Source of the DNA: Amphiscolops sp. MND2022
Taxonomy: Eukaryota
Reading direction: 5' to 3'
Assembly: GCA_964187785.1 (NCBI GenBank)
Contig: OZ076409.1
Coordinates: 76,324,001-76,388,000 of the forward strand
Length of the DNA: 64,000 bases
The position numbers and the translations under genes were made by a program. Positions 1 to 64,000 of the stretch are shown here, piece after piece. Under the pieces are notes generated by a model. The model was given only the letters and a program-made list of their open reading frames with translations. It made no database searches and was not told where the DNA came from. Within the stretch, counting starts at the first letter, position 1, and every line of letters starts with the position of its first letter.

Positions 1-900
1 AATTGATGGAGTAATAGCCCCAAATCGCACACATTTTGTCGAATTTTTTCGAAACCCTAGTCTATCTCTGCCGTTTTTTGGCCAGATTTTTTTCCAGGAC
101 CTCTCCTAAAGGCCTCCCCTGGCCGGTTTACCTCCCAGAAAAACCAGTTGGCCCTAAATACGGAGTTTCAGCATTCCAGTATTCCCCGGGTAAAAGATAA
201 ATGACTTAGAATTTTTTTCGAAAAATTTTCAAAATTTTTTTTTCAACTTCAGGCCTCCCAAAGTCAGGAAACTTCCACACAACTAGTATTGCAAGTTAAT
301 GCATGTGGAAAGTGCTTGCATAGACAAGAAAAATGAGCTATTATACGACTCTGTAGCTTAACCTGACGTTGACTTATGACAATTTTAGTAAGAGCTTCCT
401 ATGTGAGAAAAAATTTCAAAAAGTGAAAATTGAATCTAAGTCTCTTCCAAAACTCATCGGAATACGTTCAATTCACACCAGAGCGGTTCAATTCCAGTTG
501 TATAGTGCAGCAACACCATTCAAGGTCTTTTGGTCCATTTTTATAACTTTTGACACCGTCTTGTTCATCCGATAGCACAAAACAGTTGAGTACATTCCAT
601 CTCCCCCCTTGTGGGGGAGATGAGAATATACTCGCTAAAAGTCAGGTACTATAGCGCCCATTTTGTTTTATTCGACGCTAGTGATGCTATTGCACACGAA
701 TACAATAGTTTTGTCAAATCATGTTTGACATGATGAATCTTACTTTACCTTTAGTTTACGTTTACCTACTACTACAACATCGCAGCCCTAACGTCAACGC
801 CACACACTCTCACTAACGCCCACCGTCCGTGGGCATGCCGAGGCATGCCCTTCGACGACGTATGCCAAATAGCGCCACAGGGCGCAAACTTGTCCGCTAG
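1..900 (+). mobile_element. Non-autonomous unit, short class (5' part outside the window)
   Basis: GAGTACATT hairpin 588-633, core, CTAG. Confidence 0.8.
790..900 (+). other. Conserved right-end core (first copy; present at 29 of 31 termini)
   Basis: CAACGCC-N-AACGCCCACCGTCYGTGGGCATGCCGAGGCATGCCCTTCGACGACGTAT, then ~26-41 variable nt, then CTAG. Confidence 0.9.
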
Positions 901-2169
901 GTGGCCGGGAATTTTTTTTTCAGCAAAATCTTTGCCGCTGGGGGAGGGGCCCCGGGCGGCTGTTAACCGGAATTCATACTATGCAAAACCTATCACAATT
1001 CTCAGATCTCAGGATCCAGCCTGTAGGATTCGCTCAAATTTGGCACAGAGCCTCCTTGAAAGATTATAAGAACTTTTTCCTAGTGGCGTTTTTCGATTGA
1101 AATATTTTATGTTGACCAAAATTGCGTTTAAAATGCCCATTGTTGCGTTTTTATTGTCTTTTTCGAATTTGACGGTCCATAACTTTTTTTGAGGTGCTCG
1201 GAGCGGGTCGCACGTGGAGAACAATATTACTCAGCACTAAAAGGGGAGTGCGTGAACAAAATTTCGTCCAAATCGGATGAAAATTGGATGAGTAATAGCC
1301 GGAAATTTGGCGCATTTCGTCGACTTTTTTCGAAAACCCAGTCTATCTCTGCCGTTTTTTGCCCAGATTTTTTTCCAGGTCCTCGCCTAAAGGCCTCCCC
1401 TGGCCGGTTTACATCCCAAAAAAGCCATTTGGCCCTTTTGCCGCAGTTTCAGCGTTCCAGCGTTTCCCGAATAAAAGATAAATGACTTAGAATTTTTTCA
1501 AAAAATGTTCAAAAATTTTTTTTTTCAATTTCAGGCCTCCCAAAGTCAAGAAACTTCCACACAACTAGTATTGCAAGTGAATGCATGTGGAAAGTGCTTG
1601 AATAGACGAGGAAAATGAGCTATTATAAAACTCTGTAGCTTAACCTGACGTTGACTTATGACATTTTTAGTGTGAGCTTCCTATGTGCTAAAAAATTAAA
1701 AAACGTAAGTCTCTTTGAAAACAAATCGGAATACGTCCAGTCAACCCCAAAGCTGGTAAATTGCCGTTGTCTAGTGCAGCAACGCCATTTAGAGTCTTTT
1801 GACCCACTTTGATACCGTTTTGATACCGTCTTATTCATCCGATAGCACAAAACTGTTGCGTACATTCCATCTCCCCCTTTGTGGGGGAGATGAGAATGTA
1901 CCCGCTAAATGACACGCACAATGGCGCAATTTTATTTTTATACAATGTTTTCTAGGCTGTCGCGCAAGCCCACTAATATTTAGACTGGTTTCTTTCTCTT
2001 TCACTCCAAACTTTCCCTACTAACCACCTTACACACCATCAGCTCAACGTTACTTCTGTAACGTCAACGCCACAAACTCGCATCAACGCCCACCGTCCGT
2101 GGGCATGCCGAGGCATGCCCTTCGACGACGTATGCCCATTAGCGCCACAGGGCGCCCAATTTTTTCTAG
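901..2169 (+). mobile_element. Non-autonomous unit, short class (1269 bp)
   Basis: GTG start, GTACATT hairpin, core, CTAG. Confidence 0.8.
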
Positions 2170-3479
2170 GTGCCGGGATTTCTATTCGATAAAGTATTTT
2201 GCGCGGTTGGGTAGGGCCCCGTGAGCGCGCCAGGGGATTGTGTTAGAACAACCGGAAATTCGGCATACGATTTTGGCGATTTTCTAAACTATCCATACGA
2301 TTTGGCTCAAATTTGGCATACGGGTTCCTGAGACAGATATAAGAACTAATTCCTACTGGCGTTTTGCCCGGAAAATTTTTTTTGTTGCCCAAAATTGAAA
2401 TTTTCGGCAAAAAAATGCGATTTTTTTTGAAAAATTTTTTTTGAGAGGCCATATCTTTTTTCAGGGTGTCCGGAGCGGGACGCGTTAAACTGATTATAAA
2501 CTCTACGGTTCATGGGCTTTACGGAGAACCTAAGCTCGTTTCGCTCGGACAAATAGTCTTGGAGATATAACGGGATTTTTCGGGAATTTTTTGAAAATTT
2601 TTCTAACGGTCCAGCTTATCTTTGCCATTTTTTCAAAAATGCACTCGCCTAAAGGCCTCCCCTGGCCGGTTTTATTCCCAGCAAAACCATTTGGCCCTAA
2701 ATACGGAGTTTCAGCGTTCCAGCATTCCCGGGCGAAAAGTTGTGGGACTTAGAAAAATTTCAAAATTTTTCAAAAAATTTTTTTCCGTTTTCCGTCCTCC
2801 CCCCCGAGGGGAAAAGACCCCCCAACCAGTAATTTGAGTGAATTCATGTGGAAAGGCCATGTTTAGAGGAGAAAAATGCCGTTTAGATCGTCTTTTTATT
2901 TTAACCTGTCGTTGACTTATGTTGTTTTGAAGGTGATGTTTGGATGTGTGAAGCATGTGAAAAGGTAATTTATTGTGTCTTTAGCTCTTCTAAAAGCCAT
3001 TGAGATACAAGGTGTAGCACTCAGAACGTGTTTAATTCTAAATTAGCAATGCATCAACACTTTTTGTGTCTTTGGACTCTGTTAAAAAATTTTTTCCGAC
3101 TAAAATCAAAAATTATTTATAATTATTCACATTTTTTTCTGATCTCATGACTCGAAACAGTTGAGTACATTCCATCTCCCTTCCCGGGGGAGATGAGAAT
3201 GTACTCTCTAAAGACCAGGTACTACAGTACTTACCTTCCCCGAGCAACGCCCCATAAAAATTGCGTTTTGATCATTCTATTTTGACATAATTCTATCTTT
3301 GTAATTTGACTGGAAATGAAGAAAATCCGCACGTGCTCTTTTATATCAAGTATCTTAACAACGCCATCTCTTTAACGTCAACGCCCCATAGTTCACATCA
3401 ACGCCCACCGTCCGTGGGCATGCCGAGGCATGCCCTTCGACGACGTATGCCAAAGATATTCCCGAGCGCGTTAGCCTAG
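2170..3479 (+). mobile_element. Non-autonomous unit, short class (1310 bp)
   Basis: Same architecture. Confidence 0.8.
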
Positions 3480-4748
3480 GTGCCGGGATTACTATTCGTT
3501 CGAGTATGTGGCGCGTGTGGGTAGGGCCCCTGGCGCGCTCTTTTATTTCGGGTACACCTACTCCAAATTCACGATGTGATTTCGACGATCTCGTAAACTA
3601 GCCACACGATTTGGCTGAAATTTGGCACACGTACCCCCCTCGGCACGGTGAAGATGATTCCCTACTGACGTTTTGCCCGCTAAACATTTTTTGTTGACCA
3701 AAATAACGGTTTTTGGTGGAAAATTTTCAACTTTTTTTAAATTTCATCTTATATCTCGCCCCAGGTTTACGCTAGCGCTTCAAAACCTTGCTGACGAAAG
3801 TTTACAAACTGTCTCAGGAATGCGGTGTGAAAATTTCAGCCCAATCGGACTTAAACTCGAGGAGATATAGCGTTTTTCCGGAGCGGGGGGGTTTCATTTT
3901 TCTAACGGTCCAGCTTATCTTTGCCATTTTTTCGAAAATGCACTCGCCTAAAGGCCTCCCCTGGCCGGTTTTATTCCCAACAAAACCATTTGGCCCTAAA
4001 TACGGAGTTTCAGCGTTCCAGCATTCCCGGGCGAAAAGTTGTGGGACTTAGAAAATTTCAAAAATTTTCAAAAAAATTTTTTCCGTTATTTGGGCCCCCA
4101 AAGTGGGGCAAAAGACCCCCCAACCAGTAAAGCAAGTGAATGCATGTGGAAAGCCCTTGTTTAGACGAGAAAAATGGCGTTTAGAACGTTTTTTTATTGT
4201 AACTTGACATTGACTTTTGTCGTTTTGAAGGTGACCGTTAGATACGGAAAATTGATGTTTTGAGTGTTTATCCCATCTGAAAGCCATTGAGATACAACAT
4301 GTTTTGCTCAAAACGTGTTTCATTGCAGTTTCGCTGTCCATTAACACCCTTTGGTGTCTTTTGACGTAATTTTTTTTTCTATAATAACAATTTCTTTGTG
4401 TATTTATTCATTTTTTTCTCATCAAATAACTTGAAACAGTTGAGTACATTCCATCTCCCTTCCCGGGGGAGATGAGAATGTACTCGCTAAAGGTCAGGAA
4501 CTACGGTCTATATCTTCCACAACACAAAAGAGATTGCAAATTGTTTCAGTTTGTCGCAGAAAACTTCTTTTTGCACTCTGTGACTCGACAAAGTGAACGT
4601 TTCTTACTTACTTTGAATCTCACCATACCACAACTCATCTCTAACGTCAACGCCCCCCACACACATCAACGCCCCCCGTCCGTGGGCATGCCGAGGCATG
4701 CCCTTCGACGACGTATAGCAAAATATATTCGAACGCGGTAGCCGCTAG
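3480..4748 (+). mobile_element. Non-autonomous unit, short class (1269 bp)
   Basis: Same architecture. Confidence 0.8.
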
Positions 4749-6016
4749 GTGCCGGTGTTTTTCACGACAGAGAAAGTTGCGCGCTTTGGGTAGGGTCCCG
4801 GCGCGCTTTTGGGGTTCATTTTAACAACCTGATAGGACACATGCTGAAATGACCGATCTCCTAAACTACCCTACCAATTTTGCTGAAATTTGGCACGAAG
4901 CTTCCTTGGAACATTCTAAGAACAAATCCCTACTGGCATTTTGCTGGGAAAAATCAAAAAGTTGGTCAAAAATGCAATTTTCCGACAAAATTTTGGGGTA
5001 AAATTTTTTTGAAACGTTATATCTCGCCACATGGTCACGCTAGTGCCTCGCAACCTATGATCGTGTTTTGTTGGGCGTTGTCTGTAGAACACGTATGCCA
5101 AATTTGGTGGCGATCGGACTTAAACTCAGGGAGATATAGCGATTTTTTAGGTGCATTTTTTGACATTTTTTGCATTTGCCGATTTATCTCTGCCGTTTTT
5201 GCCCAAATTTTTTTTTGAGACACTCTCCTAAAGACCTCCCCTGGCCGGTTTACCTCCCAGAAAAACCATTTGGCCCTAAATACGAAGTTTCAGCGTTCTA
5301 GCATTCCCGGGCAAAAAGTTGTGGGACTTAGAATAGTTTTTATGGTAACGCAAAATGTGTAAAGTCAACTTCAGGCCTCCCAAAGTCAAAGAACTTCCAC
5401 ACAACTAGGATTGCAAGTGGGTGCATGTGGAAAGTACTCGGTTAGACGAGAAAAATGAGCTATAGAACGACTCTGTAGCTTAACCTGACGTTGACTTATG
5501 ACAATTTTAGTGTGAGCTTGCTATTTGGTGTAAAAATTCAAATGATGAAAATCGAAGCTAAGTCTCATCCAAAACTCATCGGAATACGTTCAATGCATCC
5601 CAAAGCGGATTAATTCGAGATGTTTAGTGCAGCAACACCATTCAAGACCATTTGACCCATTTTTATAAGTTTTGACAACGTATTATTCATACGAGAGCAC
5701 GAAACAGTTGAGTACATTCCATCTCCCTTTCGGGGGAGATGAGAATGTACTCGCTAAAGTCCAGGTACTACAGCCCATATTTGCTTTTATGCGACGCTCT
5801 TATGCTAGTGCGCATACTTTTTAATCGTTTAACTGAATTTTCTTCTGTCTGCACTTTGACTTTGACTTGACATATAGTGAACGTTTTGTCTTACAACTTA
5901 CAAATGAGTAACGTCAACGCCCCATCCTTGCATCAACGCCCACCGTCCGTGGGCATGCCGAGGCATGCCCTTCGACGACGTATGCCAAGATATATCCCAA
6001 TCGCGGTAGCAGCTAG
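4749..6016 (+). mobile_element. Non-autonomous unit, short class (1268 bp)
   Basis: Same architecture; body nearly identical to 26879-28147. Confidence 0.8.
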
Positions 6017-7285
6017 GTGGCCGGGAATTTTTTTTCCACTCAATTCTTTGCCAACTGGGGGAGGGGCCCCTGGTGGCTGGTGTTCGGATTTACATACTAC
6101 TGTATTCGGGGCTACATTTTAACGATCTCGAGATCTAACCATACGATTCGCCTAAAACTTTGCATGCAGGCCCAAAATGAGATTGTAAGAACAATGATAT
6201 AAGCGTTTTTCCTGAATTTTTGCAAAAAGTTGGTCAAAAACGCAAAAAATGGGCCAAAATTGACCTCTTTTTCAACTTTTTTATTTTTGAGAGCCCATAT
6301 CTCGGAACGAGGTGGCCGTAGCGGGCCGCATAAGGACTCCGTTTTTGCTGGGCACTTGATGAGGAGTGCGTGGACAAATTTTCGTCCAAATCGAAGGAAA
6401 ATTGACTGAGTAATGAGTGATTTTTTGACGACCTTTTTTGCGAACCCCATTGTATCTCTGCCGTTTTCCGCCAAAATTTTCAAAAATGCTTCTACAGGAG
6501 GCAATCCCTGCCCAATTTTCTGCAAAACAAAACCATTTGGCCCTAAATACGAGGTTTCAGCGTTCTAGCATTCCCCGGTGAAAAGTTATGGGACTTAGAA
6601 ATTTGTCAGTGAAACGCAAAATTTGTAAAGTCAACTTCCGGTGCCCAAAAGTCACAAAACTTTCACACAACTAGTATTGTAAGTGAATGCATGTGGAAAG
6701 TACTGAAATAGACGAGAAAAATGAGCTATAGAACGACTCTTTACCTTAACTTGACGTTGACTTATGATGTTTTGAATGTGAGCATCCTATCTGATTTTAA
6801 TGTCAAAAATGAGATTTTGTAAGTCATGTCTCATCAAAAACTCAACGGAATACGTTCAATCATCTCTATAGCTGTTCAATTGCCGTGGCTTAGCGCAGCA
6901 ACGCCATTTAATGTCTTTGGACCCATTCTGAAAAATTTTGACACCGTCTTATTCGTCCGATATCACAAAGCAGTTGAGTACATTCCATCTCCCCCTTGAG
7001 GGGAGATGAGAATGTACTCGCTAAAGAGCTGGTACTATGGCCCATATTTGTTTTTAATTGACGCTTCCTATGAGGTTTCACACGGATACCTCTATTTGGT
7101 AACACATTTTCTTTTGCACCATGTTTATATATGCTAAACCACTTCATTAGCTTCTACTATCTATACTCACACATGACTAACGTCAACGCCACATACTCGC
7201 ATCAACGCCCACCGTCCGTAGGCATGCCGAGGCATGCCTTTCGACGACGTATACCTAGTATACGCGTTAGCGCGGTAGCCGCTAG
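6017..7285 (+). mobile_element. Non-autonomous unit, short class (1269 bp)
   Basis: Same architecture; A/T variant of the core palindrome. Confidence 0.8.
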
Positions 7286-8682
7286 GTGGTCGGGTATTTT
7301 TTTTACTCGTATATGACGTTTGCGAGGCTTTGGGGAGGGCCCCGTGCCGAGCCTGTACCGAAATTTACCACATACCAGAAGTGTCCGATTTAATCGAGAT
7401 CTCCAAAACTAACCGTTAGAATTCTCTGAAATTTTGCATGTGGCCCCTAATCAATGAGTAATGAAAAAGTGTAGGAGTGACGGTTGCTGAAAAACTTGTC
7501 TTTGTTGCACTTTTTGCGCAATTTGTGTCGCATTGTTGCGTTTTTTATGTCATTTTCGACTTTTCAAGCAAAAAAGTCATAGATGCTTTGTTCCTAGCGT
7601 ATCAAGTGTGGAGCACGAAAAGTTGCAGCATCTTCAATAACGTATGCTGAGAAAATTTGGTTGCCCTCGGCTTACCCCCCACAGAGATACAGAGGTGCTT
7701 CCGGTTATTTTTGACCCCTAAATTTGGGAAAATGCTAATTATCGTAATAAAGCCGTAGAGTTAGCGTGTGCACACCCTGCTGGAGATTTGTTAGGCATTT
7801 TGAGATAGATCCGATGACATGCGTTCAGTTCACCCCCATCACCCCCTGGACCGGAAATGAACTTTTTTGTGTCCTTTCAGACCGGAAGTCTCCATTTTCA
7901 ACGGTAAGGAGTCCTTGTACGAACAACTCGCAGGGCATCAAAATTGAAGTACAATGTGGGGTGAGCCTAGTTACCACGTGTTGTCCAGTCATGGGTACCG
8001 CCATGACCGGAAACGGGGTCAAAACCCCCCCTATTGGTTGTTTTTTTATCAGTTTGACTAGTGTTTGGTCCACATTCAAGTCGCATAAGCACATTAAACC
8101 AGTGTGAGCATAGACTGCATGTTCACTGCGTAGACGTAACTGACGCTGCCATATACCGGAAGTAACCCCCTCTGACCGGAAGGGGTCAATTTTGACCGGA
8201 AATGGTCCAAAAAGTAGCGTAAATGCAGTTTTTCTTTGCTTTTTAAGGTCAAGTTACTACTTTCTTTTCAATTTGAATGCTATTTTCCACGCAAAAAGCT
8301 AACATCGTTGCATGTTTTGCTGAAGATCTGAAAAGTGCCCACCTTTATCACCCCCGATAGCCTTTCAAGTTGACCTTGGGTCAATCTTGAAGGCTATCTG
8401 TACTTAAAACGAAAAATAGAGTTAATTAGATTTCTCCTTTACGTTGACATTTTTCCTTCACATTAATTTGTTATGAAAAGAGTTTTTCCCAACTGAAAGA
8501 TCTTAAAATTGGTCAAAAGGTGCCACCCTGACAAAGATTATTTGCAATTGAAGTAAACTGAGAAAGAAGGTAGTGTTAGTCGACATCACACAAACTTACC
8601 AACGCCCACCGTCTGTGGGCATGCCGAGGCATGCCCTTCGACGACGTATGCCCAATATACGCGTTAGCGCGGTAGCTGCTAG
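7286..8682 (+). mobile_element. Non-autonomous unit, middle class (1397 bp)
   Basis: GATAGCC hairpin 8356-8398, ACCGGAA motifs, core, CTAG. Confidence 0.8.
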
Positions 8683-9949
8683 GTGCCGGGATTTCCATTC
8701 GATAAGGAATTCTGCGCGTGTGGGTAGGGCCCCTGGCGCGCTCCTGTGTTTTCGGTTTTCCTACTCCTAAATAGACCCCCTAAATTCCGGGATCTCCTAA
8801 ACTATCCATACGATTTGGCTGAAATTTGGCACACAGCCCCGTTGGAACATTGTAAGAACAAATCCCTACTGACGTTTTGCCCGCTAAACATTTTTTGTTG
8901 GTCAAAAATGCAATTTTCCGACAAAATTTTTGACTTTTTTTCAAGTTACAGTCTATATCTCGTCCCAGGGTTACGCTAGCGGTCCCAAACCTCAGTCAGA
9001 AAAGTTTGCAAACTGGCTCAGGAATGCGGTGTGAAATTTTCAGGTCAATCGGACTTAAACTCAGCGACTTAGAGCGTTTTTTAGGTGCATTTTTTGACAA
9101 TTTTTGCGTTTTTCGGTTTATCTCTGCCGTTTTTTGCCCAAATTTTTTTTGAGACCCTCTCCTAAAGACCTCCCCTGGCCGGTTTACATCCCAGCAAAAC
9201 CATTTGGCCCTAAATACGAAGTTTCAGCGTTCTAGCATTCCCAGGCGAAAAGTTGTGGGACTTAGAAAAATTTTTTGGAAACGCAAAATGTGTAAAGTCA
9301 ACTTCAGGCCTCCCAAAGTCAAGGAACTTCCACACAACTAGTATTGCAAGTGAATGCATGTGGAAAGTACTCGAATAGACGAGAAAAATGAGCTATTGAA
9401 CGACTCTGTAGCTTAACTACGTTGACTTATGACATTTTGAATGTGAGCTTGCTATGTGAGAAAAAATGCAAAACATGAAATTGGAAGCAAAGTCTCGTTG
9501 AAAACCCATCTGAACACGTTTAATCCATCCCAGAGGGCTTTATTCGCAGCTGTCTAGTGCAGCAACATCATTCAAGGTCATTTGACTCATTTTTACAAGT
9601 CTTGAAATTGTTTTATCCATCCGAGAACACGAAACAGTTGAGTACATTCCATCTCCCTTTCGAGGGAGATGAGAATGTACTCGCTAAAGTCCAGACACCA
9701 CAGCCCATATTTGTTTTTTTTGCGGCGCTTTTTATGCTAGTGCGCACACGTATTAACCTTTTAACTGATTTTACTTTTGTCAGTACTTTTACTTTGACTT
9801 GACATATACTGAACATTTTGTCCTTCTATCATACACATGACTAACGTCAACGCCCCATCCTTGCATCAACGCCCACCGTCCGTGGGCATGCCGAGGCATG
9901 CCCTTCGACGACGTATGCCAAAGATATTCCCGAGCGCGTTAGCAGCTAG
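8683..9949 (+). mobile_element. Non-autonomous unit, short class (1267 bp)
   Basis: Same architecture. Confidence 0.8.
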
Positions 9950-10998
9950 GTGCCCAAATCCATTGATTTGCCAAACACTTCGAGGGCGGGGTAGGGCCCC
10001 CAGCCCGAGTCAAAAGTCGAAGACAAACAACTTAAGGCAACTGTCGAATTCTCCTATCGATTTTCTAAACGAGCCATACGATTTGGCTGAAATTTTGCAT
10101 ACGGCTTCCTATAACAATCCTAAGAACTAATCCCTACTGGCGTTTTGCCCGGAAAAATCAAAAAGTGGGTCAAAATCTTAGTTTTTTGGTCAAAAAATGG
10201 CGTTTTTTTGGAAAAAATTTTTTTAAGAGCCAATATCTCGCTCCACAGGCCCCGGATCAAAAAGTGTACAATTGTTCGCGTGCTAGGCACTTCATGAACT
10301 GTCCGTAGACAAATTTTCGTCCAGATCGGATGAAAATTGACTGAGTAATAGAAAACTTTGAAAGTGATTTTGACGACATTTTTCGAAAACCTAGTCTATC
10401 TCTGCCGTTTTTTGCCCAGATTTTTTTCTAGGACCTCTCCTAAAGGCCTCCCCTGGCCGGTTTACCTCCCAGAAAAACCATTTGGCCCTTTTGCCGCAGT
10501 TTCAGCGTTCCAGGATTCCCCGGGTAAAAGATAAATGACTTAGAATTTTTCGAAAAATTTTCAAAAAATTTTTTTTTCAACTTCAGGCCTCCCAAAGTCA
10601 AGAAACGTCCACACAACTAGTATTGCAAGTGGATGCATGTGGAAAGTGCTTGAATAGACGAGAAAAATGAGCTATTATAAACCTCTGTAGCTTAACCTGA
10701 CGTTGACTTATGACAATTTTAGTGTGAGCTAGCTATGGGAGAAAAAATTTCGAAAATTGAAAATCGAAGGTAAGTCTCATCCAAAACTCATCGGAATACG
10801 TTCAATCTATCCCAATGCGATTTAATACCAGCTAAATAGTGCAGCAACATCATTCAAGGTCATTTGGTCCGTTTTTAAAACTTGAGCCAATTTAAAAGAC
10901 AGTTTGAGTATAGGTAGGTTTTTGCTTTTTCCAGATGTCGGAGATGACTTTTTCTGCATACAGGTAGTATTTGGTAACAGGTTACGTCCAGTAAGTAT

Positions 10999-11305
10999 CT
11001 TATGGGTTGACCAGACGCCCCAGTAGGTCTGGCACGCTTTTCGGCACCGCGTTTCCTGAAGCCGCTGTGATAGGTAGGTTGTTTTTTGTAAAAATTCACT
11101 CGAAAAATTTTTCCTTATGGGTTGACCAGACGCCCCAGTAGGTCTGGCACGCTTTTCGGCACCGCGTTTCCTGAAGCCGCTGTGATAGGTAGGTTGTTTT
11201 TTGTAAAAATTAACTCGAAAAGTTTCCTTATGGGTTGACCAGACGCCCCAGTAGGTCTGGCACGCTTTTCGGCACCGCGTTTCCTGAAGCCGCTGAGATA
11301 GGTAA
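10999..11305 (+). repeat. Tandem repeat, ~114-bp period, ~2.7 copies
   Basis: CTTATGGGTTGACCAGACGCCCCAGTAGGTCTGGCACGCTTTTCGGCACCGCGTTTCCTGAAGCCGCTG at 10999, 11114 and 11227. Confidence 0.95.
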
Positions 11306-11354
11306 GTTTAAATTCCTTTAATACTAAGGCTTAGTTTTTTTGTCCCACGTTTTT

Positions 11355-11490
11355 TCGGATTAGGTTTCTTTAACTAACTTTCTTAGGTTTTTTAGGATTA
11401 GGTTTCTTAGGCTTACTTTCTTAGGTTTTTTAGGATTAGGTTTCTTAGGCTTACTTTCTTAGGTTTTTTAGGATTAGGTTACTAAGGCTC
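11355..11490 (+). repeat. TTAGG-rich minisatellite, 38-bp period
   Basis: TTAGGTT at 11360, 11398, 11436 and 11474 with conserved intervening sequence. Confidence 0.9.
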
Positions 11491-11999
11491 AGGTGTAGGT
11501 TTTAAACAGATATTAAGTTATCATGTATTTTGTTTTTTATCAGGGACTGCAACAACGACGAAAAAGGAATAACCTTGACGCAGCTTCTTTTCAGTTGAAT
11601 AATTCACTATTCATTTCATTTATTTCATCTATCGAAGATTTCATTTTTGTTAATTGAAACCTTTGAAACCGAGTCTTTTATTATTCCATTACACATTCTT
11701 TCGAATTTCATATTACTTACGACATGATTCATTTTCGGCTTTATATTTTTTCCTAATAATTTTCTACTTACTTTTTTATTTCCTTCAAAACATTGTCATC
11801 GGCATGAGAAATACGCGGCCTCTATCGACTGCAAATTCTGCTTTTCTTTGTCAAAAAACACATATATTTTTCAAATTACTTTTGAATTTGAATTTGAACT
11901 TTTTATTTTTCGATTACATTTTTTCTACTCTTTATGCTTTTAAACTGTAATCCTCAGAATTCTATCTGTTTTCAGCTCAAAATTTTTCAGAGCTTCAAT

Positions 12000-12560
12000 A
12001 TGACCAAATTAATCGTCAACGGATTGACATTTAATGCCGTCATCAAAGAAACCAGCCATAATTCTACAATGCTTTTCGGAGATTCTATCGTTAGACATTT
12101 TAATATGTCTGAAATTGACAAAGTTTGCTTGCCAGGCGGACGATGTGAAGATTTTCGAGCGATTATACAAGCAAGCAATTTTTCCCGTACTAGAGTAGCC
12201 ATTCTAATGTTCGGAGGGAACGACCTTGAGAGTCGTTATAAAGGAAGGATTTGGCGTCAACGGTTGTCCCCAGAGGATATATTGCAACAGATTTTGGAAA
12301 TTGCGTTTTTCTTATCGAATCGAGAAGTGGCAGTCTACGTAGTTGGTATTCCGCACCGTGGAAATCACTCTTTTGCTGATATTAAAGAGTTAAACACCCT
12401 TCTGTTCAACAACAGATGTCAAGTATTTAACTATGTTGGCCTAGGCAGCCAATTGTCGAAGGCAGCGGTGATCGGTCAAGATGGCGTGCATCTAAATGAA
12501 GAAGGCTTAAGCCGACTGAAGACAATATTTAAGAATAAAATTCTTAAGCACATCCAATAA
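12000..12560 (+). CDS. SGNH/GDSL hydrolase (esterase)-like protein, similar in motif layout to transposon-associated esterases
   Basis: Blocks FGDSIVR, LPGG, FGGNDL and DGVHLN. The ORF is open from 11934; ATG 12000 follows a TTTTTCAG acceptor-like site and is the likelier start. Confidence 0.8.
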   Translation: MTKLIVNGLTFNAVIKETSHNSTMLFGDSIVRHFNMSEIDKVCLPGGRCEDFRAIIQASNFSRTRVAILMFGGNDLESRYKGRIWRQRLSPEDILQQILEIAFFLSNREVAVYVVGIPHRGNHSFADIKELNTLLFNNRCQVFNYVGLGSQLSKAAVIGQDGVHLNEEGLSRLKTIFKNKILKHIQ

Positions 12561-12754
12561 ATTGCTCTCCTGATTATTACTTTTTAAATCTCAAATTGAT
12601 TGTTCACGATATTGATTGTTTTTTATTTATTGCTTTTACTTGTTTGATCTTTTGATTGCTTGTTTTAAAAAGCTGTTTGTGTGGCCTACTTGCATTTGAG
12701 ATGAATTGAAATGTTTTTGTATACTTTTTTATTCGTTTAATTGTCTTTGATTTT

Positions 12755-12977
12755 CATCACTGATCGACGGAAAGCGTGGTCAGTGATTAGGATTTTTAAA
12801 CAAATTGAGGTAGAAGTGTCATCACTGATCGACGGAAAGCGTGGTCAGTGATTAGGATTTTTAAACAAATTGAGGTAGAAGTGTCATCACTGATCGACGG
12901 AAAGCGTGGTCAGTGATTAGGATTTTTAAACATAATAAGGTAGAAGTGTCATCAGTTATCGACGGGAAACGTGGTTC
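12755..12977 (+). repeat. 65-bp tandem repeat, each copy carrying a bulged hairpin
   Basis: ATCACTGATCGACGGAAAGCGTGGTCAGTGAT at 12756, 12821 and 12886; degenerate fourth copy at 12951. Confidence 0.95.
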
Positions 12978-13246
12978 TACATTCAGGTAATATTTGGTAA
13001 GAGGTTGCGTCTGGTAAGTCTGGTAATTTAGTAAGCAGTGAATGGTGTTCAAATACAAAAGGTGAAAATGAAGTGCAACCGTGTTTCCAGTTATACGCAA
13101 TCTTTGTTATCTGTCAAAAAATGGTGACTTTTTCTGATGATGTCTAACAGGATCAGCGTTTTTCCAGATTTGATTTGAATTGCTTTGATCTGCTTTGCCA
13201 ACATTAACTTGTTTTGCTTGGCTATCAAAGAGGCTAAAAGTCCCCA

Positions 13247-16200
13247 ATGCCTCGTGGTAGAGGGAGAGGAAGGAGTGGCGGTACAGCAAGGAGGAAGTGT
13301 CCTGTGCACAATTCTTTTGTTGGTGCCGATGGTGTGTGTGGCAGGTGTGCGTCACAGGTGGAGCAACATCAGCAGGTGGAGAGTGATCAAGATGATCAAA
13401 CAGCCAGTAATGGCATTGTCCCCAATCCCCCAGATGCCCCCAATGATTTAGAGACGTCGGAGATGGAGATGTGTGCGAAGTGTGCCAGGATTAGTACTAA
13501 CAATTATCAACTTGACTTTCACGTTATACAAAAAGACTCGACTCATTCGACTATGTTTGGTAAAAATGTGCATGAAACCCAAGAGGAGACGATTAAAATG
13601 TGCCTACAGTGTGTTAACTACGACAGAAACACCAGTCGTCATACAGATTGGCCCAACGCGTGGCCCAGCGTAATGTATACTTTGCTTTTCGAGACTCATA
13701 GGTTTAGTTCAAATGCAGAGAAACTTTACAAAATACTTCCACATGAAATCAAAGACTCCTATAAACAACATATGTACACTGTTCATCCATCAATAGTTAG
13801 AACTGTTAACGAATCTGTTTTGAGGGACATAACAAAGGAAAAAGAAGAATTTTGGACTTTAATAAACAGTCGAACTGCGAAAAACTTAGTCAATGCTCTA
13901 ACTAAACACTGTTTTCCTAACATAAGATGCCCAGCAGGTTGTTTCGAATTCGTCGAGAAATCCCAAGGAATTTCATTCGCACATTTTCTAAACTGGATTT
14001 ACCCTCTCTTTACTAGTTTCAATGCCAACAGTAGAAAATTTTTGAAGGGAGCTCGAGAGGATTTCATGAAACGTATAATTTTGTTGGAAAAATTCAATGT
14101 TGCACCTTGTATCATGGTTAACGAGAAAGGTTTACAGTTAGTTACTTGTTGTGATCATAAAAACGGTGTCCTATTAAACTACGTACATGTACCATCAAAT
14201 CCAGTAGCAGGTAACATCAGTCCTATGTTCGTAGACAGGTTAGCCCTAATGGTTTCAAGTGTCAGAACGGTAAGACCTCTTAAAATTGGCGCTAAAAGTG
14301 CAACATTCACTATGTGCCGTGTGGACAGTGGACGCATTAGTGGCGTAAGTTCCACGGTATTGCATCATTTCAGGAACTTTGAAGCACCTTACAATGTACG
14401 TAGGATTGACGTGGAAAAATTGATCTTTAACTGTAGGTCTGATGTGAAGGATTTAATTCGAACATGTTGTCAAAGGTTTGAAATTACTGAAAACATAGCC
14501 AATGAATTTTTGAGTTTTGAATGTCCAGTAGCACTGACAGCAATAGAAGAAAGTTGTAAGGACGGGACCGTTTTTAACATGAATGCATTGATGCATATGA
14601 AGGATTATGTTGAAAGTTGTCCAGACGATATTACTGCGCGGGAAGACTTTAAAAAGCCACTTACTTTTGGTCATAAACTAGACGGTTATGGCTGCGAGCC
14701 AGTACAGATTCCAAAACTTATTTCACAGGATGTAACACTTTTCCCAGTTGTATTTGCTTCTGTTCACATTCAATCTTTTTGGTCAAAATTAATTGCAATG
14801 TCAAGACTGCACGTTGGATTTGAAAACATTTGTAAGTTTATACATCGTGTTAGGCAAAGCAAAAGTTTGCAGGAGCGTTCGGCTATTCCGACAATTCTCA
14901 ACGGGTTGCACAGTGCTTTTATGGATGTATTCCCAGGTCGAAGTGAGATTTTAGTTGAAATTTGCGAAATTCTCGAGGGTTCTTCTGTTTTCAAATGTCA
15001 TGCGGTAGATTTGCCCAATTTGACCATTGACTGTACTAGGAATGATCTTCTTCTAGTCGCAAACAACCCGTCTAGTAGGCGTGACACTCAAATTCTGTTT
15101 GAGCTAACATCAATCAATGGGAAAGTTTTTCAGTTAATTTTCATTGCCTCAGACAATCAATTGAGCTTTCGCCATGGTTCTCCTTTTTATAATTTTTGGA
15201 CTGTTAAAAACGACGGCAGTCGTCCTCGTAAAGATCCAACATTAGAATACCAATACAATAGAAATTGGAAATATTTAGTTTATGTTAGTGAGACTCAAGT
15301 CAACGATGACCCTAAAATTCGATACCTAAAGTATATGGGAGGCCAAGGTGTTTTGTTTTGTCGGGAGCATAATTTACCGTTAACATCAGACTATTTTAAA
15401 AGCAATAGGAAATGTTCCTTACCTAAGAATACCACCAATAATGCAATATGCACTAGAAAATCCGCATGGAGATGCCCTGAAAAGAACTGTTGCGCATCTT
15501 CTTGTAAAACTCATTTCAATGATTTTTGCGACTCCACCGACCGGGTTCTCGTTGACAATACGCCATCAGCGGACCCAATTCAAGATAGTAGTGACGAGGA
15601 AATAGAGTTGGGAAATGAAATAGACGTCCAAGGCAATCTCGATCAGCCCGGGCCCAGCTTCGTTTTACCGGAAGTTGAAAGACCAGAGGACACAGACGCT
15701 AATATGGACGAATTCGATTGTCCTCAACTAATTGTTGACGCCGGTTTTCAAGAGACTAACAATTTCGCTACCGACTCAGGCTGTGAGCCCGTTTATTTAG
15801 CTAACGATTCAAAATTTGTTCCAATGCACGTTCTTTTAAACGGCGAATGTCAGTTGATGAAACGCTTAAGGTATCCTACGCATATAGGTAAAAAATTTCA
15901 ACGGTTTTTTCAAAATTTTGTTTCAACTTTAGAAGGTCGTTCAATTCCTCTTCTTCAACCCGAAGCGTGCTTGTTTCCCAGCATCTTTTACAAGCAGTTA
16001 GAAGACGGATCGTTTCCTGGTGCTTTGCCATTTTTTCTTTACGATGATAAGTTTGCAAATTCAAAGTTGGATTTTGACGGCCTCCATGAACACATCCGAT
16101 TGAGACTTAAGGACGGCTCACTTTTAACTTCGGCTAATCTCGCTTATATAATGTATGCGTTTGACTGCGTCCTGAATTTATCTTTAACAAAATGCCATAC

Positions 16201-19200
16201 AAATCAGTTTTTTAAACGAGGACTCCAGACAATCACAATTGGTAAGTATAAACCTCAGCAGCTGACATCTACTGAATCAGTTCTTAAAATGGATAGTGTC
16301 GATAGTGACGTGCATGTAAACCGCTTAGGAACCGCTTGCGCTTCCGAAACACCGGATCTTTTTGTTACTTTTACATGTAATCAAAAGGAACATCCTGGAG
16401 TTGCTGAGTTAGTTCAGGCCATTTTTGACATTTACAGAAACGCGTCGGTCGAAGAATTGAAAGAAGTGCTGCAGTCTTACATGGTCATCATTGTAAGATG
16501 TTGGACCAGGACAATTGAACTTTTGATTAATTACCTGAGATTTTCACCCGAACATATTTTAGGAGAAATTTCAAAGGTTTGGGGTAGGGCCGAATTTCAG
16601 AGCGCCGCAGCGAATTTGCAACATTACCATATTCTGTTCTGGGTAAAAAATGTTGATGAAGATGTCATAGACAAAATTGCTTGTGCACACAAAAATGTTT
16701 TTGCTGAGTTTGAAAGACTGTTCAATGTCAATTTTGGTACAGTCGAAAGTATTGAACACATAGGTAAGTTGTTCGATGATTGTGTCCGTGTTCAAACTCA
16801 TGACTGTGAGAAAGGACATTGCTTAAAAAAGGTTAGGTTAAATGGAGAAAGAAAATGTCGTTTCCCACCGTACCCACAGAGCCATGTTCCCTGGTACAAG
16901 GAATTCCATCAGCCGCATACACACGAGGCCTTAGAAGTTCTGCAGGCAATTGATTTAGCTGAACCAATGCCTGGTTTTTATAACACTTTGCAGGTCACTT
17001 CTACGCTGAAAGCAGGTAAGTATATGTATGCGGCTCAAAAGGGGGAGCATATGTCACCGCTCAATGTGCCTTTGTGGAGTATTTGTAAATCGAGCCTTAA
17101 TGTTTTGAAAGTGTGTAAGTCTGTCGCCTCGAGGTATTTAACATCGTATGCCGCGGGAAAAGAAGAACACGCTGAGGTTTCCATCAACCCCGAAAATTCT
17201 CACAATGTTTTAAATGTACAAGTTCAAAAAATTGAAAACAAAAAGTTAGGCGGAGTCAGAAAAATTTTAGCTCGTGAAGCAAAGCAGGAGAAAACTCAGG
17301 GTATAATAGATTCGACAACCATTGCCAGTACAGAATGTGTTTCGTGGATGTTGCAGCTTCCTACCGTAATAACTACAATGGATTTTTGTTCGGTTCCAAG
17401 TGTTTCGCTCGAAAATCGCGGTGGAGTTATTTTGAAAAGAAAAAACAATACTCAGTCAAGATCTAACCGTCCAGGTATAGCGAATGAAGGTCCAGCCGAA
17501 ATCAGAGAACATCATCTACATTTCCCTAATCACAGACTTTTCACACCGGGACAAAAAATTGTTTTGGAAAGTGTAAACAAAACACCTTTTAGTACCGATA
17601 AAGTTACTGTTTTTTCCATACGTCCCCCTGAATTGCTTTTTGTCAACAAACTGAAACTTTATTACAGGTGGTTCGTGCGAGAAAAGTTGCCAGGTAAAAA
17701 AGAAACTATTTGTGTTAGGTTTTTGAAAAATGATGTCAGAGACTCAACATGGGTGGATGGTGAAAACAAGGCCATTCGTTTAAGACCGTGTGCTGTTGAC
17801 GAATTTTCAAATTACATACAGGATTGTCTACTTCAAAACTCAGCTGATAATAGGCTGCTTGATGCTATGCTTGTAGTTTCTGAAGTAATCAACAATTTGT
17901 CCCACCCAAATCGATCATTTTTTGTTTCTGCTGACCCGAATTTGTCGAATACACCAGCTGAAGTCGTTTTTTCAAAAGTTTATCCACGCAGTCCCGCAAA
18001 CTTTTTGATTCATTTTTTGCTTTCGAACGCCAAATTTGAAACCGAACTAGAACTTTTTGACGTTGCCACTTTAAAAGACGCTTTTGTGAAAGGTGAAATT
18101 GTTCCAGACAAGCAAACTTTCGACGAACAGGATGTTAATGAAATTTTGAAAAAATACGTTCTTGAACAATTGAGGTACTTACCAGGTGGTACAAGGTCGT
18201 TTGATTCGAATTTGTTGGCTGCAAAATCTGCCTTCAAAGGTATGTTGATTGAAAACGACATTTATAATGAAGGGTTACCAATCACGACGATGGATACTTT
18301 GACTGAAGCACTGGAGGACAAAGCAAAGAAGATGCTTCGACAGTCTCAAGTAAACATCATTAAGTCGTTGACTCAAAAAAACTTACCTAATTTTCCTTCT
18401 TCAGCTGATTTCGAAACAGTGACCAAAGAAACACCTTCCAATTGGTCCGCTGAATTGATAACAAATGTTTTTCAGTCTGCTGAGTCAGTTCAAGAGCAAT
18501 CGCTAATTTTGGAAACTTTAAAAGATCTAATTGTTGAGAGTTTGTTTGCAGGTCACAAGTTCAATAAACATCAGTTAATTTTAGGTCCGCCCGGTACTGG
18601 TAAGACTTATGTGTTGACAATGGCGTTAGGTTTTGCTTTATCAAAAGGTTTGTTTTGTCTTGTAACGAGTTTGGCATCCAGAAGATCGATGCACTTTGGA
18701 GGTGAACACATACATAAACTGTTTTGCTTGCCACCTTCTTCGTCAGGGTCCCCAATCAAAATGGCTGAGCAAGCATTGACAAAACTGGACCACAGAAACG
18801 ACAAGAAGATGCTCCTCCTGGCTTTGGAAGTGCTGTTCGTTGAAGAAGTAAGCTTGATAAGCGCCGAACAGTGGTCTGCAATGGACATTACATTGCAGGA
18901 GTTGAAGCAGTCAAGTCTGCCTTTTGGTGGCGTACTGGTAATTGCGAGCGGAGACCAGATGCAACTACCATCCATTGACGGCAATGACATCTTTCTTAGT
19001 CCGGTACTTTTGACAAACTTCGCATTGTTTTTTCTCGGACATTTCGTTCGAATGACCGATAAAGACGGTCAGACTGTGCTTCGTCACATGTGGAAGCGTC
19101 CGATCAATCCTGCCGCTGTCGCTGAGATTCTGGCAATTTTGGATGCCAAATGTACCTTTAAAGACAGTTGGGCGGACCTCGACGATCCGTGTGTTATGCG

Positions 19201-20365
19201 TGTTTTCGGAAAGCGGAAAGCCGAGCAAAGGGAGTTTGATAGTCACATTGAGCGAGTACGCGGCTCCGGAATTGCGTTTAAGATCTTCGAAGCTACGGAC
19301 GAAATTTGTCTTTCTAAGAGCTCTGTTTGGAACCTTACTAACTCAAGACAGGTAAGTAATTATTTGAGTGATAAGGTAAATGAGCCGGAAAAACTGATAA
19401 TTTACAAGAAGGCTCTGGTGAGGGTCACCGTTAATTTGGAATCCGAGCAGTTGTCGCAAGGTCAGGTAGGTGTAGTCCACGAGGTTCCCACCGGTGACTC
19501 GGTCACAATTCACATCCCCGATACAAGTGGTGGCGATTTTGACATCACTCCGGCGATGTTGGAACACGAGGAGTACCTTAACTGGCGAACGGTGACTCTT
19601 TCCAAACAAACAGGGTTTGTGCAACCGTTCAAGAAGAACTCCATCCGAAGATGTCAAATTCCTTTGATGAACAACGTTGCCATGACCACGCACAAACTGA
19701 TGGGTGACACGTTCGACAAGCTGGCGACCTCCATCTCCGCAACTGACAGCAGCTACGCATTGTGGATGACGTCGCAAGTTTTCGTGATCGTCAGTAGAGT
19801 TAAGCAGTTGAAAAACCTGACGTTCGTCGGAAACAAGTCGGCTACGTTGGACGCGATAAGATCTATTTTTGAAACTAAGGACTTGCGCGAAGAGCGTCTT
19901 TTCTCGTTGTTGGATAAAATAAGGAACAATTCGAGATCTGGTTCTACTGTTCAACCCATCGACGTTTCGCAAATGTCATACGTTCCCTTCAATAAGAACA
20001 TACCGCGGACGCCTTATGGATTCGTTTACCTTTTGATAAGCCTTAACCCGACATCGCCTCAAACGTTTTACGTTGGTCAAACTGAGCGCGCATTGTTAAC
20101 ACGTTTGTCGGAACACAATTGTGGCAACGGGTCCGATTTCACTAAAACACCTCACAGGATGCCTTGGGCCGTCGCAGCGTTCGTTTGTAATTTTTCGTCA
20201 TCTATTTCACGCCGCGATTTTGAACAAGAACTGCACAGCGAAATGTACGAACGCCGTCATCGGTTGAAAACGCTCAACAACATGATCGCTCTTTTCCAGG
20301 AGAAGGTTTCGGAAAGAAATTGCGGACTACATTTTTGCGTGTGCGGACAGTATAGGGCTACTTGA
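13247..20365 (+). CDS. Helitron RepHel transposase (HUH Rep + Pif1-family SF1B helicase) with C-terminal GIY-YIG nuclease domain
   Basis: Uninterrupted 2372-aa ORF. Rep motifs DLFVTFTCN (~16355), AEFQ...QHYHILFW (~16590-16640), YLTSY (~17135). Helicase motifs GPPGTGKT (18584), LFVEEVS, GDQMQLPSI, AMTTHKLMGDT, QVFVIVSRVK. GIY-YIG: GFVYLL...FYVGQT...RLSEHN...FEQEL from 20018. Cys/His clusters in the N-terminal third. Confidence 0.92.
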   Translation: MPRGRGRGRSGGTARRKCPVHNSFVGADGVCGRCASQVEQHQQVESDQDDQTASNGIVPNPPDAPNDLETSEMEMCAKCARISTNNYQLDFHVIQKDSTHSTMFGKNVHETQEETIKMCLQCVNYDRNTSRHTDWPNAWPSVMYTLLFETHRFSSNAEKLYKILPHEIKDSYKQHMYTVHPSIVRTVNESVLRDITKEKEEFWTLINSRTAKNLVNALTKHCFPNIRCPAGCFEFVEKSQGISFAHFLNWIYPLFTSFNANSRKFLKGAREDFMKRIILLEKFNVAPCIMVNEKGLQLVTCCDHKNGVLLNYVHVPSNPVAGNISPMFVDRLALMVSSVRTVRPLKIGAKSATFTMCRVDSGRISGVSSTVLHHFRNFEAPYNVRRIDVEKLIFNCRSDVKDLIRTCCQRFEITENIANEFLSFECPVALTAIEESCKDGTVFNMNALMHMKDYVESCPDDITAREDFKKPLTFGHKLDGYGCEPVQIPKLISQDVTLFPVVFASVHIQSFWSKLIAMSRLHVGFENICKFIHRVRQSKSLQERSAIPTILNGLHSAFMDVFPGRSEILVEICEILEGSSVFKCHAVDLPNLTIDCTRNDLLLVANNPSSRRDTQILFELTSINGKVFQLIFIASDNQLSFRHGSPFYNFWTVKNDGSRPRKDPTLEYQYNRNWKYLVYVSETQVNDDPKIRYLKYMGGQGVLFCREHNLPLTSDYFKSNRKCSLPKNTTNNAICTRKSAWRCPEKNCCASSCKTHFNDFCDSTDRVLVDNTPSADPIQDSSDEEIELGNEIDVQGNLDQPGPSFVLPEVERPEDTDANMDEFDCPQLIVDAGFQETNNFATDSGCEPVYLANDSKFVPMHVLLNGECQLMKRLRYPTHIGKKFQRFFQNFVSTLEGRSIPLLQPEACLFPSIFYKQLEDGSFPGALPFFLYDDKFANSKLDFDGLHEHIRLRLKDGSLLTSANLAYIMYAFDCVLNLSLTKCHTNQFFKRGLQTITIGKYKPQQLTSTESVLKMDSVDSDVHVNRLGTACASETPDLFVTFTCNQKEHPGVAELVQAIFDIYRNASVEELKEVLQSYMVIIVRCWTRTIELLINYLRFSPEHILGEISKVWGRAEFQSAAANLQHYHILFWVKNVDEDVIDKIACAHKNVFAEFERLFNVNFGTVESIEHIGKLFDDCVRVQTHDCEKGHCLKKVRLNGERKCRFPPYPQSHVPWYKEFHQPHTHEALEVLQAIDLAEPMPGFYNTLQVTSTLKAGKYMYAAQKGEHMSPLNVPLWSICKSSLNVLKVCKSVASRYLTSYAAGKEEHAEVSINPENSHNVLNVQVQKIENKKLGGVRKILAREAKQEKTQGIIDSTTIASTECVSWMLQLPTVITTMDFCSVPSVSLENRGGVILKRKNNTQSRSNRPGIANEGPAEIREHHLHFPNHRLFTPGQKIVLESVNKTPFSTDKVTVFSIRPPELLFVNKLKLYYRWFVREKLPGKKETICVRFLKNDVRDSTWVDGENKAIRLRPCAVDEFSNYIQDCLLQNSADNRLLDAMLVVSEVINNLSHPNRSFFVSADPNLSNTPAEVVFSKVYPRSPANFLIHFLLSNAKFETELELFDVATLKDAFVKGEIVPDKQTFDEQDVNEILKKYVLEQLRYLPGGTRSFDSNLLAAKSAFKGMLIENDIYNEGLPITTMDTLTEALEDKAKKMLRQSQVNIIKSLTQKNLPNFPSSADFETVTKETPSNWSAELITNVFQSAESVQEQSLILETLKDLIVESLFAGHKFNKHQLILGPPGTGKTYVLTMALGFALSKGLFCLVTSLASRRSMHFGGEHIHKLFCLPPSSSGSPIKMAEQALTKLDHRNDKKMLLLALEVLFVEEVSLISAEQWSAMDITLQELKQSSLPFGGVLVIASGDQMQLPSIDGNDIFLSPVLLTNFALFFLGHFVRMTDKDGQTVLRHMWKRPINPAAVAEILAILDAKCTFKDSWADLDDPCVMRVFGKRKAEQREFDSHIERVRGSGIAFKIFEATDEICLSKSSVWNLTNSRQVSNYLSDKVNEPEKLIIYKKALVRVTVNLESEQLSQGQVGVVHEVPTGDSVTIHIPDTSGGDFDITPAMLEHEEYLNWRTVTLSKQTGFVQPFKKNSIRRCQIPLMNNVAMTTHKLMGDTFDKLATSISATDSSYALWMTSQVFVIVSRVKQLKNLTFVGNKSATLDAIRSIFETKDLREERLFSLLDKIRNNSRSGSTVQPIDVSQMSYVPFNKNIPRTPYGFVYLLISLNPTSPQTFYVGQTERALLTRLSEHNCGNGSDFTKTPHRMPWAVAAFVCNFSSSISRRDFEQELHSEMYERRHRLKTLNNMIALFQEKVSERNCGLHFCVCGQYRAT

Positions 20366-20427
20366 AATTCATTATCTTTTTCTTTAAAATAAAATTTAAA
20401 ATAAGGTATTTTGTGTTTTTTTTTGGT

Positions 20428-20742
20428 GGAATCGACGATGAGCGTGGTTCCAGGTAGGTTGTAATTAGGTTGGTTTGCTGGAATCGACGATGAGCGTGGT
20501 TCCAGGTAGGTTTTAATTTGGTTGGTTTGTTGGAATCGACGATGAGCGTGGTTCCAGGTTTGTTAAGGTTAACCTAAGTTGCTGGAATCGACGATGAGCG
20601 TGGTTCCAGTTTTTTTAACATTGATTTAATTTGGTGGTTTTCTTTACATTAGATTAGTGGATGAGTATCGCACAAAGTTCTACTAAAGAGGGTGGACACC
20701 GTGCGATATTCAACAGGTGGAATCGACGATAACCGTGGTTCC
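20428..20742 (+). repeat. 52-bp-period repeat of hairpin GGAATCGACGATGAGCGTGGTTCC
   Basis: Copies at 20428, 20480, 20532 and 20584; loop variant at 20719. Confidence 0.95.
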
Positions 20743-22241
20743 TTGTTTAAATGTTTTTAAAAGTACCAGGGTAGGAATAAAGAAGAAAGTGACAATGACG
20801 TAACGGACTGAACAGATGACGACGATCTAGAAGAAAGACTAAAAGTGTAAAAGCTTGTGTACTCCTTCCAAGCTTATACACAACTTTTAAAAAAATTACC
20901 ATCAAACCATATAACCAGTGTGGCAGCACGTGTACTCTTTGAGCTTACCACGCTGACACACTCTACGTAAATAAAGATCGTCAAATCCCAAAAACTGAAA
21001 TATCATACCAAAACCGGACTTTCCCAAAACCGACTTTTCCACTACGACTTTTTGACTAAAACTTAAAGACTGAAACTTAATTGACTGAATTTAACTCTTT
21101 TCCTACTCCTACAATTGGTTTTCCCTGAGTTTAGCTAGAAGGTTGAGTTGAGAGAAGACGAGATAGACCTCAGAGTAGCAGCAACCGCGGTAATTTCCGA
21201 ATTACAATATTTTTAATAGTTTGGACAGGAAAACTTAGATAGAGTAATAGTTTTTCTGGAACCATATATATGGCTATAAACATCTTTTTCAGTCCAGGCG
21301 ATGTCCTGGCCGGCGAAGCCTTGTGCCAGGACGGAGCCCTATTAGAGGTTGATCATCAGAAACGATTGTTTTTATTATTTGAAATTTTACAATGCTGCTA
21401 CTAGTCAAAACGTGATCAGAAGAACGAAGAAGATTCCGAAGATGATATTATTCAATATCTAATATAGTAAAATTTATAGCAAAAGTCATAGCTATAAGTC
21501 TGACATGTTTTTCGTGCTTCACTTTTTTGAAAGGTTGTAGGTTTAGGATAGGCTGTAGCACATCAGAATCAGTCCCTGCGAAGGTTCAGTCGAATGTCTC
21601 TCATCAAAAAAAGCTACGATTCCAGTCATAGCAAAAGTTATTAGGTTAAAATACTATCCACAACAGAGTTCCCTTTTGCTTAACCTACTTTTCATGTTTG
21701 TCTCTCCGTCATATGGTGAAAACATTGCAAGATGAAAAATGAAAACGAAATTTGTAAAAACAACTTATGTAGTAATGGAAGGCTTTGGTTGTTATTGGTT
21801 TTTGGGAATAAAAAATACGGAAGAGTTGTTCACCATGTTAACTGGGACAAGCATGGAAAGCCACTTCATTTTAAGATATCTCATCATCATAAGGGCGGTG
21901 TTATCTCTCATCCATAAGGTGTGGAGGTTGTCATTTTGAATCGTTCTCAAGTTTGAATACAATAATTTATCGTCCTTTTGAGATAATCATTACGAAAATT
22001 TTCGTCCAAAACGTCTATCCTTCACATATCCGCACATTAGGCTAGCAGTAATCATAGCGGTTATTGTAACTTACTATCGAAGTCAGAACGTTTCCATGAA
22101 GAACATATATTAAGATCCGGGAAAATCTCATTTTGTATCGACAGTGTATTATCTATACACAAGTATTATATCCAAACTACTTTTCTTCGTCTCGTTTATT
22201 GATTTGATTGCCATTATGTTTTCAGTTCTTGTTTGGTAACA

Positions 22242-23210
22242 ATGCCCGGATATTTGAAAGCATCGTTGACGCTGGCCCAAGCTCGTCAAACAGTGACCGA
22301 TCGCTATACAGTTAGCAATACCACCATTCTGACAGCTGACCAGACTCCACGGTTCTTCTGCGTTCCATTTGTTTTCCTGTACGCATCTCCGTCTGCAGGA
22401 AAGAAGCTCTCTTTCGTAAAAACGCAAAGAAATGACACAAGGAAAACAAAGTTCATGGAAATTGAGAAGTTCCACCGCTTTGTTTTGTTGGGATCAAGAG
22501 CAACAGAAGAAGTATTCGCAATGTTTACAGATACGGCTCTGGAAACCCACAACCTCTTCCGATATCAAAACAATGTTCTGCCTGGAACCATCGTACATGT
22601 CCTTAATCCAAAAGTAGAGGGGCTGTTGAGAGCTACCAACACAACCCTACTCTCCTCGATAGAACCACTGATTCCAAATCAAAATCAGCCGGTTATAAAT
22701 CTCGAACTTCCACACTCCCTAGAAATGGCCACTTTTCGGTATTTCGAGTTTATCTCCACGACAATAACCATTACGTCTGCAACAGCTACCGAAAACGTAT
22801 GTCCCAGTGGGTTCTGCGATGCGCAGTTTGTGTTACAGAATTGTGGCTGCTTAGCCGTTTCGTCAAAAAAGAAATGGGCCCTGACGCTGGTAGTAGATAG
22901 CGATGAGTTCGCTCCACTAGAGGACGTGGACAATGTGTACATAACCTCTAATCATGTAACAGATCTTTTTGTGTCGGCAGAGAGGCAGGAATTGTCGCCG
23001 AACTCAACGGACTTCGATCCATTTGCAATGGACACGGCCATTGTAAATATGTGCCAAGCAATCAATGGAAACGGGGGGTTTATTGTAAAAGGCTGGTTTA
23101 AGCCAAGCTCAACAGACGATGGCGCCACCAATGAAGTGAAGCGGGTTCATGTTTGCCTGTTGAAAAATTATAACGACCTTACCGATGCCATTGCACAGAT
23201 GAAATATTGA
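22242..23210 (+). CDS. Hypothetical element-encoded protein, possibly OB-fold / RPA70-like ssDNA-binding
   Basis: ~322-aa ORF; the ATG follows a TGTTTTCAG acceptor-like site. CPSGFC...CGC followed by KWALTLVVD resembles the zinc-ribbon/OB layout of RPA70 DBD-C. The product is an inference. Confidence 0.6.
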   Translation: MPGYLKASLTLAQARQTVTDRYTVSNTTILTADQTPRFFCVPFVFLYASPSAGKKLSFVKTQRNDTRKTKFMEIEKFHRFVLLGSRATEEVFAMFTDTALETHNLFRYQNNVLPGTIVHVLNPKVEGLLRATNTTLLSSIEPLIPNQNQPVINLELPHSLEMATFRYFEFISTTITITSATATENVCPSGFCDAQFVLQNCGCLAVSSKKKWALTLVVDSDEFAPLEDVDNVYITSNHVTDLFVSAERQELSPNSTDFDPFAMDTAIVNMCQAINGNGGFIVKGWFKPSSTDDGATNEVKRVHVCLLKNYNDLTDAIAQMKY

Positions 23211-23306
23211 AGTCATTTGACTGCATCTGTTTACAGAGATTCGCTAGAAGGCAAGAATTAATCCGACTGGAAACTGCGGTCGATTCTTTAGTTGCCTTTT
23301 TCTTTC

Positions 23307-24114
23307 CTTAGAGATCGACGATGAGCGTGGTCTTCTAAGTTTTGTGTTTTCGTATTAATCTAATTCAAACTCAGTGCTTTCCGTTTAAATCAGTACCTAC
23401 AATGCCGACAGTATTGAATTAAAGTTAGTCTTCATTATCACAAACACTTGAACTGTTTTTCGTATTATTCCATTAGCTGCTTCATGTTTATTTATAACTC
23501 CGCAGCTGTAAGTTTTACATGTAACCAATGTTTTCTCAAAAAAAAACATGATACATTTTGAATGTCATTCCGTTCATTTCGAAATAATTAAACTGTTCGC
23601 CATTTATTTACTTTTTCAGTGGTGAAGTCCAGTAGTTACGACAGGAAAGTCCCAATTTCTGAAAAACACATTTTCCTACAATTTGATTTCTACATGTGTT
23701 TCTAATTATGTTGAATAGTTGGCAGTTAGTTCAAATGTTCGTAAGTGTTGAGTTTAATAGAAGTACATTGTTCAATATCATTTGCGTAACGTTAGATAGC
23801 ATTTTGAACGACCTAATGTATCATTAGCTGATTTGATAAAACATAGTTCGAGTTTCTGTGGTTTTTTTTCGGATGAACTTTTGAATGGAAAATAGAAACA
23901 AAATTGGAATAGGTTTCTAAAATACTAACATCATACGACAGCAAACATTTTCCCAAAAAGGCATCCCTTTTGCGCCCGCTAATTAGTAGTTACTGCTGCT
24001 TGAAGACACATAATTCGATTAGATCAGCCTCATTTACTGGAATCGACGATATGCGTGGTTCCTGGTAAGCTTAAATCAGTCTCATTTGGTGAAATTGGCG
24101 ATAGTCGTGGTTCC
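23307..24114 (+). repeat. Dispersed copies of the same bulged hairpin downstream of ORF3
   Basis: 23307-23339, 24039-24062 and degenerate 24091-24114. Confidence 0.8.
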
Positions 24115-24309
24115 AAGTTTGCTTATTTTGAATTTGAGTGTAACTATGTAACGACAACCCTTCCGCATTCTCTAACATCATTAACCACTAATTAACCTCT
24201 CAACCAACACCCGACTGAAGACGATTCTTCTCCAATCACGTAAGTAACTTTTTTCTCTCTTTAACACTTTCCCGCCTACTGGACTCTTCGTTTTGCCGTC
24301 CACGTCTAG

Positions 24310-25594
24310 GTGCCGGGATTTCTATTCGATAAAGTATGTGGCGCGTGTGGGTAGGGTCCCTGGCGCGCTCTTGGGTATGGTGTTCACCAGCTAGGAAATA
24401 GGGGTCGATTTTTCGGGATCTCCTAAACTAGCCACACGATTTGGCTGAAATTTGGCACACGTACTCCCCTCGGCATGGTGAAGATGATTCCCTACTAGCG
24501 TTTTGCTCGCAAAATTTTTTTTGTTGTCCAAAATAACGGTTTTTGGTGGAAAATTTTGAACTTTTTTTAAATTTCATCTTATATCTCGCCACGGGTTTAC
24601 GCTAGCGCTTCAAAACCCTGCTAAAGAAAGCTTGCAAACTGTCTCAGGAATGCGGTGTGAAGTTTTCAGCTCAATCGGACTTAAACTCAGGGAGATATAG
24701 CGTTTTTCCGGAGCGGGGGGGTTTCATTTTTCTAACGGTCCAGCTTATCTTAGCCATTTTTTCGAAAATGTACTCGCCTAAAGACCTCCCCTGGCCGGTT
24801 TTATTCCCAGCAAAACCATTTGGCCCTAAATACGGAGTTTCAGCGTTCCAGCATTCCCGGGCGAAAAGTTGTGAGACTTAGAAAATTTCAAAAATTTTCA
24901 AATTTTTTTTTCCGTTTTCCGCCCTCCCCCCCGAGGGGAAAAGACCCCCCAACCAGTAATTTGAGTGAATTCATGTGGAAAGGCCATGTTTAGAGGAGAA
25001 AAATCCCGTTTAAATTGTCTTTTTATCTTTATTCAACGTTGACTTATGACGTTTTGAAGGTGATGTTTGGAGGTGTGAAGCACGTGAAAAGTAAACGTTA
25101 TGAGTATTTATCTGATCTGAAAGCCATTGAGATGCAACCTGTTTTGCTCAAAAAGTAATTCATATCAATTTGGTAGTCAATCAACACCCTTTGTTGTCAT
25201 TTGACATCTTTTTTTGTTGATATAAGAAAAAATTTCGTGTATTTATTCATTTTTTTCTCATCAAATAACTTGAAACAGTTGAGTACATTCCATCCCCCCT
25301 TCACGGGGGAGATGAGAATGTACTCGCAAAAAGCCCCGAACTACGACCCTTACCTTCCTGAGCTACGCAGTATAAAGATTGCATATTGGTTCCGACATTT
25401 TGATAGAGTTATATCTTGGTAATCTGTCTGGGTATGCAGAAAAACCAGCACGTGCTTTTTTATACCAAGTTGCTCACAACGACATTTATTTTATATCAAC
25501 GCCCCCATATTTATCAACGCCCCCCGTCCGTGGGCATGCCGAGGCATGCCCTTCGACGACGTATACCAAGATATGTTCGAGCGCGTTAGCCTAG
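24310..25594 (+). mobile_element. Non-autonomous unit, short class (1285 bp)
   Basis: Near-identical to 38172-39457. Confidence 0.8.
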
Positions 25595-26878
25595 GTGCCA
25601 AAATCTATTGATTTGCCAAACACTTCGAGGGCGGGGTAGGGCCCCCAGCCCGAGTCAAAAGTCGAAGACAAACAACTTAAGGCAACTGTCGAATTCTCCT
25701 ATCGATTTTCTAAACGAGCCGTCAGATTTGGCTGAAATTTTGCATACGGCTTCCTATAACAATCCTAAGAACTAATCCCTACTGGCGTTTTGCCCGGAAA
25801 ATTCAAAAAGTGGGTCAAAATCTTAGTTTTTTGGTCGAAAAATGGCGTTTTTTTGGAAAAAATTTTTTTAAGAGCCCATATCTCGCTCCCAGGTGCCCGT
25901 AGCGACCAGACCTCGGACGGTACTATTGCTGGGCACTTCGTAAGGAGTCCGTAGACAAATTTTCGTACAGATCGGATAAAAATTGACTGAGTAATAGCCG
26001 TCATTGGGACGCATTTTTTCGACTTTTTTCGAAAACCTAGTCTATCTCTGCCGTTTTTTGCCCAGATTTTTTTCCAGGACCTCTCCTAAAGGCCTCCCCT
26101 GGCCGGTTTACCTCCCAGAAAAACCATTTGGCCCTTTTGCCGCAGTTTCAGCGTTCCAGGATTCCTTGAGTAAAAGTAAAATGACTTAGAATTTTCTCAA
26201 AAAATTTTCAAAATTTTTTTTTCAACTTCAGACCTCCCAAAGTCAGGAAACTTCCACACAACTAGTATTGCAAGTGAATGCATGTGGAAAGTGCTCGAAT
26301 AGACGAGAAAAATGAGCTATTATAAAGCTCTGTAGCTCAACCTGACGTTGACTTATGATAATTTTAGTGTGAGCTTGCTATGTGAGAAAAAATTTCAAAA
26401 ATTGAAAATCGAGCTAAGTCTCATCCAAAACTCATCGGAATACGTTCAATCCACCCTAAAGCGGTTTAATTCCAGTTACTAAGTGCAGCAACACCATTCA
26501 AGGTCATTTAACCCATATTTATAATTTTTGACACCGTCTTATCCATTTGAAAGTTCGAAACAGTTGAGTACATTCCATCTCCCCTACGTGGGAGATGGCA
26601 ATGTACTCGCAAAAAGCCAAGGTCCTACCGCCCTATTCTATCCGGCGTTGCATCAGAAATGCAGTAGCATGAGCTCCAGGTTGTTTGCAGTAGCCTTTAC
26701 GTATGTTGTGACTATGTATTACAATTCTAACTCTGTTACTAAACATGAAAAAATTGTTTCAATCCCAAAAATTTTCATTTCAACTTTAGTATGTCACCAA
26801 TAAACATATATGCATCTTTCCTACTACAACCACCCTACCACCCGGCCCCTTGTCCACTGTTCAACCGTGCACGTCTAG
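25595..26878 (+). mobile_element. Non-autonomous unit, short class (1284 bp), with the ends of the autonomous element
   Basis: Same left end as 9950; terminates in CACGTCTAG; lacks the palindromic core. Confidence 0.8.
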
Positions 26879-28147
26879 GTGCCGGGATTTCTATTCGATA
26901 AAGTATTTTGCGCGGTTGGGTAGGGCCCCGTGAGCGCGCCAGGGGATTGTGTTAGAACAACAAGGATTTGGGCATCAGTTGGGAGCGATTTTCTAAACTA
27001 TCCGTACGATTTTGCTGAAATTTGGCACGAAGCTTCCTTGGAACATTCTAAGAACAAATCCCTACTGGCGTTTTGCTGGGAAAAATCAAAAAGTTGGTCA
27101 AAAATGCGATTTTCCGACAAAATTTTGGGGTAACATTTTTTTGAAACGTTATATCTCGCCACAGGGTCACGCTAGCGCCTCGCAACCTATGATCGTGTTT
27201 TGTTGGGCGTTGTCTGTAGAACACGTATGCCAAATTTGGTGGCGATCGGACTTAAACTCAGGGAGATATAGCGATTTTTTAGGTGCATTTTTTGACATTT
27301 TTTGCATTTGCCGATTTATCTCTGCCGTTTTTGCTCAAATTTTTTTTGAGACACTCTCCTAAAGACCTCCCCTGGCCGGTTTACCTCCCAGAAAAACCAT
27401 TTGGCCCTAAATACGAAGTTTCAGCGTTCTAGCATTCCCGGGCAAAAAGTTGTGGGACTTAGAATAGTTTTTATGGTAACGCAAAATGTGTAAAGTCAAC
27501 TTCAGGCCTCCCAAAGTCAAAGAACTTCCACACAACTAGGATTGCAAGTGGGTGCATGTGGAAAGTACTCGGATAGACGAGAAAAATGAGCTATAGAACG
27601 ACTCTGTAGCTTAACCTGACGTTGACTTATGACAATTTTATTGTGAGCTTGCTATTTGGTGTAAAAATTCAAATGATGAAAATCGAAGCTAAGTCTCATC
27701 CAAAACTCATCGGAATACGTTCAATGCATCCCAAAGCGGATTAATTCGAGATGTTTAGTGCAGTAACACCATTCAAGACCATTTGACCCATTTTTATAAG
27801 TTTTGACAACGTATTATTCATACGAGAGCACGAAACAGTTGAGTACATTCCATCTCCCTTTCGGGGGAGATGAGAATGTACTCGCTAAAGTCCAGGTACT
27901 ACAGCCCATATTTGCTTTTATGCGACGCTCTTATGCTAGTGCGCATACTTTTTAATCGTTTAACTGAATTTTCTTCTGTCTGCACTTTGACTTTGACTTG
28001 ACATATAGTGAACGTTTTGTCTTACAACTTACAAATGAGTAACGTCAACGCCCCATCCTTGCATCAACGCCCACCGTCCCTGGGCATGCCGAGGCATGCC
28101 CTTCGACGACGTATGCCAAGATATATCCCAAGCGCGGTAGCCGCTAG
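26879..28147 (+). mobile_element. Non-autonomous unit, short class (1269 bp), chimeric
   Basis: First ~83 bp as in unit 2170; body as in unit 4749. Confidence 0.8.
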
Positions 28148-30121
28148 GTGCGGGGGGGTAACCCCAACAAAATTTTTGGAGGATTCGGGTAGGGTCCTGA
28201 ATCCGAGTTCAGTGCTGCCAGCTTTCGTTAAGAAAATTTGGATAGGATTCGGGATCTCGTGATCTAACCATAGGATTTTAAAGTTGGAGCGGCCCCCACC
28301 AGATTTTCCGAAAATTAGCGCCCCCCACCGGGTTCCATACCCCGGAAAATTTTTTTCTGGCCACACGGGCGACCGTTAGGGGGTCATTTTAGGGGTAAAA
28401 TTCATATTGGGCCACATAACTTTTTTTCTGTTGATTTAAAACTTTGGGACCCTGCTAAAAGTTTCTTGACCGTGTTGCAGGGGCCCCGGAGGTCCAAACC
28501 AAATTTTTCTATCTTGAAGCTATCTCCAAGTACCCCCCCGCCCAAAACGTTATTTTTCCGGAAACGCAGGTTTTTGACCCGGAAGGAGTCGTCTGAGCGC
28601 GGGGTCGTTAGGTGATGTTTTGGGGACGGCCTTGAGACGAAGTGGGGGACATGTAGTTTGCCGACCTCGGTTTACCCCTCGGACAGGAAATGACCGTTAT
28701 ATGAGCGGGAAAATTACCCCCCTCCACGTTTTACCGCTATTTCCGGTGTGAAGGAGTGGGAGTAGCGCGTCGGGTGCCATATATCAAAAGTAGGTTTAGA
28801 CAAGGATCTATCGGAAACATGTGGTTTGGGACCCCCTGGACCAACCCGTTAGCAGGAAATGGGGCTTCCGGCCCGTTTTTTTACGGTTAAAAACGGAAAA
28901 TGGGCATTGAGGGGTAAATATCTCGTGAACGCTTGGAGCTACGGTGTCCTTCACTACTACAAGGTTTCATCCCCATGATATGGTGCCTTCAGGGGGGCAA
29001 ACAGATTTCCGCTATCTATCACCGTTACGGACTTGGCCCCCCAGCCTAACCGTTAAGTTACCGGAAATGTCATATTTTGAGCCCAAAGGGTCGGTCCCAG
29101 CCAGGGAACGTTAGGTAACTTATTGTAGTACTCAATGAGACGAGTTGGGGGACATAGTTTTAGTCACCCCCCGTTACCCCTTGGGACCGGAAATGACCGT
29201 TATGTGAGTGAATTTGCATTTTTTATACTCTTTGAAGTGCATTTATGTGCGGAAGGAGTGGTAATAGGTGCTTGGACACTATATGAGGTAAGGGAGGACG
29301 TGAGGCGAGCACTCGGAAATAACCGTTATGTTGACCCTAAAGCCCCCTGGTACCGGAAGTGACCCGTAATGGTCAAATTTTGTGTTCAAAGGGTACAAAT
29401 GTTTGGTGTTTTATGGATAACAGTGCCTATTAGGTGTTTCGACGGTCTGCAGTCGTGAACATAGTCATGAAACCTTGTGGGGGGTAACGGTATATAGCAC
29501 CGGAAGTCCAAACCTTTGGAGAAAGGATAAGTTTTTTGGTTTTAAAACGTCTTTCGGCCTACTTTTGTCGACTATCATGGTCTATTTTTGAAAAATAAAA
29601 TTTTTCCATATAGTTTCAGAGACTCCGAAAACTCAACCAACATAACCGTTACCTTATGATAGCCTTTCAAGTTGGCCTGGTGTCAACTTGGAAGGGCTAT
29701 CTTTCAAAAATCATTAATCAAGTGTGTTTTTGAGTATGTTTGTATTACTTTAGAATCAATTAGAGCTTCAAGAAAAGTTTGCCAACGACTAAAATTATGT
29801 CGTGATGATTCCGTTATTAGAATAATGGTTAAGAAAATGTTGATAAATTTGATTTTTTACATTTCAAATGTGTCCTAAATGCCAGAAAACCTCTTTACTA
29901 AACAAATGGTATTGAGTGAATTGTATATAACAGCTAATAAAAGTTCAAATTGAATATTACATTTCATTATGCAAGCTGAAACGTCAAATTATAGTTTAAT
30001 TAACGTCAACGCCACATACTTTACATCAACGCCCACCGTCCGTAGGCATGCCGAGGCATGCCTTTCGACGACGTATACCAAATTCCACCCACACAACACC
30101 CTCGAGCGCGGTAGCAGCTAG
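28148..30121 (+). mobile_element. Non-autonomous unit, long class (1974 bp)
   Basis: GTGCGGGGGGG start, GATAGCC hairpin 29658-29701, core, CTAG. Confidence 0.8.
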
Positions 30122-32919
30122 GTGGCGGGGGGCTGTCCCCAATAGAATATAGTGAGGTAGGGTAGGGTTCCCTACCGAACATTCAGTACTGAAAGACTCT
30201 TGTAGTATGAAAATTTTTCGATGTTTTGAGACCGATTTCGGATTCCACCCGTCAGAAGTTTATGATTTTTTGGCCCCCACCCAGATTTTGGGCACTGATC
30301 GCCCCCCACCAGGTTCCATACCCGTGGTTTCGTTGTGACGGGTACACGAGCGACCGTTAGGGGTCAATCAGGGGGTAAAATTTATAAAAGTGTGAATAAC
30401 TTTTCCCCCCGTCGTTTTAGCAGGTCCGGTCACTAGTAAAGGTTTGTTGGGCATCATGCAGTGGGTACGGGGGGCCAAACAAAAATTTTCTATCATGCAC
30501 CGTTACGGACTTGGCCCCCCGCCCAAACCGCTATTTTACCGGAAATTGCACTTTTTGAACGGGAAGGAGTCGTCTGAGCGCGGAGTCGTTTGGTAATGTT
30601 TTGTAGAGCATCTGAAGACGTGGTGGGGGACATGTAGTTTGCCGACCCCAGTTTACCCCTCGGACGGGAAATGACCGTTATGTTAGTTTTAAAATTGCCC
30701 CCCGTCAACTTTAACCGCTATTTCTGGTGTGAAGGAGTCGGAACAGCGTGTCGGGTGCTATATATCAAAAGTAGCTTTAAACAAGGACCTATCAGAAACA
30801 TGTGGTTTGGGACCCTTTGAACGGACCCGTTAGCCGGAAATAGGGTGACCGCCTCCTTTTTTTGGTGTTAAAACCGTAAAACGGGCATTAAAGTGAAATT
30901 ATCTCGTGAACGCGTGGAGCAATCGTGTCCATCACTCCTACAAGGTTTCATACCCATGACATGGTGTCTTCAGGGGGGCAAACAGATCAGCGCTATCTAT
31001 CACCGTTACGGACTTTGCCCCCCAGCCTAACCGCTATATTACCGGAAACTGCCCTTTTTGACCGGGAAGGAGTCGTCTGAGAGTGGAGTCGTTAAGTAAT
31101 GTTTTGTAGAGCATCTAGAGACGTGTTGGGGGACATGTAGTTTGCCGACCCCTGTTTACCCCTCGGACGGGAAATGACCGTTATGTTAGTTTTAAAATTG
31201 CCCCCCGTCAACTTTAACCGCTATTTCTGGTGTGAAGGAGTCGGAATAGCGTGTCGGGTGCTACATATCAAAAGTAGCTTTAAACAAGGACCTATCAGAA
31301 ACATGTGGTTTGGGACCCTTGGAACGGACCCGTTAGCCGGAAATAGGGTGACCGCCCCCTTTTTCTGCGGTTAAAATTGTAAAACGGGCATTGAAGTGGA
31401 ATTATCTTGGAAACGCGTGGAGCTATAGTGTCCTTCACTACTACAAGGTTTCATACTCAAGATACGGTGCCTTCAGGGGGGAAAACAGATTACCGCTATA
31501 TATCACCGTTACGGACTTGGCCCCCCAGCCTAACCGCTATGTTACCGGAAATGTCATTTTTTGAGCCAAAAGGGTTAGTCCCAGCGTGGGAACGTCAGGT
31601 AACTTTATGTAGAACTCAATGAGACGAGTTGGGGGATATGGTTTCAGTCACCCCCCGTTGACCCGTTAGACCGGAAACGACCGTTATGTAGTGAAAAATG
31701 TAATTTTTATACTTTTTGAAGGCCATTTAGGGCAGGAAGTATCGGTAATATGTCTTTGGACAGTATACAATGAAAGTTTTGGTGTGAAACAAGCAATATG
31801 AAATATCCGTTATTATGATTCGGAAGTCACACTAACAGCGAAAATGACCGTTATGTAGTGAAAATTTTTTTCACATTTTTTTTGCTTTCGATAGGTCCTT
31901 CAAGCCAAGAAGTAGCTGTATTAGGTCTTTGGCCACTTTATGATGATTGTGGTGTTGTGAGATGACCGTACGAACTTGACCTTTATAATGCCCCTGAAGT
32001 TGCTGCGGCACGAGAAATTTCAGAAAGTTTGTCTTTTCTGTGTTTTGTTGGAATAAACATTTAATTTCATTAAACCAATGTGCATTCAGGGTGTTTAGAA
32101 AGCTTCAAGAAAAGAATTTAATAGGAAACATGGCGGTGAGAAATAACAAATTGCCACGTAAATCCAACCCCCGTTGGGGAATAAATGTAATAAATTGTTT
32201 TGGAAGTGCCAATCGACGTGTATTTGCGGATCATAGCCACGGTATTGTCTATTCGTGTTTCTTTTTGAAGACTTTGAACATTTTCACTTTATCAGCTTGA
32301 GGTTTTAACTCTATATGCTTAATAACTGTTACAATATGATAGCCCTCAAGTTGACCTTGTGTCAACTTGAAAGGGCTATCCTTTCACAACTGCGCAGCAA
32401 CAGTGTGATTGAGTGATTTAGTTATTATCCAAGGCCAATTTGAACTTCAACAAGATTTTAACCACAATATTTAAAACTATTCATATGATTCTTTCAAAAG
32501 GGTAAATATTTAACTAATATTTGACAAAAAAACTCCAACCTTTAATTTGTGGACCGAATAGTAGGAAAACCATGTTTCTTAACGTTGTTGGATGAAATTC
32601 AAAATGATGCTTTTAAAAGAATAACAATTCTTGACACTATATATTTTTTCTATTTTCCAATAAACTATTTTTCCAAAAGTCTATTTTTCCAATAAACATT
32701 GTTGATTGATGCCCATTCATAGTGACTGGAAAGTTTTACCAACTGTGGTGTTTTTTTTAATCAGAGGTGAAACCGCTCCCTACCGTCGCATAATGTAATT
32801 CAAGCCGACGCCCACATGCCAACATCAACGCCCACCGTCCGTAGGCATGCCGAGGCATGCCTTTCGACGACGTATGCCAAATCACGCCCCTGCGAGGTCA
32901 CTAAAGCGGTAGCGGCTAG
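30122..32919 (+). mobile_element. Non-autonomous unit, extended long class (2798 bp) with a 503-bp internal duplication
   Basis: CACCGTTACGGACTT at 30498, 31001 and 31504; GATAGCC hairpin 32338-32380. Confidence 0.8.
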
Positions 32920-34913
32920 GTGCGGGGGGGAAACCCCATCCCTTATCTTGGAGGATTCGGGTAGGGTCCTGAATCCGAGTTCAGTGCCGCCAGCTCTCAG
33001 TAGAAATCTGGGCATTTTTTTGCGATCTCGTGATCTAACCATAGGATTTTAAAGTTGGAGCGGCCCCCACCAGATTTTCCAAAGTTATTCGCCCCCCACC
33101 GGGTTCCAGCGTGATTGAAATATTTTGACGGGGTACACGGGCGACCGTTAGGGGTCATTTTGGGGGTAAAATTTATATCCGGTCGCATAACTTTTTTCCT
33201 GTTGGATTAAAACTTTGGGACCCTGCTAAAAGTTTCTTGACCGTGTTGCGGGGGCTCCGGAGGTCCAAACCAAATTTTTCTATCTTGAAGCTATCTCCAA
33301 GTACCCCCCCGCCCAAACCGTTATTTTTCCTGAAACGCAGGTTTTTGACCCGGAAGGAGTCGTCTGAGCGCGGGGTCGTTAGGTGATGTATTGGGGACGG
33401 CCTTGAGACGAAGCGGGGGATATATAGTTTGCCGACCCCAGTTTACCCCACGGACGGGAAATGACCGTTATATGAGCGGGAAAAATGCCCCCCTCCACGT
33501 TTTACCGCTATTTCCGGTGTGAAGGAGTGGGAGTAGCGCTTCGGGTGCCATATATCAAAAATAAGTTTAGACAAGGACCTATCGGAAACATGTAGTTTGG
33601 GACCCCCTGGACCAACCCGTTAGCGGGAAATGGGGCTTCCGCCTCCTTTTTTTACTGCTAAAACCGTAAAATGGGCATTGAGGGATAAATATCTCGTGAA
33701 CGCGTGGAGCAATCGTGTCCATCACTACTACAAGGTTTCATACCCATGATATGGTGCCTTCAGGGGGGCAAACAGATTTCCGCTATCTATCACCGTTACC
33801 GACTTGGCCCCCCAGCCTAACCGCTATGTGACCGGAAATGTCACTTTTTGAGCCCAAAGGGTCGGTCCCAGCCGGGGAACGTTAGGTAACTTATTGTAGT
33901 ACTCAATGAGACGAGTTGGGGGATATAGTTTCAGTCAACCCCCGTTACCCCTTGGGACCGGAAATGACCGTTATGTGGGTAAATTTGCAATTTTTATACT
34001 CTTTGAAGTGTATTTAGGTGCGGAAGGAGTGGTAATAGGTGCTTGGACACTATATGATGTAATGGAGGTCGTGAGGAGAGCATTCGGAAATAACCGTTAT
34101 GTTGACCCCAAAGTCCCCCTGGTACCGTTAACGACGGGAAATGGCCAAATTTTGTGTCTATTGGGTACAAATGTTTGGTATTTTATGGATAAAAGTACCT
34201 GGAAGGTGTTTTAAAGGCCTCCAGAAGTGAACATAGTCATGAAACCTTGTGGGGGGTAACGGTATATAGCACCGGAAGTCCAAACCGTTGGTCACAGAAT
34301 AGGTTTTTTGGTTTCAAAATGTCTTTAGGCATAGTTTTGTGGGTTGAATCGTCATAATATCAAATAATACGGACTTTTTTCGGAAATAAAATTTTTTCAC
34401 ATTAGTTTCAGGGACTTCCAATGCTTCAGTCAACATAACCGTTACATTTTGATAACCTTTCAAGTTGACCTGGTGTCAACTTGGAAGGGCTATCCTTCTA
34501 AAATCGTTAATCAAGAGTGTTTTTGGGTAGGTATATGTTGCATTAGTACCAATTAGAGCTTCATCAACAGTTTGCCAACGGCAAAAACGATGTCGTGATA
34601 ATTCCGTTATAAAAATATTAGTTAACAAATTGTTTTCAAAGTTGATTTTTTCCATTAAAAATGTGTCCTAATGCCACCAAATTGAATAAAATAATAAATG
34701 GTATTGACTAAAACTAAATAACAATGAAAAAGAAGATCAACATTTTTATTAGGTCTCATTATGGAAGCTGAAACCTCACGTTTTAGTTTAATTAACGTCA
34801 ACGCCACAAACTTTTTATCAACGCCCACCGTCTGTGGGCATGCCGAGGCATGCCCTTCGACGACGTATACCAAACACCCTCCATATCTACACCCTAACCG
34901 CGGTAGCAGCTAG
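32920..34913 (+). mobile_element. Non-autonomous unit, long class (1994 bp)
   Basis: Near-identical to 43417-45409. Confidence 0.8.
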
Positions 34914-36885
34914 GTGCGGGGGGGTAACCCCAACAAATATATTGGAGGATTCGGGTAGGGTCCTGAATCCGATTTTAACTCTAATAGCTATCGATAGGAA
35001 ATCTTGCAAAAATTTCGGGATCTCGTGATCTAACCATAGGATTTTAAAGTTGGAGCGGCCCCCACCAGATTTTCCAAAGTTATTCGCCCCCCACCGGGTT
35101 CCAGCGTGATTGAAATATTCTGACGGGGTACACGGGCGACCGTTAGGGGGTCATTTTAGGGGTAAAATTCATATTGGGCCACATAACTTTTTTTCTGTTG
35201 ATTTAAAACTTTGGAACCCTGCTAAAAGTTTCTTGACCGTGTTGCAGGGGCCCCGAAGGTCCAAACCAAATTTTTCTATCTTGAAGCTATCTCCAAGTAC
35301 CCCCCCGCTCAAACCGTTATTTTTCCGGAAACGCAGGTTTTTGACCCGGAAGGAGTCGTCTGAGCGCGGGGTCGTTAGGTGATGTATTGGGGACGGCCTT
35401 GAGACGATGTGGGGGACAAGTAGTTTGCCAACCTCAATTTACCCCCCGGACGGGAAATGACCGTTATATGAGCGTGAAAAATGCCCCCCTCCACGTTTTA
35501 CCGCTATTTCCGGTGTGAAGGAGTGGGAGTAGCGCGTCGGGTGTTATATAACAAAAGTAGGTTTAGACAAGGACCTATCGGAAACATGTAGTTTGGGACC
35601 CCCTGGACCAACCCGTTAGCGGGAAATGGGGCTTCCGCCTCCTTTTTTTAGTGCTAAAACCGTAAAATGGGCATTGAGGGGTAAATATCTCGTGAACGCG
35701 TGGAGCAATCGTGTCCATCACTACTACAAGGTTTCATACCCATGATATGGTGCCTTCAGGGGGGCAAACAGATTTCCGCTATCTATCACCGTTACCGACT
35801 TGGCCCCCCAGCCTAACCGCTATGTGACCGGAAATGTCACTTTTTGAGCCCAAAGGGTCGGTCCCAGCCGGGGAACGTTAGGTAACTTATTGTAGTACTC
35901 AATGAGACGAGTTGGGGGATATAGTTTCAGTCACCCCCCGTTACCCCTTGGGACCGGAAATGACCGTTATGTGGGTAAAATTGCAATTTTTATACTTTTT
36001 CAAGTGTATTTAGGTGCGGAAGGAGTGGTAATAGGTGCTTGGACACTATATGAGGTAAGGGAGGACGTGAGGCGAGCATTCGGAAATAACCGTTATGTTG
36101 ACCCTAAAGTCCCCCTGGTACCGTAAACGACCGGAAATGGTCAAATTTTGTGTCTATTGGGTACAAATGTTTTGTATTTTGTAGATAAAAGTATCTATTA
36201 GGTGTTTCGACGGTCTACAGTAGTGAACATAGTCATGAAACCTTGTGGGGGGTAACGGTATGTAGCACCGGAAGTCAAACCGTTGGAGACAGGATCGGTT
36301 TTTTGGTTTTAAAATGTCTTTCGGCGTACTTTTGTCGACTATTAAGGACTACTTTTAAAAATTAAAGTATTTCCATATAGTTTTAGAGACTCCGAAACCT
36401 CAACCAACATAACCGTTATCTCATGATAGCCTTTCAAGTTGGCTTGGTGTCAACTTGGAAGGGCTATCCTTCAAAAATCGTCAATCAAGTATGTTTTTGG
36501 GTATGTTTGTATCATTTTAGAATCAAATAGAGCTTCAAGAAAAGTTTGCCAACGACAAAAACTATGTCGTGATGATTCCGTTATTAGAATAATAGTTAGC
36601 AAAATGTTGAGAAAATTGATTTTTTCCATATAAAATGTGTCCTAATTGCCAGGAAACCTATTTAACTAACAAATGGTATTGATTGGAATGTATGTAACAG
36701 AGTTATAAAAGTTCAAATTGATTATTACGTTTCATTATGGAAGCTGAAACGTAATATTTCAGTTTAATTAACGTCAACGCCACACACTTTACATCAACGC
36801 CCACCGTCTGTGGGCATGCCGAGGCATGCCCTTCGACGACGTATGACAAATCCATATCAAACGACGCCCGTACATGCCGGGCTAG
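34914..36885 (+). mobile_element. Non-autonomous unit, long class (1972 bp)
   Basis: Same architecture. Confidence 0.8.
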
Positions 36886-38171
36886 GTGGCCGGAAATTTT
36901 TTTTTCAGCAAAATCTTTGCCATTGGGGGAGGGGCCCCGGATGGCCAGTAGTACGGGATAGCTTCCTACCAAATCCAGATGGAAAAAACGTGATTTTGGA
37001 AACTAGCCGTCAGAATTTGCTCAAATTTTGCATACGGCTTCCTATAACAATCCTAAGAACTAATCCCTACTGGCATTTTGCCCGAAAAACGCAAAAAGTT
37101 GGTCAAAATCTTAGTTTTTTGGTCAAAAAATGGCGTTTTTTCGAAAAAAATTTTTTTCAGAGACAATTACTCGTAACTGGTTCACCCAGCGCAAAAACGC
37201 CTAGCTGATTTATTGTTGGGCACTTCATGAGGAGTGCGTATACAAATTTTTGTCCAAATCGGATAAAAGTTGATTGAGAAATAACTGAAATTTTGAGGCA
37301 TTTTTTTGGAAATTTTTGTAATCCCAGTCTATCTCTGCCGTTTTTTGCCCAGGTTTTTTTCCAGACACTCTCCTAAAGACCTCCCCTGGCCGGTTTACCT
37401 CCCAGCAAAACCATTTGGCCCTAAATACGGAGTTTCAGCGTTCTAGCAATCCCGGGCGAAAAGATGTGGGACTTAGAAAAAATTCAAAATTTTTCAAAAA
37501 ATTTTTTTTGCGTTTTCCGGCCCCCCAATGAAGGGGAACGACCCCCCAACTAGGATTTTTGGTGAATCCATGTGAAAAGGCCTTGTTTAGTGGAGCAAAT
37601 TGCCGTTTAGAGCGACTTTTTATCTTAACTTGACGTTGACCTCTGTCGTTTTGAATTTGATATTAGTATGTGTTAAGCATGTGAAAAGTTGATGATTTCA
37701 ATTGTTCTCTCGTGTTCAAGCCATTGAGATACAAGCGGTAGTGATCAAAATGTGATTTATCGCAATTTGGTGGTGTTTTTGGTGTACTTTGATTCTTTTG
37801 AATAAAAAGTTGTTCTTTATATATTTGGTGTATTGATTCAAATGAACAAGAAACAGTTGAGTACATTTCATCTCCCCCCTTGTGGGGGAGATGAGTATGT
37901 ACCCGCTAAATGACACGCACAATGGCCCAATTTTACTTTTATGCGACGTTTACTAGGCTTTTGCGCAAGCCCACTAATACTTAGACTGGTTTCCTTTTCT
38001 TTTACTCCAAAATTTTCCGTACTAACCACCTTACGCACCACCAGCTCATCGTAACATCTGTAACGCCAACGCCACATACTCTCACTAACGCCCACCGTCT
38101 GTGGGCATGCCGAGGCATGCCCTTCGACGACGTATGCCAAATAGCGCCACAGGGCGCCCAATTTTGTCTAG
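36886..38171 (+). mobile_element. Non-autonomous unit, short class (1286 bp)
   Basis: Closely similar to 55960-57245. Confidence 0.8.
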
Positions 38172-39457
38172 GTGCCGGGATTTCTATTCGATAAAGTATG
38201 TGGCGCGTGTGGGTAGGGTCCCTGGCGCGCTCTTGGGTATGGTGTTCACCAGCTAGGAAATAGGGGTCGATTTTTCGGGATCTCCTAAACTAGCCACACG
38301 ATTTGGCTGAAATTTGGCACACGTACTCCCCTCGACATGGTGAAGATGATTCCCTACTAGCGTTTTGCTCGCAAAATTTTTTTTGTTGTCCAAAATAACG
38401 GTTTTTGGGGGAAAATTTTGAACTTTTTTTAAATTTCATCTTATATCTCGCCACAGGTTCACGGTAGCGCTTCAAAACCCTGCTAAAGAAAGCTTGCAAA
38501 CTGTCTCAGGAATGCGGTGTGAAATTTTCAGCTCAATCGGACTTAAACTCAGGGAGATATAGCGTTTTTCCGGAGCGGGGGGGTTTCATTTTTCTAACGG
38601 TCCAGCTTATCTTAGCCATTTTTTCGAAAATGTACTCGCCTAAAGACCTCCCCTGGCCGGTTTTATTCCCAGCAAAACCATTTGGCCCTAAATACGGAGT
38701 TTCAGCGTTCCAGCATTCCCGGGCGAAAAGTAGTGGGACTTAGAAAATTTCAAAAATTTTCAAAATTTTTTTTTCCGTTTTCCGCCCTCCCCCCCTGGGG
38801 GAAAAGACCCCCCAACCAGTAATTTGAGTGAATGCATGTGGAAAGCCCTTGTTTAGAGGAGAAAAATGCCGTTTAGAATGTCTTTTTATCTTTGCTCAAC
38901 GTTGACTTATGACGTTTTGAAGGTGATGTTTGGAGGTGTGAAGCACGTGAAAAGTAAACGTTATGAGTATTTATCTGATCTGAAAGCCATTGAGATGCAA
39001 CCTGTTTTGCTCAAAACGTAATTCATATCAGTTTGGTAGTCAATCAACACCCTTGGTTGTCGTTTGACATACTTTTTTGTTGTTATAATAAAAAATTTTG
39101 TGTATTTATTCATTTTTTTCTCATCAAATAACTTTAAACAGTTGAGTACATTCCATCCCCCCCTTCCGGGGGAGATGAGAATGTACTCGCAAAAAGCACC
39201 GAACTACGGCCCTTACCTTCCCGAGCTACGCAGTATAAGGATTGCATATTGGTTCCGACATTTTGATAGAGTTATATCTTGGTAATCTGTCTGGGTATGC
39301 AGAAAAACCAGCACGTGCTTTTTTATACCAAGTTGCTCACAACGACATTTATTTTATATCAACGCCCCCATATTTATCAACGCCCCCCGTCCGTGGGCAT
39401 GCCGAGGCATGCCCTTCGACGACGTATACCAAGATATGTTCGAGCGCGTTAGCCTAG
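38172..39457 (+). mobile_element. Non-autonomous unit, short class (1286 bp)
   Basis: Near-identical to 24310-25594. Confidence 0.8.
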
Positions 39458-41443
39458 GTGCGGGGGGGAAACCCCATCCCTTATCTTGGAGGATTCGGGT
39501 AGGGTCCTGAATCCGAGTTCAGTGCCGCCAGCTCTCAGTAGAAATCTGGGCATTTTTTTGCGATCTCGTGATCTAACCATAGGATTTTAAAGTTGGAGCG
39601 GCCCCCACCAGATTTTCCAAAGTTATTCGCCCCCCACCGGGTTCCAGCGTGATTGAAATATTCTGACGGGGTACACGGGCGACCGTTAGGGGTCATTTTG
39701 GGGGTAAAATTTATATCCGGTCGCATAACTTTTTTCCTGTTGGTTTAAAACTTTGGGACCCTGCTAAAAGTTTCTTGACCTTGTTGCAGTGGCTCCGGAG
39801 GTCCAAACCAAATTTTTCTATCTTGAAGCTATCTCCAAGTACCCCCCCGCCCAAACCGTTATTTTTCCGGAAACGCAGGTTTTTGACCCGGAAGGAGTCG
39901 TCTGAGCGCGGGGTCGTTAGGTGATGTATTGGGGACGGCCTTGAGACGAAGCGGGGGATATGTAGTTTGCCGACCCCAGTTTACCCCCCGGACGGGAAAT
40001 GACCGTTATTTGAGCGGGAAAAATGACCCCCTCCACGTTTTACCGCTATTTCCGGTGTGAAGGAGTGGGAGTAGCGCGTCGGGTGCCATATATCAAAAGT
40101 AGGTTTAGACAAGGACCAACTGGAAACATGTGGTTTGGGACCCCCTGACCCAACCCGTTAGCCGTTGTAAGGGTGATCGCCTCCATTTTTTGCTGTCAAA
40201 ACCGGAAAACGGGCATTGAGGGGTAAATATCTCGTGAACGCGTGGAGCAATCGTGTCCATCACTACTACAAGGTTTCATACCCATGATATGGTGCCTTCA
40301 GGGGGGCAAACAGTTTACCGCTATCTATCACCGTTACCGACTTGGCCCCCCAGCCTAACCGCTATGTGACCGGAAATGTCACTTTTTGAGCCCAAAGGGT
40401 CGGTCCTAGCCGGGCAATGTTAGGTAACTTATTTTAGTACTCAATGAGACGAGTTGGGGGATATAGTTTCAGTCACCCCCCGTTACCCCTTGGGACCGGA
40501 AATGACCGTTATGTGGGTAAAATTGCAATTTTTGTACTTTTTGAAGGGCATTTAGGTGCGGAAGGAGTGGTAATAGGTGCTTGGACACTATATGATGTAA
40601 GGCAGTTCGTGAGGCGAGCATTCGAAATTAACCGTTATGTTGCCCTAAACTCCCCCTGGCACCGTAAATGACCGGAAATGGTCTAATTTTGTATTTTTAG
40701 GGTACAAATGTTTGGTATTTTATGGAATAAAGTACATGGAAGGTGTTTCAAAGGCATCCAGAAATGAACATAGTCATGAAACCTTGAGGGGGGTAACGGT
40801 ATATAACACCGGAAGTCCAAGCCGTTGGACACAGTATAGGTTTTTTGGTTTTAAAATGCTTTTGAACGTACATTTGTGGGTTGAATTGTTCTAATATTGA
40901 CTTTTTTCGATATTTTTTGACATTAAAGGTTTTTCCAATAGTTTCAGGGACCTCCAAAGCTTCAATCAACATAACCTTTACATTGTGATAGCCTTTCAAG
41001 TTGGCCTGGTGTCAACTTGGAAGGGCTATCCTTCACAAATCGTATATCAAGTGTGTTTTTGAGTAGGTTTTTATCACTTTAGTATCAATTAGAGCTTAAT
41101 CATTAGTTTGCCAACGACAAAAACCATGTCGTGATGATTCCGTTAGTAGAAGAATAGTTAACAACTTGTTGACAAAGTTGATTTTTTGCATTTAAAATGT
41201 TTCCTAAATGCCAGGAAAACGATTTACGTTATAAATGGTACTGATTGACCCAAATAACAGTTAAATAAAGTTAAACATTTTTTCGTTTCATTATAGAAGC
41301 TGAAACCTCACGTTTTAACTTAATTAACGTCAACGCCACATACTTTACATCAACGCCCACCGTCTGTGGGCATGCCGAGGCATGCCCTTCGACGACGTAT
41401 ACCAAAATCCAATATATCTACACCCACCCGCGGTAGCAGCTAG
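39458..41443 (+). mobile_element. Non-autonomous unit, long class (1986 bp)
   Basis: Same architecture. Confidence 0.8.
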
Positions 41444-43416
41444 GTGCGGGGGGGTAACCCCTACAAAGATATTGGAGGATTCGGGTAGGGTCCTGAATCC
41501 GATTTTAACTCTAATAGCTATCGATAGGAAATCTTGCAAAAATTTCGGGATCTCGTGATCTAACCATAGGATTTTAAAGTTGGAGCGGCCCCCACCAGAT
41601 TTTCCAAAGTTATTCGCCCCCCACCGGGTTCCAGCGTGATTGAAATATTTTGACGGGGTACACGGGCGACCGTTAGGGGTCATTTTGGGGGTAAAATTTA
41701 TATCCGGTCGCATAACTTTTTTCCTGTTGGTTTAAAACTTTGGGACCCTGCTAAAAGTTTCTTGACCGTGTTGCAGTGGCTCCGGAGGTCCAAACCAAAT
41801 TTTTCTATCTTGAAGCTATCTCCAAGTACCCCCCCGCCCAAACCGTTATTTTTCCGGAAACGCAGGTTTTTGACCCGGAAGGAGTCGTCTGAGCGCGGGG
41901 TCGTTAGGTGATGTATTGGGGACGGCCTTGAGACGAAGCGGGGGACATGTAGTTTGCCGACCCCTGTTTACCCCCCGGACGGGAAATGACCGTTATTTGA
42001 GCGGGAAAAATGCCCCCCTCCACGTTTTACCGCTATTTCCGGTGTGAAGGAGTAGGCGTAGCGCGTCGGGTGTTATATAACAAAAGTAGGTTTAGACAAG
42101 GACCTATCGGAAACATGTAGTTTGGGACCCCCTGGACCAACCCGTTAGCGGGAAATGGGGCTTCCGCCTCCTTTTTTTACTGCTAAAACCGTAAAATGGG
42201 CATTGAGGTGTAAATATCTCGTGAACGCGTGGAGCTACGGTGTCCATCACTACTACAAGGTTTCATACCCATGATATGGTGCCTTCAGGGGGGCAAACAG
42301 ATTTCCGCTATCTATCACCGTTACCGACTTGGCCCCCAGCCTAACCGCTATGTGACCGGAAATGTCAATTTTTGAGCCCAAAGGGTCGGTCCCAGCCGGG
42401 GAACGTTAGGTAACTTATTGTAGTACTCAATGAGACGAGTTGGGGGATATAGTTTCAGTCACCCCCCGTTACCCCTTGAGACCGGAAATGACCGTTATGT
42501 GGGTAAAATTGCAATTTTTATACTTTTTCAAGTGTATTTAGGTGCGGAAGGCGTGGTAATAGGTGCTTGGACACTATATGAGGTAAGGGAGGACGTGAGG
42601 CGAGCTTTCGGAATTAACCGTTATGCTGACCCTAAAGTCCCCCTGGTACCGGAAGTGACCCGTAATGGTCAAATTTTGTGTTTAAAGGGTACAAATGTTT
42701 GGTGTTTTATGGATAACAGTGCCTATTAGGTGTTTCGACGGTCTGCAGTCGTGAACATAGTCATGAAACCTTAAGGGGGGTAACGGTTTATAGCACCGGA
42801 AGTCCAAACCGTTGGAGACAGGATAAGTTTTTTGGTTTTAAAATGTCTTTCGGCCTACTTTTGTCGACTATTATGGACTATTTTTGGAAAATAAAGTTTT
42901 TCCAAATAGTTTCAGAGACTCCGAAACCTCAACCAACATAACCGTTACCTTATGATAGCCTTTCAAGTTGGCCTGGTGTCAACTTGGAAGGGCTATCCTT
43001 CAAAAATCATTAATCAAGTGTGTTTTTGAGTATGTTTGTATTACTTTAGAATCAATTAGAGCTTCAAGAAAAGTTAGCCAACGATAAAACTATGTCGTGA
43101 TGATTCCGTTATTAGAATAATAGTTAACAAAATATTAATAAAGTTGATTTTTTACACTTTAAATGTGTTCTAAATGCCAGAAAACTTCTTTACCAAACAA
43201 ATGGAATTGATTGAATTGTATATAACAGCTAATAAAACTTCAAATTGAATATTAGGCTTCATTATGGAAGCTGAAATGTCATATTATAGTTTCATTAACG
43301 TCAACGCCACATACTTTACATCAACGCCCACCGTCTGTGGGCATGCCGAGGCATGCCCTTCGACGACGTATACCAAATTCCTCCAACACAACACCCCCGA
43401 GCGCGTTAGCAGCTAG
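41444..43416 (+). mobile_element. Non-autonomous unit, long class (1973 bp)
   Basis: Same architecture. Confidence 0.8.
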
Positions 43417-45409
43417 GTGCGGGGGGGAAACCCCATCCCTTATCTTGGAGGATTCGGGTAGGGTCCTGAATCCGAGTTCAGTGCCGCCAGCTCTCAGTAG
43501 AAATCTGGGCATTTTTTTGCGATCTCGTGATCTAACCATAGGATTTTAAAGTTGGAGCGGCCCCCACCAGATTTTCCAAAGTTATTCGCCCCCCACCGGG
43601 TTCCAGCGTGATTGAAATATTTTGACGGGGTACACGGGCGACCGTTAGGGGTCATTTTGGGGGTAAAATTTATATCCGGTCGCATAACTTTTTTCCTGTT
43701 GGATTAAAACTTTGGGACCCTGCTAAAAGTTTCTTGACCGTGTTGCGGGGGCTCCGGAGGTCCAAACCAAATTTTTCTATCTTGAAGCTATCTCCAAGTA
43801 CCCCCCCGCCCAAACCGTTATTTTTCCGGAAACGCAGGTTTTTGACCCGGAAGGAGTCGTCTGAGCGCGGGGTCGTTAGGTGATGTATTGGGGACGGCCT
43901 TGAGACGAAGCGGGGGATATATAGTTTGCCGACCCCAGTTTACCCCCCGGACGGGAAATGACCGTTATATGAGCGGGAAAAATGCCCCCCTCCACGTTTT
44001 ACCGCTATTTCCGGTGTGAAGGAGTGGGAGTAGCGCTTCGGGTGCCATATATCAAAAATAAGTTTAGACAAGGACCTATCGGAAACATGTAGTTTGGGAC
44101 CCCCTGGACCAACCCGTTAGCGGGAAATGGGGCTTCCGCCTCCTTTTTTTACTGCTAAAACCGTAAAATGGGCATTGAGGGGTAAATATCTCGTGAACGC
44201 GTGGAGCAATCGTGTCCATCACTACTACAAGGTTTCATACCCATGATATGGTGCCTTCAGGGGGGCAAACAGATTTCCGCTATCTATCACCGTTACCGAC
44301 TTGGCCCCCCAGCCTAACCGCTATGTGACCGGAAATGTCACTTTTTGAGCCCAAAGGGTCGGTCCCAGCCGGGGAACGTTAGGTAACTTATTGTAGTACT
44401 CAATGAGACGAGTTGGGGGATATAGTTTCAGTCAACCCCCGTTACCCCTTGGGACCGGAAATGACCGTTATGTGGGTAAATTTGCAATTTTTATACTCTT
44501 TGAAGTGTATTTAGGTGCGGAAGGAGTGGTAATAGGTGCTTGGACACTATATTATGTAATGGAGGTCGTGAGGAGAGCATTCGGAAATAACCGTTATGTT
44601 GACCCCAAAGTCCCCCTGGTACCGTTAACGACCGGAAATGGCCAAATTTTGTGTCTATTGGGTACAAATGTTTGGTATTTTATGGATAAAAGTTCCTGGA
44701 AGGTGTTTTAAAGGCCTCCAGAAGTGAACATAGTCATGAAACCTTGTGGGGGGTAACGGTATATAGCACCGGAAGTCCAAACCGTTGGTCACAGAATAGG
44801 TTTTTTGGTTTCAAAATGTCTTTAGGCATAGTTTTGTGGGTTGAATCGTCATAATATCAAATAATACGGACTTTTTTCGGAAATAAAATTTTTTCACATT
44901 AGTTTCAGGGACCTCCAATGCTTCAGTCAACATAACCGTTACATTTTGATAGCCTTTCAAGTTGACCTGGTGTCAACTTGGAAGGGCTATCCTTCTAAAA
45001 TCGTTAATCAAGAGTGTTTTTGGGTAGGTATATGTTGCATTAGTACCAATTAGAGCTTCATCAACAGTTTGCCAACGGCAAAAACGATGTCGTGATAATT
45101 CCGTTATAAAAATATTAGTTAACAAATTGTTTTCAAAGTTGATTTTTTCCATTAAAAATGTGTCCTAATGCCACCAAATTGAATAAAATAATAAATGGTA
45201 TTGACTAAAACTAGATAACAATGAAAAAGAAGATCAACATTTTTATTAGGTCTCATTATGGAAGCTGAAACCTCACGTTTTAGTTTAATTAACGTCAACG
45301 CCACATACTTTACATCAACGCCCACCGTCTGTGGGCATGCCGAGGCATGCCCTTCGACGACGTATACCAAACAACCTCCATATCTACTCCCGATTGCGGT
45401 AGCAGCTAG
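43417..45409 (+). mobile_element. Non-autonomous unit, long class (1993 bp)
   Basis: Same architecture. Confidence 0.8.
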
Positions 45410-47380
45410 GTGCGGGGGGGTAACCCCAACAAATATATTGGAGGATTCGGGTAGGGTCCTGAATCCGATTTTAACTCTAATAGCTATCGATAGGAAATCT
45501 TGCAAAAATTTCGGGATCTCGTGATCTAACCATAGGATTTTAAAGTTGGAGCGGCCCCCACCAGATTTTCCGAAAATTAGCGCCCCCCACCGGGTTCCAG
45601 CGTGATTGAAATATTCTGACGGGGTACACGGGCGACCGTTAGGGGTCATTTTGGGGGTAAAATTTATATCCGGTCGCATAACTTTTTTTCTGTTGATTTA
45701 AAACTTTGGAACCCTGCTAAAAGTTTCTTGACCGTGTTGCAGGGGCCCCGAAGGTCCAAACCAAATTTTTCTATCTTGAAGCTATCTCCAAGTACCCCCC
45801 CGCTCAAACCGTTATTTTTCCGGAAACGCAGGTTTTTGACCCGGAAGGAGTCGTCTGAGCGCGGGGTCGTTAGGTGATGTATTGGGGACGGCCTTGAGAC
45901 GAAGTGGGGGACAAGTAGTTTGCCAACCTCAATTTACTCCCCGGACGGGAAATGACCGTTATATGAGCGTGAAAAATGCCCCCCTCCACGTTTTACCGCT
46001 ATTTCCGGTGTGAAGGAGTGGGAGTAGCGCGTCGGGTGTTATATAACAAAAGTAGGTTTAGACAAGGACCTATCGGAAACATGTAGTTTGGGACCCCCTG
46101 GACCAACCCGTTAGCGGGAAATAGGGCTTCCGCCTCCTTTTTTTAGTGCTAAAACCGTAAAATGGGCATTGAGGGGTAAATATCTCGTGAACGCGTGGAG
46201 CAATCGTGTCCATCACTACTACAAGGTTTCATACCCATGATATGGTGCCTTCAGGGGGGCAAACAGATTTCCGCTATCTATCACCGTTACCGACTTGGCC
46301 CCCCAGCCTAACCGCTATGTGACCGGAAATGTCACTTTTTGAGCCCAAAGGGTCGGTCCCAGCCGGGGAACGTCAGGTAACTTATTGTAGTACTCAATGA
46401 GACGAGTTGGGGGATGTAGTTTCAGTCACCCCCCGTTACCCCTTGGGACCGGAAATGACCGTTATGTGGGTAAAATTGCAATTTTTATACTTTTTCAAGT
46501 GTATTTAGATGCGGAAGGAGTGGTAATAGGTGCTTGGACACTATATGAGGTAAGGGAGGACGTGAGGCGAGCATTCGGAAATAACCGTTATGTTGACCCT
46601 AAAGTCCCCCTGGTACCGTAAACGACCGGAAATGGTCAAATTTTGTGTCTATTGGGTACAAATGTTTTGTATTTTGTAGATAAAAGTATCTATTAGGTGT
46701 TTCGACGGTCTACAGTAGTGAACATAGTCATGAAACCTTGTGGGGGGTAACGGTATATAGCACCGGAAGTCAAACCGTTGGAGACAGGATGAGTTTTTTG
46801 GTTTTAAAATGTCTTTCGGTGTTCCTTTGTCGACTATTAAGGACTATTTTTAAAAATTAAAGTTTTTCCATATAGTTTCAGAGACTCCGAAACCTCAACC
46901 AACATAACCGTTACATTTTGATAGCCTTTCAAGTTGGCCTGGTGTCAACTTGGAAGCGCTATCCTTCTGAAATCGTTAATCAAGAGTGTTTTTGGGTAGG
47001 TATATATTGCATTAGTACCAATTAGAGCTTCATCAACAGTGTATCAACGACAAAAACTATGCCGTCATGATTCCGTTATTAGAATCATAGTGAGCAAATT
47101 GTTGAAAAAAATGTTTTTTTCCATACAAAATGTGTCCTAAATGCCAGGAAACCTATTTACCTAACAAATGGTATTAATTGGAATGTTTGTAACAGATTTA
47201 TAAAAGTTCAAATTGAATATTACATTTCATTATGGAAGCTGAAACGTCATATTTTAGTTTAATTAACGTCAACGCCACACACTTTACATCAACGCCCACC
47301 GTCTGTGGGCATGCCGAGGCATGCCCTTCGACGACGTATGACAAATCCTTATCAAACGACGCCCGTACATCCCGGGCTAG
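45410..47380 (+). mobile_element. Non-autonomous unit, long class (1971 bp)
   Basis: Same architecture. Confidence 0.8.
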
Positions 47381-49351
47381 GTGCGGGGGGGTAACCCCAA
47401 CAAATATATTGGAGGATTCGGGTAGGGTCCTGAATCCGATTTTAACTCTAATAGCTATCGATAGGAAATCTTGCAAAAATTTCGGGATCTCGTGATCTAA
47501 CCATAGGATTTTAAAGTTGGAGCGGCCCCCACCAGATTTTCCGAAAATTAGCGCCCCCCACCGGGTTCCATACCCCGGGAAATTTTTTTCTGGCCACACG
47601 GGCGACCGTTAGGGGGTCATTTTAGGGGTAAAATTCATATTGGGCCACATAACTTTTTTTCTGTTGATTTAAAACTTTGGAACCCTGCTAAAAGTTTCTT
47701 GACCGTGTTGCAGGGGAACCGAAGGTCCAAACCAAATTTTTCTATCTTGAAGCTATCTCCAAGTACCCCCCCGCTCAAACCGTTATTTTTCCGGAAACGC
47801 AGGTTTTTGACCCGGAAGGAGTCGTCTGAGCGCGGGGTCGTTAGGTGATGTATTGGGGACGGCCTTGAGACGAAGTGGGGGACAAGTAGTTTGCCAACCT
47901 CAATTTACCCCCCGGACGGGAAATGACCGTTATATGAGCGTGAAAAATGCCCCCCTCCACGTTTTACCGCTATTTCCGGTGTGAAGGAGTGGGAGTAGCG
48001 CGTCGGGTGTTATATAACAAAAGTAGGTTTAGACAAGGACCTATCGGAAACATGTAGTTTGGGACCCCCTGGACCAACCCGTTAGCGGGAAATGGGGCTT
48101 CCGCCTCCTTTTTTTAGTGCTAAAACCGTAAAATGGGCATTGAGGGGTAAATATCTCGTGAACGCGTGGAGCAATCGTGTCCATCACTACTACAAGGTTT
48201 CATACCCATGATATGGTGCCTTCAGGGGGGCAAACAGATTTCCGCTATCTATCACCGTTACCGACTTGGCCCCCCAGCCTAACCGCTATGTGACCGGAAA
48301 TGTCACTTTTTGAGCCCAAAGGGTCGGTCCCAGCTGGGGAACGTTAGGTAACTTATTGTAGTACTCAATGAGACGAGTTGGGGGATATAGTTTCAGTCAC
48401 CCCCCGTTACCCCTTGGGACCGGAAATGACCGTTATGTGGGTAAAATTGCAATTTTTATACCTTTTCAAGTGTATTTAGGTGCGGAAGGAGTGGTAATAG
48501 GTGCTTGGACACTATATGAGGTAAGGGAGGACGTGAGGCGAGCATTCGGAAATAACCGTTATGTTGACCCTAAAGTCCCCCTGGTACCGTAAACGACCGG
48601 AAATGGTCAAATTTTGTGTCTATTGGGTACAAATGTTTTGTATTTTGTAGATAAAAGTATCTATTAGGTGTTTCGACGGTCTACAGTAGTGAACATAGTC
48701 ATGAAACCTTGTGGGGGGTAACGGTATATAGCACCGGAAGTCAAACCGTTGGAGACAGGATAGGTTTTTTGGTTTTAAAATGTCTTTCGGCGTAATTTTT
48801 TCGACTCTTGTGGACTATTTTTAAAAATTAAAGTTTTTCCATATAGTTTCAGAGACTCCGAAACCTCAACCAACATAACCGTTACCTTATGATAGCCTTT
48901 CAAGTTGGCCTGGTGTCAACTTGGAAGCGCTATCCTTCTGAAATCGTTAATCAAGAGTGTTTTTGGGTAGGTATATATTGCATTAGTACCAATTAGAGCT
49001 TCATCAACAGTGTATCAACGACAAAAACTATGCCGTCATGATTCCGTTATTAGAATCATAGTGAGCAAATTGTTGAAAAAAATGGTTTTTTCCATACAAA
49101 ATGTGTCCTAAATGCCAGGAAACCTATTTACCTAACAAATGGTATTAATTGGAATGTTTGTAACAGATTTATAAAAGTTCAAATTGAATATTACATTTCA
49201 TTATGGAAGCTGAAACGTCATATTTTAGTTTAATTAACGTCAACGCCACACACTTTACATCAACGCCCACCGTCTGTGGGCATGCCGAGGCATGCCCTTC
49301 GACGACGTATGACAAATCCATATCAAACGACGCCCGTACATCCCGGGCTAG
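47381..49351 (+). mobile_element. Non-autonomous unit, long class (1971 bp)
   Basis: Same architecture; very similar to the preceding unit beyond the left end. Confidence 0.8.
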
Positions 49352-50624
49352 GTGGCCGGAAATTTTTTTTTTCATCAAAATCTTTGCCATTGGGGGAGGG
49401 GCCCCGGATGGCCAGTAGTACGGGATAGCTTCCTACCAAATCCAGATGGAAAAAACGTGATTTTGGAAACTAGCCGTCAGAATTTGCTCAAAATTTGCAT
49501 ACGGCTTCCTATGACAATCCTAAGAACTAATCCCTACTGGCATTTTGCCCAAAAAACGCAAAAAGTTGGTCAAAATCTTAGTTTTTTGGTCAAAAAATTG
49601 CGTTTTTTCGAAAAAAAATTTTTTCAGAGACAATTACTCGTAACTGGTTCACCCAGCGCAAAAACGCCTAGCTGATTTATTGTTGGGCACTTCATGAGGA
49701 GTGCGTATACAAATTTTCGTCCAAATCGGATAAAAGTTGATTGAGAAATAACTGAAAATTTGAGGCATTTTTTTGGAAATTTTTGAAATCCCAGTCTATC
49801 TCTGCCGTTTTTTGCCCAGATTTTTTTCCAGACACTCTCCTAAAGACCTCCCCTGGCCGGTTTACCTCCCAGCAAAACCATTTGGCCCTAAATACGGAGT
49901 TTCAGCATTCCAGCAAACCCCGGGTAAAAGATAAATGACTTAGAATTTTTTCGAAAAATTTTCAAATTTTTTTTTTTTCAAATTCAGGCCTCCTAAAGTA
50001 AAGAAACTTCCACACAACTAGGATTGCAAGTGATAGCATGTGGAAAGTGCTTGAATAGACGAGAAAAATGAGCTATTATACGACTCTGTAGCTTAACCTG
50101 ACGTTGACTTATGATAATTTTAGTGTGAGCTTCGTTTGTGCTTAAAAAATTTAAAAAACCTAAAAGTCTTTTTAAGGTAATCAGGATACGTCCAATCAAC
50201 CCCAGAGCTGTTATATTGCCGTTGTGTAGTAGAGCAACACCATTTAGAGTGTTTTGACCCATTTTGACAAGTTTTGATACAGTCTTGTTCATCCAATAGC
50301 TTAAAACAGTTGAGTACATTCCATCTCCCCCCTTGTGGGGGAGATGAGAATGTACTCGCTAAAAGTCAGGTACTATAGCGCCCATTTTGTTTTATTCGAC
50401 GCTAGTGATGCTATTGCAGACGAATACAATAGTTTTGTCAAATCATGTTTGACATGATGAATCTTACTTTACCTTTAGTTTACGTTTACCTACTACTACA
50501 ACATCGCATCCCTGACGTCAACGCCACATACTCGCATCAACGCCCACCGTCCGTGGGCATGCCGAGGCATGCCCTTCGACGACGTATGCCAAATAGCGCC
50601 ACAGGGCGCAAACTTGTCCGCTAG
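49352..50624 (+). mobile_element. Non-autonomous unit, short class (1273 bp), chimeric
   Basis: Left part as in 36886; right ~330 bp as in the unit ending at 900. Confidence 0.8.
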
Positions 50625-52594
50625 GTGCGGGGGGGAAACCCCATCCCTTATCTTGGAGGATTCGGGTAGGGTCCTGAATCCGATCTTAGTTCGCCCAGCT
50701 CTCAGTAGAAATCTGGGAAATTTTTTGCGATCTCGTGATCTAACCATAGGATTTTAAAGTTGGAGCGGCCCCCACCAGATTTTCCAAAGTTATTCGCCCC
50801 CCACCGGGTTCCAGCGTGATTGAAATATTTTGACGGGGTACACGGGCGACCGTTAGGGGTCATTTTGGGGGTAAAATTTATATCCGGTCGCATAACTTTT
50901 TTCCTGTTGGATTAAAACTTTGGGACCCTACTAAAAGTTTCTTGACCGTGTTGCGGGGGCTCCGGAGGTCCAAACCAAATTTTTCTATCTTGAAGCTATC
51001 TCCAAGTACCCCCCCGCCCAAAACGTTATTTTTCCGGAAACGCAGGTTTTTGACCCGGAAGGAGTCGTCGGAGCGCGGGGTCGTTAGGTGATGTATTGGG
51101 GACGGCCTTAAGACGAAGTGGGGGACATGCAGTTTGCCAACCCCAGTTTACCCCCCGGACGGGAAATGACCGTTATATGAGCGGGAAAAATGCCCCCCTC
51201 CACGTTTTACCGCTATTTCCGGTGTGAAGGAGTGGGAGTAGCGCGTCGGGTGCCATATATCAAAAGTAGGTTTGAACAAGGAACTATCGGAAACATGTGG
51301 TTTGGGACCCCCTGGACCAACCCGTTAGCGGGAAATGGGGCTTCCGCCTCCTTTTTTTACTGCTAAAACAGTAAAATGGGCATTGAGGGGTAAATATCTC
51401 GTGAACGCGTGGAGCAATCGTGTCCATCACTACTACAAGGTTTCATACCCATGATATGGTGCCTTCAGGGGGGCAAACAGATTTCCGCTATCTATCACCG
51501 TTACCGACTTGGCCCCCCAGCCTAACCGCTATGTGACCGGAAATGTCACTTTTTGAGCCCAAAGGGTCGGTCCCAGCCGGGGAACGTTAGGTAAATTATT
51601 GTAGTACTCAATGAGACGAGTTGGGGGATATAGTTTCAGTCACCCCCCGTTACCCCTTGGGACCGGAAATGACCGTTATGTGGGTAAAATTGCAATTTTT
51701 ATACTTTTTCAAGTGTATTTAGGTGCGGAAGGAGTGGTAATAGGTGCTTGGACACTATATGAGGCAAGGGAGGACGTGAGGCGAGCATTCGGAAATAACC
51801 GTTATGTTGACCCTAAAGTCCCCCTGGTACCGTAAACGACCGGAAATGGTCAAATTTTGTGTCTATTGGGTACAAATGTTTAGTATTTTGTAGATAAAAG
51901 TATCTATTAGGTGTTTCGACGGTCTGCAGTAGTGAACATAGTCATGAAACCTTGTGGGGGGTAACGGTATATAGCACCGGAAGTCCAAACCGTTGGTGAC
52001 AGGATAGGTTTTTTGGTTTTAAAATGTCTTTCGGCGTACCTTTGTCGACTATTAAGGACTATTTTTAAAAATTAAAGATTTTCCATATAGTTTCAGAGAC
52101 CTCGAAACCTCAACCAACATAACCGTTACCTCATGATAGCCTTTCAAGTTGGCCTGGTGTCAACTTGGAAGGGCTATCCTTCAAAAATCGTCAATCAAGT
52201 GTGTTTTTGGGTATGTTTGTATCATTTTAGAATCAATTAGAGCTTCAAGAAAAGTTTCCCAACAACAAAAACTATGTCGTGAAGATTCCGTTACTAGAAT
52301 TATAGTTAGCAAATTGTTGAGAAAATTTTTTTTTCCAAATTAAATGTGTCCTAAATGCCAGGAAACCTATTTTACTAACAAATGGTATTGATTGGAATGT
52401 ATGTAACAGATTTATAAAAGTTCAAATTGATTATTAGGTTTCATTATGGAAGCTGAAACGTAATATTTTAGTTTAATTAACGTCAACGCCACACACTTTA
52501 CATCAACGCCCACCGTCTGTGGGCATGCCGAGGCATGCCCTTCGACGACGTATACCAAATACATACCTAACGACGCCCGTACATCCCGGGCTAG
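50625..52594 (+). mobile_element. Non-autonomous unit, long class (1970 bp)
   Basis: Same architecture. Confidence 0.8.
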
Positions 52595-54569
52595 GTGCGG
52601 GGGGGTAACCCCAACAAAATTTTTGGAGGATTCGGGTAGGGTCCTGAATCCGATTTCAACTCTAATAGCTATCGATAGGAAATCTTGCAAAAATTTCGGG
52701 ATCTCGTGATCTAACCATAGGATTTTAAAGTTGGAGCGGCCCCCACCAGATTTTCCAAAGTTATTCGCCCCCCACCGGGTTCCAGCGTGATTGAAATATT
52801 TTGACGGGGTACATGGGCGACCGTTAGGGGTCATTTTGGGGGTAAAATTTATATCCGGTCGCATAACTTTTTTCCTGTTGGTTTAAAACTTTGGGACCCT
52901 GCTAAAAGTTTCTTGACCGTGTTGCGGTGGCTCCGGAGGTCCAAACAAAATTTTTCTATCTTGAAGCTATCTCCAAGTACCCCCCCGCCCAAACCGTTAT
53001 TTTTCCGGAAACGCAGGTTTTTGACCCGGAAGGAGTCGTCTGAGCGCGGGGTCGTTAGGTGATGTATTGGGGACGGCCTTGAGACGAAGCGGGGGACATG
53101 TAGTTTGCCAACCTCACTTTACCCCCCGGACGGGAAATGACCGTTATATGAGCGGGAAAAATGCCCCCCTCCACGTTTTACCGCTATTTCCGGTGTGAAG
53201 GAGTGGGAGTAGCGCGTCGGGTGTTATATAACAAAAGTAGGTTTAGACAAGGACCTAACGGAAACATGTAGTTTGGGACCCTCTGGACCAACCCGTTAGC
53301 GGGAAATGGCGCTTCCGCTTCCTTTTTTTACTGCTAAAACCGTAAAATGGGCATTGAGGGGTAAATATCTCGTGAACGCGTGGAGCAATCGTGTCCATCA
53401 CTACTACAAGGTTTCATACCCATGATATGGTGCCTTCAGGGGGGCAAACAGATTTCCGCTATCTATCACCGTTACGGACTTGGCCCCCCAGCCTAACCGC
53501 TATGTGACCGGAAATGTCACTTTTTGAGCCCAAAGGGTCGGTCCCAGCTAGGGAACGTTAGGTAACTTATTGTAGTACTCAATGAGACGAGTTGGGGGAC
53601 ATAGTTTCAGTCACCCCCCGTTACCCCTTGGGACCGGAAATGACCGTTATGTGGGTAAATTTGCATTTTTTATACTCTTTGAAGTGCATTTATGTGCGGA
53701 AGGAGTGGTAATAGGTGCTTGGACACTATATGAGGTAAGGGAGGACGTGAGGCGAACATTCGGAAATAACCGTTATGTTGACCCTAAAGTCCCCCTGGTA
53801 CCGGAAGTGACCCGTAATGGTCAAATTTTGTGTTCAAAGGGTACAAATGTTTGGTGTTTTATGGATAACAGTGCCTATTAGGTGTTTCGACGGTCTGCAG
53901 TCGTGAACATAGTCATGAAACCTTGTGGGGGGTAACGGTATATAGCACCGGAAGTCCAAACCTTTGGAGAAAGGATAAGTTTTTTGGTTTTAAAATGTCT
54001 TTCGGCCTACTTTTGTCGACTATTATGGTCTATTTTTGAAAAATAAAGTTTTTCCATATAGTTTCAGAGACTCCGAAACCTCAACCAACATAACCGTTAC
54101 GTTATGATAGCCTTTCAAGTTGGCCTGGTGTCAACTTGGAAGGGCTATCCTTCAAAAATCATTAATCAAGTGTGCTTTTGAGTATGTTTGTATTACTTTA
54201 GAATCAATTAGAGCTTCAAGACAAGTTTGCCAACGACAAAAACTATGTCGTGATGATTCCGTTATTAGAATAATGGTTAAGAAAATGTTGATAAATTTGA
54301 TTTTTTACATTTCAAATGTGTCCTAAATGCCAGGAAACCTCTTTACCAAACAAATGGTATTGAGTGAATTGTATATAACAGCTAATAAAAGTTCAAATTG
54401 AATATTACGTTTCATTTTGGAAGCTGAAACGTCATATTGTAGTTTAATTAACGTCAACGCCACATACTTTACATCAACGCCCACCGTCCGTAGGCATGCC
54501 GAGGCATGCCTTTCGACGACGTATACCAGATTCCACCCACACAACACCCCCGAGCGCGGTAGCAGCTAG
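52595..54569 (+). mobile_element. Non-autonomous unit, long class (1975 bp)
   Basis: Same architecture; right half as in 28148-30121. Confidence 0.8.
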
Positions 54570-55959
54570 GTGGTCGGGGCGGTCCCCAGAACGCACATGG
54601 AGGCGCGGGGAGGGTCCTGCGCCGACGTAGAATAATTTCATAAAATACTATTATCCTACATGGGTGTTTTGGAAGCGATTTTGGAACCTACCCGTCAGAT
54701 TTGGATAATTTTTTGCATGCAGCCATAACTCAAAATTCTAAGAACTTTTTCTTTCTGTCATTTTCCCCGCAAATTGTTTTTTGTTGACTTATGGCCAAAA
54801 AACCGGAAATAACGTCCTTTTTAGACGTTATATCCGAAGTGTCGTCATAACTTTTTTCCAGGGCATGCTAGCGTTCTCCTTCACTTTTACACTTTGTTTT
54901 AGCATCTCAAAATACAACTGGTGGAAAATTTTGGTTGCATTCGGATCACCCCCCACCGAGATAGAAGGGTTCCCCCCTCCAGTTTTACCCCCCAAAATTG
55001 AGAAAATACCAATTTTGAGCATGAAGCCGTGGATTTAGCGAATCCTCACCCCCCTGATGTTTTGTCGGACATGTTAGGGTCAATCTGGTGACATGTGTGG
55101 TTTTCACCCCCAACCCCCCCTGGGACCGGAAATGACACTTTTTTGTGTTTTTTGACAAAAATGAGCCTTTTTGATCAGTAGGGAGTCGTTTTTGGGCCTC
55201 CTAGCAGGATATCGAAGTTGAAATACAACTTGATCACAACCCAGTGACAACATGTTGGCCAGTTGCAGGTACCATCATGACCGGAAGTGGGGTCAAACCC
55301 CCCTTTTTGTGACCGCTTTTTGACCTTGTGCACCAAAATGCCAACAACTTGAGGCCTAATGACGCATTCAAATCTGTACAAAGATAGAACGTTAGACAAC
55401 GGAAGTCCCGCAAGCTCTTTAGCATATACCGGAAATTACCCCCCATGACCGGAAGTTGTCCAATGTGACCGGAAATGGCCCAAAAATTTATGTAAAGTTA
55501 CTTTTTTCACTATTTGAAGACCTTTTCGTTGAACATTTTCAATCTCAAAACTAGCGTACTAGCTTGTGGCGTTGAATTTATGGAAATTGATGAGCTTTAT
55601 CACCCCCGATAGCCTTCGAAGTTGACCTTGCGTCAACTTTGGAGGCTATCGATTCTGAAAATGAATAACAAAGTACAATGTTGCTCTCGTTTTTTTTCTG
55701 TTGTTTTTCCTCAAACATTCTTGAGACATATTCATGGCTGTTAGTTGGAATCAATAATTTAGACCATGTTATGGCGGGAGTAGCGAAGCGTTACACAGGC
55801 TAGTGTGGTTTTGAAATTACAATTTTTAAAATAACAAATGACCGTCTTAGTCAACGCCACACTTTCATACCAACGCCCACCGTCTGTGGGCATGCCGAGG
55901 CATGCCCTTCGACGACGTATGACGAATCCACTTAAACGACGCCCGCAGTCCTTAGCTAG
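54570..55959 (+). mobile_element. Non-autonomous unit, middle class (1390 bp)
   Basis: Diverged relative of 7286-8682; GATAGCC hairpin 55608-55650. Confidence 0.8.
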
Positions 55960-57245
55960 GTGGCCGGAAATTTTTTTTTCAGCAAAATCTTTGCCATTGG
56001 GGGAGGGGCCCCGGATGGCCAGTAGTACGGGATAGCTTCCTACCAAATCCAGATGGAAAAAACGTGATTTTGGAAACTAGCCGTCAGAATTTGCTCAAAA
56101 TTTGCATACGGCTTCCTATGACAATCCTAAGAACTAATCCCTACTGGCATTTTGCCCAAAAAACGCAAAAAGTTGGTCAAAATCTTAGTTTTTTGGTCAA
56201 AAAATGGCAATTTTTCGAAAAAAATTTTTTTCAGAGACAATTACTCGTAACTGGTTCACCCAGCGCAAAAACGCCTAGCTGATTTATTGTTGGGCACTTC
56301 ATGAGGAGTGCGTATACAAATTTTTGTCCAGATCGGAAAAAAATTGACTAAGTATTAGCCGGAATTCGAACGCATTTTTTCGCAAATTTTTGAAAACCTA
56401 GTCTATCTCTGCCGTTTTTTGCCCAGATTTTTTTCCAGGTCCTCTCCTAAAGGCCTCCCCTGGCCGGTTTACTTCCCAGAAAAACCAATTGGCCCTAAAT
56501 ACGGAGTTTCAGCGTTCTAGCATTCCCGGGCGAAAAGATGTGGGACTTAGAAAAAATTCAAAATTTTTCAAAAAATTTTTTTTTCGTTTTCCGGCCCCCA
56601 ATGAAGGGGAACGACCCCCCAACGAGGATTTTTGGTGAATTCACGTGGAAAGGCCTTGTTTTGTGGAGCAAATTGCCGTTTAGAGCAACTTTTTATCTTA
56701 ACTTGACGTTGACCTCTGTCGTTTTGAATTTGATATTAGTATGTGTTGAGCATGTGAAAAGTTGATGATTTCAGTTGTTCTCTCGTGTTCAAGCCATTGA
56801 GATACAAGCGGTAGTGGTCAAAATGTGATTTATCGCAATTTGATGGTGCTTTTGGTGTATTTTGATTCTTTTAAATAAAAAGTTGTTCTTTATATATTTG
56901 GTGTATTGATTCAAATGAACAAGAAACAGTTGAGTACATTTCATCTCCCCCCTTGTGGGGGAGATGAGGATGTACCCGCTAAATGACACGCACAATGGCC
57001 CAATTTTATTTTTATGCGACATTTTCTAGGCTTTTGCGCAAGCCCACTAAAATTTAGACTGGTTTCCTTTTCTTTTACTCCAAAATTTTCCGTACTAACC
57101 ACCTTACGCACCACCAGCTCAACGTAACACCTGTAACGTCAACGCCACACACTCTCACTAACGCCCACCGTCCGTGGGCATGCCGAGGCATGCCCTTCGA
57201 CGACGTATGCCAAATAGCGCCACAGGGCGCAAACATTCCCGCTAG
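55960..57245 (+). mobile_element. Non-autonomous unit, short class (1286 bp)
   Basis: Same architecture. Confidence 0.8.
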
Positions 57246-59238
57246 GTGCGGGGGGGAAACCCCTTCCTTTATCTTGGAGGATTCGGGTAGGGTCCTGAAT
57301 CCGATTTTAGTTCGCCCAGCTCTCAGTAGAAATCTGGGAAATTTTTTGCGATCTCGTGATCTAACCATAGGATTTTAAAGTTGGAGCGGCCCCCACCAGA
57401 TTTTCCAAAGTTATTCGCCCCCCACCGGGTTCCAGCGTGATTGAAATATTTTGACGGGGTACACGGGCGACCGTTAGGGGTCATTTTGGGGGTAAAATTT
57501 ATAAAAGTTCGCATAACTTTTTTCCTGTTGGTTTAAAACTTTAGGACCCTGCTAAAAGTTTCTTGACCATGTTGCAGGGGCCCCGGAGGTCCAAACCAAA
57601 TTTTTCTATCTTGAAGCTATCTCCAAGTACCCCCCCGCCCAAACCGTTATTTTTCCGGAAACGCCGGTTTTTGACCCGGAAGGAGTCGTCTGAGCGCGGG
57701 GTCGTTAGGTGATGTATTGGGGACGGCCTTGAGACGAAGCGGGGGATATATAGTTTGCCGACCCCAGTTTACCCCCCGCACGGGAAATGACCGTTATATG
57801 AGCGGGAAAAATGCCCCCCTCCACGTTTTACCGCTATTTCCGGTGTGAAGGAGTGGGAGTAGCGCGTCGGGTGTTATATAACAAAAGTAGGTTTAGACAA
57901 GGACCTATCGGAAACATGTAGTTTGGGACCCCCTGGTCCAACCCGTTAGCGGGAAATGGGGCTTCCGCCTCCTTTTTTTACTGCTAAAACCGTAAAATGG
58001 GCATTGAGGGGTAAATATCTCGTGAACGCGTGGAGCAATCGTGTCCATCACTACTACAAGGTTTCATACCCATGATATGGTGCCTTCAGGGGGGCAAACA
58101 GATTTCCGCTATCTATCACCGTTACCGACTTGGCCCCCCAGCCTAACCGCTATGTGACCGGAAATGTCACTTTTTGAGCCCAAAGGGTCGGTCCCAGCCG
58201 GGGAACGTTAGGTAACTTATTGTAGTACTCAATGAGACGAGTTGGGGGATATAGTTTCAGTCACCCCCCGTTACCCCTTGGGACCGGAAATGACCGTTAT
58301 GTGGGTAAAATTGCCATTTTTGTCCTATTTGGAGGGCATTTAGATGCGGAAGGAGTGGTAATAGGTGCTTGGACACTATATGATGTAAAAGAGGACGTGA
58401 TGCGAGCATTCGAAATTAACCGTTATGTTGACCCCTAAGTCCCCCTGGTACCGTAAATGACCGGAAATGGTCTAATTTTGTGTTTATTGGGTACAAATGT
58501 TTGGTATTTTATGAGTTAAAGTACATGGAAGGTGTTTCAAAGGCCTCCAGAAGTGAACATCGTCATGAAACCTTGTGGGGGGTAACGGTATATAACACCG
58601 GAAGTCCAAACCGTTGGTCACAGAATAGGTTTTTTGTTTTCAAAATGTCTTTAGGTGTAGTTTTATGGGTTGAATCGTCATAATATCAACTATTACGGAC
58701 ATTTTTCGGAAAAAAAATTTTTTCACATTAGTTTCAGAGACCTCCAATGCTTCAGTCAACATAACCGTTACATTTTGATAGCCTTTCAAGTTGGCCTGGC
58801 GTCAACTTGGAAGGGCTATCCTTCTAAAATCGTTAATCAAGAGTGTTTTTGGGTAGGTATATGTTGCATTAGTACCAATTAGAGCTTCATCAACAGTTTG
58901 CCAACGGCAAAAACGATGTCGTGATAATTCCGTTATAAGAATATTAATTAAAAAATTGTTTACAAAGTTGATTTTTTTCATTTAAAATGTGTCCTAATGC
59001 CACCAAATTGAATAAAATAATAAATGGTATTGACTAAAACTAAATAACATTGAAAAAGAAGATCAACATTTTTATTAGGTCTCATTATGGAAGCTGAAAC
59101 CTCACGTTTTAACTTGATTAACGTCAACGCCACATACTTTACATCAACGCCCACCGTCTGTGGGCATGCCGAGGCATGCCCTTCGACGACGTATACCAAA
59201 CAACCTCCATATCTACACCCAATTGCGGTAGCAGCTAG
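57246..59238 (+). mobile_element. Non-autonomous unit, long class (1993 bp)
   Basis: Same architecture. Confidence 0.8.
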
Positions 59239-61426
59239 GTGGAGGTTATTTTATAATAATTAAAGTGTTTTTTTCCGGAGTTTGTGGCTTTGGAAAAAAC
59301 AAAAGGCGAGAAATTGGGCACTCCGGGCTGAACCGTATACACTCAAAATTCGCCCAATATTTATACGATCTCGAAACCCAGCCGTACGATTTGGCTGAAA
59401 ATTTGCATGCGGCTAAAAAATCAGATTCTAAGAACTATTTCCTGCTGACATTTTTTTGAAATTTTTGTGTACGTTTCCCCCCCGCCCCCTAAAGGGGTCA
59501 ATTTTCCCCAATTTTGCACTTATGAGCCAAATTCTCAAAACTGGTGGATCTGAGCGTATTCCCGGCGGGGACAACTTTTAACGCGCGCTCCTCAGTAGAC
59601 CTTTTTGACTTTTAACTTTGGTGGTACGTTCACCCCCCGAGGAGGAAATGGCGTTTTTGTGACTTCCGGTCGAGGCTTTTTTCACCCAAAAAATAGAATT
59701 AAGCCAATTTTGAGCAGGAAGGAGTGGATTTAAAGTGCCTGTACCCTGCTAAAAATTTGTTGGGCTTGTAGCGATATATCTCATACCAAGTCTGGTCTTC
59801 ACCCCCAAACCCCCCTTGGGACCAAAATTCACCCAAACTTTTTTTACCTCTGTTTGTAGTTTTTTTTTGCAAAATGTCGTCATTTCCATGGGTAAGGAGT
59901 TGAATTAGGGGCTCCTAATAGGGTACCAATGTTCAAGTACACTTGCAGTGCAACTGAGTGACCCTTTTGGGGCCTCTCCTGTGTTCGGCGAGGACCGGAA
60001 GTGGTGTAAACCCCCCTTTTTTGACGTTTGTTGACCTTGAGACTCGCGCTTAGATGACGTTTATGTCGCGCAAATCCTACAAACCAGTATTAGGATGACA
60101 TGCTAGCCTACTAGAGAGCACTAAGGGAAACTATACTATACCGGAAGTAACCCCCCGTGACCGGAAGTTGTCATTTTTGACCGGAAATGGTCCAAAACAT
60201 AGCGTAAAAGCAGTTTTCATTGCTTTTAAAGTCAACTTATTACTTTTTTCAGTCTGCGCGAGCTTGTCTTCAGATTCGTTTTTGTTGTCCGTGCACACTA
60301 CAACAAATATACATCTGTAGAACTTTTGCTATAATATCGTCGGAGAGAGAAATAACGGGTTTTCGGAATTTTTTTCAAAAATGTTTGTCTATATCTATCA
60401 TTTTTACCCAACGTTATTCAACAGTAGAACCACAGGGGTTAGTATCTGCCAAAATATATGCCTAACAAAACCACTCGTCCCATTGGTTGCAGTTTGAGCG
60501 TTCTAGCTTTGCCTGGTCACAAGTTGAGGGACTTCAAAAAGTTTCAAATTTTTTTGGAAAATTTTTTTTAAACGTCACGTCTCCCAAAGTTAAGAATTTT
60601 CCACACAACTAGGATTGCAAGAGAATGCACATGGTAAGACCTATAAATGGAGAGAAAAATTCCGTTCAGAACGTCTCTTTATCGTTACGTGACGTTAAAA
60701 GATGTTGCTTTGAATGTGAATTTGATAATGCGTCGAGAAGTAAAAGAGTGTGAATGGATCCTATGTCTCGACAAATACTCATCGCAATACATACGATGAA
60801 CCCCAATTACCCTCACTTTCAGTTGGCTAGTACATCAGCGTCTTCCAAGGACCGTTTACCTATTTAAAAATTGTCAAATTCATTATTAATATCAGTTAGC
60901 AAGAAATATTTGAGTACATTGTCATCTCTCCCCATCGGGTGAGATGAGAATGTTCTTGCTAAAAGTCAAGTACTACGGCCCATTTTTGTTTTATTGCGAC
61001 GTTTTCTGTGCCTTAGCACAAGGATACTTTTATGTCATCTCACTTTTGTTATACAATCTGACTTGTTGTTATAAAATTCTCGTCATTACTTTACCTAAAC
61101 TTACTACCATGCATCTTTAACGTCAAAGCCAAATTCATTTAGACGCCCACCATTCCGTAGGTATGCCGAGGTATGCCTTTCGAAGAAGTATGGCAAAACA
61201 CAAACGGGCAAATGAAAAGGGCTGAAATTCAGAAACAGTCACAAACAATTTTGACTATTTGACCGATGGTAGGTTTTTATATGGAACTTACACATCACTG
61301 ACATTTCAAAACATTCCAGCTGACGCCCACTTACAAACATCAACGCCCACGGTCCGTGGGCATGCCGAGGCGTGCCCTTCGACGACGTATGGCAAATACC
61401 TTTTACGACGTCCCAACTTTCCCTAG
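59239..61426 (+). mobile_element. Composite non-autonomous unit (2188 bp) with two right-end cores
   Basis: Middle-class-like left half and diverged short-class right half; degenerate core ~61118-61191, intact core ~61340-61390. Confidence 0.75.
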
Positions 61427-63401
61427 GTGCGGGGGGGAAACCCCAACAAAGATATTGGAGGATTCGGGTAGGGTCCTGAATCCGATCTTAGTACCGCCAG
61501 CTATCAGTAGAAAATTTCCCTCGAAAACCGGGATCTCGGGAACTAACCGTAGGATTTGAAAGTTGGAGCGGCCCCCACCAGATTTTCCCGAATAGATCGC
61601 CCCCCACCGGGCTCCATACCCCGGAAAATTTTTTTTTGGCCACACGGGCGACAGTTAGGGGGTCATTTTAGGGGTAAAATTCATATTGGTCCATATAACT
61701 TTTTTCCTGTTGGTTTAAAAGTTTGGGAACCCTGCTAAAGGTTTTTCGACCATGTTGCAAGGGCTCCGGAGGTGCAAACCAAATTTTTCTATCTTGAAGC
61801 TATCTCCAAGTACCCCCCCGCTCAAACCGTTATTTTTCCGGAAACGCAGGTTTTTGACCCGGAAGGAGTCGTCTGAGCGCGGGGTCGTTAGGTGATGTTT
61901 TGGGGACGGCCTTGAGACAAAGTGGGGGACAAGTAGTTTGCCAACCTCAATTTACCCCCCGGACGGGAAATGACCGTTATATGAGCGTGAAAAATGCCCC
62001 CCTCCACGTTTTACCGCTATTTCCGGTGTGAAGGTGTGGGAGTAGCGCGTCGGGTGCCATATATCAAAAGTAGGTTTAGACAAGGATCTATCAAAAACAT
62101 GTGGTTTGGGACCCCCTGATCCAACCCGTTAGCGGGAAATGGGGCTTCCGCCTCCTTTTTTTTCGGTTAAAAACGGAAAATGGGCATTGAGGGGTAAATA
62201 TCTCGTGAACGTGTGGAGCTACGGTGTCCTTCACTACTACAAGGTTTCATACCCATGATATGGTGCCTTCAGGGGGGCAAACAGATTTCCGCTATCTATC
62301 ACCGTTACGGACTTGGCCCCCCAGCCTAACCGCTATGTGACCGGAAATGTCACTTTTTGAGCCCAAAGGGTCGGTCCCAGCCAGGGAACGTTAGATAACT
62401 TTTTGTAGTACTCATTGAGACGAGTTGGGGGACATAGTTTCAGTCACCCCCCGTTACCCCTTGTGACCGGAAATGACCGTTATGTGAGTAAAATTGGGAT
62501 TTTTGTACTTTTTGAAGGGCAATTAGGTGCGGAAGGAGTGGTAATAGGTGCTTGGACACTATATGATGGAATGGAGGACGTGAGGCGAACATTCAGACAT
62601 AACCGTTATGTTGACCCTAAAGTCCCCCTGGTACCGTAAACGACCGGAAATGGTCAAATTTTGTGTCTATTGGGTACAAATGTTTGGTATTTTGTAAATA
62701 AAAGTATCTATTAGGTGTTTCGACGGTCTGCAGTAGTGAACATAGTCATGAAACCTTGTGGGGGGTAACGGTATATAGCACCGGAAGTCCAAAACGTTAG
62801 AGACGGGATAGGTTTTTCCGTTTTAAAATGTCTTTCGGCGTACTTTTGTCAACTAATATGGAATATTTTTTAAAATTAAAGTTTTTCCATATAGTTTCAG
62901 AGACTCCCAAACCTCAAACAACATAACCGTTACCTTATGATAGCCTTTCAAGTTGGCCTGGTGTCAACTTGGAAGGGCTATCCTTCAAAAATCGTTGATC
63001 AAGTGTGTTTTTGGGTATGTTTGAATCATTTTAGAATCAATTAGAGCTTCAAGAAATGTTTGCCAACGACAAAAACTATGTCGTGATGATTCCGTTATTA
63101 GAGTGATAGTTAACAAAATATTGATTAAGTTGATTTTTTACATTTCAAAAGTGTCCTAAAAGCCAGAAAACCTCTTTACCAAACAAATGGTATTGATTGG
63201 ATTGTATATAACAGGTAATAAAAGTTCAAATTGATTATTACGTTTTATTATGTAAGCTGAAACGTCATATTATAGTTTAATTAACGTCAACGCCACATAC
63301 TTTACATCAACGCCCACCGTCTGTGGGCATGCCGAGGCATGCCCTTCGACGACGTATACCAAACACCTTTAATATCTACACCCACCCGCGGTAGCAGCTA
63401 G
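61427..63401 (+). mobile_element. Non-autonomous unit, long class (1975 bp)
   Basis: Same architecture. Confidence 0.8.
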
Positions 63402-64000
63402 GTGCGGGGGGGTAACCCCAACAAAGATATTGGAGGATTCGGGTAGGGTCCTGAATCCGATCTTAGTACCGCCAGCTATCAGTAGAAAATTTCCCTCAAA
63501 AACCGGGATCTCGGGAACTAACCGTAGGATTTGAAAGTTGGAGCGGCCCCCGCCAGATTTTCCCGAATAGATCGCCCCCCACCGGGCTCCATACCCCGGA
63601 AAATTTTTTTTTGGCCACACGGGCGACAGTTAGGGGGTCATTTTAGGGGTAAAATTCATATTGGTCCATATAACTTTTTTCCTGTTGGTTTAAAAGTTTG
63701 GGAACCCTTCTAAAGGTTTTTCGACCATGTTGCAAGGGCTCCGGAGGTGCAAACCAAATTTTTCTATCTTGAAGCTATCTCCAAGTACCCCCCCGCTCAA
63801 ACCGTTATTTTTCCGGAAACGCAGGTTTTTGACCCGGAAGGAGTCGTCTGAGCGCGGGGTAGTTAGGTGATGTTTTGGGGACGGCCTTGAGACAAAGTGG
63901 GGGACAAGTAGTTTGCCAACCTCAATTTACCCCCCGGACGGGAAATGACCGTTATATGAGCGTGAAAAATGCCCCCCTCCACGTTTTAACGCTATTTCCG
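63402..64000 (+). mobile_element. Non-autonomous unit, long class (truncated by the window end)
   Basis: Left end near-identical to 61427. Confidence 0.8.

Follow-up and report, generated by a model that had tools for sequence, protein, structure and literature searches.

The window, the whole 64,000-nt stretch of DNA analysed here, forms part of a head-to-tail array of unlike Helitron-type elements. Judged from the genome alone, the best model is that this array probably grew unit by unit, through integration targeted to its own junctions. We lean, if only a little, towards a wider view in which a separate, widespread Helitron-like branch combines RepHel, an SLX1-like GIY-YIG domain and an OB-fold partner. 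Its transposase would act as a site-specific integrase for its own end-to-end junction, reading a nick word plus a structured hairpin and regenerating the site, with unrelated members sharing megabase-scale 'selfish islands'. Helitrons are generally believed to select targets by a loose preference for a dinucleotide, and read-through of the rolling circle is the usual explanation of Helitron tandems.

Junctions divide the entire window into units that measure 1.27-2.8 kb, except for one of 14,360 bp with the RepHel ORF. The junction word CTAGGTG (CTAG↓GTG, the arrow marking the bond) occurs 31 times on the plus strand and never on the minus strand, whereas 100 runs of a first-order Markov model average 1.99 occurrences and never exceed 7. 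This bears out an earlier, sequence-only reading, which had counted 31 such junctions in one orientation and had regarded the RepHel-encoding element as simply one array member; it is indeed a unit between two junctions. All-against-all BLAST returned no opposite-strand match between window units. That reading also held that adjacent units belong to different families, which is true at 24 of the 31 junctions, but at the other seven both neighbours come from the 1.97-kb family and are 88-99% alike (at least 98% in two cases). Its further claims of an invariant junction word and of no nested or truncated units stand inside the window but not in the full array, where the 186 junctions read CTAG↓GTG (183), CTGG↓GTG (2) or CTAG↓GTT (1), units 57/58 lie off-junction and one autonomous copy beyond the window is internally deleted. 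The array units form 83 clusters at 95% identity. Unit 25595-26878 has a class-B end, and its first 934 bp are common to the autonomous element (90%). The array as a whole has no match to its own flanks. A host RNA gene array (5S, SL, tRNA) was ruled out, as the window contains no tRNA and no Rfam match at gathering score. A Helitron inside a host satellite was likewise rejected, because autonomous and non-autonomous units have the same two ends and the outer ends of the array meet a host element exactly.

Features of the window and of the full array (window coordinates unless stated otherwise).
Feature	Position	Strand	Remarks
Full array	G000:C1:76,132,617-76,487,313 (window coordinates -191,383 to 163,313)	+	354,697 bp, 187 units; window 1..64000 is part of it
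31 CTAG↓GTG junctions (position of C of CTAG)	897, 2166, 3476, 4745, 6013, 7282, 8679, 9946, 24306, 25591, 26875, 28144, 30118, 32916, 34910, 36882, 38168, 39454, 41440, 43413, 45406, 47377, 49348, 50621, 52591, 54566, 55956, 57242, 59235, 61423, 63398	+	first is 897..903
Non-autonomous superfamily, ~1.27 kb	901-2169, 2170-3479, 3480-4748, 4749-6016, 6017-7285, 8683-9949	+	
Non-autonomous family, 1.4 kb	7286-8682	+	
Non-autonomous units, ~1.28 kb	24310..28147	+	
Block mainly of 1.97-kb family	28148..64000	+	
Other units within this block	30122-32919 (2.8 kb); 36886-38171, 38172-39457, 49352-50624, 55960-57245 (1.28 kb); 54570-55959 (1.39 kb); 59239-61426 (2.19 kb)	+	
Class-A 3' hairpin, example GGGCATGCC-GA-GGCATGCCC	2101..2120	+	about 50 nt before CTAG; 29 window copies
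Autonomous element GTG...CACGTCTAG	9950..24309	+	14,360 bp; class-B 3' end, no strong terminal hairpin
5' (left-end) hairpin loop/core GGG(T/G)AGGG(C/T/A)(C/T)C	9989..9999	+	about 40 nt inside most units; 160/187 units
ORF, candidate SGNH/GDSL-like hydrolase	11898..12560	+	weak Pfam match, below cut-off
RepHel-GIY-YIG transposase ORF, intact	13238..20365	+	2,375 aa stop to stop; first ATG 13247
HUH motif H1129-Y-H1131	16622..16630	+	both His invariant, 20 diverse homologs
Y2 catalytic tyrosines Y1300, Y1304	17135..17149	+	invariant, 20 homologs
Pif1-family helicase core, Walker A GPPGTGKT	18563..18976	+	PF05970, E 3e-11
GIY-YIG endonuclease domain, C-terminal	20018..20233	+	SLX1 closest among solved structures
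ORF, OB-fold (RPA/CST/POT1-like) putative ssDNA-binding protein	22203..23210	+	

The transposase carries an HUH Rep domain with two tyrosines (Helitron_like_N, E 3e-10, above the cut-off), fused to a Pif1 helicase whose region matches Pif1 structures and the Helraiser helicase; a single-sequence fold of the Rep domain was discarded (pLDDT 34.5). Downstream of RepHel, the predicted OB-fold protein was assigned from fold and Atlas searches only, sequence searches of Pfam and PDB giving no match, and homologs of this ORF (24-32% identity) follow RepHel in seven other autonomous families. The long units examined contained no tyrosine recombinase ORF. At the element ends, the arms of the 5' hairpin covary between families, and none of 1000 arm swaps was equally stable. 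The class-A 3' hairpin is stable (z = -2.87); the class-B end has no strong hairpin. Across the array, CTAG precedes 184 of the 186 junctions and CTGG the other two, which conforms, class B without a strong hairpin aside, to the 3' hairpin and CTRR end of HLE1. Asymmetric terminal inverted repeats of the HLE2 kind were not seen, as exact inverted matches of the first 60 nt with the last 120 nt reach no more than 4-8 nt in the 30 complete window units (no shuffled control).

The outer boundaries of the array, which the sequence-only reading had proposed to find, disclose its founding target. The array sits at a single bond, CTTG↓GTC, within a mobile element of the host that is itself young. This site matches the junction, and its empty form was read in all ten of ten uninterrupted paralogs; it fixes the start boundary of the elements (GTG...CTNG) and confirms that no target duplication accompanies insertion, with one exceptional 35-bp case described below. 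The host flanks are 97.9-99.4% identical to the paralogs, and the 355-kb array is therefore younger than that paralog divergence. At least nine solo insertions were seen. Free copies lie mostly at CTNG↓(G/A/T)T without duplication: 16 of 20 host 5' flanks end in CTNG (the remaining four do not), and T stands at +2 in 28 of 30 host 3' flanks. Since the elements run GTG...CTNG and free copies sit at CTNG↓(G/A/T)T, every head-to-tail joint is itself the target word; an insertion at a joint therefore leaves two such joints.

Mapping of the copies across the genome placed most of them in junctions rather than dispersed. GTG follows 3,843 of 3,924 class-A 3' ends (~98%), and 159 of 190 class-B 3' ends (84%) lie at junctions, class B thus being less confined. 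Extrapolation from 21 kb of flanking sequence gives ~1.2 million CTNGGT sites in the genome, and insertions fall at junctions far more often than at other copies of the target word. Within the array units, 167 internal CTNG↓GT sites (44 plus, 123 minus) are unused, and a single off-junction insertion was seen against about 35-87 expected if all sites were equal. This insertion (units 57/58, outside the window) carries a 35-bp duplication and lacks CTNG, which means that integration can be imprecise. The safe-harbour locus of the sequence-only reading turned out not to be a single one: numerous arrays lie on several chromosomes, in either orientation, and their total length extrapolates to several megabases (about 3,900 class-A ends, units averaging about 1.9 kb). 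Some free ends have unique flanks. Autonomous elements of families a, c and d (both ends) and b (3' end, its 5' end lying outside the stretch examined) were found at the same junctions, with Rep proteins only 34-41% identical to that of the window; family e showed no junction in the 20 kb examined. At least six divergent autonomous families live side by side in the arrays.

Near-identical copies break at the junction and go on into different neighbours. Among 116 non-adjacent twin pairs (at least 99% alike), 106 share neither neighbour. Two 14,150-bp copies with four base differences have different upstream neighbours, one window unit has a 100% twin 3.3 Mb away in other company, and copies on other chromosomes also have other neighbours. 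Twins lie a median of 61 units apart, about as at random, and no trimer matched at 95% or more among the 186 units compared. Matching dimers number 5 versus 1.4 expected at 99% (p 0.018), a slight excess from which it follows that some two-unit read-through or block copying occurs. Clumping by family is evident, since the 1.97-kb family forms 25 runs versus 85 in shuffled order and class B-B neighbours number 14 versus 5.9 expected. This fits a preference for cognate junctions, but also block insertion or bursts in time. Linkage of 5' and 3' types is strong within units (p<0.0005) but not seen across junctions (p 0.11-0.15), where no reciprocal-chimera signal was found either; with cross-junction linkage absent, homologous integration of circles was ruled out. 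Polar growth was rejected as well, as nearest-twin identity, a crude proxy of age, shows no gradient along the array (Spearman p 0.60 and 0.37). The unrelated neighbours of near-identical units and the unused internal sites argue against tandem amplification, unequal crossover and homologous integration.

How, then, could such an array arise? Copy mapping, founding site and twin neighbours support the earlier proposal that a mixed array forms through integration at an existing junction, which is recreated each time. In our model, the HUH transposase would use a single plus-strand nick-site consensus, CTNG↓(G/A/T)T, to start, stop and integrate, and junction preference may stem from RepHel binding of terminal structures, namely the 3' end, the covarying 5' hairpin some 40 nt from the terminus, or both. 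RepHel would nick a chromosomal junction like the joint of a circular intermediate and join an incoming 5'-phosphotyrosine-linked single unit to the freed 3'-OH, while the OB-fold protein might hold the single strand and the SLX1-like GIY-YIG domain, together with replication, might resolve the branched intermediate. A rare insertion at a bare host site would found an array, which would then grow unit by unit at internal junctions, with some preference of each transposase for the junctions of its own families.

The same enzyme could also perform its junction chemistry off the chromosome, with RepHel joining circles or linear single strands of different families into a mixed multimer that is inserted as a block, in which case the chromosomal junction need not be preferred. 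This would account for the family clumps, the slight dimer excess and the rapid origin of 355 kb at a young site. We nevertheless consider it unlikely, as one insertion of 355 kb is implausible and the solo insertions demonstrate that monomers do integrate; moreover, adding further blocks would again need junction targeting, because the internal sites are unused. Still less probable is that the mixture reflects rearrangement rather than new monomers, with blocks of several units copied from array to array by terminator read-through and shuffled by nick-site recombination or by excision from junction to junction. Terminator bypass is established in the accounts cited (PMC4778049, PMC6431247), and one dimer does recur unchanged within the array (units 55-56 = 127-128), besides a few that recur almost unchanged, but the lack of trimers, the 106 twin pairs without a common neighbour and the new neighbours of copies on other chromosomes do not fit, and the first exact abutment of unlike families would be left unexplained.

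Satellite-like evolution, in which unequal crossover, rolling-circle replication or homologous circle integration multiplied an initial tandem whose units later diverged in place, is largely refuted and in our estimate a shade less probable again. Tandem Helitron arrays are known from the cited descriptions (PMC5876387, PMC12001565), there are long runs of the 1.97-kb family, and neighbours are at least 95% alike in 11 of 185 pairs. Yet only 3 of the 185 reach 99%, divergence of the site from its paralogs is below about 1%, whereas the units are much further apart or, for most of their length, not related at all, and higher-order repeats, non-random spacing of twins and chimera signals across junctions were not detected. 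As units are repetitive and in part identical, dispersed repeats might conceivably have been chained by the assembly at their shared end word. We regard this as very improbable indeed, given that both array ends match the two sides of one empty site in ten of ten paralogs, that the shared word measures only 7 bp, and that free ends have unique flanks and arrays recur on many chromosomes.

In terms of sequence identity, the transposase is a member of a widespread lineage about equally distant from HLE1 (about 18-21% identity to HLE1 of the same genome) and HLE2 (about 19-20%). Its Pfam score is 45 bits versus 205 for the genome's own HLE1. In a tree with a single HLE1 sequence, 26 sequences of the GIY lineage and 22 of HLE2 form separate groups (UFBoot 58 and 100), the HLE2 sample stemming from one query that does not cover all HLE2 subgroups; 7 of 56 chosen sequences were dropped for want of a detectable motif. 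RepHel has hundreds of distant homologs. Two near-complete metagenome relatives, L162 and L163, are distant (27% identity) and have an identical GGGGAGGGTCCC hairpin core near the 5' end, on contigs shorter than needed to read neighbours; scans of viral contigs gave no usable relatives. A literature search, with subscription journals and Repbase outside its scope, found no report of self-junction-targeting Helitrons. Nor was a RepHel-GIY-YIG clade reported beyond a remark on HelenSM92, with the HELIANO supplementary tree/Fig. S8, which could bear on the clade claim, outside scope.

Members of this lineage as a whole seem to insert almost nowhere but at their own junctions, sparing new host sequence and living in a self-made safe haven. 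This suggests a route from transposon to heterogeneous tandem array without unequal crossover. With its ORFs intact, its target defined and an SLX1-like nuclease present, the system lends itself to direct tests of how integration, the second step of Helitron transposition, selects and resolves its target. If the wider view is true, these elements would be an HUH-driven eukaryotic equivalent of att-site stacking and would offer a natural scaffold on which cargo of 1-15 kb could be integrated repeatedly and without scars at a planted site; an HUH enzyme that places kilobases precisely at a regenerating site would be of interest to genome engineers.

As far as the cited accounts go, HLE1 including Helraiser resembles the present lineage in an HUH-Y2 Rep fused to a Pif1 helicase, a CTAG 3' end with subterminal hairpin, lack of target duplication, the existence of non-autonomous derivatives, an accessory gene for an ssDNA-binding OB-fold protein, and RTS-LTS junctions cut by the transposase (PMC4778049, PMC5876387, PMC11417382); the Helraiser junction is cleaved precisely in vitro (PMC5876387). 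HLE1 is described there with a 5' TC and an A↓T target, whereas the units here begin with GTG and lie at CTNG↓(G/A/T)T, and RepHel here bears an additional C-terminal GIY-YIG domain. Helraiser is portrayed as inserting genome-wide without local clustering, in contrast to the class-A copies here. HLE2 (Helitron2/Helentron, with HelenSM92 of Sphagnum) shares, in the descriptions used, an additional endonuclease at the C-terminus of RepHel, hairpins close to both ends and the OTU domain found in some relatives (P0018, P0076) (PMC11417382, PMC3627910). It differs in that we found here no terminal inverted repeat, no T↓T or T↓C insertion and no DUF6570 match in 19 proteins. The GIY-YIG-bearing HelenSM92, described with inverted repeats and TT sites, would be set apart by that description (PMC11417382). 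Replitrons, characterised in the cited text by a helicase-less Rep and short direct terminal repeats (PMC10288648), do not fit either, as a helicase is present here and the ends GTG and CTAG are not direct repeats.

Telomeric Helitrons of Paramecium likewise form a separate clade with sequence-specific, orientation-fixed targeting of a renewable site, but by the account given their target is the host telomeric repeat, their end CCAA and their ORFs 9-10 kb, while the target here is the element's own junction (PMC13085455). IS91, also a Y2 HUH rolling-circle transposase system without duplication, targets CTTG (CTTG/GTTC/CTCG) and ends at CTCG, a target resembling its own terminal cleavage word; it is bacterial and helicase-free, and the cited passages do not mention large mixed arrays (10.1101/2025.01.24.634351). 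Tandem TE dimers from double insertion also arise by repeated insertion at a preserved target, which in that report is preserved by duplication, whereas here the element ends rebuild it (10.1101/158386). Known tandem Helitrons show the same exact CTAG-to-5' joints, and a maize pair consists of two unlike elements attributed to consecutive insertions. Such cases are isolated pairs or homotypic runs (2-7 copies in Xenopus), whereas the elements here lie at junctions as a rule: one array alone joins 187 units from dozens of subfamilies, and junctions number in the thousands genome-wide. The likeness to integron cassettes drawn by the sequence-only reading is formal only, as insertion seems array-wide at junctions. 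In integron cassette arrays, unlike mobile units stand in tandem at a regenerated site. The IMEX arrays at Vibrio cholerae dif (CTX, RS1, TLC, VGJ) are, as presented in the source, similar stacks of single-stranded rolling-circle elements (PMC4246890). Both rely on tyrosine recombinases and polar accretion at one fixed chromosomal site; here, there are many arrays without detected polarity, every junction is a site, and the catalyst would be the element's own HUH enzyme.

All 31 copies of CTAGGTG in the window lie on the + strand, where about 2 were expected (maximum 7) from 100 runs of a first-order Markov model, and the units they delimit measure 1.27-2.8 kb, apart from one of 14,360 bp, the autonomous element (9950-24309). 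Orientation was uniform, with 0 opposite-strand BLAST matches among all window units, and neither tRNA genes nor Rfam families were found in the window. Joining the stretches next to the window (G000:C1:76,324,001-76,388,000; G000, the genome; C1, a chromosome) gave a full array of 354,697 bp, bordered by host DNA at C1:76,132,616 and 76,487,314. The precise one-strand junctions of the sequence-only reading thus belong to an array that is real and larger than the window. It was split into 186 units, 187 once a hidden CTGG^GTG joint (caret, joint) was recognised, which form 83 clusters at 95% identity; 22 of 186 have no relative of at least 90% identity inside the array. The supposedly invariant CTAG^GTG accounts for 183 junctions, next to two CTGG^GTG and one CTAG^GTT. 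That neighbours come from different families applies to 24 of the 31 window junctions (different families or distant subfamilies) and fails for 7, which lie within a 1.97-kb family (88-99% alike).

Throughout the 1.07-Gb genome, 3,843 of 3,924 3' ends of class A, the commonest type, are followed by GTG (counts of exact motifs, with a few GTG possibly of host origin and a few ends entered twice), as are 159 of 190 ends of class B, the type found in relatives of the autonomous element of the window. Junctions thus predominate and dispersed single copies are few, in keeping with the proposed self-targeting. Arrays were found on several chromosomes and in both orientations, so that the idea of a single safe-harbour locus had to be given up. 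The other class-A ends are followed by GT plus another base (29; 25 next to non-array DNA, 4 mutated junctions), by A, C or T (50) or by G plus non-T (2). Thirty of the 50 followed by A, C or T were examined; the adjoining DNA is non-array in 27, and its second base (+2) is T in 28 (20 AT, 7 TT). On the 5' side, the host flank terminates in CTNG in 10 of 11 cases in one set, from which reverse-strand artefacts and rows flanked by another element's end were dropped and in which one kept row (locus L120) is possibly an element end, and in 6 of 9 in another (19 loci, less 8 without a detected start and 2 junctions; 2 starts shifted a few bases by eye). From these flanks of free copies it follows that the bare target is CTNG^(G/A/T)T; the junction is an instance of that word, which is rebuilt at each joint.

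The outer boundaries of the array likewise revealed its founding target. A genome search with the right flank gave 40 scored matches, and in 10 of 10 fetched paralogs (97.9-99.4% identical to the array flanks) the site is empty, the flanks being contiguous as AAACTTG^GTCAATC without duplication; the founding target was hence CTTG^GTC. The host element is young and multicopy (copies about 99% identical); its ORFs match zinc-finger, endonuclease VII and, below the cut-off, DNA polymerase B proteins, a domain set from which we take it to be Maverick/Polinton-like. As host copies have diverged by about 1% or less, the array arose after that divergence; given its 83 clusters, the units did not diverge in place.

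The target word alone is insufficient to explain this concentration at a few thousand junctions: scaled up from the 23 CTNGGT sites counted in 21 kb of flank, the genome should contain about 1.2 million of them. Within the array, CTNGGT occurs internally 44 times on the plus and 123 times on the minus strand; were every site used alike, some 35 to 87 of the 186 insertions should lie off junctions, and 1 was observed. It shows a 35-bp duplication and no CTNG, and may reflect a minor imprecise integration pathway besides the precise one. A short 3' fragment elsewhere (L062) has a repeated 12-bp word on its flanks. Selection against cryptic nick sites would be expected to make CTNGGT scarce on the transposed strand, as observed, with the counts non-independent because units are related; a degenerate form is likewise scarcer there (266 versus 575).

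Units also move singly, near-identical copies parting at the junctions. Neither neighbour is shared in 106 of the 116 non-adjacent pairs that are at least 99% alike, and no trimer recurs within the array at 95% or more. Such twins lie a median of 61 units apart (about 54 at random), and two autonomous copies 171 kb apart differ at 4 of 14,150 bases. The unit at 7286-8682 of the window is matched at 100% by a twin 3.3 Mb away whose neighbours are different. Of 185 adjacent pairs in the array, 3 are at least 99% alike. Unit similarity showed no gradient along the array. Linkage between 5' and 3' types is strong within units, with none detected across junctions, which counts against homologous integration of circles, a route we rejected.

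How could junctions be favoured so strongly? Probably, one nick-site specificity would cover initiation, termination and integration, terminal structures would bring the transposase RepHel (HUH-Y2 Rep plus Pif1 helicase) to chromosomal junctions, and an incoming unit would be joined there, the branch being resolved with help of the GIY-YIG domain. Concatemers built off the chromosome are an unlikely alternative, and read-through followed by reshuffling appears quite improbable. We regard satellite-type amplification as very improbable in an array of 83 clusters at a young site, and misassembly as extremely so. Some features depart from a purely random model: matching dimers at 99% are in slight excess (5 versus 1.4 expected, p = 0.018), families clump (25 runs versus 85) and B-B neighbours number 14 versus 5.9. 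Read-through may thus happen now and then, and units may favour cognate junctions or have spread in bursts. Strong junction bias, word regeneration and unit-level mobility favour the self-targeting rolling-circle reading.

Features of the window and the array (window coordinates)
Feature	Position	Remarks
RepHel ORF	13238-20365	intact, 2,375 aa; Helitron_like_N, PIF1 and GIY-YIG domains
ORF	11898-12560	weakly SGNH-like
Third ORF	22203-23210	homologs (24-32% identity) follow RepHel in 7 further autonomous families
Internal hairpin	1861-1900, 3166-3203, 4445-4482, 5713-5749, 6979-7016, 9643-9679, 27844-27880, 50315-50354	
Internal minisatellites	10999-11308, 11349-11489, 12754-12975, 20422-20609, 24019-24125	around autonomous element's ORFs
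Off-junction insertion	about -89,700 to -85,700	units 57/58; just inside a 5' end

Across 20 diverse homologs, the transposase keeps its HUH histidines, its two tyrosines and Walker A without exception, and among solved structures the nuclease domain is nearest to SLX1 (E 9e-14), which cleaves branched DNA. The third ORF probably encodes a ssDNA-binding protein: its predicted model (pLDDT 64) resembles the OB folds of RPA, CST and MCM10 (E 7e-5 in Foldseek, at low TM-scores; best Z 8.2, with an rmsd of 3.4 across 111 residues), and an Atlas lead agrees. The array holds 4 intact RepHel ORFs from 3 families (67-71% identical) and 1 deletion derivative, the genome many more (131 matches). Of five divergent autonomous families (Rep 34-41% identical to the window's), four sit in the same mixed arrays with neighbours varying by copy (junctions at both ends for three, at the 3' end for one), and no junction was found in the 20 kb examined for the fifth. 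Three of the four, families a, c and d, have the class-A end and probably act as partners to most units of the window. In one sub-lineage (family b, loci L146-L149; proteins P0020-P0027, P0039), the RepHel ORF stops right after the helicase and a separate 204-aa frame lies downstream; an intron or frameshift may have separated GIY-YIG there, or it may have been lost. Arrays and intact RepHel ORFs are concentrated in regions of several megabases (C1:70.5-76.5 Mb; C2:102-104 Mb, a chromosome end; C3:2.4-3.9 Mb). Opposite-orientation arrays a few kb to tens of kb apart (L120, G000:C1:23.975-23.982 Mb; C1:76.02-76.10 Mb) hint at new arrays arising close to existing ones.

Of 187 units, 160 have a 5' hairpin with core GGG(T/G)AGGG(C/T/A)(C/T)C, about 40 nt in from the end; its arms differ among 23 family types yet pair, with 0 of 1,000 arm swaps equally stable, and a metagenomic relative (27% identity) has the core near its 5' end too. 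A near-perfect internal hairpin (TACATTCCATCTCC...GGAGATGAGAATGTA) is conserved across the 1.27-kb superfamily with several other fixed-position motifs, possibly serving second-strand priming or transposase binding. Of the minisatellites, the 52-65-bp ones share a core resembling ATCGACG...GCGTGGT. A solo element (L090 with L192, G000:C2 near 16,310,000) has a 5' host flank that looks tRNA-like.

The array elements are Helitron-like. Their Rep-helicase core has homologs in 340 cluster representatives at E up to 1e-30, and GIY-YIG is present in 125 of 151 full-core sequences, many of the other 26 ending at or just after the helicase. The lineage profile is about equally far from one HLE1 (canonical Helitron; E 7e-16) and one HLE2 (Helitron2/Helentron; E 5e-18) of the same genome, and a tree with one HLE1 and an HLE2 sample from one query sets 26 lineage members apart from 22 HLE2 (UFBoot 58 and 100). 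Termini and target differ from those that define HLE1 and HLE2 in the available text of HELIANO (PMC11417382), where a single HLE2 family with a GIY-YIG domain is noted, having inverted repeats and TT sites. That the lineage is a third clade is likely. Canonical HLE1 and HLE2 with long open frames are scattered in the same genome (L200, G000:C13:53.14 Mb; L201, G000:C1:34.71 Mb).

On the best reading, the array reflects a RepHel-GIY-YIG lineage, so far little described, that practises a self-targeting variant of Helitron transposition. We found no report of a Helitron lineage targeting its own junction as a rule in the literature covered, which excludes most subscription journals and Repbase; the centromere atlas, PMC5714925, PMC10288648, PMC6431247 and PMC3627910, in their accessible portions, have no bearing on novelty. 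Judging from the accessible parts of the sources, homotypic Helitron tandems and Fusarium self-insertions (PMC5148889) are known, telomere-targeted Helitrons occur in Paramecium (PMC13085455), a double insertion rests on target duplication (10.1101/158386), and a single unlike head-to-tail pair in maize is ascribed to consecutive insertion (PMC2267711). Helraiser precisely cleaves its RTS-LTS junction (right and left terminal sequences; PMC5876387) and, in the text available, inserts at AT genome-wide with no local clustering (PMC4778049). IS91 has target CTTG and terminator CTCG (10.1101/2025.01.24.634351), and the mixed arrays described at dif are built by a recombinase (PMC4246890).

Follow-up and report, generated by a model that had tools for sequence, protein, structure and literature searches.

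The described systems closest to this locus are Helitron-like elements of the HLE1 and HLE2 types, the Helitrons of Paramecium, and transposable elements that carry a motif for a host stress factor. In Helraiser, the stem of the hairpin is exchangeable and its loop essential (PMC4778049); the Fusarium elements FoHeli1 and FoHeli2 have hairpins 38 to 51 nt from their 3' end (PMC5148889), and reversed ORFs are found in some Helitron2, Fusarium and Paramecium elements (PMC3627910, PMC5148889, PMC13085455). Sites for p53, the consensus of which is two RRRCWWGYYY decamers with a spacer of 0 to 1 nt (PMC4287438), are borne by LTR10/MER61 (PMC4287438), Alu (PMC3032802) and zebrafish EnSpm-N6_DR (PMC3485254), and the p53-family domain of an annelid binds the Con1 site (PMC8901663).

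The window, by which we mean the whole 64-kb stretch of DNA analysed, carries an array of Helitron-like units placed head to tail in a single orientation and meeting at an identical heptamer, CTAGGTG, which is found on the + strand at all 31 junctions between 897 and 63404. Units were defined by cutting the window at this heptamer, giving 2 partial and 30 complete units, the latter comprising 13 of family A, 12 of family B, one related 2.8-kb unit, 2 of family C, one C-A chimera and one autonomous unit of 14.36 kb.

897 to 903, + strand: junction heptamer CTAGGTG, invariant, the exchange point between units
901 to 2169, + strand: example of a family-A non-autonomous unit (~1.27 to 1.31 kb; 13 complete units)
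28148 to 30121, + strand: example of a family-B non-autonomous unit (~1.97 to 1.99 kb; 12 complete units)
30122 to 32919: family-B-related unit of 2.8 kb
7286 to 8682, + strand: family-C non-autonomous unit of 1.39 kb (second copy at 54570 to 55959)
9950 to 24309, + strand: autonomous Helitron-like element of 14.4 kb, whose right end, finishing in CCACGTCTAG, lacks the conserved block described below
25595 to 26878, + strand: family-A-bodied unit without the block, ending in GCACGTCTAG as the autonomous element does
864 to 896, + strand: hypervariable tail from block to junction, 26 to 41 nt long across units and travelling with the upstream unit
588 to 633, no strand assigned: long internal hairpin of family A (z -5.66)
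29658 to 29701 and 8356 to 8398, as examples: a different long hairpin at a similar place in families B and C

The interiors of families A, B and C have only 0 to 4% in common (9 representatives), yet a 49-nt block is common to all three. Each family also has its own internal hairpin of ~45 nt lying 200 to 500 nt before the block, alike in position and shape and different in sequence. The tails are more variable than the bodies, even where family-B units are 85 to 91% alike; several hold small GC-rich hairpins, and only some have a small hairpin ~11 nt from the junction.

Compared over the 406 pairs formed by the 29 ends with a block, tails resemble one another in step with their upstream bodies (rho 0.49, p 0.001) but show no such relation to the unit that comes next (rho 0.06, p 0.15), the upstream and next units being themselves only weakly linked (rho 0.10, p 0.04); in 10 of the 12 pairs of near-identical ends, the next units are only 46 to 65% alike. 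Neighbouring units have thus been exchanged at the CTAGGTG junction, and the units are mosaics that have undergone internal recombination with one another as well. No bases are added at any of the 31 junctions, in a window that holds neither an empty site nor host flank, and this absence would fit strand transfer within CTAGGTG. Rep proteins carry out site-specific recombination at plasmid nick sites. This mixed-family, junction-specific array is a more novel feature than the p53 match and is unusual regardless of p53, since unrelated non-autonomous families and an intact autonomous element meet at one heptamer. Such a cassette-like array implies that a Helitron-like enzyme, to which a GIY-YIG nuclease is fused, integrates in a sequence-specific way and targets its own elements, and it offers a testable route to Helitron target choice and to the conversion of transposons into satellites. 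We found no mixed-family Helitron array at one junction in the literature, although subscription papers, Repbase and supplements (HELIANO's included) might describe the clade.

The preliminary description had singled out a palindrome at the right end of nearly every unit as a full p53-family response element matching at 19 of 20 positions.

831 to 850, + strand: p53-like palindrome with a 9-bp stem and GA loop, the first of 29 terminal copies
Starts of the 20-mer, copies 1 to 10: 831, 2101, 3416, 4684, 5951, 7220, 8617, 9884, 25532, 28082
Copies 11 to 20: 30044, 32843, 34836, 36812, 38103, 39395, 41368, 43339, 45333, 47307
Copies 21 to 29: 49278, 50555, 52521, 54492, 55888, 57176, 59162, 61358, 63325

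All 29 reported copies were recovered where they had been placed, each on the + strand and each with a spacer of 0 between its two RRRCWWGYYY decamers. The main form, GGGCATGCCGAGGCATGCCC (24 copies), and the A..T variant, AGGCATGCCGAGGCATGCCT (at 7220, 30044, 32843 and 54492), both agree with the consensus at 19 of 20 positions, so that the variant does still fit as had been said and the 19/20 match stands in 28 of 29 copies; a third form that the preliminary description had not told apart, GGGCATGCCGAGGCGTGCCC at 61358, reaches 18/20, one of its cores being CGTG, while both CWWG cores are intact in the other 28. The 20-mer is present at 29 of 31 right ends, the exceptions being the autonomous element (9950 to 24309) and the unit at 25595 to 26878, but it is subterminal, lying 39 to 54 nt before the CTAG of the junction. 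No further site with two or fewer mismatches to the consensus occurs within the 64 kb, and at 0.45 sites per kb, or one per 2.2 kb, the array is not dense, unlike the platform that had been suggested.

The 29 copies are paralogues of one 49-nt block, hence an effective n of ~1. By chance, 0.04 to 0.07 sites matching at at least 19 of 20 positions are expected anywhere in the ~25 kb of non-redundant sequence; a given palindrome with a 9-bp stem and a 2-nt loop would match about once in 3000, before multiple testing, and a duplicated self-complementary octamer would fit the p53 core in ~3% of cases. The p53 match is uncommon, yet it is not beyond chance when many hairpins and many motifs are allowed for. 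As the 20-mer is identical at 16 of 20 positions to the Con1 site bound by the annelid domain, its binding in vitro by a p53-family protein is plausible by analogy.

The 20-mer is the inner part of a longer conserved segment.

815 to 863, + strand: 49-nt conserved subterminal block with the palindrome (mean of 0.93 mismatches per copy)
790 to 801, + strand: upstream AACGTCAACGCC motif, in which AACGCC repeats the block start 18 to 20 nt earlier; less conserved

The inverted repeat extends beyond the 20-mer as CGTC-(3)-9 bp-(3)-GACG. Over the block (positions -16 to +33), copies are 97% identical to one another; the sequence upstream reaches only 59%, the tail 56% and the following unit 60%, against a shuffled baseline of 53%. 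Variable sites in the 29 copies number four in the left 16 nt, three in the 20-mer and none in the right 13 nt, positions 21 to 33 being invariant in 29/29 (identity 1.00 versus 0.97 for the 20-mer). The inner stem is 100% paired in 31 copies (16 distinct rows); one of its pairs has gone from G-C to A-T, and wobbles occur three times. Every change in the 9-bp stem keeps pairing, including three that break a CWWG core. None of 500 shuffles reached this paired fraction, a figure inflated by the relatedness of the copies, and any C>T change yields a G-T wobble. A change at position 1 is always accompanied by one at position 20, both staying within the p53 consensus, and the A..T allele, the sole change to affect both sides of a pair, may have arisen only once. 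The internal loop holds the common variant at -3 as well as the variant at -2. Conservation confined to a p53 site and shaped by it was not seen among these copies, although independent changes are few: the flanks are as conserved as the site, the non-consensus G10, its sole p53 mismatch, is fixed in 31/31 copies, and changes follow pairing. The p53 reading was correct as to the consensus match, but p53 is not singled out by the conserved flanks, the fixed G10 and the core breaks that keep pairing.

An alternative hairpin, GCCCAC/GTGGGC, is 92.7% paired, is broken by three variants and shows no covariation, and was set aside. A mini-element made of block and tail, inserted between ACGTC and TAG, was likewise rejected, as ACGTC is missing upstream in several units and the tails go with the body that precedes them. 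The block was also considered as a micro-ORF, a hammerhead and a spliced leader, each of which was rejected on sequence grounds; the consensus hammerhead core is absent from it. A bacterial promoter scan was empty.

A profile search with the block found one additional copy in the window, which the preliminary description had missed.

61142 to 61191, + strand: internal diverged block copy in the chimeric unit 59239 to 61426, 244 nt from the junction

Its 20-mer, AGGTATGCCGAGGTATGCCT at 61159, matches the p53 consensus at 17/20 and has lost both CWWG cores, each CATG having become TATG (core C to T), while the stem stays paired through G-T wobbles. This copy carries 7 changes over 50 nt, compared with a mean of 0.93 in 49 nt for the terminal copies, which shows that constraint depends on closeness to the end; the surrounding body is 54 to 65% identical to family A. 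Two of the four changes fall at core positions, with a probability of 0.06, and a single mutation, copied from one repeat to the other, may account for the paired changes; the loss of the p53 site with pairing kept is thus suggestive only as evidence on constraint. A compensatory outer pair hinges on gap placement and was scored as unpaired. The chimeric unit is C-like in its 5' part and A-like in its 3' part, and its left end is without the usual loop motif; the diverged internal block is followed 43 nt on by CTGA, a possible lost junction, and then by a new intact end.

Beyond the window, a metagenome scan with the block pattern gave a single match, here called L001, which has the same layout, a body 70 to 80% like family A, a block matching at 47/49 positions and the junction CGAGGTG. 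Viral contigs gave 0 matches to a 26-nt pattern and no RepHel relative.

The left ends of the units carry a hairpin of a different kind.

934 to 960, + strand: left-end hairpin with a conserved G[T/G]AGGG loop, the loop 41 to 54 nt from the junction, mostly 47

This hairpin is found at 30 of 31 left ends, the autonomous element included (~9981 to 10009), and in L001 (~915 to 940). Its stem sequence is free: there are 14 distinct forms, and arm identity is 0.46, versus 0.97 for the right 20-mer, falling to 0.29 among 7 family representatives. Pairing holds in 71 of 98 outer cells, whereas swapping the arms gave 45.9 +/- 4.3 and, in 5000 rounds, at most 61, with an anchor and register picked per sequence that favour pairing. 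With its free stem and conserved loop, the left-end hairpin resembles that of Helraiser, and by this analogy it may, when read on the - strand (...CACCTAG-3'), be the true terminator, the ORFs then being reversed. The right stem, on the other hand, appears to be recognised as sequence and not as shape alone: since the left stem is free and the right one fixed, the bases of the right block would be recognised by something. The preliminary description had allowed that the match might be incidental to a hairpin, which is too simple, as the right stem has a constant sequence even between unrelated families and the stem of the left-end hairpin does not.

The autonomous element shares its left end and left hairpin with the non-autonomous units, the right block being absent from it. 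Its first 934 nt are 90% identical to the unit at 25595 to 26878 and 74 to 89% identical to other family-A units; its best p53 match is 17/20, and no perfect half-site is present.

13238 to 20365, + strand: RepHel ORF of 2375 codons, first ATG at 13247
11898 to 12560, + strand: ORF with weak similarity to SGNH/GDSL hydrolases, below the Pfam cut-off
22203 to 23210, + strand: ORF resembling OB-fold ssDNA-binding proteins (POT1/MEIOB/RPA-like), a structural lead of low recognition score with no Pfam hit

RepHel consists, in order, of an N-terminal Cys/His-rich domain, a USP/UCH-like fold, an HUH Rep domain, a PIF1 helicase and a C-terminal GIY-YIG domain. Pfam detects Helitron_like_N (E 3e-10), PIF1 (E 3e-11) and GIY-YIG; the HUH motif (H1129-x-H1131), the tyrosines Y1300/Y1304 and Walker A are intact, and these motifs are conserved in 15 aligned proteins. 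In a model of residues 70 to 790, a USP/UCH protease fold was matched (USP12, Z 12.2, rmsd 3.2, 187 aligned), pointing to a predicted cysteine-protease-like USP/UCH fold at ~14669 to 15298 in the transposase that is undetected by Pfam. A p53-like domain inside RepHel was considered and rejected, as residues 70 to 790 gave the USP fold only and no p53 fold was among the matches listed. The Cys/His-rich region (13508 to 14614, residues 91 to 459) is modelled with confidence (pLDDT 87.5), no listed structural match to it exceeded Z 3.3 or fell below E 2, and it is a candidate DNA-binding domain.

Among 7994 candidates scored, 26 were full-length RepHel relatives, 13 of them at 76 to 99% identity; a search with the Rep domain gave 448 representatives, and the OB-fold-like ORF had only 3 close relatives. 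In 20 long relatives chosen from 150 listed, GIY-YIG is present in 14 (12 above cut-off), and DUF6570, a domain placed upstream of Rep in HLE2, was not detected by Pfam in any of the 20 or in the window protein, although divergence could hide the domain. An organism is named for 2 of 20 relatives, Myxine glutinosa (a hagfish; 34%) and Styela clava (an ascidian; 30%), which would point to an animal host.

With an HUH Rep bearing two tyrosines fused to a PIF1 helicase, the element is Helitron-like. Its likeness to HLE1 lies in HUH Rep plus PIF1, CTAG at the junction and a subterminal palindrome, and, with Helraiser, in an OB-fold-like ORF downstream of RepHel and in head-to-tail joints (PMC4778049, PMC11417382). 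A CTRR-3' end of the HLE1 kind is present as CTAG at 31/31 junctions, L001 having CGAG, but the 5'-TC start with insertion between A and T was not found, CTAG being followed by GTG on the + strand and by variable bases on the - strand, nor was a hairpin 10 to 12 nt before CTRR, the distance here being 39 to 54 nt. Unlike Helraiser, this locus has a fixed stem, hairpins at both ends and a C-terminal GIY-YIG domain, and only the helicase region of the window RepHel matches the Helraiser protein (E 3.6e-6). As in HLE2, hairpins occur at both ends (left 30/31, right 29/31), and the subterminal distance of the right one is as in FoHeli1/2 (PMC5148889). Further resemblances to HLE2 are the UCH-like fold, which by HELIANO is almost confined to HLE2, and the GIY-YIG domain, which is also found in Sphagnum HelenSM92 (PMC3627910, PMC5148889, PMC11417382). 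ATIRs of 8 to 16 nt, as in HLE2, were not found in 30 units (longest exact inverted match, mean 6.1 versus 6.5 in shuffled sequence, maximum 8), and the array elements differ from HLE2 in lacking a site between T and T and a match to AP endonuclease. By its termini, the RepHel-GIY-YIG clade fits neither HLE1 nor HLE2. Paramecium Helitrons likewise lie outside HLE1/HLE2 (PMC13085455); they have long ORFs as well as ORF-less derivatives, keep to a strict orientation, use several alternative right ends and are inferred to be target-specific, but they insert into telomeric repeats and end in CCAA, whereas the units here abut at CTAGGTG.

We lean towards the view that the block is a cis-acting site for the element's own proteins and that its likeness to a p53 site is incidental. 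Non-autonomous elements would have a cis-acting block of 49 nt close to their right end, with the 20-mer as its inner stem-loop, and would be mobilised in trans by a RepHel-GIY-YIG transposase like that at 13238 to 20365. The transposase would nick and rejoin within CTAGGTG, and an element-encoded protein would recognise the block base by base and, when single-stranded, also as a stem-loop. The block could be an origin or terminator binding site, or a recognition site steering the next insertion, which would go to the junction 39 to 54 nt downstream, each block-bearing unit thereby providing a further landing site. That the stem consists of two GGCATGCC octamers, self-complementary and 10 nt apart, would account for the p53 fit; the block may be bound by p53, but something else would maintain its sequence.

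A p53 site covers only 20 of the 49 conserved positions; a single element-encoded reader of the whole block is more economical. GIY-YIG homing nucleases recognise long sites. An element signal is favoured by the presence of the block in families with unrelated interiors and by its 47/49 match in the independent record L001. The fixed G10 is a loop position kept despite its p53 mismatch, and it is the loop that matters in Helraiser (PMC4778049). Against an element signal, the autonomous element and its closest non-autonomous relative (25595 to 26878) lack the block, which therefore is not needed wherever an end is mobilised; it might be present in other autonomous subfamilies (13 clusters at 76 to 99% identity), and a landing-pad role is compatible with the block-less units because both lie directly behind block-bearing ones (n=2). 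Moreover, the fixed stem, so unlike those of Helraiser and the left hairpin, would be explained equally well by a host factor.

Such a host factor is the substance of an alternative that we consider unlikely, namely a stress-responsive cassette with a selected p53-family site that would activate the neighbour's transcription or nicking after DNA damage, or titrate p53. In an array or circle, the block lies directly upstream of the next unit's left end, and the site at 9884 sits 2.1 kb and 3.3 kb upstream of autonomous ORFs; the autonomous element, however, as the sole gene-bearing unit, itself lacks a site. A 19/20 match without spacer and with two CATG cores, expected in ~1 in 3000 hairpins of this shape, and a stem fixed as sequence when the left hairpin is not speak for such a cassette, as does a putative likeness of the flanks to CRE-like and EGR/KLF-like motifs, but the 29 flanking nt are equally or more conserved, G10 is fixed against the consensus and the terminal copy at 61358 has CGTG. 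Variation at positions 1 and 20 stays within the p53 consensus, yet their coupled change is unneeded for p53, and the internal copy, with an intact copy just 200 nt away, has lost both cores. Both organism-named RepHel relatives (2/20) are animal, but sponges are without a p53-family gene (PMC5543598).

Precedents exist in ERVs, Alu, zebrafish EnSpm-N6_DR and the HSE-bearing Helitrons of Caenorhabditis. Like LTR10/MER61, Alu and EnSpm-N6_DR (itself a non-autonomous DNA transposon; PMC3485254), the units here carry a strong zero-spacer consensus site on a multicopy element; those sites have ChIP or reporter evidence and are dispersed near genes, whereas this one is known from sequence and belongs to the terminal block of rolling-circle elements that lie in a cluster. 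Binding at TE-borne p53 sites often occurs with no activation of the neighbours (PMC4287438). The Caenorhabditis Helitrons also bear a host stress-factor motif, there for HSF-1 with occupancy shown, here p53-like with one end-linked site per unit (PMC6927752). We found no p53 site in Helitron ends in the literature, although subscription papers, Repbase and supplements might hold one.

Distinctly improbable is a further reading, in which a RepHel-GIY-YIG clade builds cassette-like arrays by site-specific insertion at the ends of related elements and the terminal module of the non-autonomous units combines a landing pad with a true p53-family site upstream of the next unit. If true, array growth, or activation of an adjacent autonomous element, would be a response to DNA damage. 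Transposons with p53 sites are known, but such a site in a rolling-circle end signal would link mobilisation to the damage response.

We also regard as doubtful, and highly unlikely, an ordinary Helitron terminator hairpin in which shape and loop matter and the sequence is fixed by recent ancestry. The palindrome lies before CTAG, its 20 nt compare with the 19-bp palindrome of Helraiser (PMC4778049) and all stem changes keep pairing; however, it is 39 to 54 nt from CTAG instead of 11, its stem is constant across families with unrelated interiors and variable tails, and shuffled sequences fold as well as the end region does (z -0.47, -0.77). The left-end hairpin is closer to the Helraiser pattern, so polarity may be reversed.

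Equally hard to credit is a block kept uniform by short-tract gene conversion without selected function. The mosaic units do indicate frequent recombination, and the block is the longest homology common to all families, but its edges are sharp, variants avoid paired positions, and the tails stay with the upstream body, so crossovers are not concentrated in the block; in L001, moreover, the block is 47/49 while the body is 70 to 80% alike.

A small structured RNA or micro-ORF is very improbable, since, although several common variants fall at third positions of one frame, no Rfam match reached gathering score in the 64 kb (best local E 0.44) and, in 3 copies, a TAA precedes the candidate frame, whose length up to the junction is not constant.

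The autonomous element holds two further kinds of repeat.

12762 to 12976, 20430 to 20740, 23313 and 24041 to 24112, + strand: copies of ATCGACG-N4-CGTGG
10999 to 11489, 12754 to 12975 and 20422 to 20609: minisatellites in non-coding parts, with periods of 115, 38, 65 and 52 nt

The likeness of ATCGACG-N4-CGTGG to the left flank of the block is weak, 33 to 57 of 200 null sets being as good. Its 12 copies are all on the + strand, occur only in the autonomous element and each follow an ORF. CpG is not depleted (o/e 0.97).
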